Assembly (NCBI GenBank): GCA_963730605.1 | Contig: CAVSSM010000001.1 | Span: 576,001 to 640,000 of the forward strand | Origin: an uncultured Chlamydiae bacterium | GTDB lineage: Bacteria > Chlamydiota > Chlamydiia > Chlamydiales > SM23-39 | Reading direction: 5' to 3' | DNA: 64,000 nt | Part shown: one piece after another, positions 1 through 64,000 of the stretch | Position numbering within the stretch: position 1 is the first letter of the stretch | How the letters are laid out: each line of letters starts with the position of its first letter | The notes under the pieces: generated by a model | Database searches by the model: none | Told to the model about the DNA's origin: nothing | Seen by the model: only the letters and a program-made list of their open reading frames with translations | Program-made: the position numbers and the translations under genes

Positions 1-1
1 C

Positions 2-169
2 AAAAAGGGCCTCTCTGAAATGACGGGCCTAACGCCTTCCCAATTTGACGCTATAAGCCGTCTTGGCAAAGAACACGAGGCGATCTCGGAAGCCAAAGGT
101 AAACTCCAAGAAATCTTCAAGCAGAAGTCCCGTCCGAACCAACTCAAAAGCGGACGCCTCTCAGCATAA
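2..169 (+). CDS. 3' end of a hypothetical protein, probable paralog of 378..743
   Basis: Open frame from the window edge to TAA at 167-169. SEMTGLTPSQ...EAISEAKGKLQEI resembles AETTGLDMEQ...NALETAKAKLRQI of the next ORF. Confidence 0.6.
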   Translation, partial: KKGLSEMTGLTPSQFDAISRLGKEHEAISEAKGKLQEIFKQKSRPNQLKSGRLSA

Positions 170-310
170 TGCAATATACTGATTTACAATCAGTTACAGA
201 CTGTCCCATTATCCTTCATTTCTAAGGACTTACGTCTTAGCCGATTTGCCTCGATGGGACTAACTCACAAACCACTCAAATAAAGCGATTTACAAAACAT
301 TAACAATTCA

Positions 311-339
311 TTTACAAATAATTAAAATTTTGGTATAAT
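311..339 (+). promoter_or_regulatory. Sigma66/sigma70-type promoter
   Basis: TTTACA (311-316), a 17-bp spacer, then TATAAT (334-339), 38 bp upstream of the ATG at 378. Confidence 0.6.
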
Positions 340-377
340 TAGTTTAAATTAAAACAAATAACCGAGAGTATAATAAA

Positions 378-743
378 ATGAATAATAATAACTACCTCGA
401 AACCTTAAATCAGTTATTCTCAGATTCCGTCCCCTCCAAGGACAAGGTGCTTGGACTCATGGACGACACGATGACGTTTTTCCGCCGGATCAAGACGAAG
501 CTGGAATCGAGCGATCCGTCTGTGCAAAAGGAAGCGTTCGAAGAGACGATGGAAATGAAGCGGATCCTAGAGACCAAGATGCGGGCGATGGCCGAAACAA
601 CCGGGCTCGATATGGAACAACTCGCCGCATTAGCGGAAAATACGAATGACATGTCGCTCGAAGATCTGAACGCTCTCGAAACTGCCAAGGCGAAGCTCCG
701 ACAAATTCAAGAAGAAGAATTTACTACAAAAAATCATAAATAA
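378..743 (+). CDS. Hypothetical helical protein
   Basis: 121-aa ORF downstream of a promoter-like sequence; amphipathic helical pattern. Confidence 0.75.
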   Translation: MNNNNYLETLNQLFSDSVPSKDKVLGLMDDTMTFFRRIKTKLESSDPSVQKEAFEETMEMKRILETKMRAMAETTGLDMEQLAALAENTNDMSLEDLNALETAKAKLRQIQEEEFTTKNHK

Positions 744-758
744 TAAAAGGATAATAAT

Positions 759-1115
759 ATGATAAACTATGAACCACTCACAGATTTACAATGGCAGCTT
801 CTCGAGCCGCTTTTCCCGAACCCGGTCAAACGGACAAGGGGCAAACCGCACACGGCTTGGCGCTCGGTTGTGAATTCGATTTTCTACATTCTCTTTACGG
901 GATTGAAATGGGGATCGCTTCCGAAAGATCCTGCATACGCGACAAAATCGGCCGCCCACCGTTGGTTCGTACTTTGGGAAAAGAACGGATTTCTGAAGCA
1001 GATCGTCGAGACATATCAAAATATGACGAAGATGGGCTCTGACATCAAGCTTCCTCGCAGGCGCAACCGAATGCCCGCAGCAAAGCGCATCCTGGAAACC
1101 GTAGCCGTCGGCTAA
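759..1115 (+). CDS. Stand-alone IS5-family transposase N-terminal (DUF4096-like) domain protein
   Basis: LTDLQWQLLEPLFP..RGKP..RSVVNSIFYILFTGLKWGSLP..AHRWF..W..NG matches the IS5 orfA pattern. AAGGA RBS present. No DDE-domain ORF follows. Confidence 0.75.
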   Translation: MINYEPLTDLQWQLLEPLFPNPVKRTRGKPHTAWRSVVNSIFYILFTGLKWGSLPKDPAYATKSAAHRWFVLWEKNGFLKQIVETYQNMTKMGSDIKLPRRRNRMPAAKRILETVAVG

Positions 1116-1206
1116 ATCCATTCCAATACGGGGACGTATTCGCATCCCCTATCATCTATTCTTTTGTATTTTTTATCCTGTCCATCCTAACATATTGTCC
1201 CCATAA

Positions 1207-1379
1207 GAGGGTGTCTACAAAGTGAGGGAACGCCCGAGTTTTTGGATTATTTTGGCCGCTTTTCGATTTCAAAGCTTGGGTGGCTATATACTGCTGTCGA
1301 TATTGCTCCCAAGTCTTGAATCGAAAATCGGCTCAAAAGAACCGAAAAATCGACAGAACCTCACTTTACAGACACTCTC
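1207..1379. mobile_element. MITE family A, copy 1 (IS5/IS1031-like ends)
   Basis: Terminal inverted repeats (TIRs) GAGGGTGTCTACAAAGTGAGG / CCTCACTTTACAGACACTCTC, with TAA on both sides. Near-identical copies at 29086, 34672 and 53644. Confidence 0.9.
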
Positions 1380-1525
1380 TAACACAAGTGACTCGGCAAA
1401 AGGCAATTTGAAGTTCTTCTAGGGCCTCCCAGCGGCAAATCTACGCTGCTGCCGACTCTTCAAACACATCCGCTCTTCCCTTTTTTTCCTGTAAAAGGAA
1501 TAATGTGACAGAGGGCCTGTTCAAT

Positions 1526-1927
1526 ATGGTTCAGGGATTCTTGGAACAACTCTGCGCTGACTTGTCAATTACCCTGCTTCCAAAATTGAATGAAAAAAAA
1601 AATTATATATTTCGTTTCAGCCCAGGAACTGAAGTTATTTTCGCCGATCTCCACCCGGGCGTTGCGATGCGAGCGAACATTTCCCTTTGCCCCGCGGGGA
1701 GAAGGGAAGATCTGTTCATCTATCTGATGCGGGCGAACTTGCTCGGCCAGGGAACGGGTGGTGCGAGAATCGGTCTGGATGAGAAAGAAAGCAACTTGAC
1801 ACTCTTGCTTGGCTTACCCTATGAAATGAATTATCATGCATTCAAGGAAGCCTTCGAAGAATTCGTCAACCATCTCATATATTGGCGGGATGTTGTGGCA
1901 AAATTTGAAAAAAATGAACCGGTTTAG
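1526..1927 (+). CDS. scc4: CesT-family class I T3S chaperone (Scc4/CT663-like)
   Basis: LMRANLLGQGTGGARIGLDE motif; first gene of the cdsD cluster, as in Chlamydia. Confidence 0.85.
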   Translation: MVQGFLEQLCADLSITLLPKLNEKKNYIFRFSPGTEVIFADLHPGVAMRANISLCPAGRREDLFIYLMRANLLGQGTGGARIGLDEKESNLTLLLGLPYEMNYHAFKEAFEEFVNHLIYWRDVVAKFEKNEPV

Positions 1928-1930
1928 TGC

Positions 1931-2099
1931 TACTAACCCGCTACGCAAATAGGAGACAATTTATGCAGGTAAACGGAGATTGTTCAGATCAAGGCGCCCG
2001 ATGCAGGCAACCCCGCAGCGGGTTGTCGAAGCAGGGCAACGCAGAGATGGACAATCTACGTCCTGAAGAAATGTCTCATATTTGCATAGCGGATTAATA
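1931..2099. mobile_element. TA-bounded palindromic MITE between scc4 and cdsD
   Basis: Left end TACTAACCCGCTACGCAAATAGGAGACAATTT vs reverse complement of the right end TATTAATCCGCTATGCAAATATGAGACATTT; internal hairpins. Confidence 0.85.
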
Positions 2100-2103
2100 A
2101 TAC

Positions 2104-3933
2104 ATGCCAGCGCATCTGATCGCAGAAGAAGGTCCTCTCCGTGGACTTTTCTTAAATCTGGAAGAGGGAGTTGAGTGGATCTTAGGGCGAGACCCCGAAA
2201 AGGCCACATTCGTCATCGAAGACGAAACCGTCTCTCGGAGGGCCGCCCGTTTAAGCCGCAGCCCGGAAGGGATCCATCTTGAAAACCTAAGCCGCGTCAA
2301 TCCCACATTAGTGAATGACGAGCCAGTCGATGGCGTTGTCCTGCTCAAAGAAGGCGACCGGATCCAGGTAGGCCATACGATTTTTCTTTTTTCGGAAGCA
2401 AAAATCCCTGAAATGGGTCAGCCGCCGAAGGGGGGATACGACGATATTTTCGGCTCTCTGGAAGAAGAGGCGCCGCAAGTTGGGAGCGAAGCGCCCAAAA
2501 AGCGGGAAAAGAAGAAAAAGAGCGAGCCGGCCAACGCATACGACACGATTTTCGAGGATACCAACGAGGGAGTTGAGCCGCTGCCGTTCAACCTCCTCGC
2601 AGAGACACCTTTCCTATTGAAAGTGATCTCAGGCCCGAATGCGGGGGCCGAAATCGGAATGGAAAAAGGAAGGACGTACACCCTCGGCAAAGACCCTGAT
2701 TCCTGCGATATCGTCTTCCAAGATTTAAGCGTCTCGCGCAACCACGCGCGCCTGTCGTTGAGCGCGGACGGCGCGATGGAGATCGAAGATCTCGGCTCTA
2801 AAAATGGCACCGTCGTCAATGGAACGCCCATCACCGAAAAGAAACCCATCACGACGCAAGACATGGTCGCATTGGGGACGACGATCTTTTTGATCATCGA
2901 CCGGGAAGCTACCCAAGAGACCATTTATTCGCCGATGGTCCCCGCCTACGAGGCGCCGAAAGCAGAGGCGCGTTTGGCAGAGGTTCCCGCCGAGAGCCAG
3001 GCCGAAGAAAAGAAGGATTGGAAAAAAGTGCCGATCCCGACGAAGTATTTGATCGGCGCCGCTGCATTTGCCGCGATCTTCCTCATCGTTTTCTTGAGTT
3101 TCTTTTCCCTTTTCAAATCCAATCAGGTCGAAGTCGTCCGCAAGGAACCCGTCTCGCGGATCCAAAAGGCGCTTGCTAAATTCGAAGGGATTCAATTCTC
3201 TTTCAATCCGGCCAGCGGAAAACTCTTCCTTATAGGGCATGTGCTGACATCTGTCGAGGCGCAAGAGATGCGATTCCGGATTAGCGAGATCGATTTCGTG
3301 AGGGCATTGGAAGACAATGTCGTCATCGATGAATATGTAGACAAGATGATGAACGACATCTTAAGCGGAAACCCAGAATTTCGGGGCGTCGCCATCCAGT
3401 CTCCCAAAGCGGGGAAATTCATCGCCACCGGCTATATCGATACCAATAACACCGCATCGCTGCTTGGCGAATATCTCTCCGTCAATTTCCCTTATCTCGA
3501 CCGGCTGGAAAACGAGGTCGTCGTCGGGGAAAACCTGAATGCTCAGATCCAGGGGCTTCTTCTGTCGAAAGGATTCGGCGCGCTCTCCTTCCAATATGCG
3601 AACGGCGAGGTAGTGCTGGCCGGAAGTTATAGCGACAAAATGGGCAGCCAGTTCCAAGAGCTCCTCAAAGAGATCGATAGAGTGAAAGGAGTGAGCGGAG
3701 TCAAGAATTTCGCAGTCGAGACAAACCCAAACCAGGCTGCGATCGATATCTCAGGACAATTTCAAGTAACGGGAAACTCTCAGCATGAAGGGAAAGGGTT
3801 CAGCGCTATCCTCAATGGAAAAATTTATACGATTGGCAACCAGGTGAGCGGAATGGAGATTACTGAAATCGACGAGACGACGATTCTACTTGAAAAAGAA
3901 GGAATAAAATATAAAATCAACTACACCCGGTGA
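2104..3933 (+). CDS. cdsD: T3SS inner-membrane ring protein SctD/CdsD with two FHA domains
   Basis: Two FHA motifs (LGRDP..VSRR..NPTLVN and LGKDP..VSRNH..SKNGT), a central TM helix and BON-like periplasmic domains; synteny. Confidence 0.93.
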   Translation: MPAHLIAEEGPLRGLFLNLEEGVEWILGRDPEKATFVIEDETVSRRAARLSRSPEGIHLENLSRVNPTLVNDEPVDGVVLLKEGDRIQVGHTIFLFSEAKIPEMGQPPKGGYDDIFGSLEEEAPQVGSEAPKKREKKKKSEPANAYDTIFEDTNEGVEPLPFNLLAETPFLLKVISGPNAGAEIGMEKGRTYTLGKDPDSCDIVFQDLSVSRNHARLSLSADGAMEIEDLGSKNGTVVNGTPITEKKPITTQDMVALGTTIFLIIDREATQETIYSPMVPAYEAPKAEARLAEVPAESQAEEKKDWKKVPIPTKYLIGAAAFAAIFLIVFLSFFSLFKSNQVEVVRKEPVSRIQKALAKFEGIQFSFNPASGKLFLIGHVLTSVEAQEMRFRISEIDFVRALEDNVVIDEYVDKMMNDILSGNPEFRGVAIQSPKAGKFIATGYIDTNNTASLLGEYLSVNFPYLDRLENEVVVGENLNAQIQGLLLSKGFGALSFQYANGEVVLAGSYSDKMGSQFQELLKEIDRVKGVSGVKNFAVETNPNQAAIDISGQFQVTGNSQHEGKGFSAILNGKIYTIGNQVSGMEITEIDETTILLEKEGIKYKINYTR

Positions 3934-3946
3934 AAAGGAGAAGTGT

Positions 3947-4180
3947 ATGTACGGATTAGAAGAGAAGGAAAGACGGGAGAAATTCGCTTTTGATCTCGAA
4001 AGGAGAATCAAAGATGAACCGCAGCATTTGAAAGAGCTTCTCGCAAAAGCGGAAAAACGGATGGCGGAAATCAAAAAGCTGCTCAGAGAAGGAGCAAACG
4101 AAAAAGATTTCGACCGGCTCGGCATCCTCCTTCACGGTTATGCCGCATTGCAAAAAGTTTTAAAAAAAGCCGGAAAATAA
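3947..4180 (+). CDS. cdsE: T3SS needle chaperone CdsE
   Basis: FAFDLE..IK and LLHGYAALQKVL motifs; position between cdsD and cdsF. Confidence 0.85.
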   Translation: MYGLEEKERREKFAFDLERRIKDEPQHLKELLAKAEKRMAEIKKLLREGANEKDFDRLGILLHGYAALQKVLKKAGK

Positions 4181-4198
4181 CAAGAGGACAATCCAAAA

Positions 4199-4441
4199 AT
4201 GAAAGCAGGCGTAACTCTATCATTTACTACTCTAATTAAAAACTATCAGAAGTTGCAGTCGCAGCTCATGAGCCAGGTCAAGGGTCTTGCCAGTAAAATC
4301 AGCCAAGCAACGCCAGGTTCTTTCATTCTTCTGCAATTTCAAATGAGCCAGATCACTCAAATCGGCGAATCGATCTCCAACTTGATCGCGCAGGTCAATT
4401 CGGTCATCAACCACGCTGTCGGCAACCAAGGTAAGCAATAA
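4199..4441 (+). CDS. cdsF: T3SS needle subunit SctF/CdsF
   Basis: 80-aa helical hairpin with C-terminal LLQFQMSQITQIGESISNLI; synteny. Confidence 0.8.
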   Translation: MKAGVTLSFTTLIKNYQKLQSQLMSQVKGLASKISQATPGSFILLQFQMSQITQIGESISNLIAQVNSVINHAVGNQGKQ

Positions 4442-4451
4442 GGGATAAACC

Positions 4452-4886
4452 ATGACAAATCCAAATCTATGGAAACAGTTCAAAGAGGATTGGCTTCTCT
4501 TCACGGAATCCGGCTTCATCGCCGTAAACCAAGCGGACGAAGATGCCGCCTTGAAGCTTTTCAAGGCCGGCGAACTGCTCAATCCCGACAATACTTTGCC
4601 TCGCATAGGAATAGGCTATCTCCATTTGCACAAGTTGGAATTGAAGCAGGCCGTGAAAGCATTCGAACAAGTTCTCGACAAAGAGCCGCATAATGATATG
4701 GCGAAAACCTTTCTCGGCCTTTGCATGGGGATGATGCCGAATATGGCGGACAAAGGCGAAAAAATTTTGGAGCAAACGACAAAATCGAAAGATCCCGAAA
4801 TTCGGCAGCTTTCCGAAACGGCCATCGATTTCGTCGAAAAATTCATCAAAAAGTCTCCAGGACCCGCAGGAAAAGGCAAAACGTGA
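4452..4886 (+). CDS. cdsG: TPR needle chaperone CdsG
   Basis: ESGFIAVNQADEDAALKLF motif and TPR-like helices; synteny. Confidence 0.85.
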   Translation: MTNPNLWKQFKEDWLLFTESGFIAVNQADEDAALKLFKAGELLNPDNTLPRIGIGYLHLHKLELKQAVKAFEQVLDKEPHNDMAKTFLGLCMGMMPNMADKGEKILEQTTKSKDPEIRQLSETAIDFVEKFIKKSPGPAGKGKT

Positions 4887-5530
4887 CCATTCCCGAAACT
4901 CCTCCTCCAGACAAGAGCCCTGACAGGATCACCCCTTCCAAGGCATTGGAACCGGATCAGGCGATTCGCCAGCCCGCCGGTCAAGGTTTCCAATCCTACA
5001 TGGAAAAAGGAGCAGCTCCTCCTCAAGCCGCAGCTCCAGGGGGACCGACTCCCATGGAAGCCGCCCGTCCCCTGATGGGGCAAACAGGAACGCCGACGAC
5101 CACCACCCTTCTTACCCAGGCGAGGAATGCCCAGGACGCCTTGGGCACTGTCGAAAAGCAGCTCCAAACTCCGAACATGCAGTTGAAGCGATCTCAAGCG
5201 CACCTGATCAGGAATAAACTGACCGATGCAAGAGAGTACAGCCGTTCCGCGGCAGCCAAACTAGGAATCGAGACGCCGCCGATGAAGCAGCCCGAAGGGC
5301 CGGGCATCATCGCCCGCTTCCTCGCCTATGTGAACGACGGCCAGGATCAATTTGGCGCCATTCAAACCAAACTTCAACAAATGTCCGAGTCAGGGGAGCA
5401 GATCAATGCGGGAGACATGCTGATCCTCCAGAGCAAAATGGCTTTGGCGCAGCAAGAAATCGAGTATTCGTCGACACTTTTGAGCCGCGTCACAAGTTCT
5501 ATCACAACAATCATGGGCATCCAGCTATGA
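4883..5530 (+). CDS. T3SS-associated protein (CT668-like)
   Basis: GTG start overlaps the cdsG stop (GTGA). C-terminal QSKMALAQQEIEYSSTLL; synteny. Confidence 0.75.
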   Translation: MTIPETPPPDKSPDRITPSKALEPDQAIRQPAGQGFQSYMEKGAAPPQAAAPGGPTPMEAARPLMGQTGTPTTTTLLTQARNAQDALGTVEKQLQTPNMQLKRSQAHLIRNKLTDAREYSRSAAAKLGIETPPMKQPEGPGIIARFLAYVNDGQDQFGAIQTKLQQMSESGEQINAGDMLILQSKMALAQQEIEYSSTLLSRVTSSITTIMGIQL

Positions 5531-5553
5531 GCCTATCCCACTATAGATAAATA

Positions 5554-6868
5554 ATGGATTTGCCTCCTTCATTCGATAAATTGATCAGCCATCTCGAAGA
5601 TGTCGAACTGACGACCGTGCATGGGCGGATCACCGAGGTGGTCGGCATGCTCATCCGCGCGATCATCCCGCAAGTCAAAATGGGCGAGGTGTGCCTGATC
5701 AAAAGAGCGGGAGAGCCGCTCGCCGCCGAAGTCGTCGGCTTCACGAAAGACGAAGTGATCCTTTCGCCTCTTGGCAACATGTTAGGGATCGGCCCTTCTT
5801 CTGAAGTGATCCCGATGCGGATGCCCATGCACATCAAAGTAGGCCCCAAGCTTTTGGGAAGGGTGTTGAACGGCCTTGGCCAACCGCTCGATGTCGATAC
5901 GTTGGGCCCGCTCGAGTTAACCGAAAGTTTCCCCGTTACTGGCTCTCCTCCAGACCCGCTGAAGCGGACCCTGATTACACAACCGATTCCGGTCGGCGTC
6001 CGGTGCATCGACGCGTCCTGACCTGCGGCAAAGGTCAAAGGGTCGGCATTTTTAGCGCGGCGGGAGTCGGCAAATCAACCCTCCTCGGCATGATCGCAAG
6101 AAACGCTGTGGCTGACGTCAACGTCATTTCGCTGATTGGCGAAAGGGGGCGCGAGGTACGCGAATTTTTGCAAAACGACTTAGGCGTCGAAGGGATGAAG
6201 CGGTCTGTCGTCGTCGTCTCAACCTCCGACCAGGCGGCGCAGATGCGGATCAATGCGGCCTATGTAGGCACCGCGATCGCCGAATATTTCCGCGACCAAG
6301 GGAAATCTGTTATTCTCATGATGGATTCGGTCACCCGTTTTGCCCGCGCGCTCCGGGAAATTGGTCTTGCCGCGGGAGAACCTCCGGCCAGAGCCGGCTA
6401 TACTCCCTCGGTCTTTGCGATTTTCCGCGCCTTCTTGAGCGGTCGGGAAATTCCGAAAAAGGCTCGATCACCGCCTTTTACACGGTTCTAGTCGCAGGCG
6501 ATGATATGAACGAGCCGGTGGCCGATGAGGTCCGCTCCATTCTGGACGGACACATCATCCTTTCTTCCGAGCTGGCTCGGCAGCATCATTATCCCGCCAT
6601 CGACGTCCTCGCCTCCGTCAGCCGCATTTTATCCCACATCGTCGACAAGCCTCATCTCGACGCGATAGGAAAAGTCAGGGAAGTCCTCGCCAATTATAAA
6701 AAGAATGAGCTTTTGATCCGCATCGGGGAATATAAGCCGGGGTCGGACAAAAACGCCGATTTCGCCCTCAAATACGTCGATAAAGTCAACCGGTTTTTGA
6801 AACAGCAGGTCGATGACAAGGCTCCCATGGAAGATACGATCCGGGCCCTAAAATCTCTATTCGTCTAG
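5554..6868 (+). CDS. cdsN: T3SS ATPase SctN/CdsN, split by two apparent single-base deletions (~6014, ~6423)
   Basis: Walker [25 protein letters not shown] and [11 protein letters not shown] lie in three consecutive frames. Confidence 0.92.
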
Positions 6869-6878
6869 AGTATGTCAT

Positions 6879-7421
6879 ATGTCCAAACAGCCGAACTACC
6901 CGCTCGAGCAGATGATCACGATCAAGAAAAATCGGTTCGACGCTGCAATCAAAACCCTTGAAGAGAAAAAAGCCGTCCTGGGAAAAGCCTATGAAAAGCT
7001 CCATGACCTGACTCAAGAAAAAGATGAGGTCCTGCAACATAAGCAGGCAAAACTCGATCAATTGAGACACGAACTGGATACCGGGACGACAACCGACGTG
7101 ATTCAGCGCAGCAAGATCTATCTGAAAATCGTCGATGAAAAACTCGCCGAAAAAGTAAAAAAAGTCGCCGAGCAGCAAAAAGTGGTCGACGCGGCCCAAA
7201 AACAAGTAGACATTGCGACCGATGACCTATTCCAAAAGAAAAAAGACTTGGAAAAGCTCGAGCTCCACAAAAAGGAATGGGAAAAAGAAATGGGCTACTG
7301 GGTTGCCCAGAAAGAAGGAGTGGAGCAAGACGAGCAGGGCTCCGCGACCCATTTTTTGCGTAAAAAAGAGGTCGAGACTCGAAAAAAGGATCGAGAAAAA
7401 AAGGAAAATGAACCAAACTAG
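6879..7421 (+). CDS. cdsO: T3SS stalk protein SctO/CdsO
   Basis: YPLEQ..IKK.R start and a long coiled coil; directly follows the ATPase. Confidence 0.85.
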   Translation: MSKQPNYPLEQMITIKKNRFDAAIKTLEEKKAVLGKAYEKLHDLTQEKDEVLQHKQAKLDQLRHELDTGTTTDVIQRSKIYLKIVDEKLAEKVKKVAEQQKVVDAAQKQVDIATDDLFQKKKDLEKLELHKKEWEKEMGYWVAQKEGVEQDEQGSATHFLRKKEVETRKKDREKKENEPN

Positions 7422-7436
7422 GAGGAGAGGTTCTCT

Positions 7437-8921
7437 ATGTCCACACCCCGCATCCCACCAACTCCTCCCAATAAGGGCGGCGAACTCGATAAAACGGCCC
7501 CTTCTACCGAGCATAGGAAAGTTGAAAAAGTCGAAAAAATCTCGAAGGTCTCCGAGGTCGACGACGAGTCTCGCGCAAAGCAATTTAGGCAGTTCGTCGA
7601 GTCGGTCAGCCAAGAAGAGGAGTCGGAACTTCCCACGCCCTTCTCCCTGATCACGAAAGGCCGAGTCTCTTTAGTCTCTTCGGAGAGTGTCCTTCCCCCA
7701 TCTCAAGACCCCGCTTTGTTGGACGCGGACGAAAACGCCCTCCCAAGCCCCGGTTCCTTTCCAACTCCCTCGAATTATCTCGGAGGCACGGCACCCCAAG
7801 ACGAAAGCGAGGAAGCCCCTCCGCTTCCTCGGTCGCAGCAATTTTGGGAAAACGTTGAAGAGCCGCCCCCTTCCCAGCCGCCGATGCAGCCTCGCATGGA
7901 AGAAAATCCCCGCTCTGCCTCCCGAGTTTTCTTAAAACCTGAAGAGATGGGACGAAAAGAAAAAATGCCCTCAATGGGCGGCGTTGGCGAGGCTCTGGAG
8001 GGAAAAACTCCGGGGAAAGGGAAAAAGGGCGCTCTTACAGAACCGGCAAAAAAGACACCTTCCCCTTTTGGGCCTCCAGGCAAACCGACGATTGAGGGGC
8101 CAGTCCCGAGAGAAAAAGGCGCCGAAAAGGGCTGGGGATTGATGGTGCCGAAAAAGGGGGAAGAGCAGCCTCTTAAGAGACCCGCAGGGCCGGAAGGGGT
8201 GATTGCGCCCAAAGATGCTGAGGGGGTCAAATATATTGGCCCTCTCGCGGCCGCCGGCGAAGAAAGAATCGGCGGCCAACTTGGTCCTGCCTTAAAGGAA
8301 GAAAGGCCAAAATTGGCCAAAAAAGAAGCCGAAGCGCGCAAGTTGCAAATGGGTGAAAAAAAAGAGGCGCCGCCGCCAATCCAGGAGCCAGAAACAGAAT
8401 GGGGAGGCAAAAAAAGAGGGCAAAAAGAAAAAGAGGAGCCGATGCAGATCGAATCTCCGACAATGACTCCTTTGCCAGACTTCTACTTTCCCATGGCCAA
8501 TGCGGCGGCGGCCGCGGCCAGACCCTATCTCGGACCCGAGGCGCTCTCGATCTATTTTCACATGGTCGGGACCATCACTGCCATGGTCTCCCCTAAAGGC
8601 GATAGCCGCACGGAGTTCGTTTTAAACGCTCCCTCTTTCGCAGATTCCAAATTCTATGGAGCCACGATCTCGATCGAAAGGTTCGCTACGGCTCCCTATC
8701 AGCTGAATATCCTGCTTACAGGATCGAATGAAGCCGTCAATGCATTCAACCAAAATATCCCAAACTTGTACGCGGCCTTCCAAAATGGAAATTTTTCCTT
8801 CACGATCAACCGGATCGAGGTTTCTTACGCAAAGCCGCTCTTCCGGCGGAAAGAATCGGTCGGAGAAAAAGAGGAAAGGGAAAAGGGATTTGGCGGCGAG
8901 ATGGGCGATAGGAAAAAATAA
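7437..8921 (+). CDS. cdsP: CT671-like protein, putative needle-length ruler SctP/CdsP
   Basis: Long Pro/Glu/Lys-rich disordered N-terminus and a compact C-terminal domain; lies between cdsO and cdsQ. Confidence 0.65.
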   Translation: MSTPRIPPTPPNKGGELDKTAPSTEHRKVEKVEKISKVSEVDDESRAKQFRQFVESVSQEEESELPTPFSLITKGRVSLVSSESVLPPSQDPALLDADENALPSPGSFPTPSNYLGGTAPQDESEEAPPLPRSQQFWENVEEPPPSQPPMQPRMEENPRSASRVFLKPEEMGRKEKMPSMGGVGEALEGKTPGKGKKGALTEPAKKTPSPFGPPGKPTIEGPVPREKGAEKGWGLMVPKKGEEQPLKRPAGPEGVIAPKDAEGVKYIGPLAAAGEERIGGQLGPALKEERPKLAKKEAEARKLQMGEKKEAPPPIQEPETEWGGKKRGQKEKEEPMQIESPTMTPLPDFYFPMANAAAAAARPYLGPEALSIYFHMVGTITAMVSPKGDSRTEFVLNAPSFADSKFYGATISIERFATAPYQLNILLTGSNEAVNAFNQNIPNLYAAFQNGNFSFTINRIEVSYAKPLFRRKESVGEKEEREKGFGGEMGDRKK

Positions 8922-10022
8922 ATGAAGGACGCCCTATCCGCCATTTTACGCAAACTCCCCGGCATGATCGAAGGAGCGGATGAGATCCCCCTTTTCGGCA
9001 AGGCTCCCCCTTTCGACTGGGATCGCCTCTCTGCACTACTCTCCGCCCGGTTCGAAATGAAAGACTTTTCAGTCCGGCCCTCCGAACAGGTTTGGGTAAA
9101 GGGCGAAGATCTCTACGATGGGCTCGGCGCGAATTATTTCTGCACCCCGATTTTTTTAAACCCTCTCGAACCGCCTTTTTATTTCGTCATTCCGAAAGCC
9201 GATAAGAACAAGCTCGCCGCTTCGATGATGCAAGGGAAGGCGAAAACGCAAATTTCCGAGCCTCTGAAAGAAGGATTCTGCCGTTTTCTTATCCTCGAGG
9301 CCCTATCGGCATCGAGCGCCCTCGAACCGATCGCAAAGTTCTCCCCAACGTTAGGCGAAAAGTCCAAAATCCCGGAGGAAAACGCTTTCTGCATCGATGT
9401 GGAAATCTCATTTGGCGAACAATCTTGCTGGTCAAGGCTCATTTTTCCCGAAACGTTTCGAAAAGCCTGGGTTGCCCATTTCGCCATGAACCCATCCGAA
9501 TACGTCACGAGCGATTTGGCCAAAACCGCGGAACTTGTCTTAGGCCTGGAATGCGGGTCCGTCGTTCTTTCCCAAAAGGAATGGGACGATCTCGAACCGG
9601 AAGATTTTGTCGCTTTAGACAAAGGGAACTACGATGCTCGGGAAAATACTGCGATCGCGCTCATGAAAATCGGGACGATTCCCCTATTTCAAGCGAAGAT
9701 CGGGAAAGACAAAATGGAACTGCTCGATTACGCATTCACCCATGAGGAACCTATGGAGCAAAATAACGAAGCCGGCCCTCTCTTGCCAGCGGAAGAAGAA
9801 AGCGTCTCGATCAAGGATCTCCCTTTGAACGTATGCGTCGAACTCGCTCGTTTGAAGATCACGCTGGACCGCTTGATGCATTTGAATCCGGGGAACATGA
9901 TCGAGCTGCCTATCCAACTGGATCAAGGAGTTACTTTGACGGTGAATGGAAAAAAAATAGGGCGCGCCGAGCTCCTCTACTTAGGAGAAGCCCTCGGCAT
10001 CCGGATCCTCGAGCTCGGTTGA
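8922..10022 (+). CDS. cdsQ: T3SS C-ring protein SctQ/CdsQ
   Basis: C-terminal SpoA/FliN domain (LPLNVCVELARL..VNGKKIGRAEL..LGIRILEL). Confidence 0.9.
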   Translation: MKDALSAILRKLPGMIEGADEIPLFGKAPPFDWDRLSALLSARFEMKDFSVRPSEQVWVKGEDLYDGLGANYFCTPIFLNPLEPPFYFVIPKADKNKLAASMMQGKAKTQISEPLKEGFCRFLILEALSASSALEPIAKFSPTLGEKSKIPEENAFCIDVEISFGEQSCWSRLIFPETFRKAWVAHFAMNPSEYVTSDLAKTAELVLGLECGSVVLSQKEWDDLEPEDFVALDKGNYDARENTAIALMKIGTIPLFQAKIGKDKMELLDYAFTHEEPMEQNNEAGPLLPAEEESVSIKDLPLNVCVELARLKITLDRLMHLNPGNMIELPIQLDQGVTLTVNGKKIGRAELLYLGEALGIRILELG

Positions 10023-10255
10023 TCCTGAGCGGGAAACCGAATCGTGTTGGACTTATGGGTAACGATCAGCCTTAAGAGGGTGTTCACATTTTAACCACCG
10101 AGCCTTGCAAAAATACAGAAATATTTTTAATCCATCTTTCTACCATTTTTGAGTTGTCGATCATTCCGGCAAACGATATGCTTTTATTTCCCTCGCGAAA
10201 GATTGCATAAAACACTACGGTATTTTACGATTCGGAAGAGGTCGCGAAACATTCT

Positions 10256-13200
10256 ATGATTGCTCGGATAAAGGCTTTTTTCATTGCCTTTTCACTCCTT
10301 TGCTCCGTCTCCCTTTTTCCCGAAGATGCGCAGGAGCTTGCTGCGGCGGCTCCAGTAGCTAAAGAGACGCCTGAAACGGCTGCTCAAATGGCAGATGTTG
10401 GGTATACGATCAATTACAATACCGTTTCGATCATCGAATACATCCGCTTCGCAAGCAAAATCTGCAATGTTAATTTTATCTTCAACGAAGCCGATCTCGA
10501 CTTTACGGTAACGGTCGTATCGGACGCGCCGATCACGACGCAAAATGTCATGGGAACTCTTGTTCAAGTCTTGAGGATCCACGGTCTTTCCATATTGGAG
10601 CAAGACAACAACTTGGTGATCCATAAAGCTCCTGAAGTGACCCAGATCGCCACCTTGGTCACGGATCATATGGAAGCGAAAAACGTCCCGATCGTCACCC
10701 GGATCTTCCGGATCAAAGAAGCCAAAGCGGAGGCCATCGCCGGCGTCATCCGGCCGATGATTTCCAATTCGGCCCTCCTCGAGGTGATGCCGGAGACAAA
10801 GCAGATCATCCTGACCGACGTCACCGTCAACGTCGACAAGGTCGCGCTCTTGATCGAAATCCTCGATTCCCCGATCAACCAGCTTGGAGTGCGGATTTAC
10901 ACGACGGTCCATAACTCCCCCGAACACCTCGTGGAGATCGCGAGCCAGATCATGGCTCCGATCGCTCAAGGGAATCCCTATATCCTCGTCCCTCAGATGA
11001 CGGCCAATGCGATCTACATTGTCTCGACGAGCGAACTTACCGACAAAACCCTTGCGATCCTCAAAAGCTTGGATGTCCCTCCACAAAAAGAAATCTCTGG
11101 ACAAAGGAGAGTCAAAGGGGAAAACATCTTCGTCTACAAAGCCGTAAGCCGGCCAAGCGATGAGATCATGAGCGGTCTCTTCAGCATCGCCGAAAATTTG
11201 CAAAAGACTGGAATTCCCGAAGGCGATTTGATCCATACGATCGAGTCGGCCCGTTCGATCAAAGAGACGAATTCCATCATGTTTACCGGGTCGAAAGATT
11301 CGATCGCGAAGGTCAAAGAGTTCCTGACTGCACTGGATGTTCCCGGGACGGCCTTTGCCGTAAAAAGTTCATTTTTCGTCTACCGCCCCAAATACAGGAG
11401 TGCGAAAGAACTCGACTCTTCTTTGAAGGAGACGGCCGAAAATCTCAAAGGGGCTAAAGAGGAAGGAGCCCTGATCCAGATTCTCCAAAGCGCAAAAATC
11501 AATAAGATGACAAACACGATCCTCTTTTCAGGAGACGAGAGCCAGTTCGCCCGTATCAATGATCTCCTCGCCACGCTCGACACCCCTTCCGGGAAAAAAA
11601 TGCCGCAGGAAGTGAAAAACGATTTTTTTCTCTACAAGATCCAACACGCAGATTATCAAGATCTTCAGTCTTCTTTGAAAACATTTGCAAAAAATCTCGA
11701 TAAATCGAACGTCCAAGATGAAGGGCTCATCCATGCCATTGAGGATATGAAACCGATCACCGATACAAATTCCATCCTGTTTTCTGGCCCTGAGCCCGCC
11801 TTGAACAGGTTGAAGGAACTGGTCCCCTCGTTCGATTCAGGCATCGCCTCCATGCCCGTCAGCAATCAGTTCTTGATCTATAAGCCAAAGAACCAAAAGG
11901 GGGACCAGCTTGTAAAATCGATCCAAGAAGTAGCCGGCAACCTCAAATCCGATCAATTCCGCGACCTCGCATTCTTGCGCACTCTCGAGAGCATGAAGTA
12001 TGTCAAAAATACCGACTCTCTCCTCTTTACCGGCGACGCAGCCTCCATAACGCACCTCGAAGATCTGATCGCGAAGATCGATCTCCCGGCAGGGCCAAAG
12101 CATGAAAAGATCCTATGGCTCTATTCTCCTACAATAGCTTCGAGAGAAAAGACGGAAACGTATCTCAAACAACTTTCCACGAACCTTGCCAAGCAGAGCG
12201 AGTCCGACTTGATCCAAGCGATCCAATCGATGAAGTGGATCGACGCTTCCCAATCTTTCTTATTCCAAGGATCGCCAAACGCGATCGGCCGCCTGAAAGA
12301 GGTCATCCAAGACTTCGAGCAGCAGTCTCAAAGCCAAACGAAACCCGGATACTACATCTATAAGCTCCATGCCGCCCCGGGAGATGTGGTGGAAGAGGAA
12401 CTGGATGCGGTAGCCAAAGGTTTGAAAGATAGCGGCCTTCATGATGACAAAACCTTGGCCGTCATCCGGAATATGCGCTATGTGAAAGAAACGAATTCTC
12501 TTCTCCTCACTGGAGATCCCGCCGCGATCGACGCCGTCAAAGCGATGATCGCCGATTATGATTATCCACGGACCGCGGCCAGCCAGATCAACAGCAATTT
12601 TTTCATGTATAAGCCGCAGCATCAGTCGGCCGCCCAGATAGAAAAATCGCTTCATGATATCGGGGAGAATTTGAAAAACGCTGGACTTGCCGATCCGGCC
12701 CTCCTACAAACGATCAATTCGGCCAATTACGTCAAGACGACGAATTCCCTGATCTTTACCGGCAATGCCGATTCGATCCAAAAAATCCAATCTCTTTTAA
12801 AAGAAGTCGATGTCCCTATGAAAGAACACGCCCCGATCCAGCATATTGGCAAAACGACCTTTCTCCTCTACAAGCTGAAAGTGGCCGGAGGTCCTCAGAT
12901 CGTAACCTCGATCAAGACGATGGCGGCCGATCTCAAGAAATCGGGCGGCGCCGATCCGGAGCTCCTCGCAGCCCTGAACACGATGAAATACGTGAAAGAG
13001 ACGAACTCCCTGTTTTTCACAGGCACTGAGGCGGCTCTCCAGAAAGTGCAGTCCCTCGTCGAGCAATTCGATGTCACCTCTCTTGCGGCGGCTCCCCTTA
13101 CGCCTGAAAAACCTCCTCAGCCGGGCCAGACGAATTTTTTCCTTTATAAACCGGTCTCCCTTGCTGCTGCCGACCTCGAAGGCCTCATGTCTGATTTTGC

Positions 13201-14620
13201 CACAAACCTCCATGAGAGCGGCTTGACTGATCCCGACCTGTTCTCTGCGATCACTTCGATGAAGCTAGTCGAAAAAACCCAAAACCTCGTGTTTACGGGG
13301 ACGCCGAAAGCCCTCGATCAAGTGAAAGAAATCTTAAAAGCCTTCGACATCCCCTCCAATTTGGCCCACAAGCCTGTCGTCGGGCCATTAGAACCTTCGA
13401 TCCAGGCGATCGACAATACGAGCTTCCTCGTCTATAAACTGCAATTCCACAAAGGGGACGAGATCCAGGGCGCGTTGAAACAAATTGCCAAGGATCTGCT
13501 TTCGACAAACGCGCCGATCAACCAAAACCTTCTCAATTCGATCAATTCGATCCAATGGCTCGACGTGACCAACTCCCTTCTTTGCTCTGGAACCCAAGAA
13601 ACTTTGATCCGCTTGAAGGAATTGATCAAGAACCTCGATATCCCCTTGAAACAAGTCTTCATTGAGGTTCTGGTGATCGAGACTTCCTTGACAAACGCCC
13701 TTCTCTTTGGCCTCGAATGGGGCGGCAATTACAAATTCAACGACAAGTTCGGCATCAGTTCGTTCAATACCGTCCCGCCCCCGAACACTCAATCGCCTTT
13801 CCCGGATCAATTCGTGAGCAAGCTGTCCAGCCTTACGCCGCCAAGCCAGCAGCCCACCCCGATCGGCAATATCCCCCCGGTCGCTGGATTCGACCTTGGG
13901 GTCATCGGCGAAGTGATCAAACATAACGGCAACACCTTCCTGACCCTCGGTTCCTTGCTGAACGCCCTCCAATCAGACACCGAGACTACGATCATCACCG
14001 CCCCAAAAATCCTCGGTCAAGATGGCCGCACCTCCACCATTTTTTCCGGAGCGAATATCCCCTTTACGGGCTCATTCGTCAACAATACGACAAGCGGCGC
14101 TACGATCTTGACGTCGAACATCGAATACCGCGATATCGGGCTTAACCTGACGATCACTCCGGTTTTAGGCAATTCCGATATCGTTACCCTCGACATTAAT
14201 TTGGACCGCTCCCAGACGGCAACGAATGTCCTCGGTCAATCCCAACTGAACTTCCAGTCCCAAACTGCCAATGGCATCGTCACCAGCAAAACGACCATGC
14301 AGACTACAGTCCATGTCCCAGACCGCAATTTCTTGGTGCTCAGCGGATTTGTGAATAATTCGAATACAAAGGTCAAGCAAGGAATCCCTTGTCTTGGGGG
14401 ACTCCCCATGATCGGCGCCGCCTTCTCGCAGCAAAACGACACCATTTCCAACCAAAACGTCGTTATTTTCCTCAGGCCCTTCATCATCAATTCGATCGAG
14501 GATATGCGCCGCGTGACCTCGGAACAAGAGATCTTCTTTAGAGACTTGTCCAACACTCCATTCCTAGAGCATAATTATGACGATGCGATGGAACTCATCA
14601 AATCAGTCGACGATGACTAG
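10256..14620 (+). CDS. cdsC: T3SS outer-membrane secretin SctC/CdsC with expanded periplasmic repeats
   Basis: Signal peptide, N0 domain, many KH-like N-domain repeats, and a C-terminal secretin domain (KQVFIEVLVIE, EYRDIGL.L.ITP, GIPCLGGLPMIG..F). Confidence 0.92.
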   Translation: MIARIKAFFIAFSLLCSVSLFPEDAQELAAAAPVAKETPETAAQMADVGYTINYNTVSIIEYIRFASKICNVNFIFNEADLDFTVTVVSDAPITTQNVMGTLVQVLRIHGLSILEQDNNLVIHKAPEVTQIATLVTDHMEAKNVPIVTRIFRIKEAKAEAIAGVIRPMISNSALLEVMPETKQIILTDVTVNVDKVALLIEILDSPINQLGVRIYTTVHNSPEHLVEIASQIMAPIAQGNPYILVPQMTANAIYIVSTSELTDKTLAILKSLDVPPQKEISGQRRVKGENIFVYKAVSRPSDEIMSGLFSIAENLQKTGIPEGDLIHTIESARSIKETNSIMFTGSKDSIAKVKEFLTALDVPGTAFAVKSSFFVYRPKYRSAKELDSSLKETAENLKGAKEEGALIQILQSAKINKMTNTILFSGDESQFARINDLLATLDTPSGKKMPQEVKNDFFLYKIQHADYQDLQSSLKTFAKNLDKSNVQDEGLIHAIEDMKPITDTNSILFSGPEPALNRLKELVPSFDSGIASMPVSNQFLIYKPKNQKGDQLVKSIQEVAGNLKSDQFRDLAFLRTLESMKYVKNTDSLLFTGDAASITHLEDLIAKIDLPAGPKHEKILWLYSPTIASREKTETYLKQLSTNLAKQSESDLIQAIQSMKWIDASQSFLFQGSPNAIGRLKEVIQDFEQQSQSQTKPGYYIYKLHAAPGDVVEEELDAVAKGLKDSGLHDDKTLAVIRNMRYVKETNSLLLTGDPAAIDAVKAMIADYDYPRTAASQINSNFFMYKPQHQSAAQIEKSLHDIGENLKNAGLADPALLQTINSANYVKTTNSLIFTGNADSIQKIQSLLKEVDVPMKEHAPIQHIGKTTFLLYKLKVAGGPQIVTSIKTMAADLKKSGGADPELLAALNTMKYVKETNSLFFTGTEAALQKVQSLVEQFDVTSLAAAPLTPEKPPQPGQTNFFLYKPVSLAAADLEGLMSDFATNLHESGLTDPDLFSAITSMKLVEKTQNLVFTGTPKALDQVKEILKAFDIPSNLAHKPVVGPLEPSIQAIDNTSFLVYKLQFHKGDEIQGALKQIAKDLLSTNAPINQNLLNSINSIQWLDVTNSLLCSGTQETLIRLKELIKNLDIPLKQVFIEVLVIETSLTNALLFGLEWGGNYKFNDKFGISSFNTVPPPNTQSPFPDQFVSKLSSLTPPSQQPTPIGNIPPVAGFDLGVIGEVIKHNGNTFLTLGSLLNALQSDTETTIITAPKILGQDGRTSTIFSGANIPFTGSFVNNTTSGATILTSNIEYRDIGLNLTITPVLGNSDIVTLDINLDRSQTATNVLGQSQLNFQSQTANGIVTSKTTMQTTVHVPDRNFLVLSGFVNNSNTKVKQGIPCLGGLPMIGAAFSQQNDTISNQNVVIFLRPFIINSIEDMRRVTSEQEIFFRDLSNTPFLEHNYDDAMELIKSVDDD

Positions 14621-14789
14621 TAACCTGAGTTTTGGGTTCATTTGTCTATGAGATTCAAGGATATTTCGAGCATATTTTTGCGCTTTGGAGCCGAGAGCAA
14701 TATCGGGACGAGCATCTTGCCGAGGCGAAAAGTCAAAAAGATGCCGAAAGAAATTGAAGCTCAGGCAAATGAACCCAAAACTCAGGTTA
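14621..14789. mobile_element. Palindromic MITE inserted in the start of the downstream lipoprotein gene
   Basis: 24-bp perfect TIR TAACCTGAGTTTTGGGTTCATTTG / CAAATGAACCCAAAACTCAGGTTA; TAGTA is directly repeated at the two junctions. Confidence 0.9.
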
Positions 14790-15742
14790 GTACTCTTTTT
14801 CAAAAGTTTTTATTCCTTGCGGTGCTTATTGCCGCGGCGTCATGCTACCGCGTTACAGACAGCATCGACCCGCATGTGAGTTGGCAGCTGCAAGACCGCC
14901 ACCTTCAGGGGCTCAAGAGCGCCTTTGCCCCCTTCACTCCTGAAGAGAAGTCTGCCGACTGGTCGAAAGAGTGCGTCATCGCCTCTGGTTTCGCTCAGCA
15001 GCTCGATCTTTACCGCGCGATCTCAACCTACAAAAGGGCCGAGATCCTCATTCCTTGCACGGAAACCCAAAGGCAGATCGAGATCCAGTACGACATCCTC
15101 TTTTGCTTGTTTTTAGGCAAGAAATACGACGAAGCGATTGAGACTTTTGAAAAAGGGGGCCTTGCGCATGTGGATAAGACTTTTCCCGCCTACCGCGACC
15201 TTCTTTTAGTCCTTTATGAATGCTACCGGGAGATGGATCATCCTGAAAAGCAAGAACGAATTTATGAACTGATGGTCAAATCCTATCCTGACACGGCCGA
15301 GCAGTTGAAATTATCCCGCGCTATCCGCGAAGGAGAGCTGGCTGAGGTGGATCTTTTTGCCGTTGGATTCAACGGCCCGTCTTACTTAAGCAACCTTCTC
15401 GAAACGTACGACTGCGGGAAAAAGTCAGTCGCCTTGGCCCAAACCCTCAACGCCCTGCTTCCCGGCGCAGGGTATTTATATATCGGTCAAAAAAAATCGG
15501 CTCTCACCGCTTTTTTCCTCAACGGGCTTTTCATCGCTGCGGCCTACGAGTTCTTCCACCACGGCCATACGGCGGGCGGTATCATTACTCTTGGATTCGA
15601 GACGGGTTGGTACTTTGGCGGCATCTATGGCGCCGGAGAAGAGGCGAAATACTATAACGAGCGCCTCTACGAGCGGACCGCCAGCGCCTCCCTCAACGAC
15701 CAGAAACTATTCCCCGTCCTCATGCTGGAGCATTCGTTTTGA
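14648..15742 (+). CDS. TPR-containing lipoprotein with C-terminal membrane segments (start altered by the MITE)
   Basis: FLFLAVLIAAASC lipobox, TPR-like helices and LLPGAGYLYIG motif. Confidence 0.75.
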   Translation: MRFKDISSIFLRFGAESNIGTSILPRRKVKKMPKEIEAQANEPKTQVSTLFQKFLFLAVLIAAASCYRVTDSIDPHVSWQLQDRHLQGLKSAFAPFTPEEKSADWSKECVIASGFAQQLDLYRAISTYKRAEILIPCTETQRQIEIQYDILFCLFLGKKYDEAIETFEKGGLAHVDKTFPAYRDLLLVLYECYREMDHPEKQERIYELMVKSYPDTAEQLKLSRAIREGELAEVDLFAVGFNGPSYLSNLLETYDCGKKSVALAQTLNALLPGAGYLYIGQKKSALTAFFLNGLFIAAAYEFFHHGHTAGGIITLGFETGWYFGGIYGAGEEAKYYNERLYERTASASLNDQKLFPVLMLEHSF

Positions 15743-16125
15743 TTCGCTTCATCCTTTGCTGCCTTCCCTTCTATCTCTTCGCCTACCCTGGGTATTTCGA
15801 GCCCTGGGGAAACGAGTGCGACCTAAAACATCAGGCCGAGGAGAAACCGGCAACCGCCCCTTCGATTGCAACGCAAGTCGCAGATGCGATCATCCGGTTC
15901 CATCAAGAAGTGATCTCCCCTGTCGACGGGCCGAGGAGCCATTACCGGCCATCGTCCTCGCGCTACATGCAGCTTGCCATGCACCGCTACGGCTTTCTGA
16001 AAGGATACATTATGGGGTGCGATCGGCTGCTGCGCGAAAATGACGAAGAGTGGGTCTACCGGACCATTGAAATCGATGGGAAAACCTTCAAATACGACCC
16101 CGCCATAGTGGATAAATACAGATAG
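15739..16125 (+). CDS. YidD-like (membrane protein insertion efficiency factor) domain protein
   Basis: IRFHQEVISPVDGPRSHYRPSSSRYM..A..RYG..KG..MGCDRLLREN. Confidence 0.8.
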   Translation: MIRFILCCLPFYLFAYPGYFEPWGNECDLKHQAEEKPATAPSIATQVADAIIRFHQEVISPVDGPRSHYRPSSSRYMQLAMHRYGFLKGYIMGCDRLLRENDEEWVYRTIEIDGKTFKYDPAIVDKYR

Positions 16126-16141
16126 CTATCTACGAGTAGGC

Positions 16142-16186
16142 ACGATATCGTCTTCTCCTAAATACTCTCCGACCTGGGTTTCGATG
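16142..16186 (-). repeat. 45-bp copy of the manC 3' region (17119-17163)
   Basis: 43 of 45 bases identical; both differences are synonymous in the ManC frame. Confidence 0.85.
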
Positions 16187-16925
16187 GTTGTGAGGGGGGC
16201 TTTTGCTTTTGAGATTTATGTTTAGCATAAAGAAGTCCCACACCGCCGCCAATGAGTCCAATGCCTGCAAGAACTGCACCCATTCCGAAGCTTGTTGGTT
16301 GGGCTGCCTTTTTTGTTTGAGATGCATCAGGTTCATTGTTAGCCATAGCGTCTTTCTTAAAATCCTCTAGCGCTGACTTGAAGTCATCCAACAGAGCCGC
16401 TTGACATTTAAGAACTGAGCGTTTGTTGCATGCGGATTCAGATTCATGGCCTTTTTGCGATACTGATCCATCGGCTTCTTTTAATAAGATTGAATCAGAA
16501 GACTTCCAAGAAACTGGCTTGTTTTTATGAAGCTCAATACGAGCGTTCAAATTTTTCCCTACAATAGGATTGGAACTATAAGAAAAGACATATGGATCGT
16601 CATATGGATTGCACCCTATCGTGAATACATCCTTATTTCTTGTTATCTTAATCTCTAAACTGTATGGAACAGATTCAGTTTGATTTAATTTTATCGCAAA
16701 ATCATTAACGTTATAATTTGCACACTCAGCAAAACACCCCTGATGTTCTATACAGGGATTAGGAAGAACACAGGATTTCAACGAATCACCAAAAACAGCA
16801 GTTAGACTATGAAATGCTTTTGTAACAAATTCATGAACTTTATGGGTTAGAGCGGCTTCTACGATATCTTTATTAGAATATCTTTGATGAAACTCCATTA
16901 ATTTATCAGCGGCATCTATTTGCAT
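16158..16925 (-). CDS. Orphan hypothetical protein with a C-terminal Gly-rich TM helix
   Basis: 255-aa AT-rich ORF with a GAGGAG RBS; GMGAVLAGIGLIGGGVGLLY followed by a basic tail. Confidence 0.7.
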   Translation of the reverse strand: MQIDAADKLMEFHQRYSNKDIVEAALTHKVHEFVTKAFHSLTAVFGDSLKSCVLPNPCIEHQGCFAECANYNVNDFAIKLNQTESVPYSLEIKITRNKDVFTIGCNPYDDPYVFSYSSNPIVGKNLNARIELHKNKPVSWKSSDSILLKEADGSVSQKGHESESACNKRSVLKCQAALLDDFKSALEDFKKDAMANNEPDASQTKKAAQPTSFGMGAVLAGIGLIGGGVGLLYAKHKSQKQKPPSQPSKPRSESI

Positions 16926-17066
16926 GCGATCCTCCTCTTTTTACAAATGATTTTACCAAGAATGCCCAATAACCGCAATCAAGAAACCCTTGGATGAGGC
17001 GGGCAAATAATTCTTGAATCACTTATTACGATCAATTATAATAACATTAAATCAACCAAAAACAAA

Positions 17067-18476
17067 TTACGACACTTCTGATTTTAAGAGACTTCTGCCA
17101 TACATGTCTTCAAAGCGGACGATATCGTCTTCTCCTAAATACTCCCCCACCTGGGTTTCGATGATTTCTAGTGGAACCTTCCCGGGGTTCGAGACCCGGT
17201 GGACCGCCCCTTTTGGGACATAAATGCTTTCATTTTCATGGACGAGGGTTTCCTTGCCCTGGATGGTCACTTTGGCGGTCCCTTTGACGACCACCCAGTG
17301 CTCGCTTCTATGGAAATGCATCTGCAGACTCAGAGTCTCGCCGGGATGGATGAAGATTTTTTTTATCTTATACCGCTCGCTCACATCGAGGATCGTAAAG
17401 AAGCCCCAGGGACGATTGGTCGTAAGATGCTCTTTGATTTCCTTGCGCCCCATTTGCTTGAGCTTCGCTACGACCTCTTTGACCTTTTGCGATTCCTTTT
17501 TCTTGGCAACGAGGACGACATCGGGCGTTTCGACGATCAGCATATCTTCCAATCCGATGGCTGCGATCAGACGCTTTTCTCCAAGAATGAGAGAGTCTTT
17601 CGTATCCACCTCCACGACCTGGCCCACCGCGGCGTTGCCAGACTCGTCTTTCGGCAGAAGATCGTACACGCTATCCCAGGAACCGACGTCGGACCAACAA
17701 AGGTCTATCGGCAATAGAACCGTTTTTTTCGACCTTTCCATGACCGCGTAATCGATCGATAGATTCGGCATTTTTTCAAAATGGCGCTCGAACTCATCGA
17801 AATCCTTCTCAAAATATTGGGCGATTTCGGGGCTAAACGCGGTCAGCTCGCTTTGCATCGTCTTGATCTGAAAAGCGAACATCCCCGAGTTCCAATAAAA
17901 ATTCCCCGCATCGATATACCTTTTCGCAGTCTCGAGATCGGGTTTTTCGATAAAGCGGGCAACCAAGAGCGCATCCTCGTTAAATGGAGGGCCCGCTTCG
18001 ATGTAGCCGTATCCGGTTTCAGGACTCATGGGGCAAATGCCGAAGGTCGCGATCCTGCCAGCCTCAGCAATCTGGAAGGCTCTCTCTACATAAAAACAAA
18101 ACCGATCTTGCGGTTCGATCATCTGATCGGAGGGCGATACAAATACCGTCTCATCATTTACGCACCCCCGTTTTTCCATGAGGTATTTCATAGCGAAAGC
18201 AATCGCCGGGGCCGTGTTTTTCTGGCAAGGCTCAAGGATGATGTTCTTTTCGAGAGCGGGATGAATCAGCAAAGTTTCCGCCTTCATCGCATAGAGATAG
18301 AGGGGGTTTGTCAGAATAAAAACATCTTCCGGCGCAAAATGGTGCAAGAGTCTCAAGATGGTTTTTTGGATGAGCGTCGTATCGGCGCCGATTTTTAAGA
18401 ATTGCTTGGGATATTCGATCCTCGAACTTGGCCAAAGCCTCGTCCCGCTCCCGCCCGCCAAAATGAGCGCTTTCAT
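17067..18476 (-). CDS. manC: Mannose-1-phosphate guanylyltransferase/mannose-6-phosphate isomerase
   Basis: ILAGGSGTRLWP, PETGYGYI, WNSGMF, SIDYAVME, RPWG, SLQMHFHRSEHW and LGEDDIVRFED motifs. Confidence 0.96.
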   Translation of the reverse strand: MKALILAGGSGTRLWPSSRIEYPKQFLKIGADTTLIQKTILRLLHHFAPEDVFILTNPLYLYAMKAETLLIHPALEKNIILEPCQKNTAPAIAFAMKYLMEKRGCVNDETVFVSPSDQMIEPQDRFCFYVERAFQIAEAGRIATFGICPMSPETGYGYIEAGPPFNEDALLVARFIEKPDLETAKRYIDAGNFYWNSGMFAFQIKTMQSELTAFSPEIAQYFEKDFDEFERHFEKMPNLSIDYAVMERSKKTVLLPIDLCWSDVGSWDSVYDLLPKDESGNAAVGQVVEVDTKDSLILGEKRLIAAIGLEDMLIVETPDVVLVAKKKESQKVKEVVAKLKQMGRKEIKEHLTTNRPWGFFTILDVSERYKIKKIFIHPGETLSLQMHFHRSEHWVVVKGTAKVTIQGKETLVHENESIYVPKGAVHRVSNPGKVPLEIIETQVGEYLGEDDIVRFEDMYGRSLLKSEVS

Positions 18477-18533
18477 TCGATGCTCCACTAGTAAAATTCA
18501 CATTTATTAGGTATGTTCGCGTAAAGGTCCATT

Positions 18534-19403
18534 TTGTCAAACTTTCGAAAGGGAATCAAATTCGTGATCGGCATCCTCGCAATTTTGAGCGCGGGACTCG
18601 CCATTTTTTTCGTGTTGAGTAGCGAACACGCCTTGATCACCCATCCTAAAGGGCTTATTGCGCGCGAGGAATTGGGGGTGATCTCTAGGCACTTTCTCCT
18701 CATGATGATCATTATTGTTCCGACTTTTCTCGCTCTATTTTGGACCGTTTGGAAATACCGGTCAAAAAACATAGACGCAAAATTCAAGCCGGACGCTACT
18801 TCCAAGGTTTCTGGAGAAGTGATTCTATGGATCATTCCCTCGGTCGTCATCGCCGTAATGTCATTCATGACCTGGAAAGCTACGCATAAACTAGATCCTT
18901 ATAAGCCGCTTGTCAGTGATATTACGCCTCTCACGATCCAGGTGGTGGCTCTCGATTGGAAATGGTTATTCATTTATCCAGAGCAAGAAATTGCAACATT
19001 GAATTTTGTCCAATTTCCTGCCCGCACCCCCATCCATTTCACGCTCGCCGCAGACGGCTCTCCGATGAACTCGTTTTGGCTTCCGCAAATGAGCGGGCAA
19101 ATCTACGCCATGACAGGGATGGTCACTCCCCTTCACATCATGGCAGACGGTCCAGGCGTTTATACGGGAAGAGCCGCTGAAATCAATGGAGAGGGATATG
19201 CGGACATGACCTTTCTTGCAAAATCTACGACGGAGCCCGATTTTGAAGATTGGGTAGCAAGGGTCAAAGAGTCTCCCCTGCAGCTAACGGATGACATTTA
19301 TGACGAGCTTGTCAAGCCTTCCCAAAACAATCCGGTCGCAGTCTATTCTTATGTAGAAAAAGATTTGTTTAATAAAATAGTGATGAAATACATGGCTCAT
19401 TAA
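18534..19403 (+). CDS. cyoA: Cytochrome bo3-type quinol oxidase subunit II
   Basis: THKLDPYKPL, QVVALDWKWLFIYPEQ and MNSFWLPQMSGQIYAM motifs. Confidence 0.93.
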   Translation: MSNFRKGIKFVIGILAILSAGLAIFFVLSSEHALITHPKGLIAREELGVISRHFLLMMIIIVPTFLALFWTVWKYRSKNIDAKFKPDATSKVSGEVILWIIPSVVIAVMSFMTWKATHKLDPYKPLVSDITPLTIQVVALDWKWLFIYPEQEIATLNFVQFPARTPIHFTLAADGSPMNSFWLPQMSGQIYAMTGMVTPLHIMADGPGVYTGRAAEINGEGYADMTFLAKSTTEPDFEDWVARVKESPLQLTDDIYDELVKPSQNNPVAVYSYVEKDLFNKIVMKYMAH

Positions 19404-19405
19404 TA

Positions 19406-21362
19406 ATGGAAAATTTCCTTTCCGGAAAACTGACTGTAGATGCGCTGCCTCACCATTGGTACACGGTAGGCGGGACGATATTTATGGTGCTCGCTGGGCT
19501 GGCCCTTGCAGCGTTTCTTACGAAAACCAAACGATGGGGTTGGCTTTGGAATGAGTGGCTTACATCGACTGATCCCAAAAAAATCGGGACCATGTACATG
19601 ATCTTTTCTTCGGTCATGTTCTTTCGTGGGATGGTCGATGCCGGGATGATCTGGATTCAGCAGGCAATCGCTGCGGATTCCCAAGGATATCTGACCGCGA
19701 CTCACTTTCAAGAAATTTTCACTTCCCATGGCGACATCATGGTTTTTTTCGTAACCATGGGATTATTCTTCGGGCTCATGAATTGGATTGTACCGCTGCA
19801 AATAGGAGCTCGCGATTTGGCTTTCCCCTTTATGAATTCATTGGGTTTTTGGCTCACTGTCGCGGGCGGAATCTTGATTAATTTCTTTTTTGTGATCGGC
19901 GGACATTTTGCCAATACGGGCTGGCTTGCGATCGCACCGCTGTCCGAGCTTGAATTTAACCCGGGCGCTGGAGTCGATTATTTGATTTGGAGTTTGCAGC
20001 TATCCGGTCTTGGGGAGCCTGCTCGCAGGAATTAACTTTACCGTAACGATCATCAAAAAACGGGCCCCGGGGATGACTGTAATGAAAATGCCTCTTTTCA
20101 TCTGGGCCTCTTTATGCGCTATGATTCTCATTATCTCGGCATTCCCCGTGCTTACCGCAACTACATTCCTTCTTTGGCTTGACCGCACTTTTGCGATGCG
20201 TATCTTTACTCCTGGATTCGGGGGCAATCAAATGATGTACTTCAATCTCATTTGGATGTGGGGACATCCCGAGGTATATATTTTAGTTATTCCATCATTT
20301 GGAATGTTCTCGGAAATCATATCCACTTTTTCGCAAAAAAAGATATTTGGATATAATTCCATGGTATTCGCTCTTCTTTCTATAACCCTTCTTTCTTATT
20401 TGGTATGGCTGCATCACTTTTTTACGATGGGCTCTGGGGCGAGTGTGAACACTTTCTTTGCGATTGTGACCCTTGTGATCGCGATCCCATCGGGAGTCCA
20501 AGTATTTAACTGGATCCTCACTATGCACCAGGGAAGAGTGATCTTTGCATCCCCAATGTATTGGACGATAGGGTTTATCTGCATATTTATGATCGGAGGC
20601 ATGGCCGGACTCACATTGGCAGCTCCACCCGCGGATTTTCAAGTACATAACAGTTTATTTTTGGTTGCCCATTTCCATACCATGATCGTTGGAGTCGCCC
20701 TTTTTGGAATTTTTGCCGGGATTACTTATTGGTTCCCCAAGATTTTTGGATTTACTCTCAATGAACACTTAGGCAAGCGCGCTTTTTGGTTCTGGCTAGT
20801 CGGATTTTTTGTCTCGTTTCTTCCCCTCTATGTTTTGGGATTCATGGGAGCGCCGAGAAGGCTCGATCACTATGCGGCTTCGACCCATTGGCAGCCATTA
20901 TTTATCACATCCGCCGTGGGATTTGTCCTCATTTCCTGCGGGGTCATCACTCAAATCATCCAGCTCGTGATCAGCATTAAAGAAAGAAAAAAGCATTTGG
21001 ACAAGACCGGCGATCCTTGGAACGGCAGAACGCTTGAGTGGTCAACCCCCTCGCCGCCTCCTTTTTATAACTATACGGTCATTCCCACTGTGTCGAGCCG
21101 TGAAGAATTTTGGGACATGAAAAAAAGAGGCAGGCCCAAGCCCCAGTATGAGGATATTTTAATATTCAAGAATACGGGGATGGGGATCTATATAGCGGGC
21201 TTTGCTTTCGTGTTTGGATTTGCTGTGGTTTGGCACCTCATCTGGCTTGCCGCCATTGGCCTTGGCGGCGCCATCGCTTGCGTCATCATCTGCTCTTTCA
21301 ATGAGGATATAGAATACGAACTGCCCGCGAAAGAGGTCAAGCGCATGGAAGCGCGAGGATAA
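19406..21362 (+). CDS. cyoB: Quinol oxidase subunit I, one frameshift at a G run near 20011-20014
   Basis: WGHPEVY, VWLHHFFTMG and VAHFH motifs; the two ORFs join as GLG-SLLAGINF. Confidence 0.93.
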
Positions 21363-21368
21363 CAGCTC

Positions 21369-21926
21369 ATGGACGATGTAAAAGTTTTCGGTTTCTGGAT
21401 TTATCTGATGACCGACATCGTCATCTTCGCTGCTCTTTTTGCAACCTTCGTCGTTTTGCAGAGCTCCACATTCGGAGGCCCTTCGGGCCATACCCTCTTT
21501 GAGTTACCCTCGGTAATCGAAGAGACTCTCATCCTATTGTCAAGCAGCTTTACATGTTCCTTGGCAACGCTTGCGGTGCATCGCAAGCAACGGGGCTGGG
21601 TTATTTTCTGGTTCCTCGTCACCTTTGCCTTTGGAGTAGCCTTCCTTTTTCTCGAAATCTCAGAATTTTCCAAATTCATCCATGAGGGCGCAGGGCCGCA
21701 GCGAAGCGGGTTCCTCTCTTCCTTTTTCATATTAGTGGGCACTCATGGACTCCATATCACAGTAGGGTTATTGTGGATGGCTGTGGCGACCTTTCGTCTC
21801 ATCTTTCGCCCTCTTTCGGCGTTCGCTATTTCTCAGATTTTCCGTCTCGCCTTCTTCTGGCATTTCCTGGACGTTGTTTGGGTCTTTATTTTTTCCGTTG
21901 TCTATTCTATGGGGATCTTAGAATGA
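21369..21926 (+). CDS. cyoC: Quinol oxidase subunit III
   Basis: FGFWIYLMTD, LVGTHGLH and FWHFLDVVW motifs. Confidence 0.94.
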   Translation: MDDVKVFGFWIYLMTDIVIFAALFATFVVLQSSTFGGPSGHTLFELPSVIEETLILLSSSFTCSLATLAVHRKQRGWVIFWFLVTFAFGVAFLFLEISEFSKFIHEGAGPQRSGFLSSFFILVGTHGLHITVGLLWMAVATFRLIFRPLSAFAISQIFRLAFFWHFLDVVWVFIFSVVYSMGILE

Positions 21927-21938
21927 AAGAGGCATCCC

Positions 21939-22256
21939 ATGCATAGCTCGCTCATAGCGCGCATCATCGGATATGTAGGATCGCTGATCTTGACGATCAC
22001 TGTTTTTTTCATTGTCGTTCATCCAGAGTTTTTTCACCTGGTCGCTAAAACGGCTATCCCTGTTATTTTTATTCTTGCTCTCTTGCAGAGCGCCGTACAG
22101 TCAATATTTTTCCTAAATGTCCTCAGTGAAAAAGGACCTCGCTGGAATTTAATTGTTTTTTCTTCCACGGTTTCGATCGTCATCATCATTGTCTGCTTCT
22201 CGATCTGGATCATGCACCACCTCGATACCCATATGATGCCTCATCATCATCATTGA
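21939..22256 (+). CDS. cyoD: Quinol oxidase subunit IV
   Basis: Three TM helices with IGYVGSLILT and SIWIM; operon position. Confidence 0.88.
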   Translation: MHSSLIARIIGYVGSLILTITVFFIVVHPEFFHLVAKTAIPVIFILALLQSAVQSIFFLNVLSEKGPRWNLIVFSSTVSIVIIIVCFSIWIMHHLDTHMMPHHHH

Positions 22257-22344
22257 CTGGAAAGGAGTCCTTCTAGCATCTTCATCTCTCTTTATCGGGA
22301 GAAAGCCTTATGCAAATTTTTTATGCCCAGATCCTTTAGAAACA

Positions 22345-22557
22345 GTGACAAAACATGAAAAGTTTCCAACGCGCGCCGCATTTCAAGGCTTTTTGAGGCA
22401 GTGGTTTCCTTATTTGAGACCGCTTCCTGCCGATTTAAAGGACATTTTTCTTGACCAGTTGGTAGACTCTTATTTGAACCTCCTTCCCCCTGACGAAAAG
22501 GGGCAAGTGAGTTTTATTGTGACTCGCCTAGAAGTCGAAGCAAGAAAAGGATCGTAG
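22345..22557 (+). pseudogene. C-terminal fragment, possibly of a class I methyltransferase
   Basis: Protein-like C-terminus (QWFPYLRPLP..RLEVEARK) with no N-terminal SAM-binding part; family assignment is from memory only. Confidence 0.45.
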
Positions 22558-22558
22558 T

Positions 22559-23005
22559 ATGACGATGATCGAGCAAGTCAATCAGGGTTTGAAAGAAGCG
22601 ATGAGAAACCGAGACCAGCTTAGGGTCGATACGTTCCGCATGCTCAAATCGAAAATCTTGGCGGCTGACGCTCGCAGCAACCTTTCCGATGCCGAAGTTC
22701 TAAAGCTATTCAAAACCTACTTCGGCAATCTTCAAGAAGCTCTAGAGCAGGCTGAGGCCGCTAACCGACCCGATATCGCTGAGAGATTAAAAGGCGAGCT
22801 AGCGATCATTCAAGAATTTTTACCTAAAACTCCAACTCCAGAAGAAACCAAAGAACTCGTGATCCAGGCCATTGCCAGTTCAGGAGCCAAGACAAAAAAA
22901 GATCTTGGGTTGGTGATGAAGAGCGTTATAACGCTGAACAGCGCAGTGGATGGAAAGTTAGCAAGCAGCTTAGCGAGTCAGCTGCTGGGCGATTCAGAGA
23001 ATTGA
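22559..23005 (+). CDS. GatB/YqeY domain protein
   Basis: LKEAMR.RD..R...RMLKS, ELAIIQEFLP, KKDLGLVMK and VDGK motifs. Confidence 0.9.
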   Translation: MTMIEQVNQGLKEAMRNRDQLRVDTFRMLKSKILAADARSNLSDAEVLKLFKTYFGNLQEALEQAEAANRPDIAERLKGELAIIQEFLPKTPTPEETKELVIQAIASSGAKTKKDLGLVMKSVITLNSAVDGKLASSLASQLLGDSEN

Positions 23006-23673
23006 TGAAGGCCATTGGGATCGTCGGCGGAGCAGGGCCCGCGGCCAGCGCGTTTCTCTACGCGTCAATTGTTAAGGTTTGCCAAGATCAGTATGGAGCG
23101 AACGACTACAACGAATTTCCTGAGATGATCCTGGTCAGCTATCCTTTTACTCGCGGCAACGAGACTAAAATCCGCAAAGAAATTTCTCTTTGCCTATCAA
23201 AACTTCAAATAGCGGGAGCTACTCTTTTTTGCATTGCTTCCCATTCCTTTCATGGATTTTTGCCCACTTTGCCCAAGAATGGGTTCGTGAGCATAGTGGA
23301 TGAAGGATTGAAAGAAGCCTCTCTTCTCCAATGCTCAAAAGCATTAATCCTCGCCGCTCCGCTTACGATTTCTCTGAAACTTTATGAGCAATCGGATATT
23401 GAATGCCTCTACCCTCCTCCAGAAGAGCAGCAGCGCGTGAATCAAATCATTCGAGAAATCGCTGGGGGAAAAGTCGATGAAACCCAAGCGAATCAATTGA
23501 GAAAAATAATCTCTGGAATGCACGAGATCTCTTCTTTTAATGGAGTGATCCTTGCCTGCACAGAGCTTCCTCTACTTCATAGCAAACTGCCCCTATCGGA
23601 CAATCTTCCCATCGTCGATACCCTTCAAGTCTTGTCGACAAAACTAGCGGCTGAGGCAAGGGGACTGAAATGA
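23005..23673 (+). CDS. Aspartate/glutamate racemase family protein
   Basis: IGIVGGAGPAAS and ILACTELP motifs. Confidence 0.88.
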   Translation: MKAIGIVGGAGPAASAFLYASIVKVCQDQYGANDYNEFPEMILVSYPFTRGNETKIRKEISLCLSKLQIAGATLFCIASHSFHGFLPTLPKNGFVSIVDEGLKEASLLQCSKALILAAPLTISLKLYEQSDIECLYPPPEEQQRVNQIIREIAGGKVDETQANQLRKIISGMHEISSFNGVILACTELPLLHSKLPLSDNLPIVDTLQVLSTKLAAEARGLK

Positions 23674-23739
23674 ATTCTATGGTCCTTTATAACCCCTTCT
23701 TCGCCCTCTTGCGGCCGATCTCGTAGACAGGATAGATAT

Positions 23740-24352
23740 CGACAAAATATCGCCAGTCAGATACGCGATATGGGAGCGGATTATGTATTAGCCCTGAAGG
23801 CAAATCAACCCACCCTTCAGGATGAAGTGGCGAATTATTTCGACCAGGCAGCAGAGGCCGGAGATGAATATGCACCGTTGAACATTTTTCAAACGGAGGA
23901 GAGAGGTCATGGACGAATGGAGTTCAGAAAGATTTATGCGACGGATGATTTGGACTGGTTGCCTCAGAAGAACGAGTGGGTGGGCCTACGGTCTATCATC
24001 AAATTAGACTCGGTGAGATGGGCAGAGGGCAAAAGACAACAGGAAATCAAGTATTACATCAGCAGTTTACCACCCGAAGCGGAAACCCTCTCTCGTGTGA
24101 TTAGAGGGCATTGGAGCATTGAGAGCAGATGTCATTGGGTATTGGATGTGGTATTCGCCGAAGATCGCAATCCGATAGTAGAAGGGCACGCTCCAGAAAA
24201 TCTGAGGGCTGTGAACTTGTTAGCGGCAAAAATGTTGAAAGAGGAAAAATCGTGTAGAAAGGGCATTAGAGCCAAACGGTTTAAGGCGGCGCTTGATAAT
24301 GACTACCTACACAGGGTATTGCTGGCCGCTAACTTTTGATGCGCTCGCCCTG
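23740..24352 (+). mobile_element. 5'-truncated ISAs1-family element
   Basis: ADYVLALKANQ, GHGRMEFR, YYISS and RGHWSIE..HWVLDVVF.ED in ORF 23770..24339; right TIR TTTGATGCGCTCGCCCTG ends at 24352. Confidence 0.9.
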
Positions 24353-24523
24353 GACTATCTGGAGTCACAGCTGAAATATTCCATCGGTGATTATCCAGGT
24401 GCAATTCAAATTGCAAAAAAGGGTCTGGAGCGAGCGGAAAAGTTAGGCGCAAAAGAAGATCAACGTCGTCTCAATGCGCTCTTGCAAGAGGCGTTGTCAA
24501 AAAATGAAACGGTGCATAGATAA
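24353..24523 (+). pseudogene. C-terminal remnant of a TPR-like protein cut by ISAs1
   Basis: Protein-like frame (GDYPGAIQIAKKGLERA) starts exactly at the IS end. Confidence 0.5.
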
Positions 24524-24562
24524 ATCCCAATAACCGATTTAGCCTTGTATCTTGAGTTGTAT

Positions 24563-25480
24563 TCAAAAAAGGCGCTGAACTCTTTCTTCAACGAGCTTCA
24601 AATAAGCGCTTATTTTCCCGAGGGAAAGAAAGGAACTGGAAATAAGCTCCTTCCAAGCTGGAACGGAACGTTGAAAATCAGTCAAGATTTCACTGATGAG
24701 GGAATTCGGTAGGCCCAACTTTTCTTTGCCGTAGTATTCCACAAAGTCGTCTCGCTTCAAGTTTGTTTTCTTGCCTCGGAGTGGCAATCCGATTTCTTCT
24801 TTGCTATTCATGACAATCGTCGAATTCACTAGATCATAGGCGGGAGAAAGTCTGACAATATCCTCATCGTGGATCATCGAAAAATTTTTCACATGCATAT
24901 CTTCATTGCCCACCAGAAAATTAAACAAAGTCAAGCGAAACAACTTTGCCTTATCCAGCAATTTAACCGAACAGAATTTGTCGATAATAGCAATCAATCT
25001 TTCCATGCTAAATTCATATTTTGCTTCGTTGGAAAGTCCTGCAAGCTGTCCAAAATCTTCGATTGCGATTTTCTCTTTTCCTTTCCGGTCGAACCGTTTC
25101 ACAAAATAAACCAATGAGCGATCGACTGCGTATATCATCCCATGTAAAGGCACTTCGATATTTGCCAGTGCCGCCATTCGCATGGTTAAATCCTCATTTT
25201 GAGGTAACTCCTGATACATGGCGTGAGGCAGCTTGAGAATAAACGTGCCCCCGGAACGAACGATTTCAAAGGTTTCCTCTTTCAGATTCAGCTTTGCATT
25301 CAGTTTTGGCTGTACACCGGAGAATGAGAGCTTATCCGAATATTGAATCGCCAGCTCTAATTGCTGCGATTGTCCGTAGGGAAAGTCCTTGAAACGCACC
25401 AGACTGCGCGACAATAGCTTCAGCCCACGTTCGGAATAATGATTTTCGCATTTTTCATAGGTGATCGGGCATCGATTCAT
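24563..25480 (-). CDS. HipA-family kinase toxin (HipT-like)
   Basis: SFSGVQPK, ILK, NEDLTM, KRFDR, EDFGQ, GNEDMHVKNFS and LSPAYD motifs; lacks the HipA N-terminal subdomain. Confidence 0.9.
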   Translation of the reverse strand: MNRCPITYEKCENHYSERGLKLLSRSLVRFKDFPYGQSQQLELAIQYSDKLSFSGVQPKLNAKLNLKEETFEIVRSGGTFILKLPHAMYQELPQNEDLTMRMAALANIEVPLHGMIYAVDRSLVYFVKRFDRKGKEKIAIEDFGQLAGLSNEAKYEFSMERLIAIIDKFCSVKLLDKAKLFRLTLFNFLVGNEDMHVKNFSMIHDEDIVRLSPAYDLVNSTIVMNSKEEIGLPLRGKKTNLKRDDFVEYYGKEKLGLPNSLISEILTDFQRSVPAWKELISSSFLSLGKISAYLKLVEERVQRLF

Positions 25481-25784
25481 CTTGCTCCACCGTAATGTTG
25501 CCCACCAGCTCCCCTCCCACTCGCATCAGTTGCTCAAAACGGTCGTTTTTATCTAGTTTTGCTTTGCGGAGTAAAGCATCCAACATGAAACCCTCCGGCA
25601 AAAACCCATCGAAAAACGGAGGAAAGCGATCAAAATAATACGCTTCCTGGCTTATCGGCATGGTCAGGCTGATGGCCGAACCGCGATATCCTTCGAGATA
25701 GGCGAATTCATAGCTTTGATTTTTCTTTTTTTCGAATAAATGACCTGCCAAGACGCCATCGACAAAAACTTTAGCTCGTTTCAT
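25455..25784 (-). CDS. HipA N-terminal domain protein (HipS-like)
   Basis: AG.L, Y.F.Y, ISLTMP and PPFFDGFLPEG motifs. Confidence 0.88.
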   Translation of the reverse strand: MKRAKVFVDGVLAGHLFEKKKNQSYEFAYLEGYRGSAISLTMPISQEAYYFDRFPPFFDGFLPEGFMLDALLRKAKLDKNDRFEQLMRVGGELVGNITVEQDESMPDHL

Positions 25785-26010
25785 CTTTCTCAAACCTATG
25801 CATTAGGGGGCTTTGAAACTCCATTTGGATATTCAATACATGTAATACAGCCAGTAGAGTAGCAAGGCGTACCGTCTTTTTGCCCTTTTCAATATCGAAT
25901 ACCGCAGTTTTTCCGATTTCGGCCAATTTGGCCAATTCGAGCTGCGTCAGCTTCGCTTTTTTGCGGTGAAACCGCACCATTCGAGCAATCTTTCCGACCA
26001 AAGCATCCAT
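25771..26010 (-). CDS. XRE/HipB-like HTH regulator
   Basis: RKKAKLTQLELAKLAEIGKTAVFDIEKGK. Confidence 0.9.
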   Translation of the reverse strand: MDALVGKIARMVRFHRKKAKLTQLELAKLAEIGKTAVFDIEKGKKTVRLATLLAVLHVLNIQMEFQSPLMHRFEKDETS

Positions 26011-26012
26011 AT

Positions 26013-26106
26013 TTTACTGCTATATCGGTAAATATAGCGTTAAATCAGCATTTTTTCAAAGTTGGATCGTAAATACTCTCAAATTTACCGCTTTAGCGGT
26101 AAATTT
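26013..26106. promoter_or_regulatory. Two palindromic operator-like sites upstream of the hip operon
   Basis: TTTACCGCTTTAGCGGTAAA (26084-26103) and degenerate TTTACTGCTATATCGGTAAA (26013-26032). Confidence 0.65.
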
Positions 26107-26130
26107 GAAGGAGGCATCGTATAGAATCGA

Positions 26131-27156
26131 TTAGTAATCGAGGCGAAAATTGATGGTAAGGCCTTGAAGAACAAGGTCGTTGTTATGTTGTCCGGTGTTA
26201 TCATCGAATAGCTGATAGGCGCTGAACCAGTCTTGGATCTCATAACCCATTTTGAAGGAAAAATGGGATTGGTCTTGCCGGAAATTGAAATCGAATCCAA
26301 GTCCAATCAAACTTTGAAGCACAAGAGCGCCAAAGTTGCTGTTTGACATTTCCGTATTAACAGATACGAGAAAGTTATCCTGGAAATGATCTTTAAATTT
26401 CCAATGGCCCCAGAGAAAACCGGCTGCAAAATCTGCAATCAGACTAAAGACATATTTGTCGAGATCGTTAAAAACCCACTTGCTGCCTACGCCTCCCTTA
26501 GGGCCCAGGCCCCGGAAATTTTGTTTTAAATTCTCCGTAGCTGTGAGCGTAGTTCCGAGAAGGGGAAAAGAGATCGTAGGATTCTGCCAATTTGAGTAAA
26601 TCGTTTGATCGATCAATCCGCCTTTGAGTCCGATCAGGGGGCGAATCGAGAGATCCTTTCCGATCCAAAAGGCTCGCCCTACATCCCAATCTAATATATT
26701 GAAATTGATGTTCCAGTGCAGTTGGCCGGAGATGAAGCTTTCAGCCAAAGCCGTCGTAAAACCCCAGAAGGCAGGTTTGATGATTCCAGGACCTGGCTGA
26801 ATCGCATCAAAGGCGCGTGTGCGAAACCAAGTATAGGTTAACTGCGTATCCCATCCGTCATAATCCATATTATAGCCAATGCCGATCCTAAACCCGGGAT
26901 CCCAACCAAAAGAGACGCTTTTGAAACTGTGGGTTTGCATATTGGGATTGTCGATGAAATTGACCAGCGCCCAGTCGACTGATTCGGTTGCATGCCAAAA
27001 GAGAGCGTTGGCAAAGATATCTAGGTTGCTGCAGGAGTTTTGCGGGCGATCAGCAAGATAGAGAAGACAGCAATCAGCATCGAGCGGCTGTTCAGTCTTG
27101 TTTTGGGCGTAGAGCCCGATGCCTAGCAGGGTCGAGAAGAAAAAAAGGGGGGTCAT
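26131..27156 (-). CDS. Outer-membrane beta-barrel (Legionella MOMP/Lpg1974-like family)
   Basis: Signal peptide, WDPGFRIGIGY, GYEIQDWF, and C-terminal DLVLQGLTINFRLDY. Confidence 0.8.
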   Translation of the reverse strand: MTPLFFFSTLLGIGLYAQNKTEQPLDADCCLLYLADRPQNSCSNLDIFANALFWHATESVDWALVNFIDNPNMQTHSFKSVSFGWDPGFRIGIGYNMDYDGWDTQLTYTWFRTRAFDAIQPGPGIIKPAFWGFTTALAESFISGQLHWNINFNILDWDVGRAFWIGKDLSIRPLIGLKGGLIDQTIYSNWQNPTISFPLLGTTLTATENLKQNFRGLGPKGGVGSKWVFNDLDKYVFSLIADFAAGFLWGHWKFKDHFQDNFLVSVNTEMSNSNFGALVLQSLIGLGFDFNFRQDQSHFSFKMGYEIQDWFSAYQLFDDNTGQHNNDLVLQGLTINFRLDY

Positions 27157-27244
27157 AAACCGATCAGCAAAGTAGAGTGATAAGGCTTTAAAAAGCTTTT
27201 TGAAATCCAAACACTCGACGAAATCAGAATCCATTAACAGTCTC

Positions 27245-27559
27245 CTAAAAGTCGAAACGGGCATTGAATGTTCCCCCTTGCAATGTCAAATCGCCGTGCA
27301 CAGGTAATTGCTGCAGTGTGGGGATCCTGAGTTGATTGAACCAAACCTGCAATTCGTATCCCAATTTTACAGCAAAGCCATATCGGCACGTATGGGTATC
27401 CCACCCAATTCCTAAAAAACCCCTCAGTGTCAAGGAGCCAAGAGACGTTATGTCGCTTTTGACGGGAATTTCTATCGTTGGATTTGTGTATACGTCTTTC
27501 ACGTTCCAATTTCCCCATAGCATCCCAGTTGCAAATTCGCCGAGGAGATTGATGGAATG
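27245..27559 (-). pseudogene. C-terminal fragment of a second beta-barrel paralog, truncated by IS3
   Basis: GYELQVWFNQL..GDLTLQGGTFNARFDF; the upstream part is replaced by the IS3 left end. Confidence 0.8.
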
Positions 27560-27637
27560 TGAAGTGGACCCCGAAAACTGGACAGGTTAGTTAGTTTGCT
27601 TCATGCTACTTAACCCACTGAGCATGGAGATAAAGAA

Positions 27638-27922
27638 ATGACCAAGAGGCCACGAACCCCTCGAACAGCCGCGTTCAAAAAGAAGGTCGCATTGGAAGCG
27701 CTGCGAGAGGATAAAACGCTTAGCCAATTAGCCACCGAGTACGGCGTCCACCCTCTGCTGATCGGCAGATGGAAAAAGGAGTTGGTGGATGGAGCCGAGA
27801 GTCTGTTTGAGGGAAAAAAGAGCCGCAAACAGGACGGTGAGTTCGATCAAGAGGTCCTCGAGAAAAAAATCGGTCGATTGACGGTAGAAATCGATTTTCT
27901 TAAAAAAAAACTGGGCTATTGA
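27638..27922 (+). CDS. IS3 transposase OrfA
   Basis: HTH FKKKVALEAL..LA.EYGVHP..I..WKK; A9 run at the 3' end. Confidence 0.9.
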   Translation: MTKRPRTPRTAAFKKKVALEALREDKTLSQLATEYGVHPLLIGRWKKELVDGAESLFEGKKSRKQDGEFDQEVLEKKIGRLTVEIDFLKKKLGY

Positions 27923-28753
27923 CGGTCGAGGAAAAAAAGCTATGGATAGACGATCAGCATACAGAACTGTCGATAGCAGCCCAATGCAAGCTTCTGAGCA
28001 TCCAGCGTTCCAGCTATTACTACAGCAACGTGCCCATCAAGCCTTCGGAGTTGCAGCTTATGCGCCGCGTCGACGAAATCTACACGGCACGGTCATTTCT
28101 GGGCTCGCGCAAGATTGCTCAGGAGTTGAAGAGGGAAGGCTGCGACGTCAATCGCAAGCATGTACAGCGGATTATGCGGCTCTTGGGATTGGCCAGCAAC
28201 CAGCCAGGACCCAATACCTCCAAGCCGCACCCGGAGCACATCAAATTTCCCTACCTGCTAGGCGGCGTGGTGTTGATGGCGCCGTTGATTGCCTGGAGCA
28301 CGGATATCACGTATATTCGGCTGCCAAACGGGTTTGTGTACCTCGTCGCTGTAATCCGACTGGTTCAGCCGCCTGGTGCTATCCTATCGCCTCTCCAACA
28401 GCTTGGAGACGAGCTTTTGCCTGGATGCCCTCGAAGAAGCGATAGAACAGCACGGGAGGCCCAAAATCTTCAATACCGACCAAGGCGTGCAATTTACCTC
28501 GAAAGAGTTCGTTCAGGCGATGATTGGCCGCGATATTCGCTTCAGCATGGACGGCCGAGGCCGCGCCTTGGACAACGTGTTCGTGGAACGGCTATGGAGA
28601 TCGGTGAAGTATGAGAACGTGTATTTGCAAGACTACCAAAGCGTGCCTGAAGCAAGGATCGGCCTTGCCAGCTATTTTCAGTACTACAACACCAAGAGAC
28701 CACACCAGGTGCTCGGCTACAAAACACCTCACGAGGTGCACTATGCACAATGA
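27919..28753 (+). CDS. IS3 transposase OrfB (DDE), extra base near 28357
   Basis: WSTDITY, NTDQGVQFTS and DNVFVERLWRSVKYE are split over two frames. Confidence 0.88.
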
Positions 28754-29085
28754 ACACCGGGTCGCGCCCGCGCGCGCGCACGGGGGAACCCCCGTGCTTC
28801 TGTTTACCTGCGGATCTGAAGATATGTGTAGCTCTGAACAAAAAGCAAAGGAGTGTGTATTAAAAAACAGTTGTGAGTAAATCTGTTGTTTTGATAGGCT
28901 GCTCAACCGACAGCAGCCGTTGTTCCTTCTCAAAGAAGGAAAACGAAACGGTAGAGGCAAACTAGTTTAGCCTAAAAAGTTGTCCAGTCGATTGGGTCCA
29001 CCTCAATCTTCCCATCGTCGATACCATCAAAGTCTTGTCAAAAAAACTAGTAGCTGAGGCACGAATCTGAAAGGAATTCTGATAA

Positions 29086-29259
29086 GAGGGTGTCTACAAA
29101 GTGAGGGAACGCCCGAGTTTTTGGATTATTTTGGTCGCTTTTCAACTTCAAAGCTTGGGGGGCCATATACTGCTGTCGATATTGCCCCCCAAGTCTTGAA
29201 TCGAAAATCGGCTCAAAAGAACCGAAAAATCGACAGAACCTCACTTTGCAGACACCCTC
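29086..29259. mobile_element. MITE family A, copy 2
   Basis: 174 bp, same TIRs as copy 1, TAA duplication. Confidence 0.9.
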
Positions 29260-29352
29260 TAAAGGAAAGGCCGGTTGCTGAAATCATTAATTCTAAAAAT
29301 CGCCTTTCCGATATATTTTTAGCTTTCGAAGAAAGGATACAAAGAGCTTCGC

Positions 29353-30174
29353 ATGTTTAAAACCGGAAGAATTTTCACATTTGTAATATTATATTCTTTC
29401 TGTTTATCAGCAGACACATCGCTTCTCTCTAAAATTCCTCTCAATATTTGGCAAACAGACAAGATCAAAGAATTATCAATGCCTGCTATTGAGGCTCAGC
29501 AAACGTGGATCAGCCTCAATCCAGAGTTTTCTTGTTTTTTGTACGATGATGCGGATATTGAAAACTATATTCATCAAAAGTCGTCTCCCGACTTTCTCGA
29601 TTTATTTCATGCTCTACCGATTGGCGCCATGAAGGCTGATTTATGGCGCTATTTGATTTTGGCTACTGAGGGGGGAGTCTATTCCGACATCGACTCGATC
29701 TGCATACTGCCAATTCGAGAATGGCCATTGAATGGCTCTACATCAAATCATGTATTGCTGATTGATTTAGATTGCAATCAGAGCCAATTTTGTCAGTGGA
29801 CTTTTGCGTCTACGCCAGGGCATCCTGCGATGAAGTATGTATGCAATTATGTGTTAAAAAAATGGAAGAAAAAGGGCATTACTCTATATAGCGACGGCAC
29901 GATTAATGTGCTAGCTACAACAGGTCCAGCCATTTTCTCTTCGGCTATTAAAAAGTACATTGACGAACCACAAGATGTGGCCGCTTTTAAAATTTTAAAA
30001 AAATATGTCAAAGATAAAGAATATCGCAAACGGCTCAATCGATTAGGCATTTTTTTCACCCCTAAAGGTTACTTTAGTGGCGTAGGAGCAAAAAACTTAT
30101 TTTGGGGCAGTTGGGCAAAAGAAGCCAAAAAATTAGCTGAAGAGAGAAACGGCTTTCAGGTTCAAAATTTATGA
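29353..30174 (+). CDS. Glycosyltransferase, DXD sugar-binding (GT32-like)
   Basis: KIP..IWQT, KADLWRY, GGVYSDID, P.HP and TGP motifs. Confidence 0.88.
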   Translation: MFKTGRIFTFVILYSFCLSADTSLLSKIPLNIWQTDKIKELSMPAIEAQQTWISLNPEFSCFLYDDADIENYIHQKSSPDFLDLFHALPIGAMKADLWRYLILATEGGVYSDIDSICILPIREWPLNGSTSNHVLLIDLDCNQSQFCQWTFASTPGHPAMKYVCNYVLKKWKKKGITLYSDGTINVLATTGPAIFSSAIKKYIDEPQDVAAFKILKKYVKDKEYRKRLNRLGIFFTPKGYFSGVGAKNLFWGSWAKEAKKLAEERNGFQVQNL

Positions 30175-30209
30175 AGGCCATTGGGGGGGAGGCAAGGGGT
30201 CTGAAATGA
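30171..30209 (+). pseudogene. Internally deleted copy of the racemase gene (MKAIGGEARGLK)
   Basis: The first 5 and last 6 codons of 23005..23673 are joined in frame across a G7 run. Confidence 0.75.
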
Positions 30210-30222
30210 ATTCTATGGTCTT

Positions 30223-30576
30223 TTATAATTCCTTCTTTGCCCTCTTGCGGCCGATCTCGTAGACAGGATAGATATCAATGACCATTTCTTCGTAAGGATG
30301 GGCTTTTTTGATCTCTTCCAGGACGTTCTCAAGAACGTCTTTCGAACAGACCGTTTCAATCCGTTCCTCAGCCACTTCCTCTAGGACACCTTCTTTGCCA
30401 AGATAGGGGTGCGAGCCCTGATTCGGCATAAAGCGGCCGATCCCTTTGCCCGAATAGCTGCAAAACGAATAATTGCCAACTCTCCCCGCTCCAGCGCGGC
30501 CCATAGCTTCTCGCACAGCATCGGCATGGCTTTCAGGCACAGTGAAGACGATGGTCACATCATTTGATGGCTGCAA
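30223..30576 (-). CDS. NIF3/YqfO-like small protein
   Basis: VPESHA..VR.AM..AGAG.VGNYS.CS and HPYEE motifs. Confidence 0.88.
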   Translation of the reverse strand: MQPSNDVTIVFTVPESHADAVREAMGRAGAGRVGNYSFCSYSGKGIGRFMPNQGSHPYLGKEGVLEEVAEERIETVCSKDVLENVLEEIKKAHPYEEMVIDIYPVYEIGRKRAKKEL

Positions 30577-30599
30577 CGGTTGATCTCCTCTATTTCCGT

Positions 30600-31163
30600 C
30601 TATCTTGCAAAATGCTCTCCGAGAAGTGCATCTAATCGAATGTAAGCTGAAACGGGCAGGATCCGCTCTTTGGGGGGAGCGGGCTTTAGTCTTATAAAAT
30701 ATTCATCCACATTTCCGATCTCCAGGATATCATCCACATCAAAATTGCTTACATGATCGAGGATTACGACATCGTCTTTGTGGATCGTCTCCAAACCTTG
30801 GCAAAGCTCGGATTTAGCCCTTCGCACCGCTTCCGGCGCAGCCTCAGCAACATAGAAAGCGCTCTGATGATATTCGGTAAACTCATGGGATTTATAGGCG
30901 CCGAGATTGATAAAGTAGAGCTTCCTAGCAGAATTTACCTCGGTAGCATCTTTCACCAACTCGATTTCATAGCTATCGACATTTTTCAAATGAAGATAGG
31001 AATCGATATGGAACCCTTTTAAATTCCCAAACCATTTCTTAGCAAGCAAGGGATAAGTCTCTTCTATACAAGGGCCAACGACGAACACGACATCGTGCAG
31101 CTCGATATTACACCGGTCCGCGCGTCCGCCGAGATAAACTGCGAATAGTTTTTGTTCCTGCAT
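30600..31163 (-). CDS. DUF1543-like protein
   Basis: Duplicated domain KLFAVYLGG..IELHDV and KLYFINLGAY..EYH, plus HKDD. Confidence 0.8.
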   Translation of the reverse strand: MQEQKLFAVYLGGRADRCNIELHDVVFVVGPCIEETYPLLAKKWFGNLKGFHIDSYLHLKNVDSYEIELVKDATEVNSARKLYFINLGAYKSHEFTEYHQSAFYVAEAAPEAVRRAKSELCQGLETIHKDDVVILDHVSNFDVDDILEIGNVDEYFIRLKPAPPKERILPVSAYIRLDALLGEHFAR

Positions 31164-31165
31164 AA

Positions 31166-32026
31166 TTAGATCGCCTCCTCGATATGAGGGATGAGTTCTA
31201 AGAAGAGCTCATCGGGGTTCTTGTCCGTGTAATCGCCCTTTAACGGGGCCGCGTCACAGTCTGATAGGACTTTCTCCTCAAAAAACAGCTTTTCCAATTG
31301 GATATAGGCGGTCAATGGATCGAATGGGCGGTACTTGTCGATAAGGGAATAATGGAAACAGACCGAAGGGATCCCAAGAGTATCGAGAGCTTTTTGCACG
31401 CCTTTGACTTGGCTCATTTTATCATCGGCAAAAACGACCTTGGAGGGACGAAAATCGGTCTTTGAAAAAAGCTCTAAAATGAGATCGCCTTTATCTTCGA
31501 TGGGGTAGGCAAAGAAAATGCCGCGAGCATAGCTGGGATGCGAAAAAAGGGGGTTGTTTGCACATTTGTCGAAAGAGCTAAAATCAAATCCTGCTTGTTT
31601 AAGATGGGTGACGCTCAATTCTTCACCATCTATACCAAATAGGTCATACCAATGCTCCCTCCCACGAGCTGACAGGCAAAATACGGGCCCATTTTTTTCC
31701 TGCAAAGCCTTCACGCATGCAGGAGCATTGTTTTCGACGGGGACATAAGGAACCCGATTCGCAATGAAGAGGGTGAGTTTGTCATGGATTTGCTCTACCT
31801 GCTCCGGCATTCTGATTTTTGCCATAACATGGCACACATAGCGTCTCCATGCTTTGCCGCCAAGCATGATCGGCGATTCAATAAGCGTTTCATCGATATC
31901 TAGAAAGACAAACGTCTTTGGATCCACTTCCAAAATAAGCTCATCGATCCGATCTATTTCTCGGATCTCTGCCATCAACATCGATTGCAAAAACAGAAGG
32001 GAACCTATGAGAAGCTTTCTGAACAT
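31166..32026 (-). CDS. DUF2608-like HAD-fold exported protein
   Basis: Signal peptide, FLDIDETL, LSAR, KG and FADDK motifs. Confidence 0.78.
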   Translation of the reverse strand: MFRKLLIGSLLFLQSMLMAEIREIDRIDELILEVDPKTFVFLDIDETLIESPIMLGGKAWRRYVCHVMAKIRMPEQVEQIHDKLTLFIANRVPYVPVENNAPACVKALQEKNGPVFCLSARGREHWYDLFGIDGEELSVTHLKQAGFDFSSFDKCANNPLFSHPSYARGIFFAYPIEDKGDLILELFSKTDFRPSKVVFADDKMSQVKGVQKALDTLGIPSVCFHYSLIDKYRPFDPLTAYIQLEKLFFEEKVLSDCDAAPLKGDYTDKNPDELFLELIPHIEEAI

Positions 32027-32058
32027 GGGCAAGGCTTTTTCCAACGATTTTAGCTCTG

Positions 32059-33294
32059 TACTACAGCGTTTCATTAATTTTGCCAATTGTGGGGTAAAGC
32101 TTTTTTAGCTTGATTCTTGCGTCCTCAACTGTGAAGCGCCAGTCTATAACATGCGCATCCTTGTTTCTGCCCTCTAGCCAGGAGGCAACTTCTTTTTTAA
32201 CCTCGACTATGTCTCTTAGGCGTCGGTTTAAACATTGCCTGGAAAGGTGGCTTAATTCGATTTCTGCCATGTTTAACCAGCTCCCATGTTTCGGCGTATA
32301 ACGAAATTCCAGACGGTCTACGATCCTTTTCGCCTCTTTGGGCGGCAGAAGCTCATAAAGAGCAGCACCTGTATGGATATTTAAATTATCGCAGACCAAG
32401 AGGATCTTTTTTGCCTTGGGATAATGCTCCTCTACAAGTTTCTGTATATGTTTGGCCCAATCCAATCGAGTCCTTCTCTCCGAAACATCAATGTATCGTT
32501 TCCCTGTTAGTGGCTCAAAACTCAGCAGAATATTACTCACGCCATTGCGCTCATATCCTGTATCAAAGCGTTCAACCTTACCTCGTTTTGCTGGAATGTT
32601 ATCCAGCTTTCCTGCCTCGTGTTGCTTACTCGACTCATCCATGCAAATCATTGGATATTCTGGATTGTATGGGCACTTATAGAGGCCTAACACATTTTCC
32701 ATTCGGCAAACAAAGTCAGCGTTTTCCTCAGGAGGAATACACCATTCTTTCTTTAGCCAGGGCTTAAGTTCATTTTTTTTAAAGTGCGATGGACTGTGCT
32801 TCTGGAAATAGAATCAATAACTTCTAGCTGAACCAGTCTTTCGCTTAACAATCTCAAGGTCCATTCTTTGCGCCCTTCCGGAGGGGCCCCGCAACATATG
32901 GCAACCAGATGGGCTTCTTGATCACCATCGAGTTTTCTTGGTTTGTATTGGCGATGTTTTTTTCGGTGCAAAGCAGCTTCCAGTCCATCGTTTGCGAAAG
33001 ATTCTCTGACTCGATGTACAGTGCGTTCGTGAATATTCAACCCTGCCGCAATAGCTTTTGCTCTCAAACCCGGCCCCTCTTCACCAGAATCTGCCTGCAA
33101 TAGTATTCGAGCATGAGTGATTGTTTTTGCCTTCTGCTTTCCTTTATGCACAACTTCGAGTAATTGCTTGCGCTGACTAGGTGTTAACTTGACTTTATAC
33201 TTCTTTCGCATACCTGCACTCCCACGAATTTTACAAGGCGTCAAGTATATTTTTTATCAAGAAATTATGTCAAAATTAATGAAACGCTGTAGTA
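32059..33294 (-). mobile_element. IS630-family insertion sequence
   Basis: TA-CTACAGCGTTTCATTAATTTTG inverted at both ends. orfA (HTH, 32753-33211) and orfB (CMDE, CDNLN, HGSWLNMAE) join at an A8 slippery run near 32774-32781. Confidence 0.93.
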
Positions 33295-33299
33295 CAAAG

Positions 33300-33809
33300 T
33301 CCAATCCCATAACCTGCATCGCGGTTCTGACTCTCTTTTGGCCTGCGAAAAATTCTTGTGATTTCATCGCTACTGTCATCCGCCGCCGCCCGTAATAGAG
33401 ATGCTGAAGATACTCCTCATCGATCGCACGCATGAGTAGCAAAGCCGCTTCTGAAGGTTTTCTTGGCTCATAGTATAACCCTGAGCGGCCAACGCCGAGA
33501 AGTTCACACTGCTCCCTCTTGGAGAATCGGCCTTCTCTTTCGCCTCTTCACTCGTCTTAGAGGCTTTTCTGGACTTTTCAAAAATCTGAACCCCCATCTC
33601 TAAGAAATGCTTTTTCCAATCGGAGAGCACTATGGGGTGTACCCCAAATTCTCCAGCGAGCTGCGTTGCCGTTTTCTCTCCCTTACTTCCATCACCACCT
33701 TGAGCTTGACTCAGGCGAATGCTTCCTCCGAATCCGGGTCATTTTTCTGCCTCCATTTCTTCGGAGGTTATTAGCTTAGACAGTGGTCCGAATTTTTGGG
33801 ACCATTATA
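33300..33809 (-). pseudogene. Degraded IS3-family remnant
   Basis: Fragments LSDWKKHFLE and LMRAIDEEYL..YYGRRRM; TIR-like TAATGGTCCCAAAAATTCGGACCA. Confidence 0.7.
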
Positions 33810-34564
33810 CCAAGAAGTTCGTCGCGACTCGGTTTAATGCCGCCCTGAGTTTTTATTATTTCTTTGGTCTTTCGCGTCCAATGAAAAATATTTGCAAAAA
33901 AATTGATTCCATATAATGCATCCCAGTTCCATTCTTTAGGCAATGAGAAGATTGGTGTTTTTGTTTTTTCAATTAAAAAAGAAAGAATAACATCATCTGC
34001 AGAAAAATCTTGATTAGAGGATAATGTCCATCTTGCTTGCTCTAACAAAATATCTATTCCATGCTGAAAAACAATCACTCCTCCGTTATAGATAGTGGAA
34101 CATGGAAAAGCTCCCTCAATTACTTCATCTTCTTGACGCATTGCGAGCGGCATATTGATTGAACAGTATTCAAATAAATTTCCGAGATAGCATAAGACTT
34201 CGCAGTCTAAATCCAACCATATAGATGTTTTATAAGGAGATTCGAGAAAAGCGAATGGTTTTTTAAACCAAGCTGAGCGAGAAGCCCAATTGAAATTCCA
34301 TTTATCCCATGCATTTTCTAATTCTGAAGAAACCTCTTGTCGGGATTTGATAAAAGATTCATCGAAGCCGACTGCAACGACATCACCGTGTTTTTGACAC
34401 CAAAGCTTTGCTTGCTTTGACATTCCAAAATCGCAAAACAAGACTGGATAGCTGTTATAGAAGGAATATCTCTCCCACCACCAGGGGAGGAGCCATTCTT
34501 GTTGTTGATCGCAGCCGCAGATCACTCCTCGTTCTTCATTGGGATTTCGAGTCCAACGTATCAT
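33776..34564 (-). CDS. Glycosyltransferase-like protein (GT-A, DXD); 3' end runs into an IS end
   Basis: GCDQQQEWLLPWWW, WFKKP, WLDLDCE and YNGGVIVF motifs. Confidence 0.65.
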   Translation of the reverse strand: MIRWTRNPNEERGVICGCDQQQEWLLPWWWERYSFYNSYPVLFCDFGMSKQAKLWCQKHGDVVAVGFDESFIKSRQEVSSELENAWDKWNFNWASRSAWFKKPFAFLESPYKTSIWLDLDCEVLCYLGNLFEYCSINMPLAMRQEDEVIEGAFPCSTIYNGGVIVFQHGIDILLEQARWTLSSNQDFSADDVILSFLIEKTKTPIFSLPKEWNWDALYGINFFANIFHWTRKTKEIIKTQGGIKPSRDELLGIMVPKIRTTV

Positions 34565-34671
34565 GAAAAAAAGCCCATTTTTTTATCATGTTAGGATTTG
34601 GGCCATTTTTGTACAGTGCAGACATGGATCGATTTGGAATGCGCGATCTGTTTTGAAGCGAATATCACTGA

Positions 34672-34846
34672 GAGGGTGTCTACAAAGTGAGGGAACGCCC
34701 GAGTTTTTGGATTATTTTGGCCGCTTTTCGACTTCAAAGCTTGGGGGACCATATACTGCTGTCGATATTGCCCCCCCAAGTCTTGAATCGAAAATCGGCT
34801 CAAAAGAACCGAAAAATCGACAGAAGCTCATTTTGCAGACACCCTC
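34672..34846. mobile_element. MITE family A, copy 3
   Basis: 175 bp, TGA duplication. Confidence 0.9.
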
Positions 34847-34896
34847 TGAGCCAACCATTCCCTCCAAAAATTGACATGACCTTGTAATTGTGCAAG

Positions 34897-35070
34897 TATA
34901 CACAATAACCTGAAAAATTGATTTTTGACGGCGTCGAACAGCCACTCAATTTGAACCCACCTGCATTGCTCAACATATTCAAGTTGAGCTGCTTCGGAGC
35001 CGGCAAAGCCTAATTCAAATGAAGGGCGTCTCTTTGTCAAATTCCCTATTTTTCAGGTTGTTTGCGTATA
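34897..35070. mobile_element. TA-bounded palindromic MITE (ends like 61627 element, core like 36739 element)
   Basis: TATACACAATAACCTGAAAAAT ... ATTTTTCAGGTTGTTTGCGTATA. Confidence 0.85.
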
Positions 35071-35093
35071 TGCTCAAAAATTATGGGTAATCC

Positions 35094-36527
35094 ATGAAAA
35101 GTCCGTCTCAGATGAGTATTATCCAAATTGAGCTGACGAATGCATGTCCTAAACGTTGCTCTAATTGTACTCGATTGCTTTCACACGTCAAAAAGCCATT
35201 TTTTATGGAGCTTGATTTTTTCAAAAAGGCGATCGACAGTCTAGATGGATTCGAGGGCATGGTTGGACTGATGGGGGGAGAACCCACATTGCATCCCGAT
35301 TTTGAAGAAATGGTTGAATACGCCGTTGCAAAAAGGCAGAAGCAATTTCAACCTAGCCTGCAATTTCGAGAGCCTATTGAAGACTTTGGCATGGATTGCG
35401 CTCAAACCTTGCAAAAAATTCATTATCCTCTTGGTCTGTTTTCAATGTGTGGTCCAACTTATTATAAACATTATGAATTGATTCAGGAACACTTTCATTA
35501 TCAGTGTCTCAATGATCATATGAATGAGGGCTTGCATCAGACTCTCTTAACTACTCGAAAGGAATTGTGCATTAGCGATGAAGAGTGGTACCCGTTGCGC
35601 GATGCTTGTTGGGTTCAAAATACTTGGAGCGCTTCTATTACTCCCAAAGGAGCATTCTTCTGTGAAATCGCAGCAGCTTTGGACATGGTATACAATGGTC
35701 CTGGCGGTTGGCCAGTGGAGCCGGGGTGGTGGAAACGGTTGCCAGATCAGTTTGGCAAACAGCTTGATTGGTGTGAACAGTGCGGTGCAGCTCTCAAAAC
35801 TCCTCGACGCAAAGGAAAAGAAGAAATCGAGGATATGAGTCCTCATCATTATGAAAAACTAAAGCAGCTAGGTAGTCCGGCCATCAGAAAGGGCAAGCTT
35901 CAAATACTCGATGTTGAGCAATATAAACCGGAAAACTACACTCCAAATTCTGATTGGTACATGCCCGATAATGAAAAGCTGAGTCGATACAAACAAGATA
36001 ATCCATCGCTTAAGCCAAAGAGAATCGATGCCATCATTCTCTGTAATGGAGTGTCCGAAGATCTATTGCAGATACTCGAGCACACCCTGTCACAAGTCGA
36101 CACGGTGACAGTGGTTGCCGCTGAGGCAGATTCAGCGACCATGGCGATTGTTCAGAAACAACAAGAAAGGATGGTTGATTCTTCTAAACTTCAGTTAGTC
36201 GCCTCATCTCCAGACGATATGCTTCAAGCTGGATTTAATGCAGTAAATCCCAAGGATTGGGTGTTGTTCTTAAATCCAACTTTGCGGTTACCTAGAAATT
36301 ATTCCAAACTCAAAAACATAGTTATCAATCCGGGTTGCCTTTATTACGTGGAGGGCTCCGAAATTGAAGTTTTGGAAGAATCGCAATCGTCTCTTGCGAT
36401 GCCGAGATTCTGTCTGTTCAATGTGCTGGCACGGAGTCTGCGAGGCCGCAAAGTTATTAATAAGGAGAATTTTTTCAATATTTGGCCGGAAGACAAACGG
36501 ATCTCTTTGCATGGCAAGATTGTATAG
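35094..36527 (+). CDS. Radical SAM protein with a degenerate C-terminal GT-like domain
   Basis: CPKRCSNC (CxxxCxxC), GGEPTLHP, further Cys residues (FCE, WCEQC); C-terminal ~170 aa with a Rossmann-like pattern. Confidence 0.8.
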   Translation: MKSPSQMSIIQIELTNACPKRCSNCTRLLSHVKKPFFMELDFFKKAIDSLDGFEGMVGLMGGEPTLHPDFEEMVEYAVAKRQKQFQPSLQFREPIEDFGMDCAQTLQKIHYPLGLFSMCGPTYYKHYELIQEHFHYQCLNDHMNEGLHQTLLTTRKELCISDEEWYPLRDACWVQNTWSASITPKGAFFCEIAAALDMVYNGPGGWPVEPGWWKRLPDQFGKQLDWCEQCGAALKTPRRKGKEEIEDMSPHHYEKLKQLGSPAIRKGKLQILDVEQYKPENYTPNSDWYMPDNEKLSRYKQDNPSLKPKRIDAIILCNGVSEDLLQILEHTLSQVDTVTVVAAEADSATMAIVQKQQERMVDSSKLQLVASSPDDMLQAGFNAVNPKDWVLFLNPTLRLPRNYSKLKNIVINPGCLYYVEGSEIEVLEESQSSLAMPRFCLFNVLARSLRGRKVINKENFFNIWPEDKRISLHGKIV

Positions 36528-36738
36528 ATACATGCATGAAGCCGGATGACATCAACCTACTTAATCGGTTATATTACCTATAAAATAGGTATAGGCATGC
36601 TTGAGTATCTTTTTACTAACAAGAACAAAAACAAAGAAAACGCCCTATAGAACGGGCAAACAAACGAAACGGCGAGGTATACCACAGCATAAATCAGCGC
36701 TGATACACGAATCTATCCAACAAAATTTTCGTCGATTA

Positions 36739-36989
36739 TATACTGCTCAAAAAAAGTGAATCTGCCGGCGTCGGACAGCCACTGAATTTGAGACCCCACC
36801 TGCACCCCACCCCAAAGACGATGCGTCTTCGGGAACCCCGGCGCTAAACTTTTCAAGTTTAGCTGCTTCGGCGCCGACTTCGTCTGGCTCAAATTCAGGG
36901 CGCTGCTATGCACAAAAAATGTTCATTCAAGAACCTTTTGTGTGATTTCGCAGTGGCATTTTTCACTCTTTTTGATCGGTCGCAGTATA
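36739..36989. mobile_element. TA-bounded palindromic MITE carrying a nested 30-bp hairpin
   Basis: TATACTGC..TCAAAAAAAGTGAA / TTCACTCTTTTTGA..GCAGTATA; core homologous to 34927-35028. Confidence 0.82.
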
Positions 36990-37064
36990 GTCGCTTTGAA
37001 TCCGCCTCGCCGAAGCGGCTTTTCCTCCAACGGATTCAGGTTAAAACCCAATTCCATATTTAAG

Positions 37065-38892
37065 CCTGACTTTGACACTTTGATCACCTAAAAACACATA
37101 AGAATTTGATTCTCAATATCTATCGAAAAAAATATGTTGTGCCTAAATAATTTTATTTTCATAAATATAATTTTGTAGTACATTGTTGTGCCATGTATGT
37201 AAGACTCAAGTCGTCAAAGAGCTCAAGGCACTCTACTCTCCAGATTGTTGAAGGCATTCGGGAGGGGAAAAAAGTTAGGCAGCGAGTAGTTGCATCTCTC
37301 GGCATTGTCAACGATCAAAAAAACCTGAAGAACCTTTTGAAGTTGGCTGAGAGTTTAATTCGGAAAATCGAAGAGCAGGGGCTCTCTGTCGCTCCTAAAG
37401 TTGAGATCAGCAAGCTCTTTCATACCATGACGGTTTACGATGGGTTCGGGACTGTCGTTAGCAGACTGATGCAGCTGACAGGGTTTTCCAAGATCCTTCG
37501 AGAAGCTCAGGGGAAAAACGAGTTCGATCTCGAAGAGACAATCAAACTGATGATCACCCAACGTCTCGATTTACCCAGCAGTAAACTACGAACATACGAG
37601 CGTCAAGTGGACCATGGTTTCGAGGGGATCGATTTGCATCATCTCTATCGGGCAATGGACACGATCGAGCCATTGAATGGTCAGATTCAAGAACAGGCAT
37701 TTAAATCTGCTTGTTCCATAAATAGTTGCCAAGTTGATTGCTTTTTCTTCGATGTAACAACACTGTATTTCGAGAGTATAACGCAAGATGAACTCAAGGA
37801 TTTTGGCTTTAGCAAAGATCAAAAACATCACAACGTACAGATCGTTTTGGCTCTCGTTGTTGATCAAGAGGGACTGCCACTTGCTTACGATACCTTCAAG
37901 GGCAATCTAGCAGAGACAAAAACACTCATCCCCGTACTCGAGTCGCTGAGGAGTCGTTTCTCTGTTCAGAACGTGACTGTGGTTTGCGATAGAGGGCTGG
38001 CAAGTAGTGCAAACGTCCAAGCTCTCCGAGCTGCTCAGTTTCATTACGTCATTGCTACAAAACTCCGTTCCATCTCGAAAAAACTCAAAATCAATGACCT
38101 ATCAGCTTATGTCCCTCTGCCCAACCAAGACGGCATCCCGGAGGCTGAGCGAGTTTTAGTTCGCACTATGGAGCATCCCCAGTATGAGGATGCCCTACTG
38201 ATTGCAACGTACAGTCCAAGCAGAGCAACAAAGGACAAACAGGACCGAGAACGGCTATTGCAAAAACTGCACAATAAAATAACCGATTCTCCAAACGAAG
38301 CCTCCCTTAAAAAAGTGATCAGTAATGCAGGTTATAAAAAATATACTACCGTTAAAACTGGTTCGTCGATCTCTCTCAATCAAGCAGCGATAGATGCCGA
38401 TGCTGCCTGGGATGGTTTTCATGGGATTGCAGTTTCGAATAGTGCAAAGTTGAATACGACAGAAGCGCTGGGGCGCTACCGAGACCTCTGGCATGTTGAA
38501 GAGACATTTCGCGTGGCTAAATCCACTCTTAAAACCAGACCTATTTTTCATTGGGCACCACACAGAATCCAAGCCCACATCCTCCTCTGTTTTATTACCC
38601 TATTTTTCGAGAGATTTTTGGAGGTTCTCCTACGACAGAAAAGCACGCCGCTTACGCCGGATAGAATCAGGTACTCTCTCTCAAAAGTTCATACGATGTA
38701 TTTCAAAGACTCAACCACAGACAAACAAGGAAAAATGGAATCCAGTCTCCCTGAGGATGCTGAGAATATTTTCGTAGCATTGGGAATTTCAGCAGAACGC
38801 ACAACCGGAATGAACAACGGATGTTGTGCCTAAATTTTCGTTCTTATCTATTTGTAATCTAATGACTTATCCTAACAAGTGTCAAAGTCAGG
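37065..38892 (+). mobile_element. IS1634-family insertion sequence
   Basis: 16-bp perfect TIR CCTGACTTTGACACTT enclosing a 546-aa DDE transposase. Confidence 0.92.
37193..38833 (+). CDS. IS1634-family transposase
   Basis: FFDVTTLYFE, FGFSKD, VVCDRG, WHVEETFR..K and RPIFH..RI.AH motifs. Confidence 0.92.
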   Translation: MYVRLKSSKSSRHSTLQIVEGIREGKKVRQRVVASLGIVNDQKNLKNLLKLAESLIRKIEEQGLSVAPKVEISKLFHTMTVYDGFGTVVSRLMQLTGFSKILREAQGKNEFDLEETIKLMITQRLDLPSSKLRTYERQVDHGFEGIDLHHLYRAMDTIEPLNGQIQEQAFKSACSINSCQVDCFFFDVTTLYFESITQDELKDFGFSKDQKHHNVQIVLALVVDQEGLPLAYDTFKGNLAETKTLIPVLESLRSRFSVQNVTVVCDRGLASSANVQALRAAQFHYVIATKLRSISKKLKINDLSAYVPLPNQDGIPEAERVLVRTMEHPQYEDALLIATYSPSRATKDKQDRERLLQKLHNKITDSPNEASLKKVISNAGYKKYTTVKTGSSISLNQAAIDADAAWDGFHGIAVSNSAKLNTTEALGRYRDLWHVEETFRVAKSTLKTRPIFHWAPHRIQAHILLCFITLFFERFLEVLLRQKSTPLTPDRIRYSLSKVHTMYFKDSTTDKQGKMESSLPEDAENIFVALGISAERTTGMNNGCCA

Positions 38893-39451
38893 ATTAGACC
38901 AAGATACCCTTGCACTGCGCGTCGCAAAAAAGAAAGGTGCATCTTCATGGAAAAAACCGGTTCTATATACTACTCTTACAACAATCGCAGGATTAGCGAC
39001 AGCCTATCTCTTTTATCAATTGGGTCGTTCTCAAGCTAATTCTTGCCCTGTGTGCACATGCCCGGAAGCTTCCAAACTGCAATCAGAACTATCAAAATGC
39101 CAACAAAAAATACCGGACATTTCCAAACTGCAATCAGAACTATTAAAATGGCAACAAAAAATACCGGACATTTCCAACCTGCAATCAGAATTATCAACAT
39201 ACCAACAAAAGTTCAATAAATGCAAAGACGTCCTCACTAGATTCCGAGACACATGCGAAGACGCCCTCAATAGATACGAAGACGCCTTCACTAGATACGA
39301 AGACGCCTTCACTGGATACAAAGACGCCTTCACTGGATACAAAGGCGCCTTCACTGGATACAAAGACATCTTCAATGTATGCATGGCCTCACACACTGAG
39401 ACTATTGCGGACATCAATAGGATTAGGCTTTCATTACCCAGGGTTAAGTAG
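38879..39451 (+). CDS. Membrane-anchored coiled-coil repeat protein, 5' end probably truncated by IS1634
   Basis: TM helix, CPVCTCP, then 17-aa and 7-aa repeats; the only start codon lies in the IS TIR. Confidence 0.6.
   Translation: MSKSGLDQDTLALRVAKKKGASSWKKPVLYTTLTTIAGLATAYLFYQLGRSQANSCPVCTCPEASKLQSELSKCQQKIPDISKLQSELLKWQQKIPDISNLQSELSTYQQKFNKCKDVLTRFRDTCEDALNRYEDAFTRYEDAFTGYKDAFTGYKGAFTGYKDIFNVCMASHTETIADINRIRLSLPRVK
39071..39382 (+). repeat. Coding tandem repeats: ~3 x 51 bp and 6 x 21 bp
   Basis: TCCAA(A/C)CTGCAATCAGAA at 39071, 39122 and 39173; (G/A)AAGACGCCTTCACT(A/G)GATAC-like units from 39257. Confidence 0.9.
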
Positions 39452-39521
39452 CATGAAGCAAACTAATTGTAGACACCCTCTCAGGAGCAACGGAGAGAGC
39501 ATGCCCTTTTGGTCGAAAGTT

Positions 39522-41471
39522 TTATCCGACCGCCAAAATGGCCGAATGGGGGATCAGTTCCAAAGTAGCGGGGAGATCAGGGCCATTCGAGGGGTCTTTC
39601 AAATGATTTTCCCCCCAAGGGCGGTCTGTTCGAGCGGCTTCCTTCCATGAGCCGGGTGGCAAAGTCACCCAATGAGAGTTGAAATCAGCGTTGAAGGCGA
39701 AATAGACCGCTGGCTTTCCTTTAAGCGTACAAGCGACGAACCGGTTTTGCGGACCCCAATCGGCCTGAAAAGGCTGGACCCCGTGCCAATCGACATCCTT
39801 TTGGGTCAGAAAATGGTTTTGGTGAAGCTGGGGGTGCGCTTTCCGGAAGGCAATCACTGCCGCCGTAAAATCGAAGATCTCCCGATGCTTTTCCAATTCG
39901 TCCCAAAGAAACCAATTGGTCTCATTGTCCTGGACGTAGGGGTTATTGTTGCCTCTCCGAGTATGTCCGTATTCATCGCCCATGAGGAGCATGGGGATCC
40001 CTTGAGAAAGAAAAAGCGTAAGAAGGAAGTTGCGGATTTGTCTTGCCCTGAGCTCCACAATTTTTGGATCGTCAGTCGGCCCTTCGTGGCCGCAGTTCCA
40101 GCTCAGGTTTTGGTTTGAGCCGTCTTGTCCATTCTCGCCATTATCATTGTGCTTTTGATTGTAGGAAACAAGATCCCTCAGGCAAAACCCATCGTGGGCG
40201 GTGACGAAATTGATGCTCGAGAGCGGGGAGTGCTTCCGATAGAGAAATTCGCTGCCGGAGATTACATCCGCAAACTTTTCCGAAAAACCGTCGGTGCCCT
40301 TCAGGAAAGAGCGTGTATGGTCGCGGAATCTCCCGTTCCAATCGGACCAGGGGCCAAAATCGGGAAAAGCCCCTACTTGATAAAGGCCGGCAGCGTCCCA
40401 AGCTTCCGCAATCAGCTTCCGTTTACAAAGGAGCGGATCGGAGGCGATTTTTTGAAGCAGCGGAGGATTTTTCATGACTTGTCCATCGGTCCCCCGCGTC
40501 AAGATAGAAGCGAGGTCGAACCTAAATCCGTCGACTTGCATCTCGTCCGCCCAGAAACGCAAAGAGGAGAGGATCATTTCCTGCACGGCTGGATGATTCG
40601 CGTTCACGGTATTTTTGCAGCCCGTAAAATCTCTATAGTTTCCCAATTCGTCGACCATGTAGTAAACCGCGTTGTCAATCCCTCGGAAGTTGAACTTGTA
40701 GTCCTTGTCTCCCGCTTCTCCGGTATGATTGTAGACGACGTCGAGAATGACCTCGATCTTGTTGCGGTGCAGTTCGCGGACAAGAGTTTTGAATTCATGA
40801 ACCGGGTCTTTTTCCGCAGCATAGCGGCGCATCGGGGAAAAATAGAAAAGGGGATCGTAGCCCCAATAATTCACCTTGTCTTCGTGCTTGGGATTGCACC
40901 GGGTTTCATCGAATTCGAACATCGGCAATAATTCCACCGCATTGACGCCGAGAGCTAAGAGATAGGGGATTTTTTCAATCATCCCGAGATAGGTGCCGGG
41001 ATTCTTCGACCCGCTAGAGCCATGAAAGGTAAACCCTCGGACGTGCATCTCATAAATGACGAGATCCGATAGAGGGATCGAAGGAAGGTCTATTTTTTGC
41101 CAATCGAAGGGAGAAGCGGCCTTGCAAAGAGACCAGACCCCGCCGGTTCCCTCTCCCCATTTTAGGGAAGTTGCGGGATATCTCGAAAAAGGGTCCGCCA
41201 GCCAAATATCGGGATCGAAAAGGTTGCCGGGGTTTGGCGGGCCCTCGACGCGAAAGGCATATTCCGATCTTGCCGCCGCTCCACTCACGGCAGCATGCCA
41301 GACGTCTCCTGTCCGCTCTAGAGGGATTTCCTGTACCTTGCCGGCCGATCTTAACCCTAAGGCCACTTTTGAAGCATGGCTTGAGTAAATGGCGAAATTT
41401 GCAAGGCCTCCTTGGATCGAAAGACCCAACGGCTCTGGATTCCCGGGATAAACTAAAATTTTTTCTCGCAT
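39522..41471 (-). CDS. glgX: Glycogen debranching enzyme (isoamylase)
   Basis: IYEMHVRGFT, NYWGY, LDVVYNHT, DGFRFDLAS, AEAWD, TAHDGF and QGIPM motifs. Confidence 0.95.
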   Translation of the reverse strand: MREKILVYPGNPEPLGLSIQGGLANFAIYSSHASKVALGLRSAGKVQEIPLERTGDVWHAAVSGAAARSEYAFRVEGPPNPGNLFDPDIWLADPFSRYPATSLKWGEGTGGVWSLCKAASPFDWQKIDLPSIPLSDLVIYEMHVRGFTFHGSSGSKNPGTYLGMIEKIPYLLALGVNAVELLPMFEFDETRCNPKHEDKVNYWGYDPLFYFSPMRRYAAEKDPVHEFKTLVRELHRNKIEVILDVVYNHTGEAGDKDYKFNFRGIDNAVYYMVDELGNYRDFTGCKNTVNANHPAVQEMILSSLRFWADEMQVDGFRFDLASILTRGTDGQVMKNPPLLQKIASDPLLCKRKLIAEAWDAAGLYQVGAFPDFGPWSDWNGRFRDHTRSFLKGTDGFSEKFADVISGSEFLYRKHSPLSSINFVTAHDGFCLRDLVSYNQKHNDNGENGQDGSNQNLSWNCGHEGPTDDPKIVELRARQIRNFLLTLFLSQGIPMLLMGDEYGHTRRGNNNPYVQDNETNWFLWDELEKHREIFDFTAAVIAFRKAHPQLHQNHFLTQKDVDWHGVQPFQADWGPQNRFVACTLKGKPAVYFAFNADFNSHWVTLPPGSWKEAARTDRPWGENHLKDPSNGPDLPATLELIPHSAILAVG

Positions 41472-41657
41472 ATCCACTCAATAGAAATTTGCATTGAATT
41501 TTATTTTCATTTCAACTAAAATTGTACTAGGACAAAATTTAGTGGAATGATTTTTCGACTTTTTCCTTGCTTTGCAAGGGCGTCCGGATTATACAAGAAG
41601 CTTGCGTTTTACGAGTTGCTAGAGTTAAGATGCTAAAAACTTTTTAGGAGGGAACCA

Positions 41658-42173
41658 ATGTCTTATGAGAACGCCAAGGCCAACTTGAAGGAGTTCGGCA
41701 AAGAGCTCAATTTAGAAGGTCTTGATTTTGACGAGAATTTTACCTGTATTCTCGGGATCGACAACACTTTTTCGCTGCACATTACTTATGAGCGTAATTC
41801 GGACCGTCTCTATCTCTACTCGCCCATTCTCGACGGCCTTCCCAAAGATGATAGAACCAAACTGAAGCTGTATGAGAGGCTGCTCGAAGGCTCCATGCTC
41901 GGCGGCCAAATGGCTGGCGGCGGGGTAGGCATCGCGCTCAAGGAAGAGCTGATCCTGATGCATTGCGTCATCGACATGGGCCTTGGCGTCGATGCGGCAG
42001 CTCTCCGACGTTTTGCCCCTCTTTTTGTGGAAACGGTTGAAAAATGGCGCGAGATCGTAACGAAAATCATGAATGGCGAAGAGCCTGGCCCATTCCAATT
42101 CCCAGCGCCCCCGCAAGAGCAGCAAGCCTTTGGCGCGGGAGCCAAACCTGGCGAGCGGTACATCAAGATCTAA
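41658..42173 (+). CDS. slc1: T3S class I chaperone Slc1 (CT043-like)
   Basis: SDRLYLYSPILDGLP..LYERLLEGSMLGGQMAGGGVG; next to glgX as in Chlamydia. Confidence 0.9.
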   Translation: MSYENAKANLKEFGKELNLEGLDFDENFTCILGIDNTFSLHITYERNSDRLYLYSPILDGLPKDDRTKLKLYERLLEGSMLGGQMAGGGVGIALKEELILMHCVIDMGLGVDAAALRRFAPLFVETVEKWREIVTKIMNGEEPGPFQFPAPPQEQQAFGAGAKPGERYIKI

Positions 42174-42188
42174 TCGAGAGAACTCGTG

Positions 42189-42224
42189 AAAAGAAACGCA
42201 CTAAAAGTGCGTTTTCTTTTTTTT
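42189..42224. terminator. Bidirectional intrinsic terminator
   Basis: AAACGCACT-AAA-AGTGCGTTT stem flanked by A and T tracts, between convergent genes. Confidence 0.8.
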
Positions 42225-42230
42225 AGTAAA

Positions 42231-43490
42231 TTAAATTTTGAGGCTGGCCACAGCCTCGCAAAGTTCTGGTTTTTGTTTTTCAATCCCTTCTTGGATCTGC
42301 CGGACGCTCGCCATGACCGTCGAGTGATCGCGGCTGAAAATTTCCCCGATTTTTTGAAAGGGGAGCTTTAGTTTTTCACGGCAGATGTACATGGCGATTT
42401 GCCTGGGAACGGCAGCTTCCCTGGTTTGCGATTTGCCGAGAATATCGGCAGCTTGGATTTCGTAGCGCGCGGCGAGGTGTTTGACAATTTTTTCGGGGGT
42501 CCATGCTTGGAGAGCTTCCTTTTCCAAAAGGTCTTTCAGAAGGAGCGAGGCGTGGGTGGGTCCGATTTGGGAGACGTCTTTCGTCCGGATCGCAAGGGCT
42601 TGCAAGGCCATGAGTGGAGAGGTGGGGAATTTTTCCACGAGAAAGGAGATGAGAGAGGAGCCAAGCGTTAGTTTCCAAAGCTTTGCTTTTTTTTCCAAGA
42701 TGGGAGCCCAATCTTCTTTTTCGATGCCGACCGAGATCCCCCATTCAAAACGGCTGACAAGCCTGGGCTCGATTTCGACCAGTTTGCTGGGAGAGACCTC
42801 CGAGGCGAGGAAAATCGGGGATCCGCGCGTATGCAGCTCGTTGAAAGTGTGGAAAAATTCTTCCTGGGTGGCCGATTTCCTAGAGAACAAGTGGATATCG
42901 TCGACAAGGAGGGCATCGGCAGAGCGGTAAGAGGCTCTGACCTCTTGCATAGTCCCCTTCCGGATCGCTTGTACGACATGTTCGGTAAAAGTGGAGGCAT
43001 TGACATAGAAGGCGTTTATCTTTTTTTCCCTGAGAAGGGCAGTGGCGGCCATGAGTAGATGGGTTTTTCCCGAGCCTGCCATTCCATAGAGCAGCACCGG
43101 GTTGAAAGGGCATTTGGCCGCATCTGTGATGAGTTTATAGGCGATCTCGTTCGCTTTGCGCCGTATCAAAAAATGCTCCAGGGTCATTTCTGGATCGAGA
43201 GGGTCGGGAGCGACTTTAAAAAGAGTCGAAACGTCTTTGCAATTGGCTTTTTTTTCCGCATAAGGGGTTCTAAGGTTGAGCAAGATCCGGATAGGCCGCC
43301 CGTTGTTATTCACTAGCTTTTGGCATTGGGGGCGCACGTGTTCTTCAAACCAACTGACCTGGAAGGAATTTTCCGCTTCCAAATAGATATTTGCCGCATC
43401 GAAACGGAGGAGCTTGAGGGGGCGGACCCACTTTTCGACCGTTTTCTTTCCCAGCTCATTTTCGAGACGAGAGAGAATCAGATCCCACAT
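42231..43490 (-). CDS. dnaA: Chromosomal replication initiator DnaA (yidC-linked chlamydial copy)
   Basis: FNP..LYG..GSGKTHLL, TQEEFFHTFN, RLVSRFEWG and RQIAMY..RDHSTV motifs. Confidence 0.92.
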   Translation of the reverse strand: MWDLILSRLENELGKKTVEKWVRPLKLLRFDAANIYLEAENSFQVSWFEEHVRPQCQKLVNNNGRPIRILLNLRTPYAEKKANCKDVSTLFKVAPDPLDPEMTLEHFLIRRKANEIAYKLITDAAKCPFNPVLLYGMAGSGKTHLLMAATALLREKKINAFYVNASTFTEHVVQAIRKGTMQEVRASYRSADALLVDDIHLFSRKSATQEEFFHTFNELHTRGSPIFLASEVSPSKLVEIEPRLVSRFEWGISVGIEKEDWAPILEKKAKLWKLTLGSSLISFLVEKFPTSPLMALQALAIRTKDVSQIGPTHASLLLKDLLEKEALQAWTPEKIVKHLAARYEIQAADILGKSQTREAAVPRQIAMYICREKLKLPFQKIGEIFSRDHSTVMASVRQIQEGIEKQKPELCEAVASLKI

Positions 43491-43496
43491 TTCTTC

Positions 43497-45886
43497 TTAC
43501 TTCGCAATGACGGCAGTTTGTGATTTTGTCCTCTTCGTCATCCACCACTGTTGGGCGATCCCCAAAAGGGTTGAGAACATGAAATAGAGGTTCAATCCCG
43601 ATGGGAAGTTGTAGAACATGACGGTAAAGAGGATCGACATCATGTTCCCCATCATTTTTTGCTGTTTTTGCGAATCGGAGAGTTGGCTTGGGTCTTTGGG
43701 CGCTTTAGATGTGAGGCGCTGTTGGAAATACATCGTTAGGCCCATCAAAATCGGCAATAGATGGAATTCGTTTCCGATGAACCAAAGGGGCTCTCCCCAT
43801 GAAAAAAGAACATCGGGCGCGGCCAAGTCATCGATCCAGCCTGGGATAAAGGGGGCTCCGCGCAAAGGAAAGCTCGATTTCAATAAATAGAACATCCCGA
43901 TCAAAAAGGGCATTTGCAAAAGGACCGGCAAACAACCCATGAAGGGGTTGATTTTCGATTCTTTGTAGAGGTTCATCACTTCGAGCTGCGCCTTGCGGGG
44001 ATCTTTCTTGTACTTGTCTTGGAGCGCCTTTACTTTCGGCGCGATCTCCTGCATCTTGACTGAAGAACGGATCGACCAGGCATTGAGCGGATACATCATG
44101 GCCCTAAGGGCAATCGTCAAGAGGATGATCGAAAAGGCCCAAGAGTGGGTCGCCGCATAAAAAATCCGCATGAGGAGAAAGAGGAATTTCGCAAAAGGCT
44201 GTGAAATGAAGGAGAACCAACCCTGGATGCTCTGCGCTGAGGCATAGTCGGGATTGTAGTTTCGGGTGGGATCTTCATAGATTCCATCGAGCTCTTTCAA
44301 GAGGGCGTCGTCATAGGGACCGGCGAAAATACGTATTGGGAAATTCACGCCGCTTTTCAAAGGGAGATAGGTCGCGTAGCCCGGGTAGTTTTCCGGCGGA
44401 TAAAGCCGGTAGGCAGCGTCGATCAAGGAAAGGCGGGTCAGGATTTTAGCCCCCTCGAATTGTACGGCCTTATAGCCCCCCCTTTTTCTTTGGTCGGGTC
44501 GAGGATGATTCCAAGGTATCCATTGCAGTTGCTGATCCAGTTGGCAGCGGCGTAGCCAACTCTTGGACCTTTTTTGGGAAGGTCGATCGTTTCGACGTCA
44601 TTGCCCCCATGTACGGTCACTTGGTAGCGCAAAAGCGGGCTATAAGCCCCTCCCACGAGTTCCACGTCGGGAACTCCCGAGCCGATCATGAGACCCCGTG
44701 CATCTCCTTCGATTTGGAGATCGAGCTGAAGGCAATAGGGGCCGTTTCGTTCTTGAGGAATAAAGAACGTCTTTGTGATCTTCCTTTGTCCCGTCTGAGC
44801 TTGGAATTGGATCAGGTTGGGCTCAAAACGGGTGACCCGGTATAAAAGACGGGAAATCTCGGGATCGTCGCCGATGATATTCAGCGCATAAGCCTCGGAG
44901 GGAACCGAACTTTTTTCGGTGCTGTCCGCATTCAGGATCGGCCGGCGCAAAAGGGGATAGTATCCCCCGAGAGTCCCTTGAGTCTGGAGCGCCGAACTAG
45001 ATGGGATCCGGTAGGGATGAAGAGGGAACCTGGCATTTTGCGGCGACTCAGCGAGGATTTCTCTATCGATGCCGATCTCTCTGATGTAGCTTTTGGAATC
45101 TTTTGACAGTTTGAGAGGGAGGTTGATCTCCGCCAAGCTGCCGCCTTTGGTGGAAAAGACGAGCTGCTGATAGGTGTTTTCCAATACGTAAAATTCTTCA
45201 TTTCCCGTTAAGGGGGAAAGTTCGATCGGCCTCCCTTGTTCCACGAGATTCTGCAGCCACGGGAATTCGCGAAGCTCTTTGATCCGTTTCGCTCCTGGCT
45301 CGTAAATGCCGACGGGAAGATAGACGCTCCCGACACGCATGAAGGCGATAGCCTGCTCCTCGAGATATTGAAAGGGGACGGAAAGCTCTCCCTTTTTCTC
45401 TTGGCAGAAGACGATTCGGGAGGGGTCTTGATTTAAAGGGACGAGCTGGAGGTCGACCGTGCCTTCTTGGGGAATGGAAGGAACCGTGAAGGGGGTTTTG
45501 TTTTTGCTGTACAAGGCGGGCAAGCCTGCCGAGGCGGAAGCGGTCAGTTGCAGAGATTCAAATGATTTCCCTTGAGAGACGTACGTTTTTTCAGGCAAGG
45601 GCTTTTGCCAACCATTCACCAAATAATGTCCACCCAATACAGCGGCCTCGCCTAGTTTCTGGGTGAGAGCTGTGTCGGCAAAGAGGGGTGCAAGAGGGAT
45701 TTCCCCGGGCTTGGCAGTGCGGGCTACGACTTCCGCAGCCCATTCCTTATCGCCGAGAGCCTGCTGCTCCTTAACCTTTTTTTGATGGGCGAGCCTCTCT
45801 TTATCCTGGGACATGCTGAACCAGGTATGGACGCCGAAAAAAGCAAGGCTTACGCACAAAAGAAAGAGAAGAGATCGTTTATCCAT
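43497..45886 (-). CDS. yidC: Membrane protein insertase YidC, one frameshift at a C7 run near 44476-44482
   Basis: N-terminal MDKRS + TM helix, VLENTYQQLVFSTKGG, and C-terminal INPFMGCLP, WIDDL..PD and PSGLNLY. Confidence 0.92.
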
Positions 45887-45988
45887 GGAAGGGCTCAGGG
45901 CTCTCTGGTTTGTCCTGAATTAGCATATCAGAGATAGCGCTAGCAGAGCAACCTTATTAAAAAAATATGAAAAATGATGATATCACTT

Positions 45989-46642
45989 TAGACCGCTGGG
46001 GCTTCGCGCCTACTGCTTTCCTTGAAAAAGAGCGCACCCCCGCTCTTTTTCAAGTGTCCGCAGCCCCGCGGGGCTGACTACGGCTGTGGAGATCGTTCGC
46101 GCCTTTGGCGCTCAACTACCTCCATTCCCCTAAGTCGATGCGACTTTGGGGGCCCCTTGGGGCGCGCGTCCTCGGGCTCGTGCGTACATTCGTACTGCCA
46201 CTTCGCCCTGCGGTGCGATTCTCCTTTGCCGCGCGCAGCCATCGGCTGCAACGGCGCGCTCCCACCCCAAAATGTCCCATTTTGGGGCCCCATTCCGCGT
46301 CGCGTTGCAGTGCTTAGCTTGATCACAAATTTATTTATATTCAATCCTCTCCAGTCTCACGTTCTGAATGCGTCTCCCCACCTCCAAAAGGTCCGGGAAT
46401 GGCCTTGATCTTATGAGCCGAAGCATCTCCTGGGTTGCTAATGAGCGGATAATTTTCCTGATCGGGATGATCAGGTTGTGAATAGAAAAACCCAATATCA
46501 CTGTTTACAAAGAGAGTAGCAGTTAGTGGACTGTTTGCAATTCAGGAGTCCTTAGCTGGGAAATTCTTCTGGCCTTCTCTTTAAGCGGTCATTCAAGCAA
46601 CTTTTTCAAGGAAAGCAGTGGGCGCGAAGCCCCAGCGGTCTA
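45989..46642. mobile_element. 654-bp non-coding element with 42-bp terminal inverted repeats
   Basis: TAGACCGCTGGGGCTTCGCGCC(T/C)ACTGCTTTCCTTGAAAAAG at both ends (41/42 match); no transposase. Confidence 0.8.
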
Positions 46643-46675
46643 TGTAGTGAAATTACATGCTAATTTAATTTGCTT

Positions 46676-48748
46676 TTATTCTTCGCGGGTTTGGTGGAGC
46701 TTGGCTTCCAGAGCGGAAAAAAATTGGGTGAATTCGGTAGTTCCGCGGAGGTTGTCGAGCCATTCATCTTCGGCCATCTCATCCAGTGTGGGCAGCGATC
46801 TCGCGGAGAGCGCTTTTTTGATGAAGGTCATCGCCTCAGCAGTCCGGTCCAGGATCGAATAGACGCAGGCGAAATTGTAATAGGCATAAGGGTTGCCAAG
46901 TTGCCCCGCCCGGCTGATTTTTTGTTCAGCATCCCAATAGAGCTGGTTTCGGAAATCGGGATCGTCCGTTTGGCCCGCAAGATAGATGAGGCAAGTTCCC
47001 CAATCGAGCCAAATTTGGTCGTTTTCCTCGTCTTGCCGAGCGGCGAGCCGGAAAAATTGGATGGCTTTCTTATAATGGTCCGCTTCCAATGTGATGTGGC
47101 CCCGTTCGAGATAGCAAACGGCCAAGTGGCGATGGATATGGAGAAAATCGGGATGGATCAGTAAGACATGGGAGAAAATTTCGATTGCGCGGGCATAGTG
47201 GGCTTCATCGCCGCTGAAATCCCCGAGCCATTCGAGGGCGGAAGCATACTCGAAGAGCCATTCGGGATGGTGGAGGATCGATTGTTTATGTCCTTGCACG
47301 AGAGATTCGAAATGGAGGATTGCATCTTCCAACGCAGGAAGATTGTCGGCCATGCGGCTGTAAAGAAGTGACGTGCGGGCCGACTCGAAGAGGAGCGCCG
47401 GATAGGAGGGCTTCAGGTCGGATGCGCGGGCAAAAAAGCGGCCGGCTCGCTCGAGGAGCTCTGGGCAGTCGAGGAGATCGGCCAGTGCGCTATGGGCTGA
47501 GCCGAGCGCATGCCAATGTTCGGCGGAGGTCCGGTCGATCGAAAGGCCCCATTGGAGCTTTTCGATGGCCATCTCATAGTATTCCGGATCCTCATAATAG
47601 CGGCCGAAAGCGTTCAGGCAGATTCCGTAGCTCAGCCAGAGATCGGGATCATCGGGGTAGAGGTCGGTGGCTTTGAGAATCTTATTTTCCGCTTCGATGA
47701 GAAGATCGAGGCGCGAAGTGAGGGCGCCGAGGTGGGACAGCGACTCGACCCACTGTGCTGTGATCAGAGGGTCTTTGAGGTCGATCGTCGCGGCGCGCGC
47801 GCACTTTTCACAGCTCGCGCGGAGAAGTTTGGGATCTTCAGTGAGGCGTCCCGATTCGGAGAGAATTTGGGCCCAGCTCAGCCAAAGGTCGGCGTCGGGA
47901 GAGGAAATCTTAATGGCGTTCGAATAGGCATCCGATGCTTTGATGACATACCGTTCATCCATCGTGTTGAGATAAAGCTGGGAATAACATTCCGCAAGCG
48001 TTGCCCATCCGTCTACGTAATGAGGGCCCGCCTGGACGGCGCGCTGGAGATGGACGATCGCTTGCATGTAGTGGCGCGAATCATTGATGAGAAGACCCAT
48101 CTCCAAATAAGCCTTTCCGAAGTCGTTAAAAAATTCAGGAGGGCCTCCTTCAAGGAGCTCCGCTGCCTTTTGAAAAGATTCGATCGCGAGTCTCAAATCG
48201 AGGGCCTCGCCTGACGATTTGGCGATTTCGGACCAGACAATCCCAAAATCCCAGTAGAGTTCGGCGAGGATTTCTTTCGGCTGGGCGGCTGAAAGTTCGA
48301 GGGCCTTTTGATACTTTTCTTTCGCTTCCGCTAAGAAATGGTATTCGGCATGGAACCGGCCGAGCTGGAGCAACGTATTGCCCCAAGCGACATAGGCATC
48401 GAAATAGGCGGGATCGATTTGAACGGCGAACTTAAAATGTTTCGCGGCCAAAAGCAGAGCTTTTTCTTTCCCTTCTTCCGATCCGTATTCGAAAAATGCA
48501 AGGCCTTGCCGATACCAGATCCGGGGATTTTGGGGATCGATCTGGGATGCCGCTTCAAAAAACGAGAGCGCATTGAGATTGGCTTGCAAAAGAGCCAATT
48601 CCCCTTGCGCAAGATAGCGAAGGGCCCATTCGTGCCTTTGCGGGGCAGGGATCGCGTCCCACTCTTGCTTCGGCTCCGATTGGGAAGAATACCTTCGAGG
48701 GAAGAATCGAGCAAAAATCCGGCGGAGAGGGTGCGTCTGAAGCGTCAT
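46676..48748 (-). CDS. TPR-repeat protein
   Basis: Many TPR motifs and a C-terminal AYYNFACVYS..W...LR motif. Confidence 0.85.
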   Translation of the reverse strand: MTLQTHPLRRIFARFFPRRYSSQSEPKQEWDAIPAPQRHEWALRYLAQGELALLQANLNALSFFEAASQIDPQNPRIWYRQGLAFFEYGSEEGKEKALLLAAKHFKFAVQIDPAYFDAYVAWGNTLLQLGRFHAEYHFLAEAKEKYQKALELSAAQPKEILAELYWDFGIVWSEIAKSSGEALDLRLAIESFQKAAELLEGGPPEFFNDFGKAYLEMGLLINDSRHYMQAIVHLQRAVQAGPHYVDGWATLAECYSQLYLNTMDERYVIKASDAYSNAIKISSPDADLWLSWAQILSESGRLTEDPKLLRASCEKCARAATIDLKDPLITAQWVESLSHLGALTSRLDLLIEAENKILKATDLYPDDPDLWLSYGICLNAFGRYYEDPEYYEMAIEKLQWGLSIDRTSAEHWHALGSAHSALADLLDCPELLERAGRFFARASDLKPSYPALLFESARTSLLYSRMADNLPALEDAILHFESLVQGHKQSILHHPEWLFEYASALEWLGDFSGDEAHYARAIEIFSHVLLIHPDFLHIHRHLAVCYLERGHITLEADHYKKAIQFFRLAARQDEENDQIWLDWGTCLIYLAGQTDDPDFRNQLYWDAEQKISRAGQLGNPYAYYNFACVYSILDRTAEAMTFIKKALSARSLPTLDEMAEDEWLDNLRGTTEFTQFFSALEAKLHQTREE

Positions 48749-48858
48749 GAAACCATCGCAATGAAGGAGCGGATTATAGATAAGCCCTTTTTTTTTGCCC
48801 AGAGGCGGTTCTATCTTATTGATGTTGAGAGATTAATGGAAATAAAAATTCCAGTTAA

Positions 48859-50322
48859 TTAAATATTTTTGCTCACAATTTCAGCGATTGCTTTGCGGTT
48901 GATTTTGTGGCCATTTTTGGGCAATTCATCATTGATGAAGAGAAAGCGGATAGGGATTTTGAACTTCGGAAGATGCTCGAGAAGGGCGCTTTTCAGGTAG
49001 GCGGGGTCTTTAGCTCGGGTGGACGCCACGAGGACCGCGAGCGGACGCTTGCCGAATTCAGGGTCGTCAACGGGGACCACCGCAGCTTCGAAAACATCCG
49101 GCAGTAAGAGGAGCTGCTGTTCGATCTCTTCGGGCTGGATATTTTCTCCCCCCGAGATGAACTGCCAGTCAATTCTACCCAAAACGGTCAGCCCGTCGTC
49201 TGACATCCGTCCAAGGTCCCCGGTCGCAAACCAGCTATCTTGATCAAACGGCTTTGAGATTCGCCCCTCTTCCCAGTAGCCCTCAAAGAGGCACTTTCCC
49301 CGCACGAGGATCTCGCCGATCTTCCCCTTCCCCAAAGACGATGCGTCTTTGGGGGCCCCTGTGGGGGAAAGGCGAAGTTCCCGTTCGGGAAGAGGAAAGC
49401 CCAAGGGGACCCCGAAGTCGCATCGACTTTGGGGTTGGGGAAAAAAAGATTTAGCGCCTACAGTGACAAGCGATCCCATTTCAGTCAGACCGTAGGACAG
49501 ATAGCAGGGAAGATGTTCAGGAAAAGAAGAGATGGGGGCGCCGCCGATCAGCAGGCACCGAAGATTTTTGTAGACGGGCGATTTCCGGTAAAGCTGGGCC
49601 GGCACGGCTGAAATGTGGGTGATTTCGGGGTCTTTCTCATCGAGGACAACAGTGGCAAGCGCTAAAGTAGAGCGTATAAGGATGCCGATCCCGCCTACAT
49701 GGTAAAGGGGGAGGTTGAGAAGCCAACGGTCCCCGATCCGTAACCCAAGCCATTTGGCAAGAGGCGCGGCGTTCGAGAGGAGATTAGAGAGCGATAGAAC
49801 GGCAATTTTTGGGAGAGCGGTCGAGCCCGAGGTGAAGAGGAGCGCCGCCGGGAAGGAAAGGGGAGGGTAGCGGTTCATGCGGAGGCGCGGGGAAAGGGGG
49901 GAAAAAGGGAGAAAAGAAAGGGGCCCCCGAAGTCGCATCGACTTTGGGGAAAAAAGGGGCCCCCAATGACGCATCGACTTTGGGGAAAAAAGGGGCCCCC
50001 AATGACGCATCGACTTTGGGGAAAAAGAGTCGATGAAGCAACGGGCGTCGAGGCGAGCGAGCAGGGTTTCGATTTGGGAAGCGGGAAGACGAAGCGATAG
50101 TGGGCAGATCGACGCTCCGATGCGCCAAGCGGCAAAAAATAGGGCTGCCGTTTCGCAAGTTGGGCGGTGCAAAAAAGCGATCCGGTCGCCCGGGCCGATG
50201 CCCGAGGCCTCGAGCGCCCGCGCCATCTTGTCCGCAAGCTCGTCAAGCTCTTGAAAGGTCGTCTTGTCAAAGGCGGGCAGTCGGGGAGCGAGTCTCGCGG
50301 CTTCTTTTAACGGACAGGGCAT
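48859..50322 (-). CDS. menE: O-succinylbenzoate-CoA ligase with in-frame hairpin insertions
   Basis: FTSGSTALPK, LPLYHVGG, SYGLTE, TGDLG, GRID..FISGGENI.PEEIE and FG.RP motifs. Confidence 0.92.
   Translation of the reverse strand: MPCPLKEAARLAPRLPAFDKTTFQELDELADKMARALEASGIGPGDRIAFLHRPTCETAALFFAAWRIGASICPLSLRLPASQIETLLARLDARCFIDSFSPKSMRHWGPLFSPKSMRHWGPLFSPKSMRLRGPLSFLPFSPLSPRLRMNRYPPLSFPAALLFTSGSTALPKIAVLSLSNLLSNAAPLAKWLGLRIGDRWLLNLPLYHVGGIGILIRSTLALATVVLDEKDPEITHISAVPAQLYRKSPVYKNLRCLLIGGAPISSFPEHLPCYLSYGLTEMGSLVTVGAKSFFPQPQSRCDFGVPLGFPLPERELRLSPTGAPKDASSLGKGKIGEILVRGKCLFEGYWEEGRISKPFDQDSWFATGDLGRMSDDGLTVLGRIDWQFISGGENIQPEEIEQQLLLLPDVFEAAVVPVDDPEFGKRPLAVLVASTRAKDPAYLKSALLEHLPKFKIPIRFLFINDELPKNGHKINRKAIAEIVSKNI
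49330..49434. repeat. Two oppositely oriented 30-bp hairpin elements in menE (49330-49359, 49405-49434)
   Basis: CCCCAAAGACG-ATG-CGTCTTTGGGG-GCCCC and a reverse-oriented variant. Confidence 0.9.
49920..50021 (-). repeat. Three tandem 30-bp hairpin elements (36-bp period) in menE
   Basis: Encodes FSPKSMRHWGPL twice, then FSPKSMRLRGPL. Confidence 0.92.
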
Positions 50323-50323
50323 A

Positions 50324-51166
50324 CTAAACAGTTAGTAATTTCGACATGTCGATAGGGGAGGTGCTTCCTGCCCAAGTGAGAAAGCCGTCTTCGGCCTTTA
50401 AGGGAGGTACGAGAAGGTCTTCAGGGAAGAACCGAAATGTATCGAGTCCTGCCGGAGGCGCTCCGTTCTCGTAGCATCTTGCGATTTGGAGAAGGCCTAG
50501 GCTGCTTTCCAAGGCCGAAGAGAGGACGGTTGGCACAGGCAGGGAGGGAAAAAAACCAACGATACTTGGCTTGATGACCGCGGCTTTGAGTGTGGGGATT
50601 TTGTGGCAGGGCAATTTCAAGACCGGTTCATCGACCGCGATCGGAAATCCGGAAAGCTTGGAAAAACGGACAAGTTCGGGAAAAGATTGGACCGGATCTT
50701 CCAGGTATTCGAAATCTTGGGGGGAAAAATGGCGGGTAAACGAGAGGGCCTGGTCGAGGGTCCAAGAGCTGTTGCAGTCGAGCCGGAGCCGATATTTTCC
50801 GAGAAATTTTTTCACGTGGGCGACCGCTTCCTCGATGGACAACCCTCTGAGTTTCAACTTGAGAGTAGAAAATCCAGGGCGGGGGTCATTGACGAGCGCA
50901 AGGGGAATTTTCAGGGGCTTTCCCGAAAAAGGCTTTGATGCGGCTTTGATGCCGAAGCGAACCGAAGGAAGGCAAGGCTTGGCTGAAGCGAGATCGGGAA
51001 AAAACTCTAATATTTCACTTTTCGCCTCCTCTAAGGTTTCAGAGCTCAATCCAGGCAAAGGCGCGATTTCACCCCACCCGTCATTCCACTGGAGAATCAG
51101 CCCTTTACGGATCGGATATTTGGGCCAGGAGGTTTTTAGTTCATAGGAATAGAGTTTGGCTACCAA
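50324..51166 (-). CDS. menC: O-succinylbenzoate synthase
   Basis: GWGEIAPLPG.S.E, LKLK, LRLDCN..W, YLEDP, IAVDE, IKPS and SSALES motifs. Confidence 0.9.
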   Translation of the reverse strand: MVAKLYSYELKTSWPKYPIRKGLILQWNDGWGEIAPLPGLSSETLEEAKSEILEFFPDLASAKPCLPSVRFGIKAASKPFSGKPLKIPLALVNDPRPGFSTLKLKLRGLSIEEAVAHVKKFLGKYRLRLDCNSSWTLDQALSFTRHFSPQDFEYLEDPVQSFPELVRFSKLSGFPIAVDEPVLKLPCHKIPTLKAAVIKPSIVGFFPSLPVPTVLSSALESSLGLLQIARCYENGAPPAGLDTFRFFPEDLLVPPLKAEDGFLTWAGSTSPIDMSKLLTV

Positions 51167-52053
51167 AGTACACCCGCAATGAACACCAAAGTGTAGGCTA
51201 AAAGGAGGAGCGATGTTTCTTCGAGCGCCTCATGAGAGTTGAAGATCTTTTTGAGGGGAGCGAAAAGAATCATGAGGGATGCGGCGGTAATTGTAATGGG
51301 AAATCCTAGAGCGGCAAGCGCAATCGGCACGAGAAAGGCGGCAAAGATAAAAGCAGTATATAAGCCCTTACCAAATTTCGCACCGAACCGGACGACGAGC
51401 GTTTTTTTATTTGCGATCCGGTCGCTTCTCTCGTCGCGAAGGTTATTGGCCATGAGGATCGCAGCCGAGAGAAATGCAGGAGCGAGGCTTGCGATGAATA
51501 AGCGGAAGCCGCATTCGCCTGTTTGGAGAAAATAGGCGCCCATAACGGCGACGGGTCCGTAAAAGATGAGGACTAGAATCTCGCCGAGGCCAAGATACCC
51601 AAGAGGTTTCGGCCCTCCTGTGTAGAGAATGCCGCACAGGACGCAAAGCGCGGCGATTCCAAAACTCCAAAGCCCACTCGCGAGCATGAGCGGAAGGGCT
51701 AGGCATAAGGCCAATGCGAAAGTGAAGAGAGCTGCCTTGAGCATCGCGCTGGGGGCTATCCATCCAACGCTCACCGCCCGTTTTGGGCCGATCCGCTCTG
51801 AAGTGTCTGCGCCATTTACGAAGTCGAAATAATCGTTCGCATAGTTGGTCCCGATTTGGATGAAAAGGGAAAAGAAGAGCGTTAAAAGAAAGGTGTCCCA
51901 TGAGATGGGGGAATGCCTCGCTGCGAGAGCGCCGCCGATCAGGACGGGACAGATCCCAGCGCTCCAAGTTTTCGGGCGGGAAGCTAAAAAGAGGGCCTTA
52001 AGGGCGCTTGGGGAAGCGGGCGAAATCGGGCTTTCGTTTTTCGTTGAATGCAT
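51160..52053 (-). CDS. menA: 1,4-dihydroxy-2-naphthoate prenyltransferase
   Basis: [24 protein letters not shown] and NNLRD..D..K.TL motifs; start uncertain. Confidence 0.92.
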
Positions 52054-52816
52054 TGCGTCCTTCTTGTCCTTCCTCCGTCATGTAGAATAGCATCGTCGCA
52101 TTACCAGCCAGCTCTTGCAGCCCCGCTTGTCCGTCACAGTCGGCGTTGAGCCCTGCTTTGAGGCAGCGGATCGCGATCGGCGAATGCTGGAGGATCTCGC
52201 GGCACCATTGGACGGTCGTCTCCTCGAGTTTTTCATAGGGGACGATGCAATTGACGAGTCCCATTTCGAGAGCTTGCTGAGCATTGTACTGGCGGCAAAG
52301 AAACCAAATCTCACGCGCCTTTTTTTGGCCGACGATCCTTGCCAAAAAGGAAGTGCCATAGCCGCCATCGAACGAGCCGACTTTGGGGCCGGTCTGGCCG
52401 AAAATGGCGCTGTCGGCAGCAATGCTGAGGTCGCATAGCACATGCAGCACATGCCCCCCCCCGACCGCAAAGCCTGCGATCATCGCGACGATCGGTTTTG
52501 GGCAAGAACGCATTTGCCTCTGGAAATCGAGGACGTTCAGGCGATGGACGCCTTGCCCGTCGGCATATCCGGCGTCCCCACGGATCTTTTGGTCGCCGCC
52601 AGAGCAAAAAGCCTCTTTCCCTTCCCCAGTCAAAATGACGACCCCGATGGTCGGGTCGTTCCGCGCATCGTTCAAGGCATGGCTCATCTCTTCGACGGTC
52701 ATTGGGCGAAAGGCGTTTCGCACCTGAGGGCGGTTGATGGTGATCTTCGCAATTCCCTCGTGTTTGTGGTATTTGATATCGGTGTAAACGCCGCTCGATT
52801 TCCAGGGAAATGTCAT
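51998..52816 (-). CDS. menB: 1,4-dihydroxy-2-naphthoyl-CoA synthase
   Basis: [26 protein letters not shown] and [10 protein letters not shown] motifs. Confidence 0.97.
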
Positions 52817-53523
52817 AAAATTTTTTCCGCGATGATTTGAGCAAAACTTTCCGGTTTTTCCAGGTGGATGACATGCCCTGATTCCAAAACGATGATCGCC
52901 TCCGGGTGGAGAGCCCGGAATTTCGTGTCCTTTTCGCCGACGATATGGATCGCGGTTTTTACATGTAAGATCGGTTGGTTGCCGAGGCTGAAGTGTACGA
53001 GGGCCTCAGCTAGATCTGGGATGTTTTGTTTTCGGCGCATTGAAAAATCAGGTATATAGCTTTTAAAGAGGGGCTGATCGTACCAGCGTCGCAAAAACTC
53101 GTCAATCGGTAATTCCAAAAGCAGCCTCGCCCATTTAGCATCGCCCTCTTTCCGTTTTTCTTTTTCAACGAAGCTCAAGAGCCCAGGATGGGCTGAGGCG
53201 ACGATGAGCTGAGCGATCCGTTCGGGAAAGCGGAGGGCGTATTGCATGGCGAGCCGCCCCCCCATCGAATAGCCGATGAGATGGAATTTCGGAGCGGGAG
53301 GTTTGATCTCAAAGGTAGGCGAGAAGGGAGAGGAGCCATGCCCTGGCAGATCGACGCCGATGCAATGGCAGGGAGGCAAGTAGGAACAAACGGGCTCCCA
53401 GTCCGCGCTATTTCCCAGAAATCCGTGAAGGAAAACAAGGGGGATGCCGGGCCCTCTTTTGAGAAGGATGGATTTACAACTCATTGAAGGAAAAGGATAC
53501 AGTTTGCTAAAGTTTTGGACCAT
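52813..53523 (-). CDS. menH: SHCHC synthase (alpha/beta hydrolase)
   Basis: [27 protein letters not shown] and GH..H.E.P motifs; the start may be 53484. Confidence 0.88.
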
Positions 53524-53643
53524 GAAAAATGAATTTTTTTGACCTTAACGGAACAAAATTATAACAGGTTATGGAAGGAGAAGCCGATCCAAGAAATTTG
53601 CGACTCTTGCAGGTAAATTTTAAATTGAATAATATTGTACAAA

Positions 53644-53786
53644 TTTTCGGTTCTTTTGAGCCGATTTTCGATTCAAGACTTGGGGGGCAATATCGACAAC
53701 AGTATATGGCCCCCCAAGCTTTGAAGTCGAAAAGCGGCCAAAATAATCCAAAAACTCGGGCGTTCCCTCACTTTGTAGACACCCTC
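53644..53786. mobile_element. MITE family A, copy 4 (inverted, one end missing)
   Basis: Reverse complement of copies 1-3, ending GTAGACACCCTC-TAA. Confidence 0.88.
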
Positions 53787-53809
53787 TAAACTAAATTGGG
53801 AGAAATTGA

Positions 53810-54241
53810 ATGACCTATCTCATAGAAAAGAATCATCAAACACATTTAAAGAATTGGAATGAGGTTAGAGAGCTTTTGCTCGGTTCATCACAAGATGCGA
53901 CTATTTCTCGCGAGCAAACTGCCTCGAGAACCTCAACGATGAAAAAAATCTGTAGTTTTGTCGAAATTCTAGCAGTAAGCGGTGCTATGTTAACTCTCGC
54001 ATTGGTGCGTTCTCGCTCTTTGAAATTGTTGGCCATACCACACTTGACTCTAGCATTCGGCTTCAATGAATTGCGCAACGTGGCGCAGAATATGGAACAG
54101 TTGCTTAATGCAGACGTATCTGTCAGAAAAGACGCAAGTTCCCCTGAACAGTTTCTTCGCACTATTTATAAAGGGACATTGCTCATTGAATATTATTTCA
54201 AGGCACTTGGAGAGCCTTACCACCTGAACTCCATACTCTAG
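53810..54241 (+). CDS. Orphan protein with a bilobed hydrophobic segment
   Basis: GGAG RBS; AT-rich; two adjacent hydrophobic helices. Confidence 0.6.
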   Translation: MTYLIEKNHQTHLKNWNEVRELLLGSSQDATISREQTASRTSTMKKICSFVEILAVSGAMLTLALVRSRSLKLLAIPHLTLAFGFNELRNVAQNMEQLLNADVSVRKDASSPEQFLRTIYKGTLLIEYYFKALGEPYHLNSIL

Positions 54242-54577
54242 CATTCGGCTTCAATGAATTGCGCAACGTGGCGCAGAATATGGAACAGTTGCTTTAGGGG
54301 CTGTTAAAGAATAAAGTAAACTGTTTTGCGGTTCTTAGAGTGGCCCAGATGTCTGCGGCAGCGACAAGGTCAATGTTCGAGCAATATAACCGAGTCGCTG
54401 CCGTCTGGCAGATGGGCCGCTATAATGGCCGGGAAATGGTTTAACTTATTTTTTAACAGCCCCTTAATGCAGACGTATCTGTCAGAAAAGACGCAAGTTC
54501 CCCTGAACGGTTTTTTCGCACTATTTATAAAGGGACATTGCTCATTGAATATTATTTCAAGGCACTTGGAGAGCCTT
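54047..54577 (+). repeat. Tandem duplication of ~172 bp (54047-54218 and 54235-54577); second copy interrupted by a MITE
   Basis: ACTCTAGCATTCGGCTTCAATG...GAGAGCCTT occurs twice. Confidence 0.92.
54297..54463. mobile_element. MITE with GGGGCTGTTAAA TIRs and TTA duplication
   Basis: Absent from the first copy of the duplication; ends GGGGCTGTTAAAGAATAA / TTATTTTTTAACAGCCCC. Confidence 0.9.
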
Positions 54578-54634
54578 CATAAGAGACTGTCTGCGATCCT
54601 ACCATAAGTTGCTCAGTCTAGCTACCATAATACG

Positions 54635-54802
54635 CAGGGCGAGCGCATCAAATGTTGAATTCGTAGTATGTGCGTACACCCCTACGTTGCCTACCTGATC
54701 AGAGAACGTCTCTGATGAATCGTCCGAACCGGTGTTGCTACTCATTTACCCGTAGGAGGGTACAGGGTCGACTGGATTTTGCATTTTGATGCGCTCGCCC
54801 TG
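54635..54802. mobile_element. ISAs1-derived MITE
   Basis: 18-bp perfect TIR CAGGGCGAGCGCATCAAA, identical to the ISAs1 end at 24335-24352. Confidence 0.88.
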
Positions 54803-54951
54803 CATAAGCTGTAATTAATTCGTAATCTTTACTATGTCGTCGGAACTTCCCCAGCCATGCAAACATTTTCTAAGCGGCTACTGGTCTGCTTTATGAGTTG
54901 AACGATTTGGTCGCATTGATTGTAAGTAAAAAAATGACAATATAAAAAATT

Positions 54952-56781
54952 TTAATTTACGGTAAACACCGACTCTCTCGAGCAAGCGGATTGGAATTTT
55001 TTTTGAAACCTGTAGTTTTCATCCCTCTTTGTAAAGAGTTCCACTAGGGCGCTTTGCTCGAAGGAGATGCGCTCGAAGGGGAGATAGGGGATGCCGAACA
55101 TCCGGGCCGCGTCTTCAAAGCGGAAGGAGTGGGAGGCCGCCATATAGGTTTCGAATTGAGGCCACTCTGCGATGGGAAGATGAGAAAAGATGCCGCTGCC
55201 GAAATTGTTCGAGGCCAAAATAACGACAGGGTGGGCGGTTTTTTTCAAAAGGGGAAGGGAATTCAGGTCATGGAGACAGGTCTGGTCTCCAAGAATGGCA
55301 AGGACGGGGGCGTGAAGCCCCTCCGAGAGCCCTGCAGCAGTGGCGATATTGCCGTCGATGCCCGAAAGGCCCCGGTTGCCAAAAAACCCCAGGCATTTTT
55401 TCGGAAAAAGAAAATGATCGGCGTCGCGGATTGGCATCCCGTTCGCAAGGAAAACGGCAAAAAACTCTGGAAGCATTTCGGCGAGATGACGCATCGCGTG
55501 CGCTTCGGTAAAAGGAAAGTCCTCCCGGAACTGGTTTTCAGAGACGGCCAAGATCTCCTCATCGAGCCCTTTCCATCGGCCAAGCCATGAAGGGTCGCAT
55601 CCACCTGCAAATGTTTCGCAAAAAGGTTCGATATCGCACTGCAAACGGCCATGCAATCTCCGGTTCGGATCTTGAAGAAAAGGGGACGGGCTTACATGGA
55701 GTGTCGGCGCCCAATCTAGAATTTTTTTAGAGGCGAACCGATTGCCGAAATGAAGGATATAATCAGGGAACAGGTGCGGATTTGTTTTGATAATCCAATC
55801 GAAATGGCGGATCTGTTCGTAAGAGGGCTCTAGCCTCGCATTGGATAGGATGTCGGCAAATACGGGCCATTGAAGCCTTTCCGCAAGGGTCAAGATAGGA
55901 CGGGGATCGGATCCGGTCTCGCCGATGAAGATGACCCCTCGTTTTGCCTCTGTTTTGGTTGGAGGCGGGACGAGGCGGGCAGGGGCAAAGCGGATGGGGA
56001 ATCCCGATTCTTGGGGAGGATCTCGAGTAAAAGGTTCGCGGAATTGGCAATTGAGCTGGACGGGGCCTTTCGGGTTTTGGGTCGCGTGGAAGACCCCTTG
56101 CGCGGCGATTGAGCGGAAATAACTTTCGGAAAGGTGTGGCGGAAGATCGGCTTGCCAGCGGATAAAATGGCTGAAAATCTTGATTTGGTCCGTGGTTTGG
56201 TTTGCGCCGCAATCTCGGAGCTCTGCGGGCCGATCGCAAGTCAGAAGAATCATCGGCGTGGAGCTGTGGTGCGCCTCCATGACGCTGGGGAGAAGATTGC
56301 CGACGGCGGTCCCCGAGGTCGTGATCACGGCAGCGGGGCGCCTTGCCCCTTTTCCATATCCTAACGCATAAAAACCAAGGCCCCGCTCGTCATAATGGAC
56401 GATCGTTTTCGTTCGAGGGTGTTCTGCGGCCGCCACGACAAGCGGCGTATTTCTCGATCCTGGGGCAATGCAGAAATGATCGGTCCCTTGGCAGATCAAT
56501 TGATCGATGATCCAAAATGCCTCTTTATTAACATGGGTGGTAAAAAGTTGACAATCTACTTGCTGCGCCTCCCTTCGGGCCGATTCGCTTCGCTCATCTG
56601 CTCCGCGAGAAAAAGGTTTCTCGAACCTTTTTCTCGATTCCGCAGCCAAATCGATCTTCCTCGTCGCCCTTGCCTCTGGCAATGGTGCTCCTTGTTCAGA
56701 ACGGGGGCTTTGCCCCCTTCGATTTTGCTGTGGCTCGCTGGCGTATATTGTCTCCTTTTTATCGCCCCTGTTAATAGTCAT
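54952..56781 (-). CDS. menD: SEPHCHC synthase with an 83-aa N-terminal MITE-derived insert
   Basis: APGSRNTPL, DERGLGFYALG, TSGTA, NRGLSGIDG and GD...LHDLN motifs; the ATG overlaps the menF stop. Confidence 0.93.
   Translation of the reverse strand: MTINRGDKKETIYASEPQQNRRGQSPRSEQGAPLPEARATRKIDLAAESRKRFEKPFSRGADERSESARREAQQVDCQLFTTHVNKEAFWIIDQLICQGTDHFCIAPGSRNTPLVVAAAEHPRTKTIVHYDERGLGFYALGYGKGARRPAAVITTSGTAVGNLLPSVMEAHHSSTPMILLTCDRPAELRDCGANQTTDQIKIFSHFIRWQADLPPHLSESYFRSIAAQGVFHATQNPKGPVQLNCQFREPFTRDPPQESGFPIRFAPARLVPPPTKTEAKRGVIFIGETGSDPRPILTLAERLQWPVFADILSNARLEPSYEQIRHFDWIIKTNPHLFPDYILHFGNRFASKKILDWAPTLHVSPSPFLQDPNRRLHGRLQCDIEPFCETFAGGCDPSWLGRWKGLDEEILAVSENQFREDFPFTEAHAMRHLAEMLPEFFAVFLANGMPIRDADHFLFPKKCLGFFGNRGLSGIDGNIATAAGLSEGLHAPVLAILGDQTCLHDLNSLPLLKKTAHPVVILASNNFGSGIFSHLPIAEWPQFETYMAASHSFRFEDAARMFGIPYLPFERISFEQSALVELFTKRDENYRFQKKFQSACSRESVFTVN
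56526..56776. mobile_element. TA-bounded palindromic MITE inserted in frame in menD
   Basis: 34-bp imperfect TIR TATTAACATGGGTGGTAAAAAGTTGACAATCTAC vs reverse complement TATTAACAGGGGCGATAAAAAGGAGACAATATAC. Confidence 0.88.
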
Positions 56782-57727
56782 ACGAAGATCCCGTCATAGA
56801 GGCGGCTTTTTTGATTGAGCTCTTCCCATTCCTCTTCTGGTTCGGACCCTTCGACAATGCCGGTTCCAGCATAGAGATAAGCGCGGTTGCCCCTCACAAA
56901 GCAAGAGCGGATTCCGACGATCCATTCGGAAGTTTCGGGGGTGCTCCAACCAAGAGCGCCGCCGTAGAGGCCCCGCTCGAAGGGCTCCAATGCCCGGATC
57001 AGATGGAACGCCTCTTCAGTGGGAGTGCCGCAAAGAGCTGGCGTCGGGTGGATGCGGGAGAGAATTTCTTCATCGGTAAGATTGTTTTTCAAGGTTGCCC
57101 TGCAGCGAGCATAAAGATGTTGGACATTCTGCGTTTTGTGAAGAGCAATGGGAGAAAATGTAAGAGGTCCTTGGCAAATGGGATGGAGAGCGGTTTGCAA
57201 AAATGTTTGCACAGGAGAGAGTTCCCTAAGGTCCTTCGCGCTCTTCATGAGCTCTTGTCCCAGCCTCTCGTCTTCTTCGGGAGAGCTTCCGCGAGGGCGG
57301 GTTCCAGCCATTGCTTCGCTATAAAGATTCTGCCGTTCGCGGAAAAAAGGCGCTCCGGGCTGGCGCCGAAAAAGGAGATGTCACCCTCGCTGAAACAAAA
57401 GACGTGCGCTCCTTGTGCTTTTCTTTGAAGAGCGGCGGTGAGGGCAAAAGGGTCAGGGCATGACTCCAGCTCCAAAATCTGGCAGCGGGCAAGGACGATT
57501 TTTTCCATCTTCTTTGCGAGGGCCTTTTTCACGGCATGGATCCACTCCGCTTTTTCAGGAACGAAGGTCCGTTTTACTACCTCCATTGAGACGGGGGGTG
57601 GGAGATAGTCCACTCTTGACGACTCTTCTTGAAAAGGAGAGCGCGCATTGGGAAAGAAAGGACGGCATTGGAATTTCGCATCTCGCGGCGGGCCTAGCCC
57701 ATCGCGGTCTGACCAATAGACTCTCAA
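56778..57727 (-). CDS. menF: Isochorismate synthase, one frameshift at an A6 run near 57343-57348
   Basis: KIVLAR and FFGASPERL, then AGT, VQHL, HPTPALCG.P and AG.GIV.GS.P..EW.E in the next frame. Confidence 0.88.
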
Positions 57728-58422
57728 CGCTTCTCCCCTAAATATAAAGTGACGACGCCAAGCGCCATTGGAATTTGCCGAGACGTGAGGGAGGCGCTTT
57801 TCATTAAAGATAAGAAGGCGCCGCCGCTTGGGAAAGTTTCGATCGTCTCGTTCAAATAGCGGTAGGCTGCTCTATTTTTGGAAAAAAATCCGCCAACGTG
57901 AGGAAGGATGCGGCGCAAATAGAAGAGATGGAGCGTTTTCAAGGGCTTTGGCGGCAAGGAAAATTCCAAGATAAGACACCTTCCGCCGGGTTTCAGGACA
58001 CGGGCAATTTCTTTGAGCGCGGCACTCGGATCGGACACGTTGCGGATCCCGAAAGAAAACGTCGCCGCATCGAAAGAGCTATCCCTAAAGGGGAGCCGCA
58101 AAGCGTCGGCGCGCTGAAATTTGACTTTTGTTTTGTAAGGTTTCGATCCGATTTTGGCCTGGGCAATTTCGAGCATGAAAGAGGCAAGGTCGATGCCGAC
58201 CGCGGACCGGATGTGGGCGTCGCTCTCCATGCAGGCGATGAGCTGATCCCCTGTCCCTGTCGCTATGTCGAGGAGATCCAGATTTTTTCGCTCTGGCAGG
58301 TGCAGGGCGGCACGCCTTCTCCAACCGCGGTCCATCCCAAAGGATAGGATCGAGTTGATCCGGTCATAGGTCGCTGAGATCGCATCGAACATTTTCCAGA
58401 CGTTTTCCCGGGAGTGGGTCAT
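57724..58422 (-). CDS. menG: Demethylmenaquinone methyltransferase MenG/UbiE
   Basis: MFD.I...YD..N..LSFG.D..WR, LDIATGTGD, FGIRNV, RVLKPGG and AY.YL motifs. Confidence 0.92.
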   Translation of the reverse strand: MTHSRENVWKMFDAISATYDRINSILSFGMDRGWRRRAALHLPERKNLDLLDIATGTGDQLIACMESDAHIRSAVGIDLASFMLEIAQAKIGSKPYKTKVKFQRADALRLPFRDSSFDAATFSFGIRNVSDPSAALKEIARVLKPGGRCLILEFSLPPKPLKTLHLFYLRRILPHVGGFFSKNRAAYRYLNETIETFPSGGAFLSLMKSASLTSRQIPMALGVVTLYLGEKR

Positions 58423-60083
58423 GCGGTTGCCTCTTGCTCGGCGGTTCTAGTGTTCGCAGCAAGGAGACCCGCCGCAAGGAAAAATGGGAGCTTCCCTTGC
58501 TGAAAGAGGAGCGGGTAAAAATCGCAGCCCCCGATGAAAAGAAAGGCGATAAAAATAGCGGTCAAAGAGGCAGTGAGGGGGGTAAGGGGTGTGTGGCTCG
58601 CCGCCCAAAGCAAGGAGAAAATGAAGAGGAGAAACGCGGAAAGAGATAGAAGACCCGTTTCTCCAGCCAAGTAGAGATAGATATTATGAGTGGCGCTCGA
58701 CGCTGGGAATTCCTTGCCCCCGAAAGGCTTTTGGGGGAGATAATCAAGGCCGCGGATCGAGAGCTGGTCAAACCCGGCGCCAAAAAGGGGAAAGTCTTTG
58801 ATGACTTGGAGCGCCAAGTTTTGATAGGAGATCCGAAGAGCGTCCGACCCTTGCGCAACCCCATTGTAATTCACGATCCCGCCGCGATCCTTGATTTGGG
58901 TCTGAAGGACAAGAAAGCTAAAAAGGATGGAGAAGGTTATTGTAAGGGCAGGAAGCCGGATCGACTTCCAGAGGAAACGTAAACCATTTTGCCTCAAATG
59001 GAGACCGAACCAGGCCAGGGTGCCGAGCATCAAACTAAAAAGCGCTGACCGGGAAAACGTTAGACTCATCGCGAAGAATTGGATGGGAATCATCAGTGCC
59101 GCTGCAAGACGCCACTTTGGGCGGGAAAAAAGCGAATAAGCCGCAAGGATTGACATGCTTAAATACCCGCCCAGGACGTTTGGGTGCGGGAAGGTGCCTG
59201 AAGGTCGGATCACTTCGCGCGGCTGCACGCCTAAGTTGTTATCGAACAGCCAAATGCGTCCCGAATCGACACCAAATACAGGAAAGCTGGACGGCTCGCT
59301 GAAGAGGCGGAGGCCAAGAGGCCCTTGAATTGCGTATTGGGCGATCGCGAGGCCCGATTGGATGAGCGCGGTTCCTATAAGGCATTGGAGCAAAAGAAAA
59401 GAGAGTTTGGATTTGTCCTCTACTCTCCCGTTGGCAAGGAAACAAAAAAGGATAAAGGGGGTGGCAAGTTGCAATAGGCGGATGTAGGGGATAGGGTAAC
59501 TGGCAAAAGGAGAAAGGGCGATCGAAATCAAAGCGCAAAGAAAAACGGTCCAAAGAAAAACGGCGCCTCTAGGTATGAAGAATCGTCTCAAAGGGATGCG
59601 GAACGCAAAAAGGGCAATGAAGAGGAGCAAAAGAGCGATGACATCGGAAGGGTAGAAATAGATCTTCTTATCGAAGAAGCTCGGCAAAACTAGATTTCCC
59701 GGGATGAGTTTCAGAGAAAAAAAACGGAAGAGCTTGTCGTATTTGTGCTCGAAGGGAATAGCAAAAGCGATAACGCAGAGGAGAAAAAGGGATATACTGC
59801 GCGCGGTTGGCTTCTTAAAATTTGGACGGGCTGCGACTTCGCCAAATCGATCTGCTCCGCGAGAAAAACGGTCCATCCGAGGACCGTTTTTCTCGATTCC
59901 GCAGTCCTCGGAAATATTGCCTTCGGATATTTCCTTCGCCCCGTCCCCAAAAACGATGCGTTGTTTGGGGGCCCCTGGGGAGGTCGGTCGGACCGCTTCG
60001 CTTCGATTTTGCTTTGTCTCGCTTGCGTTCAAATTTAAAAATCCTTCCCGCGCGCAGTATAGACGCCGCCAAAACATAAACAC
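58419..60083 (-). CDS. O-antigen ligase (Wzy_C)-family membrane protein with an 89-aa MITE-derived insert
   Basis: Multiple TM helices with R..GTF.HPN..G, TFSRS, P.FGAG and HNIYL...ETG; the stop overlaps the menG ATG. Confidence 0.85.
   Translation of the reverse strand: MFMFWRRLYCAREGFLNLNASETKQNRSEAVRPTSPGAPKQRIVFGDGAKEISEGNISEDCGIEKNGPRMDRFSRGADRFGEVAARPNFKKPTARSISLFLLCVIAFAIPFEHKYDKLFRFFSLKLIPGNLVLPSFFDKKIYFYPSDVIALLLLFIALFAFRIPLRRFFIPRGAVFLWTVFLCALISIALSPFASYPIPYIRLLQLATPFILFCFLANGRVEDKSKLSFLLLQCLIGTALIQSGLAIAQYAIQGPLGLRLFSEPSSFPVFGVDSGRIWLFDNNLGVQPREVIRPSGTFPHPNVLGGYLSMSILAAYSLFSRPKWRLAAALMIPIQFFAMSLTFSRSALFSLMLGTLAWFGLHLRQNGLRFLWKSIRLPALTITFSILFSFLVLQTQIKDRGGIVNYNGVAQGSDALRISYQNLALQVIKDFPLFGAGFDQLSIRGLDYLPQKPFGGKEFPASSATHNIYLYLAGETGLLSLSAFLLFIFSLLWAASHTPLTPLTASLTAIFIAFLFIGGCDFYPLLFQQGKLPFFLAAGLLAANTRTAEQEATA
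59793..60061. mobile_element. TA-bounded palindromic MITE inserted in frame at codon 8, with a nested hairpin (59945-59975)
   Basis: Perfect 14-bp TIR TATACTGCGCGCGG, extending imperfectly to ~36 bp; core shared with the menD element. Confidence 0.9.
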
Positions 60084-60164
60084 GACGTCAAACTTATCGC
60101 ATATGCAGATTTAGTTCAAAACTACTTAGCTCTCATCCCAAAAAAGCCCCTGGATTTTTTCTCT

Positions 60165-61562
60165 TCATGGACAGGCTTCTCGACCACATTGGCATTTTCT
60201 TGGCCATAGAGTGGATTCCTCTAGAGGATTCTCTGCATTATCTTGGATTTCGAGTTGATGTTCTTGTTTGAGGTAGTTCTTAAGAATTCGATCAATGGTA
60301 CTGATCTCTAGCGCATTTTTATTTCTTACTTCTGTTTTCAATCGATTGATGAATTTAAAAATGTCGCGACCTGAGAACCCTTCTGTTTGGTTGCCAATAT
60401 GTTCGATAATCTCCGGTGTAAAGAAACGTCGATATTCGGAGGGAGTCACAAGGAGATCGACGTTGCTTCTGGTCATCTCTTTCCGTTCCGCCAGCTCAGG
60501 AGCTCCAATTTTGATTTTGTAATCCATACGGCTCAGTATTGCTGGATCCAGATTTTTCGGAAGATTTGTAGCAAAGACCCACATGATTTTAGAACTAGAT
60601 GAACTTGTTAATTTCAGGAATGCATTTAAAAAAGACACTAATTCTTGGCTTTTGCCATTTTTTTTGGCTTCCTCCCTGTTTTCAAAGCATGCTTCCGCTT
60701 CATCCACAAAAATAACGGTTTGAGAAGGGAGGCTTTTCACATATTCTACCAATTTTTGCAACATGTCGACCGCTGCGCCCGCAGAGTTCTGATTCGAGAC
60801 GCGGACGCTGACCGGTCCTTGCAAAGCGTTATAATTCATCCCTTTTAAGAAATCTCCGCCAGAAATGTACATGTAATTCATATTGGAGTTCTTTGCGATC
60901 CATTTTGAGATCATTGTTTTTCCTGTTCCAGGAGGACCGTAGACAAGTAGATGTTGAAAAAAGTCATTTCTTTCTTTGCTTGTCTGCGTGGTGGCTAGGA
61001 TTTCATCAAGTTCTGCTTGGAGCTTAGGGCTAAATATGGGTTTTGTTTCCAAAGAGAGATCCTTGTCAAAGTATTGGGAAATCACTTCGTAGGAGCCAAG
61101 AGCTAGCGATGCTCCGACTCCGATCAGCGTAGGCAATACCCACAAAGAGATCAGGTCGTTTCCAAAATAGTCCTTACTAAAGCCAAAGAGATTGAGACAA
61201 GACGAGGTTGTTTTATGCGCCAGAGTCCAAAGGGACTTCGCTGTAGGATGCATATCGGAATAAAGCCAAGAGAGCCATAACGCTCCTCCGGTGATACTGG
61301 ATGCGGTAGCCCCTTCTACTCGATGCGCCCAGAATTTGGAGCCAAACTCTTGGGCTTTTTGTTTGGTATTAGGCCACCAATCCACATAATTTATTTTAAC
61401 TGGCAAGGATTCACTTTCAAAAAATTTATTAGCAAGAGATGATAATATGCTTTTTGTCATCATCGCGCCAAAGGCGAGTGCGCCCATCTTATACACAGTG
61501 CTCTGGACGTTTTTTAAAGAATTTGCTATATCATCCAAACTATTTATATTAATATTATTCAT
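60165..61562 (-). CDS. AAA+ ATPase with an N-terminal membrane region (ATAD3-like)
   Basis: YGPPGTGKT, SGGD, FVDEAE, LNAFL and ATN.P..LDPAILSR motifs; GGAG RBS. Confidence 0.82.
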   Translation of the reverse strand: MNNININSLDDIANSLKNVQSTVYKMGALAFGAMMTKSILSSLANKFFESESLPVKINYVDWWPNTKQKAQEFGSKFWAHRVEGATASSITGGALWLSWLYSDMHPTAKSLWTLAHKTTSSCLNLFGFSKDYFGNDLISLWVLPTLIGVGASLALGSYEVISQYFDKDLSLETKPIFSPKLQAELDEILATTQTSKERNDFFQHLLVYGPPGTGKTMISKWIAKNSNMNYMYISGGDFLKGMNYNALQGPVSVRVSNQNSAGAAVDMLQKLVEYVKSLPSQTVIFVDEAEACFENREEAKKNGKSQELVSFLNAFLKLTSSSSSKIMWVFATNLPKNLDPAILSRMDYKIKIGAPELAERKEMTRSNVDLLVTPSEYRRFFTPEIIEHIGNQTEGFSGRDIFKFINRLKTEVRNKNALEISTIDRILKNYLKQEHQLEIQDNAENPLEESTLWPRKCQCGREACP

Positions 61563-61626
61563 AATTACTCCATAGTTAATTTATAAGATTATAAAAAAAA
61601 TAAACAATAAGAGTCAAGCTGCGAAT

Positions 61627-61790
61627 TATACCGAAACAACCTGAAGAATCGGGAATTTGACAAGGAGGCTCCTCAGAATTTGTGTTCGGAGCAAGCGACC
61701 ATTGCGCGTGCGCAAGGCGCGATTGAGAACAAAAATTCTGAGGTAAAGCCGACGCAGTCAAAAACCGATTCTTCAGGTTGTTTCGGTATA
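61627..61790. mobile_element. TA-bounded palindromic MITE
   Basis: 26-bp perfect TIR TATACCGAAACAACCTGAAGAATCGG; inner arms CCTCAGAATTT / AAATTCTGAGG. Confidence 0.92.
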
Positions 61791-61816
61791 TCGGGATGTT
61801 CATCAGGGTCTATGAC

Positions 61817-63643
61817 CTAGCGTGACGCACGCTTCCGCTCGTTTTCCGTCAGGAACCGTTTTCTCAAACGGATGAAATTCGGCGTCACTTCGACCAGTTC
61901 GTCGTCCGCTATGTAGTCGATCGCTTGCTCCAGCGTAAATTTCCTGGGAGGGGTGAGGATGATATTTTCGTCGCTGCCCGCAGCGCGAATGTTGGTGAGC
62001 TGTTTCGCTTTGATGGCGTTGACGACAAGGTCGTTATCGCGCGCGTGTTCGCCGACGACCATCCCTTCGTAGACCTCATCGCCCGGTTTAACGAAGAGCG
62101 ACCCCCGCTCTTGTAGATTAAAGAGCGCGTAGCCATTGGCCTTGCCGGAGCCGTTAGCGATCATGACGCCGCGGCTGCGGCCGGGCATATCGCCTTTCCA
62201 AGGGGCGAAAACTTCAAAAATCGAGGTGAGGATGCCAAGCCCCGAGGTGCGGGTGAGAAAATCGTTGCGGTATCCCATAAGGCCCCTTGTCGGCACGAGA
62301 AACTGCATTGTCGTCAGCCCATGCTCCGAGGTGGAAAGGGTGCGCATTTCCCCTTTTTTGCGCGAAAGATCCTCGATCACAGTGCCGGAAAATTTTTCAG
62401 GCACTTCTACGTGGACCCGCTCCATCGGTTCCTGGACGACCCCGTCGACTTCCTTGGTGATCACAACCGGTTTCGAAAGGGCAAGCTCGTAACCTTCGCG
62501 TCGCATGGTTTCGATCAAAACGGCAAGATGCAGCTCGCCCCGTCCGCAGACGCGGATCGCATCGTCTCGGCCCGGAATTTCTTCGATCTTGAGGGAAATA
62601 TTCGCCCTTTTTTCACGCATGAGCCGGTCGCGCAGTTTGTTCATGGTGATATGCTTCCCGTCGCGTCCGGCAAAGGGGCTTGCATTGACAAGGAATTCCA
62701 CCGATACCGTCGGCTCGGCGAGAGTAATGGGAGGGAGCTGGACGATCTTATCGGGAGCGCAAATCGTGTCGCCGATATCAACCTCTGGGATGCCGGAAAG
62801 GGTGACGATATCGCCTGCGCCTGCGCTCTCCATCTCTACTTTCTTTAGGCCGAGGTGCCCCTCGATCCGGACAATTTTGTGTTGAGCATGGTTCCCGTTG
62901 CGGTCGACGCGGGTGACCATTTGCCCTTTTGCGATTTTCCCCTCGAGGATCCGGCCGCATGCTTGCCGGCCAACGTAATCGTCGTAGCTTAAGGTGGCCG
63001 CTTGCATGAGGAAGGGGAGGTCGAGATTTCCTGGGGGCGGGGGCGCAGCGCTCAAAATGAGCTCGAAAAGGGGAGTCAAGTCCTTCTTTTCATCGTCCAA
63101 ATTTTTTATCGCATAGCCGCTGAAGCCCGAGGCGTAAATGTAAGGGAAATCGAGCTGCTCGTCGTTGGCGCCAAGTTCCATGAAAAGATCGAATGTCAGG
63201 TTCAGCGCCCGGTCGGGGGCTGCATGGGGCCTATCGATCTTGTTCAAGACGACGATCGGCCTCAGGCCCATTTTGAGCGCTTGAGAGAGAACAAACCGCG
63301 TTTGAGGCATAGGCCCTTCCTGGGCGTCGACTAAGAGAAGAACGGAGTTGACCATCCCGAGGACCCTTTCTACTTCGCCGGAAAAATCGGCATGGCCGGG
63401 CGTATCGATAATATTAATTTTATAGTCTTTATAGTAAACGCAAGTATGTTTTGCGAAAATCGTGATTCCCCTCTCTTTTTCTTGGTCGAAGCTATCCATG
63501 ACCCGCTCTGGGACTTTCTCGTGTTCCTGGAAAATATTGGCCTGTTTGAGCAAACTGTCGAGGAGGGTAGTTTTCCCGTGGTCGATGTGGGCGATGATGG
63601 CGATATTTCTAATTTGCTTAGGGTCGTGCATTTCTATTCTCAT
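61817..63643 (-). CDS. typA: Translational GTPase TypA/BipA
   Basis: [43 protein letters not shown] and K.LTN.R motifs. Confidence 0.96.
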
Positions 63644-63809
63644 TCTTGAGGAAGGCTATGTTACCGAACTCAACTATTTAATTTCTAGGGGAAAAAGCGT
63701 TGCGGAAATGCTAAAAAATGAGGTACGATGCATCCAAGAAATGAGGAAAATCATGTAGATAGGCGTTGTGCGCCCCTGAAAGCTCGGGAAAGGCCCGGGA
63801 AGGAAAGTA

Positions 63810-64000
63810 ATGGAAATCCATTCCAATGAAGAAGAGATCGAGGACGGCGCCAACGCTTTGGAGTCGAAAACAGGACGGATCGACGACCTGCTCAAGGAAA
63901 AACTTGAAAAGGCGTTCCATAAGCAAACGTCCAAGGTGCGGCTCCACGACATCGCTAAGATCGCCTGCGAACATTCCCCCATTGACCTCGCCTACGCCGC
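63810..64000 (+). CDS. mgtE: 5' part of magnesium transporter MgtE (chlamydial N-terminus)
   Basis: SKTGRIDDLL.EKLEKAF..HDIAKI..EHSPIDLAYA resembles the chlamydial MgtE N-terminus as I recall it; runs off the window. Confidence 0.7.
   Translation, partial: MEIHSNEEEIEDGANALESKTGRIDDLLKEKLEKAFHKQTSKVRLHDIAKIACEHSPIDLAYA

Follow-up and report, generated by a model that had tools for sequence, protein, structure and literature searches.

Six TA-bounded miniature elements with mosaic hairpin interiors in a chlamydial genome, two of them in frame within genes

Six short palindromic elements in a 64,000-nucleotide stretch of an uncultured Chlamydiae bacterium (the window, taken from genome G000), together with their relatives, are probably non-autonomous miniature transposons of the type II MITE kind, a reading of the sequence comparisons to which we give a probability of about 0.75. 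Alignment of the copies showed that their interiors are mosaics of hairpin modules, whose gain, loss and sharing do not follow the ends, and that one such core occurs between the ends of several insertion sequence (IS) families. A preliminary description, made from the letters of the window, had proposed seven elements of one modular family. All seven exist; the coordinates and inverted ends of the TA-bounded ones and the net lengths of 249, 249, 267 and 162 bp were confirmed. The features of the window are as follows.

1931..2099, forward strand: class Y3 TA-flanked MITE, 169 bp, between cesT (stop 1927) and cdsD (ATG 2104)
1963..2097, forward strand: mini-ORF of 44 codons inside element 1931, from the sequence, translation predicted
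1984..2050, forward strand: core A, the conserved hairpin module of element 1931, which other Chlamydiota also carry between unrelated ends
14623..14787, no strand assigned: IS982-type MITE, 165 bp, with a 5-bp duplication at 14618-14622 and 14788-14792, outside the TA system (element 14621)
32059..33294, reverse strand: IS630-family element of a second type, with ends unlike the MITE ends
34897..35070, no strand assigned: class T1 MITE, 174 bp, a single diverged copy 23 nt upstream of an ATG at 35094
36739..36989, no strand assigned: class T0 MITE of 251 bp in an intergenic stretch, each neighbour lying about 200 nt away
45989..46642, no strand assigned: TA-bounded single-copy element of 654 bp; it carries two shared modules, and its 42-nt inverted ends are of another type
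49324..49439, reverse strand: two free-standing short hairpin modules (a module also inside T elements) in the AMP-binding-enzyme ORF 48859-50322
49914..50026, reverse strand: short hairpin module in three tandem 36-bp copies, in frame in the same ORF 48859-50322
56526..56776, reverse strand: class Y5 MITE, 251 bp, in frame at menD codon 2, adding 83 codons
59793..60061, reverse strand: class T4 MITE, 269 bp, in frame in an O-antigen-ligase-like gene 16 nt past the conserved ATG, adding 89 codons
61627..61790, no strand assigned: class T1 MITE, 164 bp, intergenic, with the typA stop (61817) on one side and an ATG at 61562 on the other

Ten TA-bounded pairs of inverted ends scored at least 14 in the window, compared with none in each of 8 shuffles, and the folding z-scores were -8.4 for element 56526 and -8.9 for element 1931. 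The TA-inserting system to which the six elements belong comprises 127 catalogued copies, many of them young, which make up 1.25% of the assembly and range from 113 to 358 bp. The elements are short, carry terminal inverted repeats and lack a transposase, as bacterial type II MITEs do. Full-length copies at 85% identity or more, query included and some rows being partial at one end, numbered 7 for 1931, 26 for 14621, 1 for 34897, 7 for 36739, 2 for 56526, 3 for 59793 and 6 for 61627. A contig of sequencing run X6 joins across element 56526. Rfam gave no match within the window at the gathering threshold.

Element 14621 does not belong with the others, and on this point the claim of a single family failed. 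At its ends it matches the IS982 at G000:C9:129508-130644, with 18 nt identical to the right end of the IS982, and a 5-bp duplication is common to the two; the resemblance is confined to the ends. Because it has these ends and this duplication, is not TA-bounded and shares no interior with any of the other six, we rejected it as a member of the TA system. Ends and duplication length are those of an IS982-derived MITE.

We compared filled and empty sites at five loci (menD, the ligase gene, PDH E1, RecD2 and element 1931), using the closest informative orthologue. The empty sites were colinear without gaps and the net insertion equalled the element length minus 2 at all five, indicating a target duplication as in type II MITEs. 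Since the empty site spells TA at just two of the five loci (RecD2 in G002 and element 1931 in G003), the TA duplication rests on the colinear length together with the TA present at both termini in 90 of 127 copies. In the family of element 1931 the duplication could be 3 bp.

At least six end classes, including T0, T1, T2, T4, Y3 and Y5, occur in the system. The end types had been described as shared in pairs. This was correct for 34897 and 61627, both T1, but unsupervised clustering of the ends, without prototypes, placed 1931 and 56526 in different clusters, and likewise 36739 and 59793. Both ends of an element are of the same class in all but 1 of the 127 copies, when the pairing of the related E0 and E4 and three end clusters with a single member are scored as within-class. 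The proposed interchangeability of ends and cores stands for the interior relative to the end pair, but does not extend to free mixing of an element's two ends.

A co-occurring IS630 with matching ends, of the kind that the preliminary description had suggested looking for, was found for T1 and T2. This IS630 (NF033545) is intact in G000, in 14 near-identical copies with open frames, and sits outside the window (for example at G000:C1:117042-118162); its transposase of 347 aa is encoded at G000:C1:117104-118147. The first 21 nt of its left end are identical to a T2 end; its right end agrees with a T1 end at 20 of 26 positions and weakly, at 18 of 26, with T0. The likeness of T1 and T2 to the IS630 is restricted to the ends, and IS630 relatives in other genomes bear T1/T2-like ends. 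Two other IS630 types reached at best 15/26 against the MITE ends, and as possible partners the window's own IS630 and one of a third type were discarded on end identity. The G000 assembly, 83% complete, yielded no IS whose ends correspond to T0, T4, Y3 or Y5. We suggest that IS630-type transposases would mobilise the MITEs in trans into TA sites.

Interior sequence was shared by 703 pairs among 66 representatives, compared with 0 in 5 shuffles, and none of the interior modules was common to the 9 control MITE families of G000. Between end classes there were 347 blocks of at least 50 nt, with a mean identity of 84% as against 50% for the ends; the best such block was 96% identical and the ends beside it 37% (ends of this kind are about 35-40% alike). 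Cores common to different end types were confirmed for 34897/36739 and for 56526/59793, and 84 same-class pairs lacked any common interior, so that ends and cores are not strictly linked genome-wide. At one locus that differs between two genomes, the same gene and site carries a 164-bp form in L159 and a 236-bp form in G000; the difference is exactly a 72-bp module, and both forms are in frame. These cross-class blocks, this difference in place and the unrelated ends around core A bear out the proposed exchange of modules between end types. Just 29 of 520 sequence windows were clearly closer to another class than to their own, most matching their own class at least as well, suggesting that much of the sharing is old. 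Recombination or template switching between the numerous palindromic copies may swap modules and the outer ~20 nt, and end swapping would let a lineage switch to whichever transposase is active.

The core of element 1931, core A, occurred between unrelated ends in at least 32 of 401 Chlamydiota genomes, in agreement with the chlamydial range that had been proposed; a core A model gave no match in E. coli K-12. The repeats flanking core A elements are of 2, 4, 8 and 10 bp. In G081, the ends of a core A element equal those of an ISAs1 of the same genome over 20 nt and are unrelated further in, and similarity to the ISAs1 (L108) is confined to the ends. In most elements the distance from core A to one of the ends is about 43-56 nt, regardless of end type. 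With a structure taken from a single member's fold, which favours the test, 94% of its pairs were kept and 8 of 14 pairs had changed on both sides, a level reached in 0 of 500 shuffles.

Within long ORFs of G000 we found 21 in-frame, stop-free copies, including those in MenD, RecD2, PDH E1 and FolC, with inserts of 37-106 residues. The elements had been called coding-compatible, and these copies support the term; of the four window elements with net lengths divisible by 3, however, coding sequence holds 56526 and 59793 only. Among T elements overlapping coding sequence, 24 of 30 had such a 3n length, compared with 4 of 21 control MITEs, whereas in families without a copy in coding sequence the lengths divided 10/11/10 modulo 3. 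An intrinsic 3n length was therefore rejected for the system as a whole and retained for T4; the 3n length would be mostly a host filter, and lineage-wide in T4. The T4 peptide occurs in 81 predicted proteins of unrelated families, 4 of which resemble G000's own, and the RecD2 insert peptide had matches in 4 of 251 genomes, G000 counted. Host starts were verified against orthologues for menD and the ligase gene, and later starts may bypass the N-terminal inserts. Genes being dense in this genome, the host would purge disruptive insertions, leaving survivors between genes or at gene edges, and stop-free 3n lineages (T4, parts of T0, T1 and T2, and Y5) could persist inside genes too.

A concentration at gene starts had also been claimed. 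Six of the seven window elements do lie near a start; for 1931, 14621 and 61627, however, a stop is equally close or closer. In the genome, 42 of 125 elements were near a start, compared with 21 of 110 control MITEs (p=0.013), and 47 of 125 were near a stop, compared with 42 of 110 (p=1.0); the genes were called with a home-made caller (~78% coding), so start positions and 'intergenic' labels are approximate. The general claim did not hold: enrichment at stops is just as strong, and Y3 together with the N-terminal inserts accounts for the excess at starts. For T elements, general start-codon targeting was rejected (20/113 vs 13/110 control MITEs, p=0.26). An ATG opening at least 100 codons lay at -3 to +12 nt in 7 of 14 Y elements, as against 13 of 110 controls and 10.3% of background TA sites.

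Class Y3 elements (169-358 bp) carry a ribosome site and an ATG within the inverted repeat, at both ends in several copies. In element 1931 the mini-ORF has an SD-like site and ATG in the left repeat and a stop in the right, 6 nt upstream of the cdsD ATG. A downstream ATG lay within 12 nt in 6 of 12 Y3 elements, and in 5 of these 6 a mini-ORF stops 2 nt before the element end. Counted from the end of the element, the spacing to the host ATG ranges from -1 to +4 nt. Y3 may persist at start codons by bringing along a ribosome site of its own together with a mini-ORF whose end lies beside the host ATG.

We tentatively propose a gene-less lineage defined by folded cores, which would switch transposase families (IS630, ISAs1, IS5-like and others) by replacing the outer ~20 nt, the core being a cis signal that aids spread. 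Some branches would be lineage-selected for open 3n frames or for built-in translational coupling, and would thereby keep supplying proteins across Chlamydiota with new segments. We put this proposal at somewhat below even odds. It is also conceivable, if rather unlikely, that the modules are themselves mobile REP-like hairpins, which an HUH/Y1 enzyme or slippage during replication would place within MITEs and genes, so that the mosaics are nested insertions and not recombination between MITEs. Module segments away from catalogued ends fall in called coding sequence in 25 of 49 cases, some in tandem, G000 MITEs of other families nest within each other, and the 72-bp difference in place would fit as well. 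Random nesting, however, would not be expected to leave core A at much the same distance from one end in most elements, the modules are absent from all 9 control families, and a search of G000 for Y1/HUH enzymes gave one weak partial match (E 3e-5).

Divergence from a single ancestral element, in which the ends drift fast with their transposases, the core is conserved and exchange is unnecessary, seems to us improbable. T0, T1, T2 and T4 do open with the same five letters, the preponderance of own-class matches agrees with descent, and core A covaries as if constrained. But same-end pairs without a common interior and 96% identical cores beside 37% identical ends argue against it, and for core A it is contradicted by the same core lying between ISAs1-identical ends with 10-bp duplications and between TA ends. 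We consider it very improbable that the cores are domesticated RNA structures useful to the host, in mRNA stability or translation, with positive selection for positions at gene edges. The kept pairs and two-sided changes of core A would agree with this, as would one insert that stayed in frame across 16% protein divergence; yet insertion sites are mostly not common to congeners, the host genes have functions unrelated to one another, control MITEs are equally often near stops, and no Rfam family was matched.

BLAST of the elements against plasmids and E. coli genomes, insensitive with short queries and large collections, gave no match. In global alignment to the rpsB-tsf repeat, which we take to be ERIC (the 127-bp enterobacterial repeat), z reached 3.9 among 57 representatives and 2.6 for controls. 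Nine insert peptides matched nothing at E<=1 in Pfam or in NCBIfam, which includes models of the Rickettsia palindromic elements (RPE), and thus showed no RPE homology by sequence. The RPE, named as an analogue at the outset, are therefore alike in stop-free, in-frame insertion into conserved genes but not in sequence.

In the available text of PMC2229807, RUP of Streptococcus pneumoniae, ERIC and Correia/NEMIS are TA-flanked bacterial MITEs, the similarity of its ends links RUP to IS630-Spn1, in-frame fusions are reported for ERIC and for the short Correia form, and Correia occurs with or without a 50-bp interior piece. The chlamydial elements resemble them in TA termini, inverted ends, a long stem-loop and lack of a transposase, and RUP was assigned to IS630 on the same kind of evidence; they differ in having at least six end classes with common modules, at 113-358 bp, and one core that also occurs with ISAs1-type and other ends. 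The RPE comprise several related palindromic families, inserted in frame over 100-300 bp in unrelated conserved genes with a common peptide, according to the text available of PMC10969869, PMC2229807 and PMC3767692; their duplication is given as unknown in Table 1 of PMC2229807. Insertion of the chlamydial elements is likewise in frame and free of stops and falls in conserved genes unrelated to one another, again in an intracellular bacterium, but one of a different phylum, and for these elements there are a candidate transposase and a duplication length. MIRU of mycobacteria are described in the accessible parts of PMC12548453 and PMC3184786 as 40-100 bp long, with 4-nt direct repeats, a -4 overlap and an ORF ending beside the host start, read as translational coupling. 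Y3 is similar in its place at start codons and in its internal ORF adjoining the host start; it departs from MIRU in size, in TA flanks instead of the 4-nt repeat, in spacing instead of the -4 overlap, and in lacking the mycobacterial sequence. QMITE1 and QMITE2 of Coxiella burnetii, as presented in the part of PMC5896051 consulted, are ORF-bearing, make up ~1% of the genome and occasionally insert in frame, and in these respects resemble our elements; their in-frame mid-gene inserts are mainly in hypothetical genes, and that part reports no interior sharing between end types.

The open full-text literature searched listed no description of these elements in Chlamydiota, and none of a single core whose ends belong to different IS families; 'chlamyd' is absent from the main text of PMC10969869, PMC3184786, PMC11602168 and PMC5896051 and incidental in PMC3733652.

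The occurrence of one core with both IS630-type and ISAs1 ends argues that a MITE is not necessarily a decayed copy of its own IS. With a candidate transposase, empty sites and the in-place gain or loss of a module available, the movement and rebuilding of such elements become testable. For genomes of environmental chlamydiae, a practical consequence is that these inserts distort gene starts, protein lengths and alignments. Since many elements lie in frame inside housekeeping genes, they would add new stretches to proteins, as the Rickettsia palindromic elements do, and the phenomenon of selfish palindromes lengthening housekeeping proteins would extend to a second phylum of intracellular bacteria.

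All seven elements (named by window start: 1931, 14621, 34897, 36739, 56526, 59793 and 61627) were confirmed at the positions claimed in the preliminary description, each with inverted ends. The window holds 10 TA-bounded inverted pairs scoring at least 14, and 8 shuffles gave none; the folding z was -8.4 for 56526 and -8.9 for 1931. The source assembly is 2.2 Mb in size and 83% complete; genes in the window, including those for CdsD, CesT and a secretin, assign it to Chlamydiota. An end-profile search of the assembly gave 379 ends and 129 pairs. Four pairs were removed (one palindrome artefact, two mispairings and one duplicate inside a large palindrome) and two were added by hand, giving 127 elements. 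Of these, 113 have TATAC-type ends (T) and 14 have ends of a second type (Y); together they make up 27.7 kb, equal to 1.25% of the assembly. Another 121 ends lacked a partner, 28 of them being IS630 ends. Unsupervised clustering sorted the ends into classes T0, T1, T2, T4, Y3 and Y5, with 57 sequence variants, and both ends of an element fell in the same class except in one T1/T2 hybrid. Nine other MITE families of the assembly (110 full-length copies) served as controls; unrelated families there are mostly 165-186 bp in size. Matches to the 61627 family occurred in 20 of 41 relatives, and the record titles of all 80 T4 loci from GTDB were chlamydiae, Verrucomicrobia-labelled or unnamed MAGs.

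Element 14621 had been placed in the same family as the others, and this did not hold: it is unlike them, with a 165-bp body and a 5-bp duplication around its copies. An IS982 (PF13612) on contig C9 (129508-130644) agrees with it in its ends and in the length of the duplication. It is the only IS982 matching this family, is interrupted by a 170-bp MITE and carries a stop within the transposase match, whereas the MITE copies are 98-100% identical. In the window (14613-14787), the IS982 MITE, which itself spans 14623-14787, overlies the secretin stop, 10 nt past an ATG able to start the next gene, and its net 170 bp disrupts the frame from that ATG. Another ATG within it, at 14741, shares the frame of the downstream gene, whose orthologues vary at their N-termini; judged from the reading frames, the element may provide that gene with a new start.

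Other elements in the window, by window position
1207-1379, IS5-like MITE of another family, 3-bp duplication
29086-29259, IS5-like MITE of another family, 3-bp duplication
34672-34846, IS5-like MITE of another family, 3-bp duplication
45989-46642, TA-bounded element of 654 bp, single copy, 42-nt inverted ends of a further type, two shared modules inside
about 53630-53800, IS5-like MITE of another family, 3-bp duplication
54297-54463, IS5-like MITE of another family, 3-bp duplication

Around an IS5-like MITE at 54047-54577 are local duplications measuring 60 and 123 bp. At 39062-39400, 51-bp and 21-bp tandem repeats lie in a short ORF downstream of an IS1634 transposase.

We compared the interiors of 66 representatives after trimming 34 nt from each end (25 for controls). 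Interiors were shared by 703 pairs, by none in 5 shuffles and by none with the nine control families. Blocks of at least 50 nt shared between classes averaged 84% identity, against 50% for the corresponding ends; the best reached 96% against 37%, and 84 pairs of the same end class had no common interior. These results bear out the proposed interchangeability of ends and cores. Only 29 of 520 windows, within 11 of 57 representatives, were clearly nearer to another class, which counts against a high recent exchange rate. That the ends drifted without any exchange is unlikely. At one site in one gene, a T4 element measures 236 bp in the source assembly and 164 bp at locus L159 of another genome; the two differ by one 72-bp block, and the frame is open in both.

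Modules of the 72-bp type also occur in 257-bp elements at L146, L151 and L155 (genome G162), which have unrelated ends and are flanked by 4-bp repeats; several of them lie in long ORFs near the start. A T2 element (contig C1, 317546-318081) is enlarged to about 535 bp by 45-bp tandem copies of the short hairpin module. Three elements (L060, L133 and contig C7, 76503-76758) have identical ends although their family has two end subtypes, which suggests arm-to-arm copying. Near-perfect palindromes of 0.5-1.6 kb (C10, 9305-10875; C1, 720293-720795; C8, 4113-4725), one of which has a Y3 element on either side, are either genuine or assembly artefacts.

Core A, the hairpin module in the centre of 1931 (1984-2050), was present in at least 32 of 401 Chlamydiota genomes; this is a minimum, since scoring covered two candidates in each genome. 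It is surrounded by about ten unrelated end types, with flanking repeats of 2, 4, 8 or 10 bp, and at 6 of the 42 loci inspected no inverted ends passed the threshold. In genome G081 the ends match a resident ISAs1 (20 nt identical) and the sequence further in is unrelated. The short hairpin module is also found on its own, away from catalogued ends: of 49 such segments, 25 fall in called CDS, the AMP-binding-enzyme gene of the window being one of the genes concerned. Modules might move independently of the MITEs, a tentative idea compatible with the reading we prefer. Core A base pairs were kept at 94% across 32 distinct rows, with double-sided changes in 8 of 14 pairs of a structure taken from a single member's fold (0 of 500 shuffles as high). 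A domesticated RNA structure is improbable as the explanation.

With the element and one TA removed, the sequence was colinear, without gaps, with its nearest informative orthologue at five loci (menD, which holds 56526; the O-antigen-ligase-like gene, which holds 59793; PDH E1; RecD2; and cesT-cdsD, which flank 1931), with TA at the site in only two. A contig from sequencing run X6 joins across the menD element with identical net length.

The assembly contains 29 IS630-type matches. Fourteen near-identical copies of one type carry an open 347-aa frame. The left end of this type is the same as a T2 end over 21 nt, and the right end agrees with T1 at 20 of 26 positions; neither of the other two types exceeds 15 of 26 against any class. 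T1/T2-like ends also occur on related IS630 in other genomes. The expected IS630 with matching ends was found for T2 and T1; no partner IS for T4, Y3 or Y5 was found in this 83% complete assembly. MITE interiors have nothing in common with the IS630 interior, so the T/Y elements are type II MITEs as defined in PMC10969869.

For the position tests, a home-made gene caller was applied to the genome after removal of the elements. CDS bodies held 62% of background TA sites and 16 of 127 T/Y sites. Intergenic T sites lay within 65 nt of a start in 27 of 83 cases (background 21%, p=0.014) and of a stop in 34 of 83 (14%, p=2e-9). With two nested copies excluded, T/Y elements exceeded control MITEs near starts (42/125 vs 21/110, p=0.013) and in CDS bodies (16/125 vs 4/110, p=0.017), not near stops (47/125 vs 42/110, p=1.0). 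The suggested concentration at gene starts is only partly borne out, stops being enriched over background too. Two sources account for the start signal: Y elements and N-terminal in-frame inserts. An ATG opening at least 100 codons lay at -3 to +12 nt of 7 of 14 Y elements (background 10.3%, p=2e-4; controls 13/110, p=0.002), and of 20 of 113 T elements, like controls (p=0.26). The Y3 inverted repeats hold an inward-facing SD-like site and ATG, and the frame opened there usually ends 2 nt short of the far end, a design also described for MIRUs in PMC12548453. For 11 of the 21 in-frame inserts, the first start was no more than 59 nt away. The T4 peptide fell within the first 25 residues of 15 of 63 proteins of other genomes (4.9 expected), a count that open elements may inflate by letting gene callers extend ORFs through them.

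Lengths divisible by 3 were found at 24 of 30 T sites in CDS vs 44 of 83 intergenic ones, and in 4 of 21 control MITEs in CDS. Families without any CDS copy split 10/11/10 by length mod 3, so a host filter explains much of this bias. Coding-compatible length consequently fails as a general property and holds for T4: 10 of 10 in the source assembly, 61 of 66 paired loci in a peptide-based scan (biased toward open frames, 14 of 80 loci unpaired), and 8 of 12 in G162 and 14 of 16 in genome G334, hand-paired from DNA-search coordinates excluding unpaired ends. Hosts of the 21 in-frame inserts (22 ORFs scanned, no family for 9) include MenD, RecD2, PDH E1, an E2 subunit, FolC, a secretin, a CT351-like barrel and an rRNA methyltransferase. 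The T4 peptide occurred in 81 predicted proteins among 8000 scored, including MutS, RecC, RecQ, PtsI and transaldolase.

Taken together, we favor, at roughly 75%, a reading in which an IS630-type transposase would move the MITEs, recombination or template switching would swap interiors and outer ends, the host would filter insertions, and open 3n frames or a coupling cassette would render some lineages harmless in genes. The T/Y elements resemble RUP, ERIC and Correia elements in transposition, RPEs in their behaviour in genes and MIRUs in their behaviour at starts; identity as RPE or MIRU was rejected on sequence, and they are classed as MITEs. In a comparison with ERIC, BLAST and model searches gave no match, and global alignment reached z values of up to 3.9 among 57 representatives and up to 2.6 among controls. 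No description of them was found in the literature searched. What is distinctive here is the coding and coupling branches and the change of modules in place.

Follow-up and report, generated by a model that had tools for sequence, protein, structure and literature searches.

Hairpin copies and their host elements

The stretch of DNA analysed here (the window, 64,000 nucleotides) comes from the genome of an environmental chlamydia, G000, and carries a small GC-rich hairpin repeat inside menE and inside several larger repeated elements. All nine sites listed in the original prediction are present. Seven of them hold a 25-nt core, at 36810, 46127 and 49330 on the plus strand and at 49410, 49925, 49961 and 49997 on the minus strand (where the corresponding 30-mers start at 49405, 49920, 49956 and 49992), and the other two are a 31-nt copy and a 27-nt variant (Table 1). 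The expected number of core matches in the shuffled window is 0.00. Rfam models run over 34000-61000 gave five sub-threshold matches, none of them on hairpin copies.

Many of the comparisons below use G003, a relative at about 90% identity, of which 1.29 of about 1.7 Mb was examined. At menE site 1, G003 has a shorter and different array. The decorated MenE protein keeps its catalytic motifs intact in sequence.

The copies outside menE are nested within larger elements, as had been proposed: the 36810 and 59945 copies lie in TA-bounded inverted-repeat elements, and the 46127 and 46265 copies share a repeat of about 340 bp. The element around 36810 belongs to a modular family of MITEs which share the left end of a 14-copy IS630, and it contains a second, different hairpin cassette near 36905-36955. 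Empty members of this family read CTGCA-T-CGCT where the filled one reads CTGCA-C-[36]-CGCT, so the predicted pair of an empty site (~34967) and a filled site (36800) is real, with a net gain of 36 backed by other empty MITE copies. The ~340-bp repeat holds a sister hairpin cassette near 46017-46066, and it is found in G003 without the 46127 copy; the 27-nt variant is present in the G003 repeat too, with changed stem pairs. The element around 59945 is inserted in frame about five codons into its host gene. G003 has no element at that position and carries a related one just upstream of the start codon.

Table 1. Hairpin copies, host elements and host genes in the window.
Feature	Position	Strand	Remarks
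Empty copy, MITE family of 36739-36989	34897..35070	.	empty site near 34967
Host MITE, TA-bounded (TATAC...GTATA)	36739..36989	.	holds the 36810 copy
Hairpin cassette, type A (CCCA + 30-mer 36810-36839 + GG)	36806..36841	+	net +36 against empty MITE copies
Host repeat, ~340 bp	45985..46320 (approximate)	.	holds the 46127 and 46265 copies
Hairpin 30-mer	46127..46156	+	with flanks, net +46 against the G003 host repeat (non-coding)
27-nt variant hairpin	46265..46291	+	shorter stem, loop TCC, spacer base absent
menE, o-succinylbenzoate-CoA ligase, 487 aa	48859..50322	-	intact frame, three independent insertion sites
menE site 3	49318..49359	+ (antisense to menE)	net +42 = 14 aa, GAPKDASSLGKGKI; empty in G003
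menE site 2 (PQSRCDFG)	49405..49434	-	also present in G003
menE site 1 (FSPKSMR...)	49920..50021	-	three tandem copies, period 36
Host TA-bounded inverted-repeat element	59793..60061	.	inside an O-antigen-ligase-like gene (58419-60083, -)
31-nt hairpin copy	59945..59975	+	within the 59793-60061 element

Sequence, fold and conservation

The repeat unit of about 30 bases forms an 11-bp stem with a 3-nt loop, and its consensus on one strand is YYYYW-CCCC-stem-ATG-stem-GGGG-RCCCC-KK. A weight matrix found 164 copies in G000 against none in shuffled sequence (a gapped regular expression catches only 64). The stem covaries across these 164 copies: pair 8:18 is GC in 95 and AT in 55, pair 10:16 is CG in 129 and TA in 26, and pair 9:17 is AT in 133 and TA in 17, which bears out the compensatory A-T/T-A swap first noticed in the window. 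A search for a co-varying outer stem beyond the 30-mer gave no signal except a C..G versus T..T class effect. The RCCCC tail is invariant, and the 30-mer is nearly identical in 13 genera. At pairs 1-4, one strand holds most of the wobble-compatible mismatches (C-A 33 versus T-G 7, among 128 distinct variants). The left flank, positions -5 to -2, is 83-89% pyrimidine in 93 distinct contexts; on the reverse strand this places a variable A/G-rich run at the 3' end, with the other end sharper. The reverse strand also has the anatomy of a REP by the rule of 10.1101/279083, with a GC-rich 11-bp stem, a 3-nt loop and a tetranucleotide set off from the stem by one base on its 5' side.

The consensus is indeed open in all six frames, but this is weak evidence: 41 of the 164 30-mers contain a stop in some frame, two menE copies among them, and among shuffled or GC-matched 36-mers 8-24% have no stop either. 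Stop-freedom as a designed or selected feature is not supported. A triplex of the BoxC/PIT type, an intrastrand structure with three arms, at least six triads and a class I-IV order (PMC4666352), was ruled out by eye, since the arms of the 30-mer run Y-R-Y and the type A left flank would give only four triads and type B none.

Spread among genomes and genes

The hairpin was found in 25 of the 102 genomes of one chlamydial family and, beyond that family, in 1 of 351; no exact match was found in viral contigs. A literature search found no paper on this chlamydial repeat. Contigs of four sequencing runs, compared with 34000-52500, gave no usable same-species polymorphism; they were short pieces and joints, mostly derived from other copies of the host repeats.

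In G000, 90 of the 164 copies sit in the context of TA-flanked MITEs, where the hairpin occupies at least three fixed positions. These hosts are IS630-type MITEs: their terminal repeats, bounded by TA, also occur in an autonomous IS630 whose left end is common to 37 ends in the genome. More than half of all copies thus exist because they are carried in such MITEs and are not separate insertions. Some MITEs are present in only one of G000 and G003, which indicates recent movement. MITEs also carry sister cassettes that share a 3' tail ending in CC and have very different stems. Correia, RUP and ERIC elements have been linked to IS630, and the host elements fit this type, whereas the hairpin has no such ends: it has neither terminal inverted repeats matching the transposase nor, across 23 filled/empty pairs, a constant target duplication. 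It is a passenger within IS630-type MITEs, without MITE ends of its own.

Its other hosts are many and unrelated, among them terminator-like stems and repeats of other kinds. Most copies are singletons or belong to direct tandem arrays. Of the 74 non-MITE copies, 55 lie within genes called by a simple caller (several of its N-terminal MITE-in-gene calls may be untranslated). These genes include priA, plsX, murC-ddl, ackA and menE, and the copies occur in both orientations and use all six frames. The proposed colonisation of proteins was confirmed in unrelated genes, where in-frame inserts absent from orthologues leave the gene intact: menE, NAD kinase, inositol monophosphatase, lolC/E, murC-ddl, priA, plsX, tamB, msrB, ackA, dnaX and a treS-like gene. 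Non-MITE sites are clustered, 15 of 46 having another within 700 bp where 1.3 were expected (maximum 10 in 2000 random sets), and the tuf-trnW-secE-nusG-rplK region has one copy in each of its four spacers. This clustering could also reflect open, highly transcribed DNA, as in those spacers. Thirty of the 46 sites, which are not independent of each other, lie on the C-rich strand relative to replication.

Filled and empty sites

Clean empty sites in G003 orthologues give 23 filled/empty pairs, a count that omits C2:91435 (dnaX), C2:235777/235843 and sites with no orthologue in the examined part of G003. At ~90% identity the junctions have drifted, and the sizes were read from the individual filled/empty comparisons, above all at shared and several complex sites, as well as from an automatic single-gap fit. 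The net gains are +24, +26, +27, +33 (three times), +36 (four), +38, +39 (two), +42 (two), +43, +46, +48, +51, +72, +78 (two) and +132, or 24-51 bases per hairpin unit. The 36-bp unit of the original prediction holds for the MITE pair and for the menE tandem period, but it is one among many insert sizes and is rejected as a fixed one. Each of the 18 gains in coding sequence is a multiple of three, whereas four of the five non-coding gains are not.

On the hairpin strand, pyrimidines make up 65% of the empty targets (218 of 336 bases at 21 sites, one anchor being misplaced), and at least three targets already contain a CCCC which is found at both ends after insertion (+26, +27 and +24). One new copy, C2:203911, has an older copy in inverted orientation 147 bp away, and the two agree exactly across the 30-mer, 11 bases on its left and three on its right; the outer part of this match is already in the empty allele. 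The closest match among all copies is local for four of 46 sites, and for most sites no donor can be named. Strand switching at the hairpin is evident from loop inversions and from chimeric MITEs joined there.

Comparison with known repeats

The hairpin works like the RPEs of Rickettsia, intragenic REPs and the GC clusters of yeast mitochondria, and fails the tests for a REP. PMC3733652 and PMC10969869 describe RPE-1 to RPE-10 and intragenic GTAG and CGTC REPs in R. conorii and Opitutus terrae. Like the hairpin, these are palindromes that enter unrelated housekeeping genes of an intracellular bacterium without breaking the frame, clustered and sometimes twice in one gene; RPE-4, RPE-6 and the REPs, at 20-40 bp, are of comparable size. 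As expected of an RPE, the hairpin sits in frame in unrelated intact genes and is absent from their orthologues. NCBIfam models run on 23 proteins (E<=1e-8) gave no RPE domain, a weak test for a 12-residue insert.

The hairpin fits neither of two REP classes, GTAG and CGTC. It shares with GTAG-type REPs the form of a 20-40 bp GC-rich stem-loop in many copies, but at the tag position, where GT[AG]G would stand 0-2 nt 5' of the stem, the 164 copies have GGGG-Y on one strand and YYYW on the other. No RAYT gene was found to flank it, and its copies outside MITEs are mostly genic and not mainly extragenic inverted dimers (REPIN/BIME). In contrast to REPs and RPEs, head-to-head dimers are not its main form, its insert length varies and it nests inside MITEs. 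CGTC-type REPs, RPE-4, RPE-6 and SRM have a terminal CGTC, an 8-9 bp stem starting with AT and a CCA tail, and according to PMC3733652 the CGTC repeats have no dedicated enzyme; in the hairpin, CGTC occurs only inside the stem beside the loop, and the ends are CCCC.

The SDRs of Nostocaceae (summarised in PMC2884548 and PMC5861425) are also ~20-30 bp, lineage-restricted, apparently mobile, found in tandem copies and without a known mobiliser. They differ in sequence and belong to another phylum, and SDR5 has a defined target (HIP1), whereas the hairpin's target is a pyrimidine bias, sometimes CCCC. Yeast mitochondrial GC clusters, described in PMC8811140, are short GC-rich palindromes with in-frame inserts in var1 and no encoded enzyme; they are hotspots of recombination and gene conversion that merge and shuffle into new clusters, but unlike the hairpin they are organelle elements with AG or TAG target duplications. 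The NTS/SRM hairpins of Ssn enzymes are likewise abundant, small and found in host-associated bacteria, and are recognised as single-stranded DNA, according to PMC11893778; judged by eye, the hairpin departs from the SRM pattern, which starts HGTCWY...

How new copies may arise

The 164 copies, clean empty sites, in-frame inserts and nesting confirm that the hairpin is a very small mobile unit. Few copies outside the window, no clean empty sites in orthologues, or a match to a known REP class would have spoken against this, and none of these was encountered. No candidate enzyme among those searched tracks the repeat.

An HUH/RAYT mobiliser, one of two candidates first suggested, is unsupported: the sole Y1 sequence in G000 is a C-terminal fragment of an IS605 tnpA. 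A broader proposal is a dedicated single-strand hairpin nuclease or transposase, REP/RAYT-like or Ssn-like, acting in trans on a new GGGG tag, with its gene lost, unassembled or of an unrecognised family. It would fold the GGGG-Y-hairpin strand, and cleavage at CCCC would give a minimal insert of 26 nt. The REP anatomy of the reverse strand, the core conserved in 13 genera, the wobble asymmetry in favour of the GGGG-Y strand, the one +26 insert at a CCCC target and the sister cassettes with a common CC-ending tail on very different stems all suit this proposal. However, Y1 genes do not track the hairpin: among genomes 60-97% complete, Y1 was found in 7 of 24 other carriers and not in G006, the richest relative (91% complete), and no hairpin lies near the Y1 loci scanned (L011, L040-L051, L322-L331). 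No hairpin-flanked RAYT/TnpA-REP gene was found in carriers. The six carriers searched for a small GIY-YIG gene (G000, G003, G006, G007, G008 and G011) gave a single match each, in a frame of 392-714 aa, where Ssn would be a ~95-aa gene flanked by the repeat, and the hairpin is absent from four small GIY-YIG loci of other families. No non-housekeeping neighbour recurs among 126 hairpin loci, and most junctions are imprecise. The G000 assembly is 83% complete, and assemblies of this kind often lack mobile genes. We regard such an enzyme as possible, though on balance doubtful.

It is improbable that the hairpin moves through RNA, excised from transcripts and copied back into DNA by a reverse transcriptase, with the purine-rich 3' run as its tail. 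The variable run at one end and sharper other end, the crowding of copies in a highly expressed operon and the three identical reverse-transcriptase genes in G000 would agree with this, but searches of G003, G006 and G008 gave no reverse transcriptase, and G002, which lacks the hairpin, has one; target duplications are absent, genic copies occur in both orientations, and part of the pyrimidine run already belongs to the targets. There is equally little chance that all copies are by-products of IS630 and its MITEs, that is, passengers plus repair filler or footprints after MITE excision. The share of copies in MITEs and the recent MITE movement relative to G003 point that way; against it, and already weakening it, are the stand-alone inserts with no TA or terminal repeat, the many unrelated hosts, and this IS630 being found in only 2 of 25 other carriers (multi-copy IS are often unassembled). 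Ku was found in 5 of 25 other carriers, in 8 of 77 non-carriers and not in G000. Loss of SbcD as a permissive factor was ruled out, as SbcD is present in G000 and in none of the 102 relatives.

We are led to favour, at about even chances, microhomology-templated copying by host enzymes, because copies tend to lie near one another and because one of the new copies agrees with its inverted neighbour across both of its junctions; templated copying, the other candidate first suggested, best fits the junctions. The hairpin would then be a non-coding, non-autonomous DNA repeat of one chlamydial family whose new insertions are made by host replication or repair, a reading we would back as readily as doubt. 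Within MITEs it travels as a passenger, which the 14-copy IS630 with matching ends would be able to move. For new insertions, a strand that is nascent or broken where the target is rich in pyrimidines may pair over a few bases with the pyrimidine-rich ends of a copy already present, often one nearby, copy across the hairpin and then return, which would carry along a variable donor flank and leave no fixed target duplication. Slippage would then build the tandem arrays. Insertions that shift the frame of a gene would be purged, so that those which survive lengthen surface loops by 8-17 residues per unit, in any frame that happens to be open, and no benefit to the host is required. In a single event a local donor is clear and both junctions show microhomology, and plain repair explains neither the near-identity of the 30-mer and RCCCC in 13 genera nor the one-strand wobble asymmetry.

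Significance

Coding palindromes in an intracellular bacterium are a behaviour already known. How very small palindromes enter genes without a transposase of their own has, to our knowledge, been open since RPEs, CGTC REPs and SDRs were described. This family offers 23 filled/empty pairs from two close genomes, one donor-recipient pair caught in the act, and a natural control, in that only multiples of three survive in genes; together these make the copying question testable with a 40-base oligonucleotide. The family is also a case of a mobile element nested within mobile elements, and its inserts show where a dozen core enzymes have loops able to accommodate 8-44 extra residues.

We tentatively propose, with more doubt than confidence, that the hairpin is either an enzyme-free selfish element of ~26-37 bases or the substrate of an undescribed GGGG-tag nuclease which moves it together with its sister cassettes. 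If true, either would be a route of propagation not yet shown for bacterial repeats. In the enzyme-free version, the hairpin and its pyrimidine-rich ends would be a preferred template for host strand switching, copying itself locally, parasitising MITEs for travel and adding peptide loops to essential proteins.

Hairpin copies and their anatomy

The hairpin is a real, family-restricted, recently mobile micro-palindrome. All of its proposed positions in the window were confirmed (see table), and the many copies expected beyond it were found: a weight matrix detected 164 in the source genome (2.2 Mb, 83% complete) and 0 in hexamer shuffles. The host is an environmental chlamydia; named homologues of its MenE carry the label Chlamydiales or Chlamydiia.

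The stem has 11 bp and the loop is ATG; RCCCC follows. Across the 164 copies, swaps of Watson-Crick type occur at three inner stem pairs. The left flank (four or five bases) is 83-89% pyrimidine and the right flank (two bases) is mostly G or T. Of the two commonest flank types, CCCA...GG belongs to MITEs, TTTT...TT to genes and tandem arrays. Such arrays occur in menE (x3), msrB (x10), contig C7 (x9) and murC-ddl (x2). Among 128 distinct variants, the reverse strand (GGGG-Y-hairpin) has most of the wobble-compatible mismatches (90 vs 22 cells; 33 vs 7 at stem pairs 1-4). Since copies with an inverted loop exist, part of the stem covariation may come from templating of one arm on the other, without selection. 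The consensus has no stop codon, as originally claimed, but 41 of the 164 copies do, and chance alone leaves 8-24% of comparable 36-mers without one.

Coordinates of hairpins and associated features (window positions unless a source-genome contig, C, is named)
Feature	Location	Remarks
Hairpin core pattern	36810, 46127, 49330, 49410, 49925, 49961, 49997	expected matches 0.00
31-nt copy	59945	
27-nt variant	46265	
Distant variants	C1:208153, C2:348537, C2:235961, C4:9659, C11:23661	CCCC...GGGG-(N)-CCCC ends, different stems/loops; below or at edge of matrix threshold
Sister cassettes, 45-55 bp	46017-46066, 36905-36955, 59855-59905	also genome-wide; net +46 at 46017 vs G003
IS1634-family element	37065-38900	directly follows filled MITE; 5 copies in genome
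Hairpin-bearing MITE	C2:292939	interrupted by another copy of the IS1634-family element
8-member protein family	C11:78975-82148	plus seven paralogues; whole MITEs translated in frame
CT351-family outer-membrane protein	C1:669918-672275	whole MITE translated in frame
Four successive spacers	C4:66421-67444 (locus L347:2421-3444)	one hairpin each, identical orientation; around tRNA-Trp, secE, nusG, rplK (names except tRNA by eye from sequence); seven hairpins in this region in G003 vs four here
Doubled region near contig end	C1:703000-738000	many genes twice in inverted order, including lolC/E with hairpin; either segmental duplication or assembly artefact
sbcD	C2:135476-136237	far over family cut-off; in 0/102 relatives

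Filled and empty sites

Mobility was evident from G003, a close relative with 89.5% mean identity (0.91 Mb aligned of 1.29 Mb examined). Outside the MITE family, 23 filled/empty pairs provide the clean orthologous empty sites that had been called for. The 18 coding gains were 24, 27, 33, 33, 33, 36, 36, 36, 36, 39, 39, 42, 42, 48, 72, 78, 78 and 132 bp, each divisible by three. Gains at the five non-coding sites were 26, 38, 43, 46 and 51 bp. The junctions are thus variable, selection filters the frame of the inserts, and the unit is not of constant size: the +36 bp first observed is one of several gains, which run from 24 to 51 bp per unit. No constant target duplication was found across the 23 pairs; three sites or more have the target's native CCCC at both insert ends, and pyrimidines make up 65% of target bases on the hairpin strand. 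About 11 more sites are common to both genomes, with the subtype differing at plsX and the loop flipped at ackA.

Hairpins in genes and in MITEs

Called genes hold 55 of the 74 non-MITE copies, with all six frames used, and include NAD kinase, inositol monophosphatase, lolC/E, murC-ddl, dnaX, priA, plsX, tamB, msrB, ackA and menE. In MenE the three hairpin sites align as gaps against orthologues and map to loops modelled with low confidence (102-142, 290-304, 326-330), and the adenylation motifs still align with solved MenE despite the three inserts. MenE homologues of other chlamydiae, P0007 and P0018/L028, carry unrelated inserts of ~62 and ~43 aa respectively, the former at the same position as the third site in the window's menE.

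The proposed nesting in larger elements applies, by flank, to 90 of the 164 copies, which lie inside TA-bounded, modular MITEs. Hairpins occupy three positions in them (+35 or +45, +36, +42), and a given MITE may have none, one or several. Individual MITEs are present in one of G000 (the source genome) and G003 and absent in the other. Carriage is of the IS630 type: one MITE subfamily has the same 16 starting bases as an IS630 with 14 near-identical copies in the source genome. In seven of the eight members of the C11:78975-82148 protein family the hairpin is a 15-aa gain. The sister cassettes, also present or absent within MITEs, have conserved CTGCT...TCCGCAG flanks. Between these, at least six stem-loop types occur, all having one A-tract arm, one T-tract arm and a tail that ends in CC.

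Distribution

Among 102 other genomes of the family, 25 carry the pattern (13/53 genera), with a patchy spread even inside single genera; outside the family it turned up in 1 genome of 351, as one match with two mismatches. A genome-collection scan gave at least 95 stretches; the 80 listed came from 16 assemblies, whose labels read chlamydial, 'Verrucomicrobia' or uncultured. Of 46 metagenome loci, 41 had a protein match in the source genome; viral contigs gave 0 exact matches. In one metagenomic source, terminator-like G/C-rich stems repeatedly hold the hairpin in their loop, with ACCA...GGT as flanks (L372, L375, L377, L380, L395, L402, L416).

Mobiliser and mechanism

The suggested HUH/RAYT mobiliser was not borne out in these incomplete genomes: the lone Y1 match in the source genome is an IS605 tnpA fragment ahead of a decayed tnpB-like frame, and none of the scanned Y1 loci contains a hairpin. 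Nor did the expected co-occurrence appear: of 24 other carriers 7 have Y1, and so do many genomes that lack the hairpin. Six carriers have only one GIY-YIG match each, in a long frame, and the hairpin, judged by eye, does not fit the pattern of SRM, the Ssn nuclease target (PMC11893778). Reverse transcriptase, the 14-copy IS630 and lack of SbcD do not follow the hairpin among the genomes compared, and Ku shows no clear association with it (5 of 25 other carriers, 8 of 77 non-carriers). Proteins adjoining 126 hairpin loci include no recurring non-housekeeping gene. Because all genomes compared are incomplete, absence of a mobiliser is unproven. None of 102 relatives has the hairpin nuclease subunit SbcD, probably a recent gain of the source genome, which also has the most hairpins.

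Copies cluster locally: 15 of 46 non-MITE sites lie within 700 bp of another, where 1.3 would be expected. In the clearest donor case, G003 lacks the copy at C2:203911, and an older, inverted copy 147 bp away is identical to it in the core plus 11 bases to the left and 3 to the right, the outer bases of the match being already in the empty allele. Such an arrangement is what a microhomology-primed template switch would leave. One C11 gene has two new copies, inverted, 200 bp apart and one base different; for most sites the best-matching copy is non-local and no donor can be named. We infer, at about even odds, that host replication or repair would copy an existing hairpin into a new site through short pyrimidine microhomologies.

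The main rival, a so far unseen hairpin-specific nuclease that moves the repeat, is less probable; it would better account for the conservation of core and tail across the family, the strand asymmetry of mismatches and the CC-ending tail common to the sister cassettes. Spread by an RNA route has little probability. That the copies are purely a MITE by-product is equally improbable.

Comparison with known systems

In the literature searched, which left out most subscription papers, no published description of this hairpin was found. It fails the defining tests of CGTC REPs and, itself, of MITEs, and also those of GTAG REPs (10.1101/279083), the Ssn system (PMC11893778) and, judged by eye, triplex repeats (PMC4666352). 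It works like RPEs and intragenic REPs (PMC3733652, PMC10969869), cyanobacterial SDRs and yeast GC clusters (PMC8811140). The hairpin is a further form of an already known kind of mobile palindrome, and its family offers better-than-usual material to test how such elements spread.
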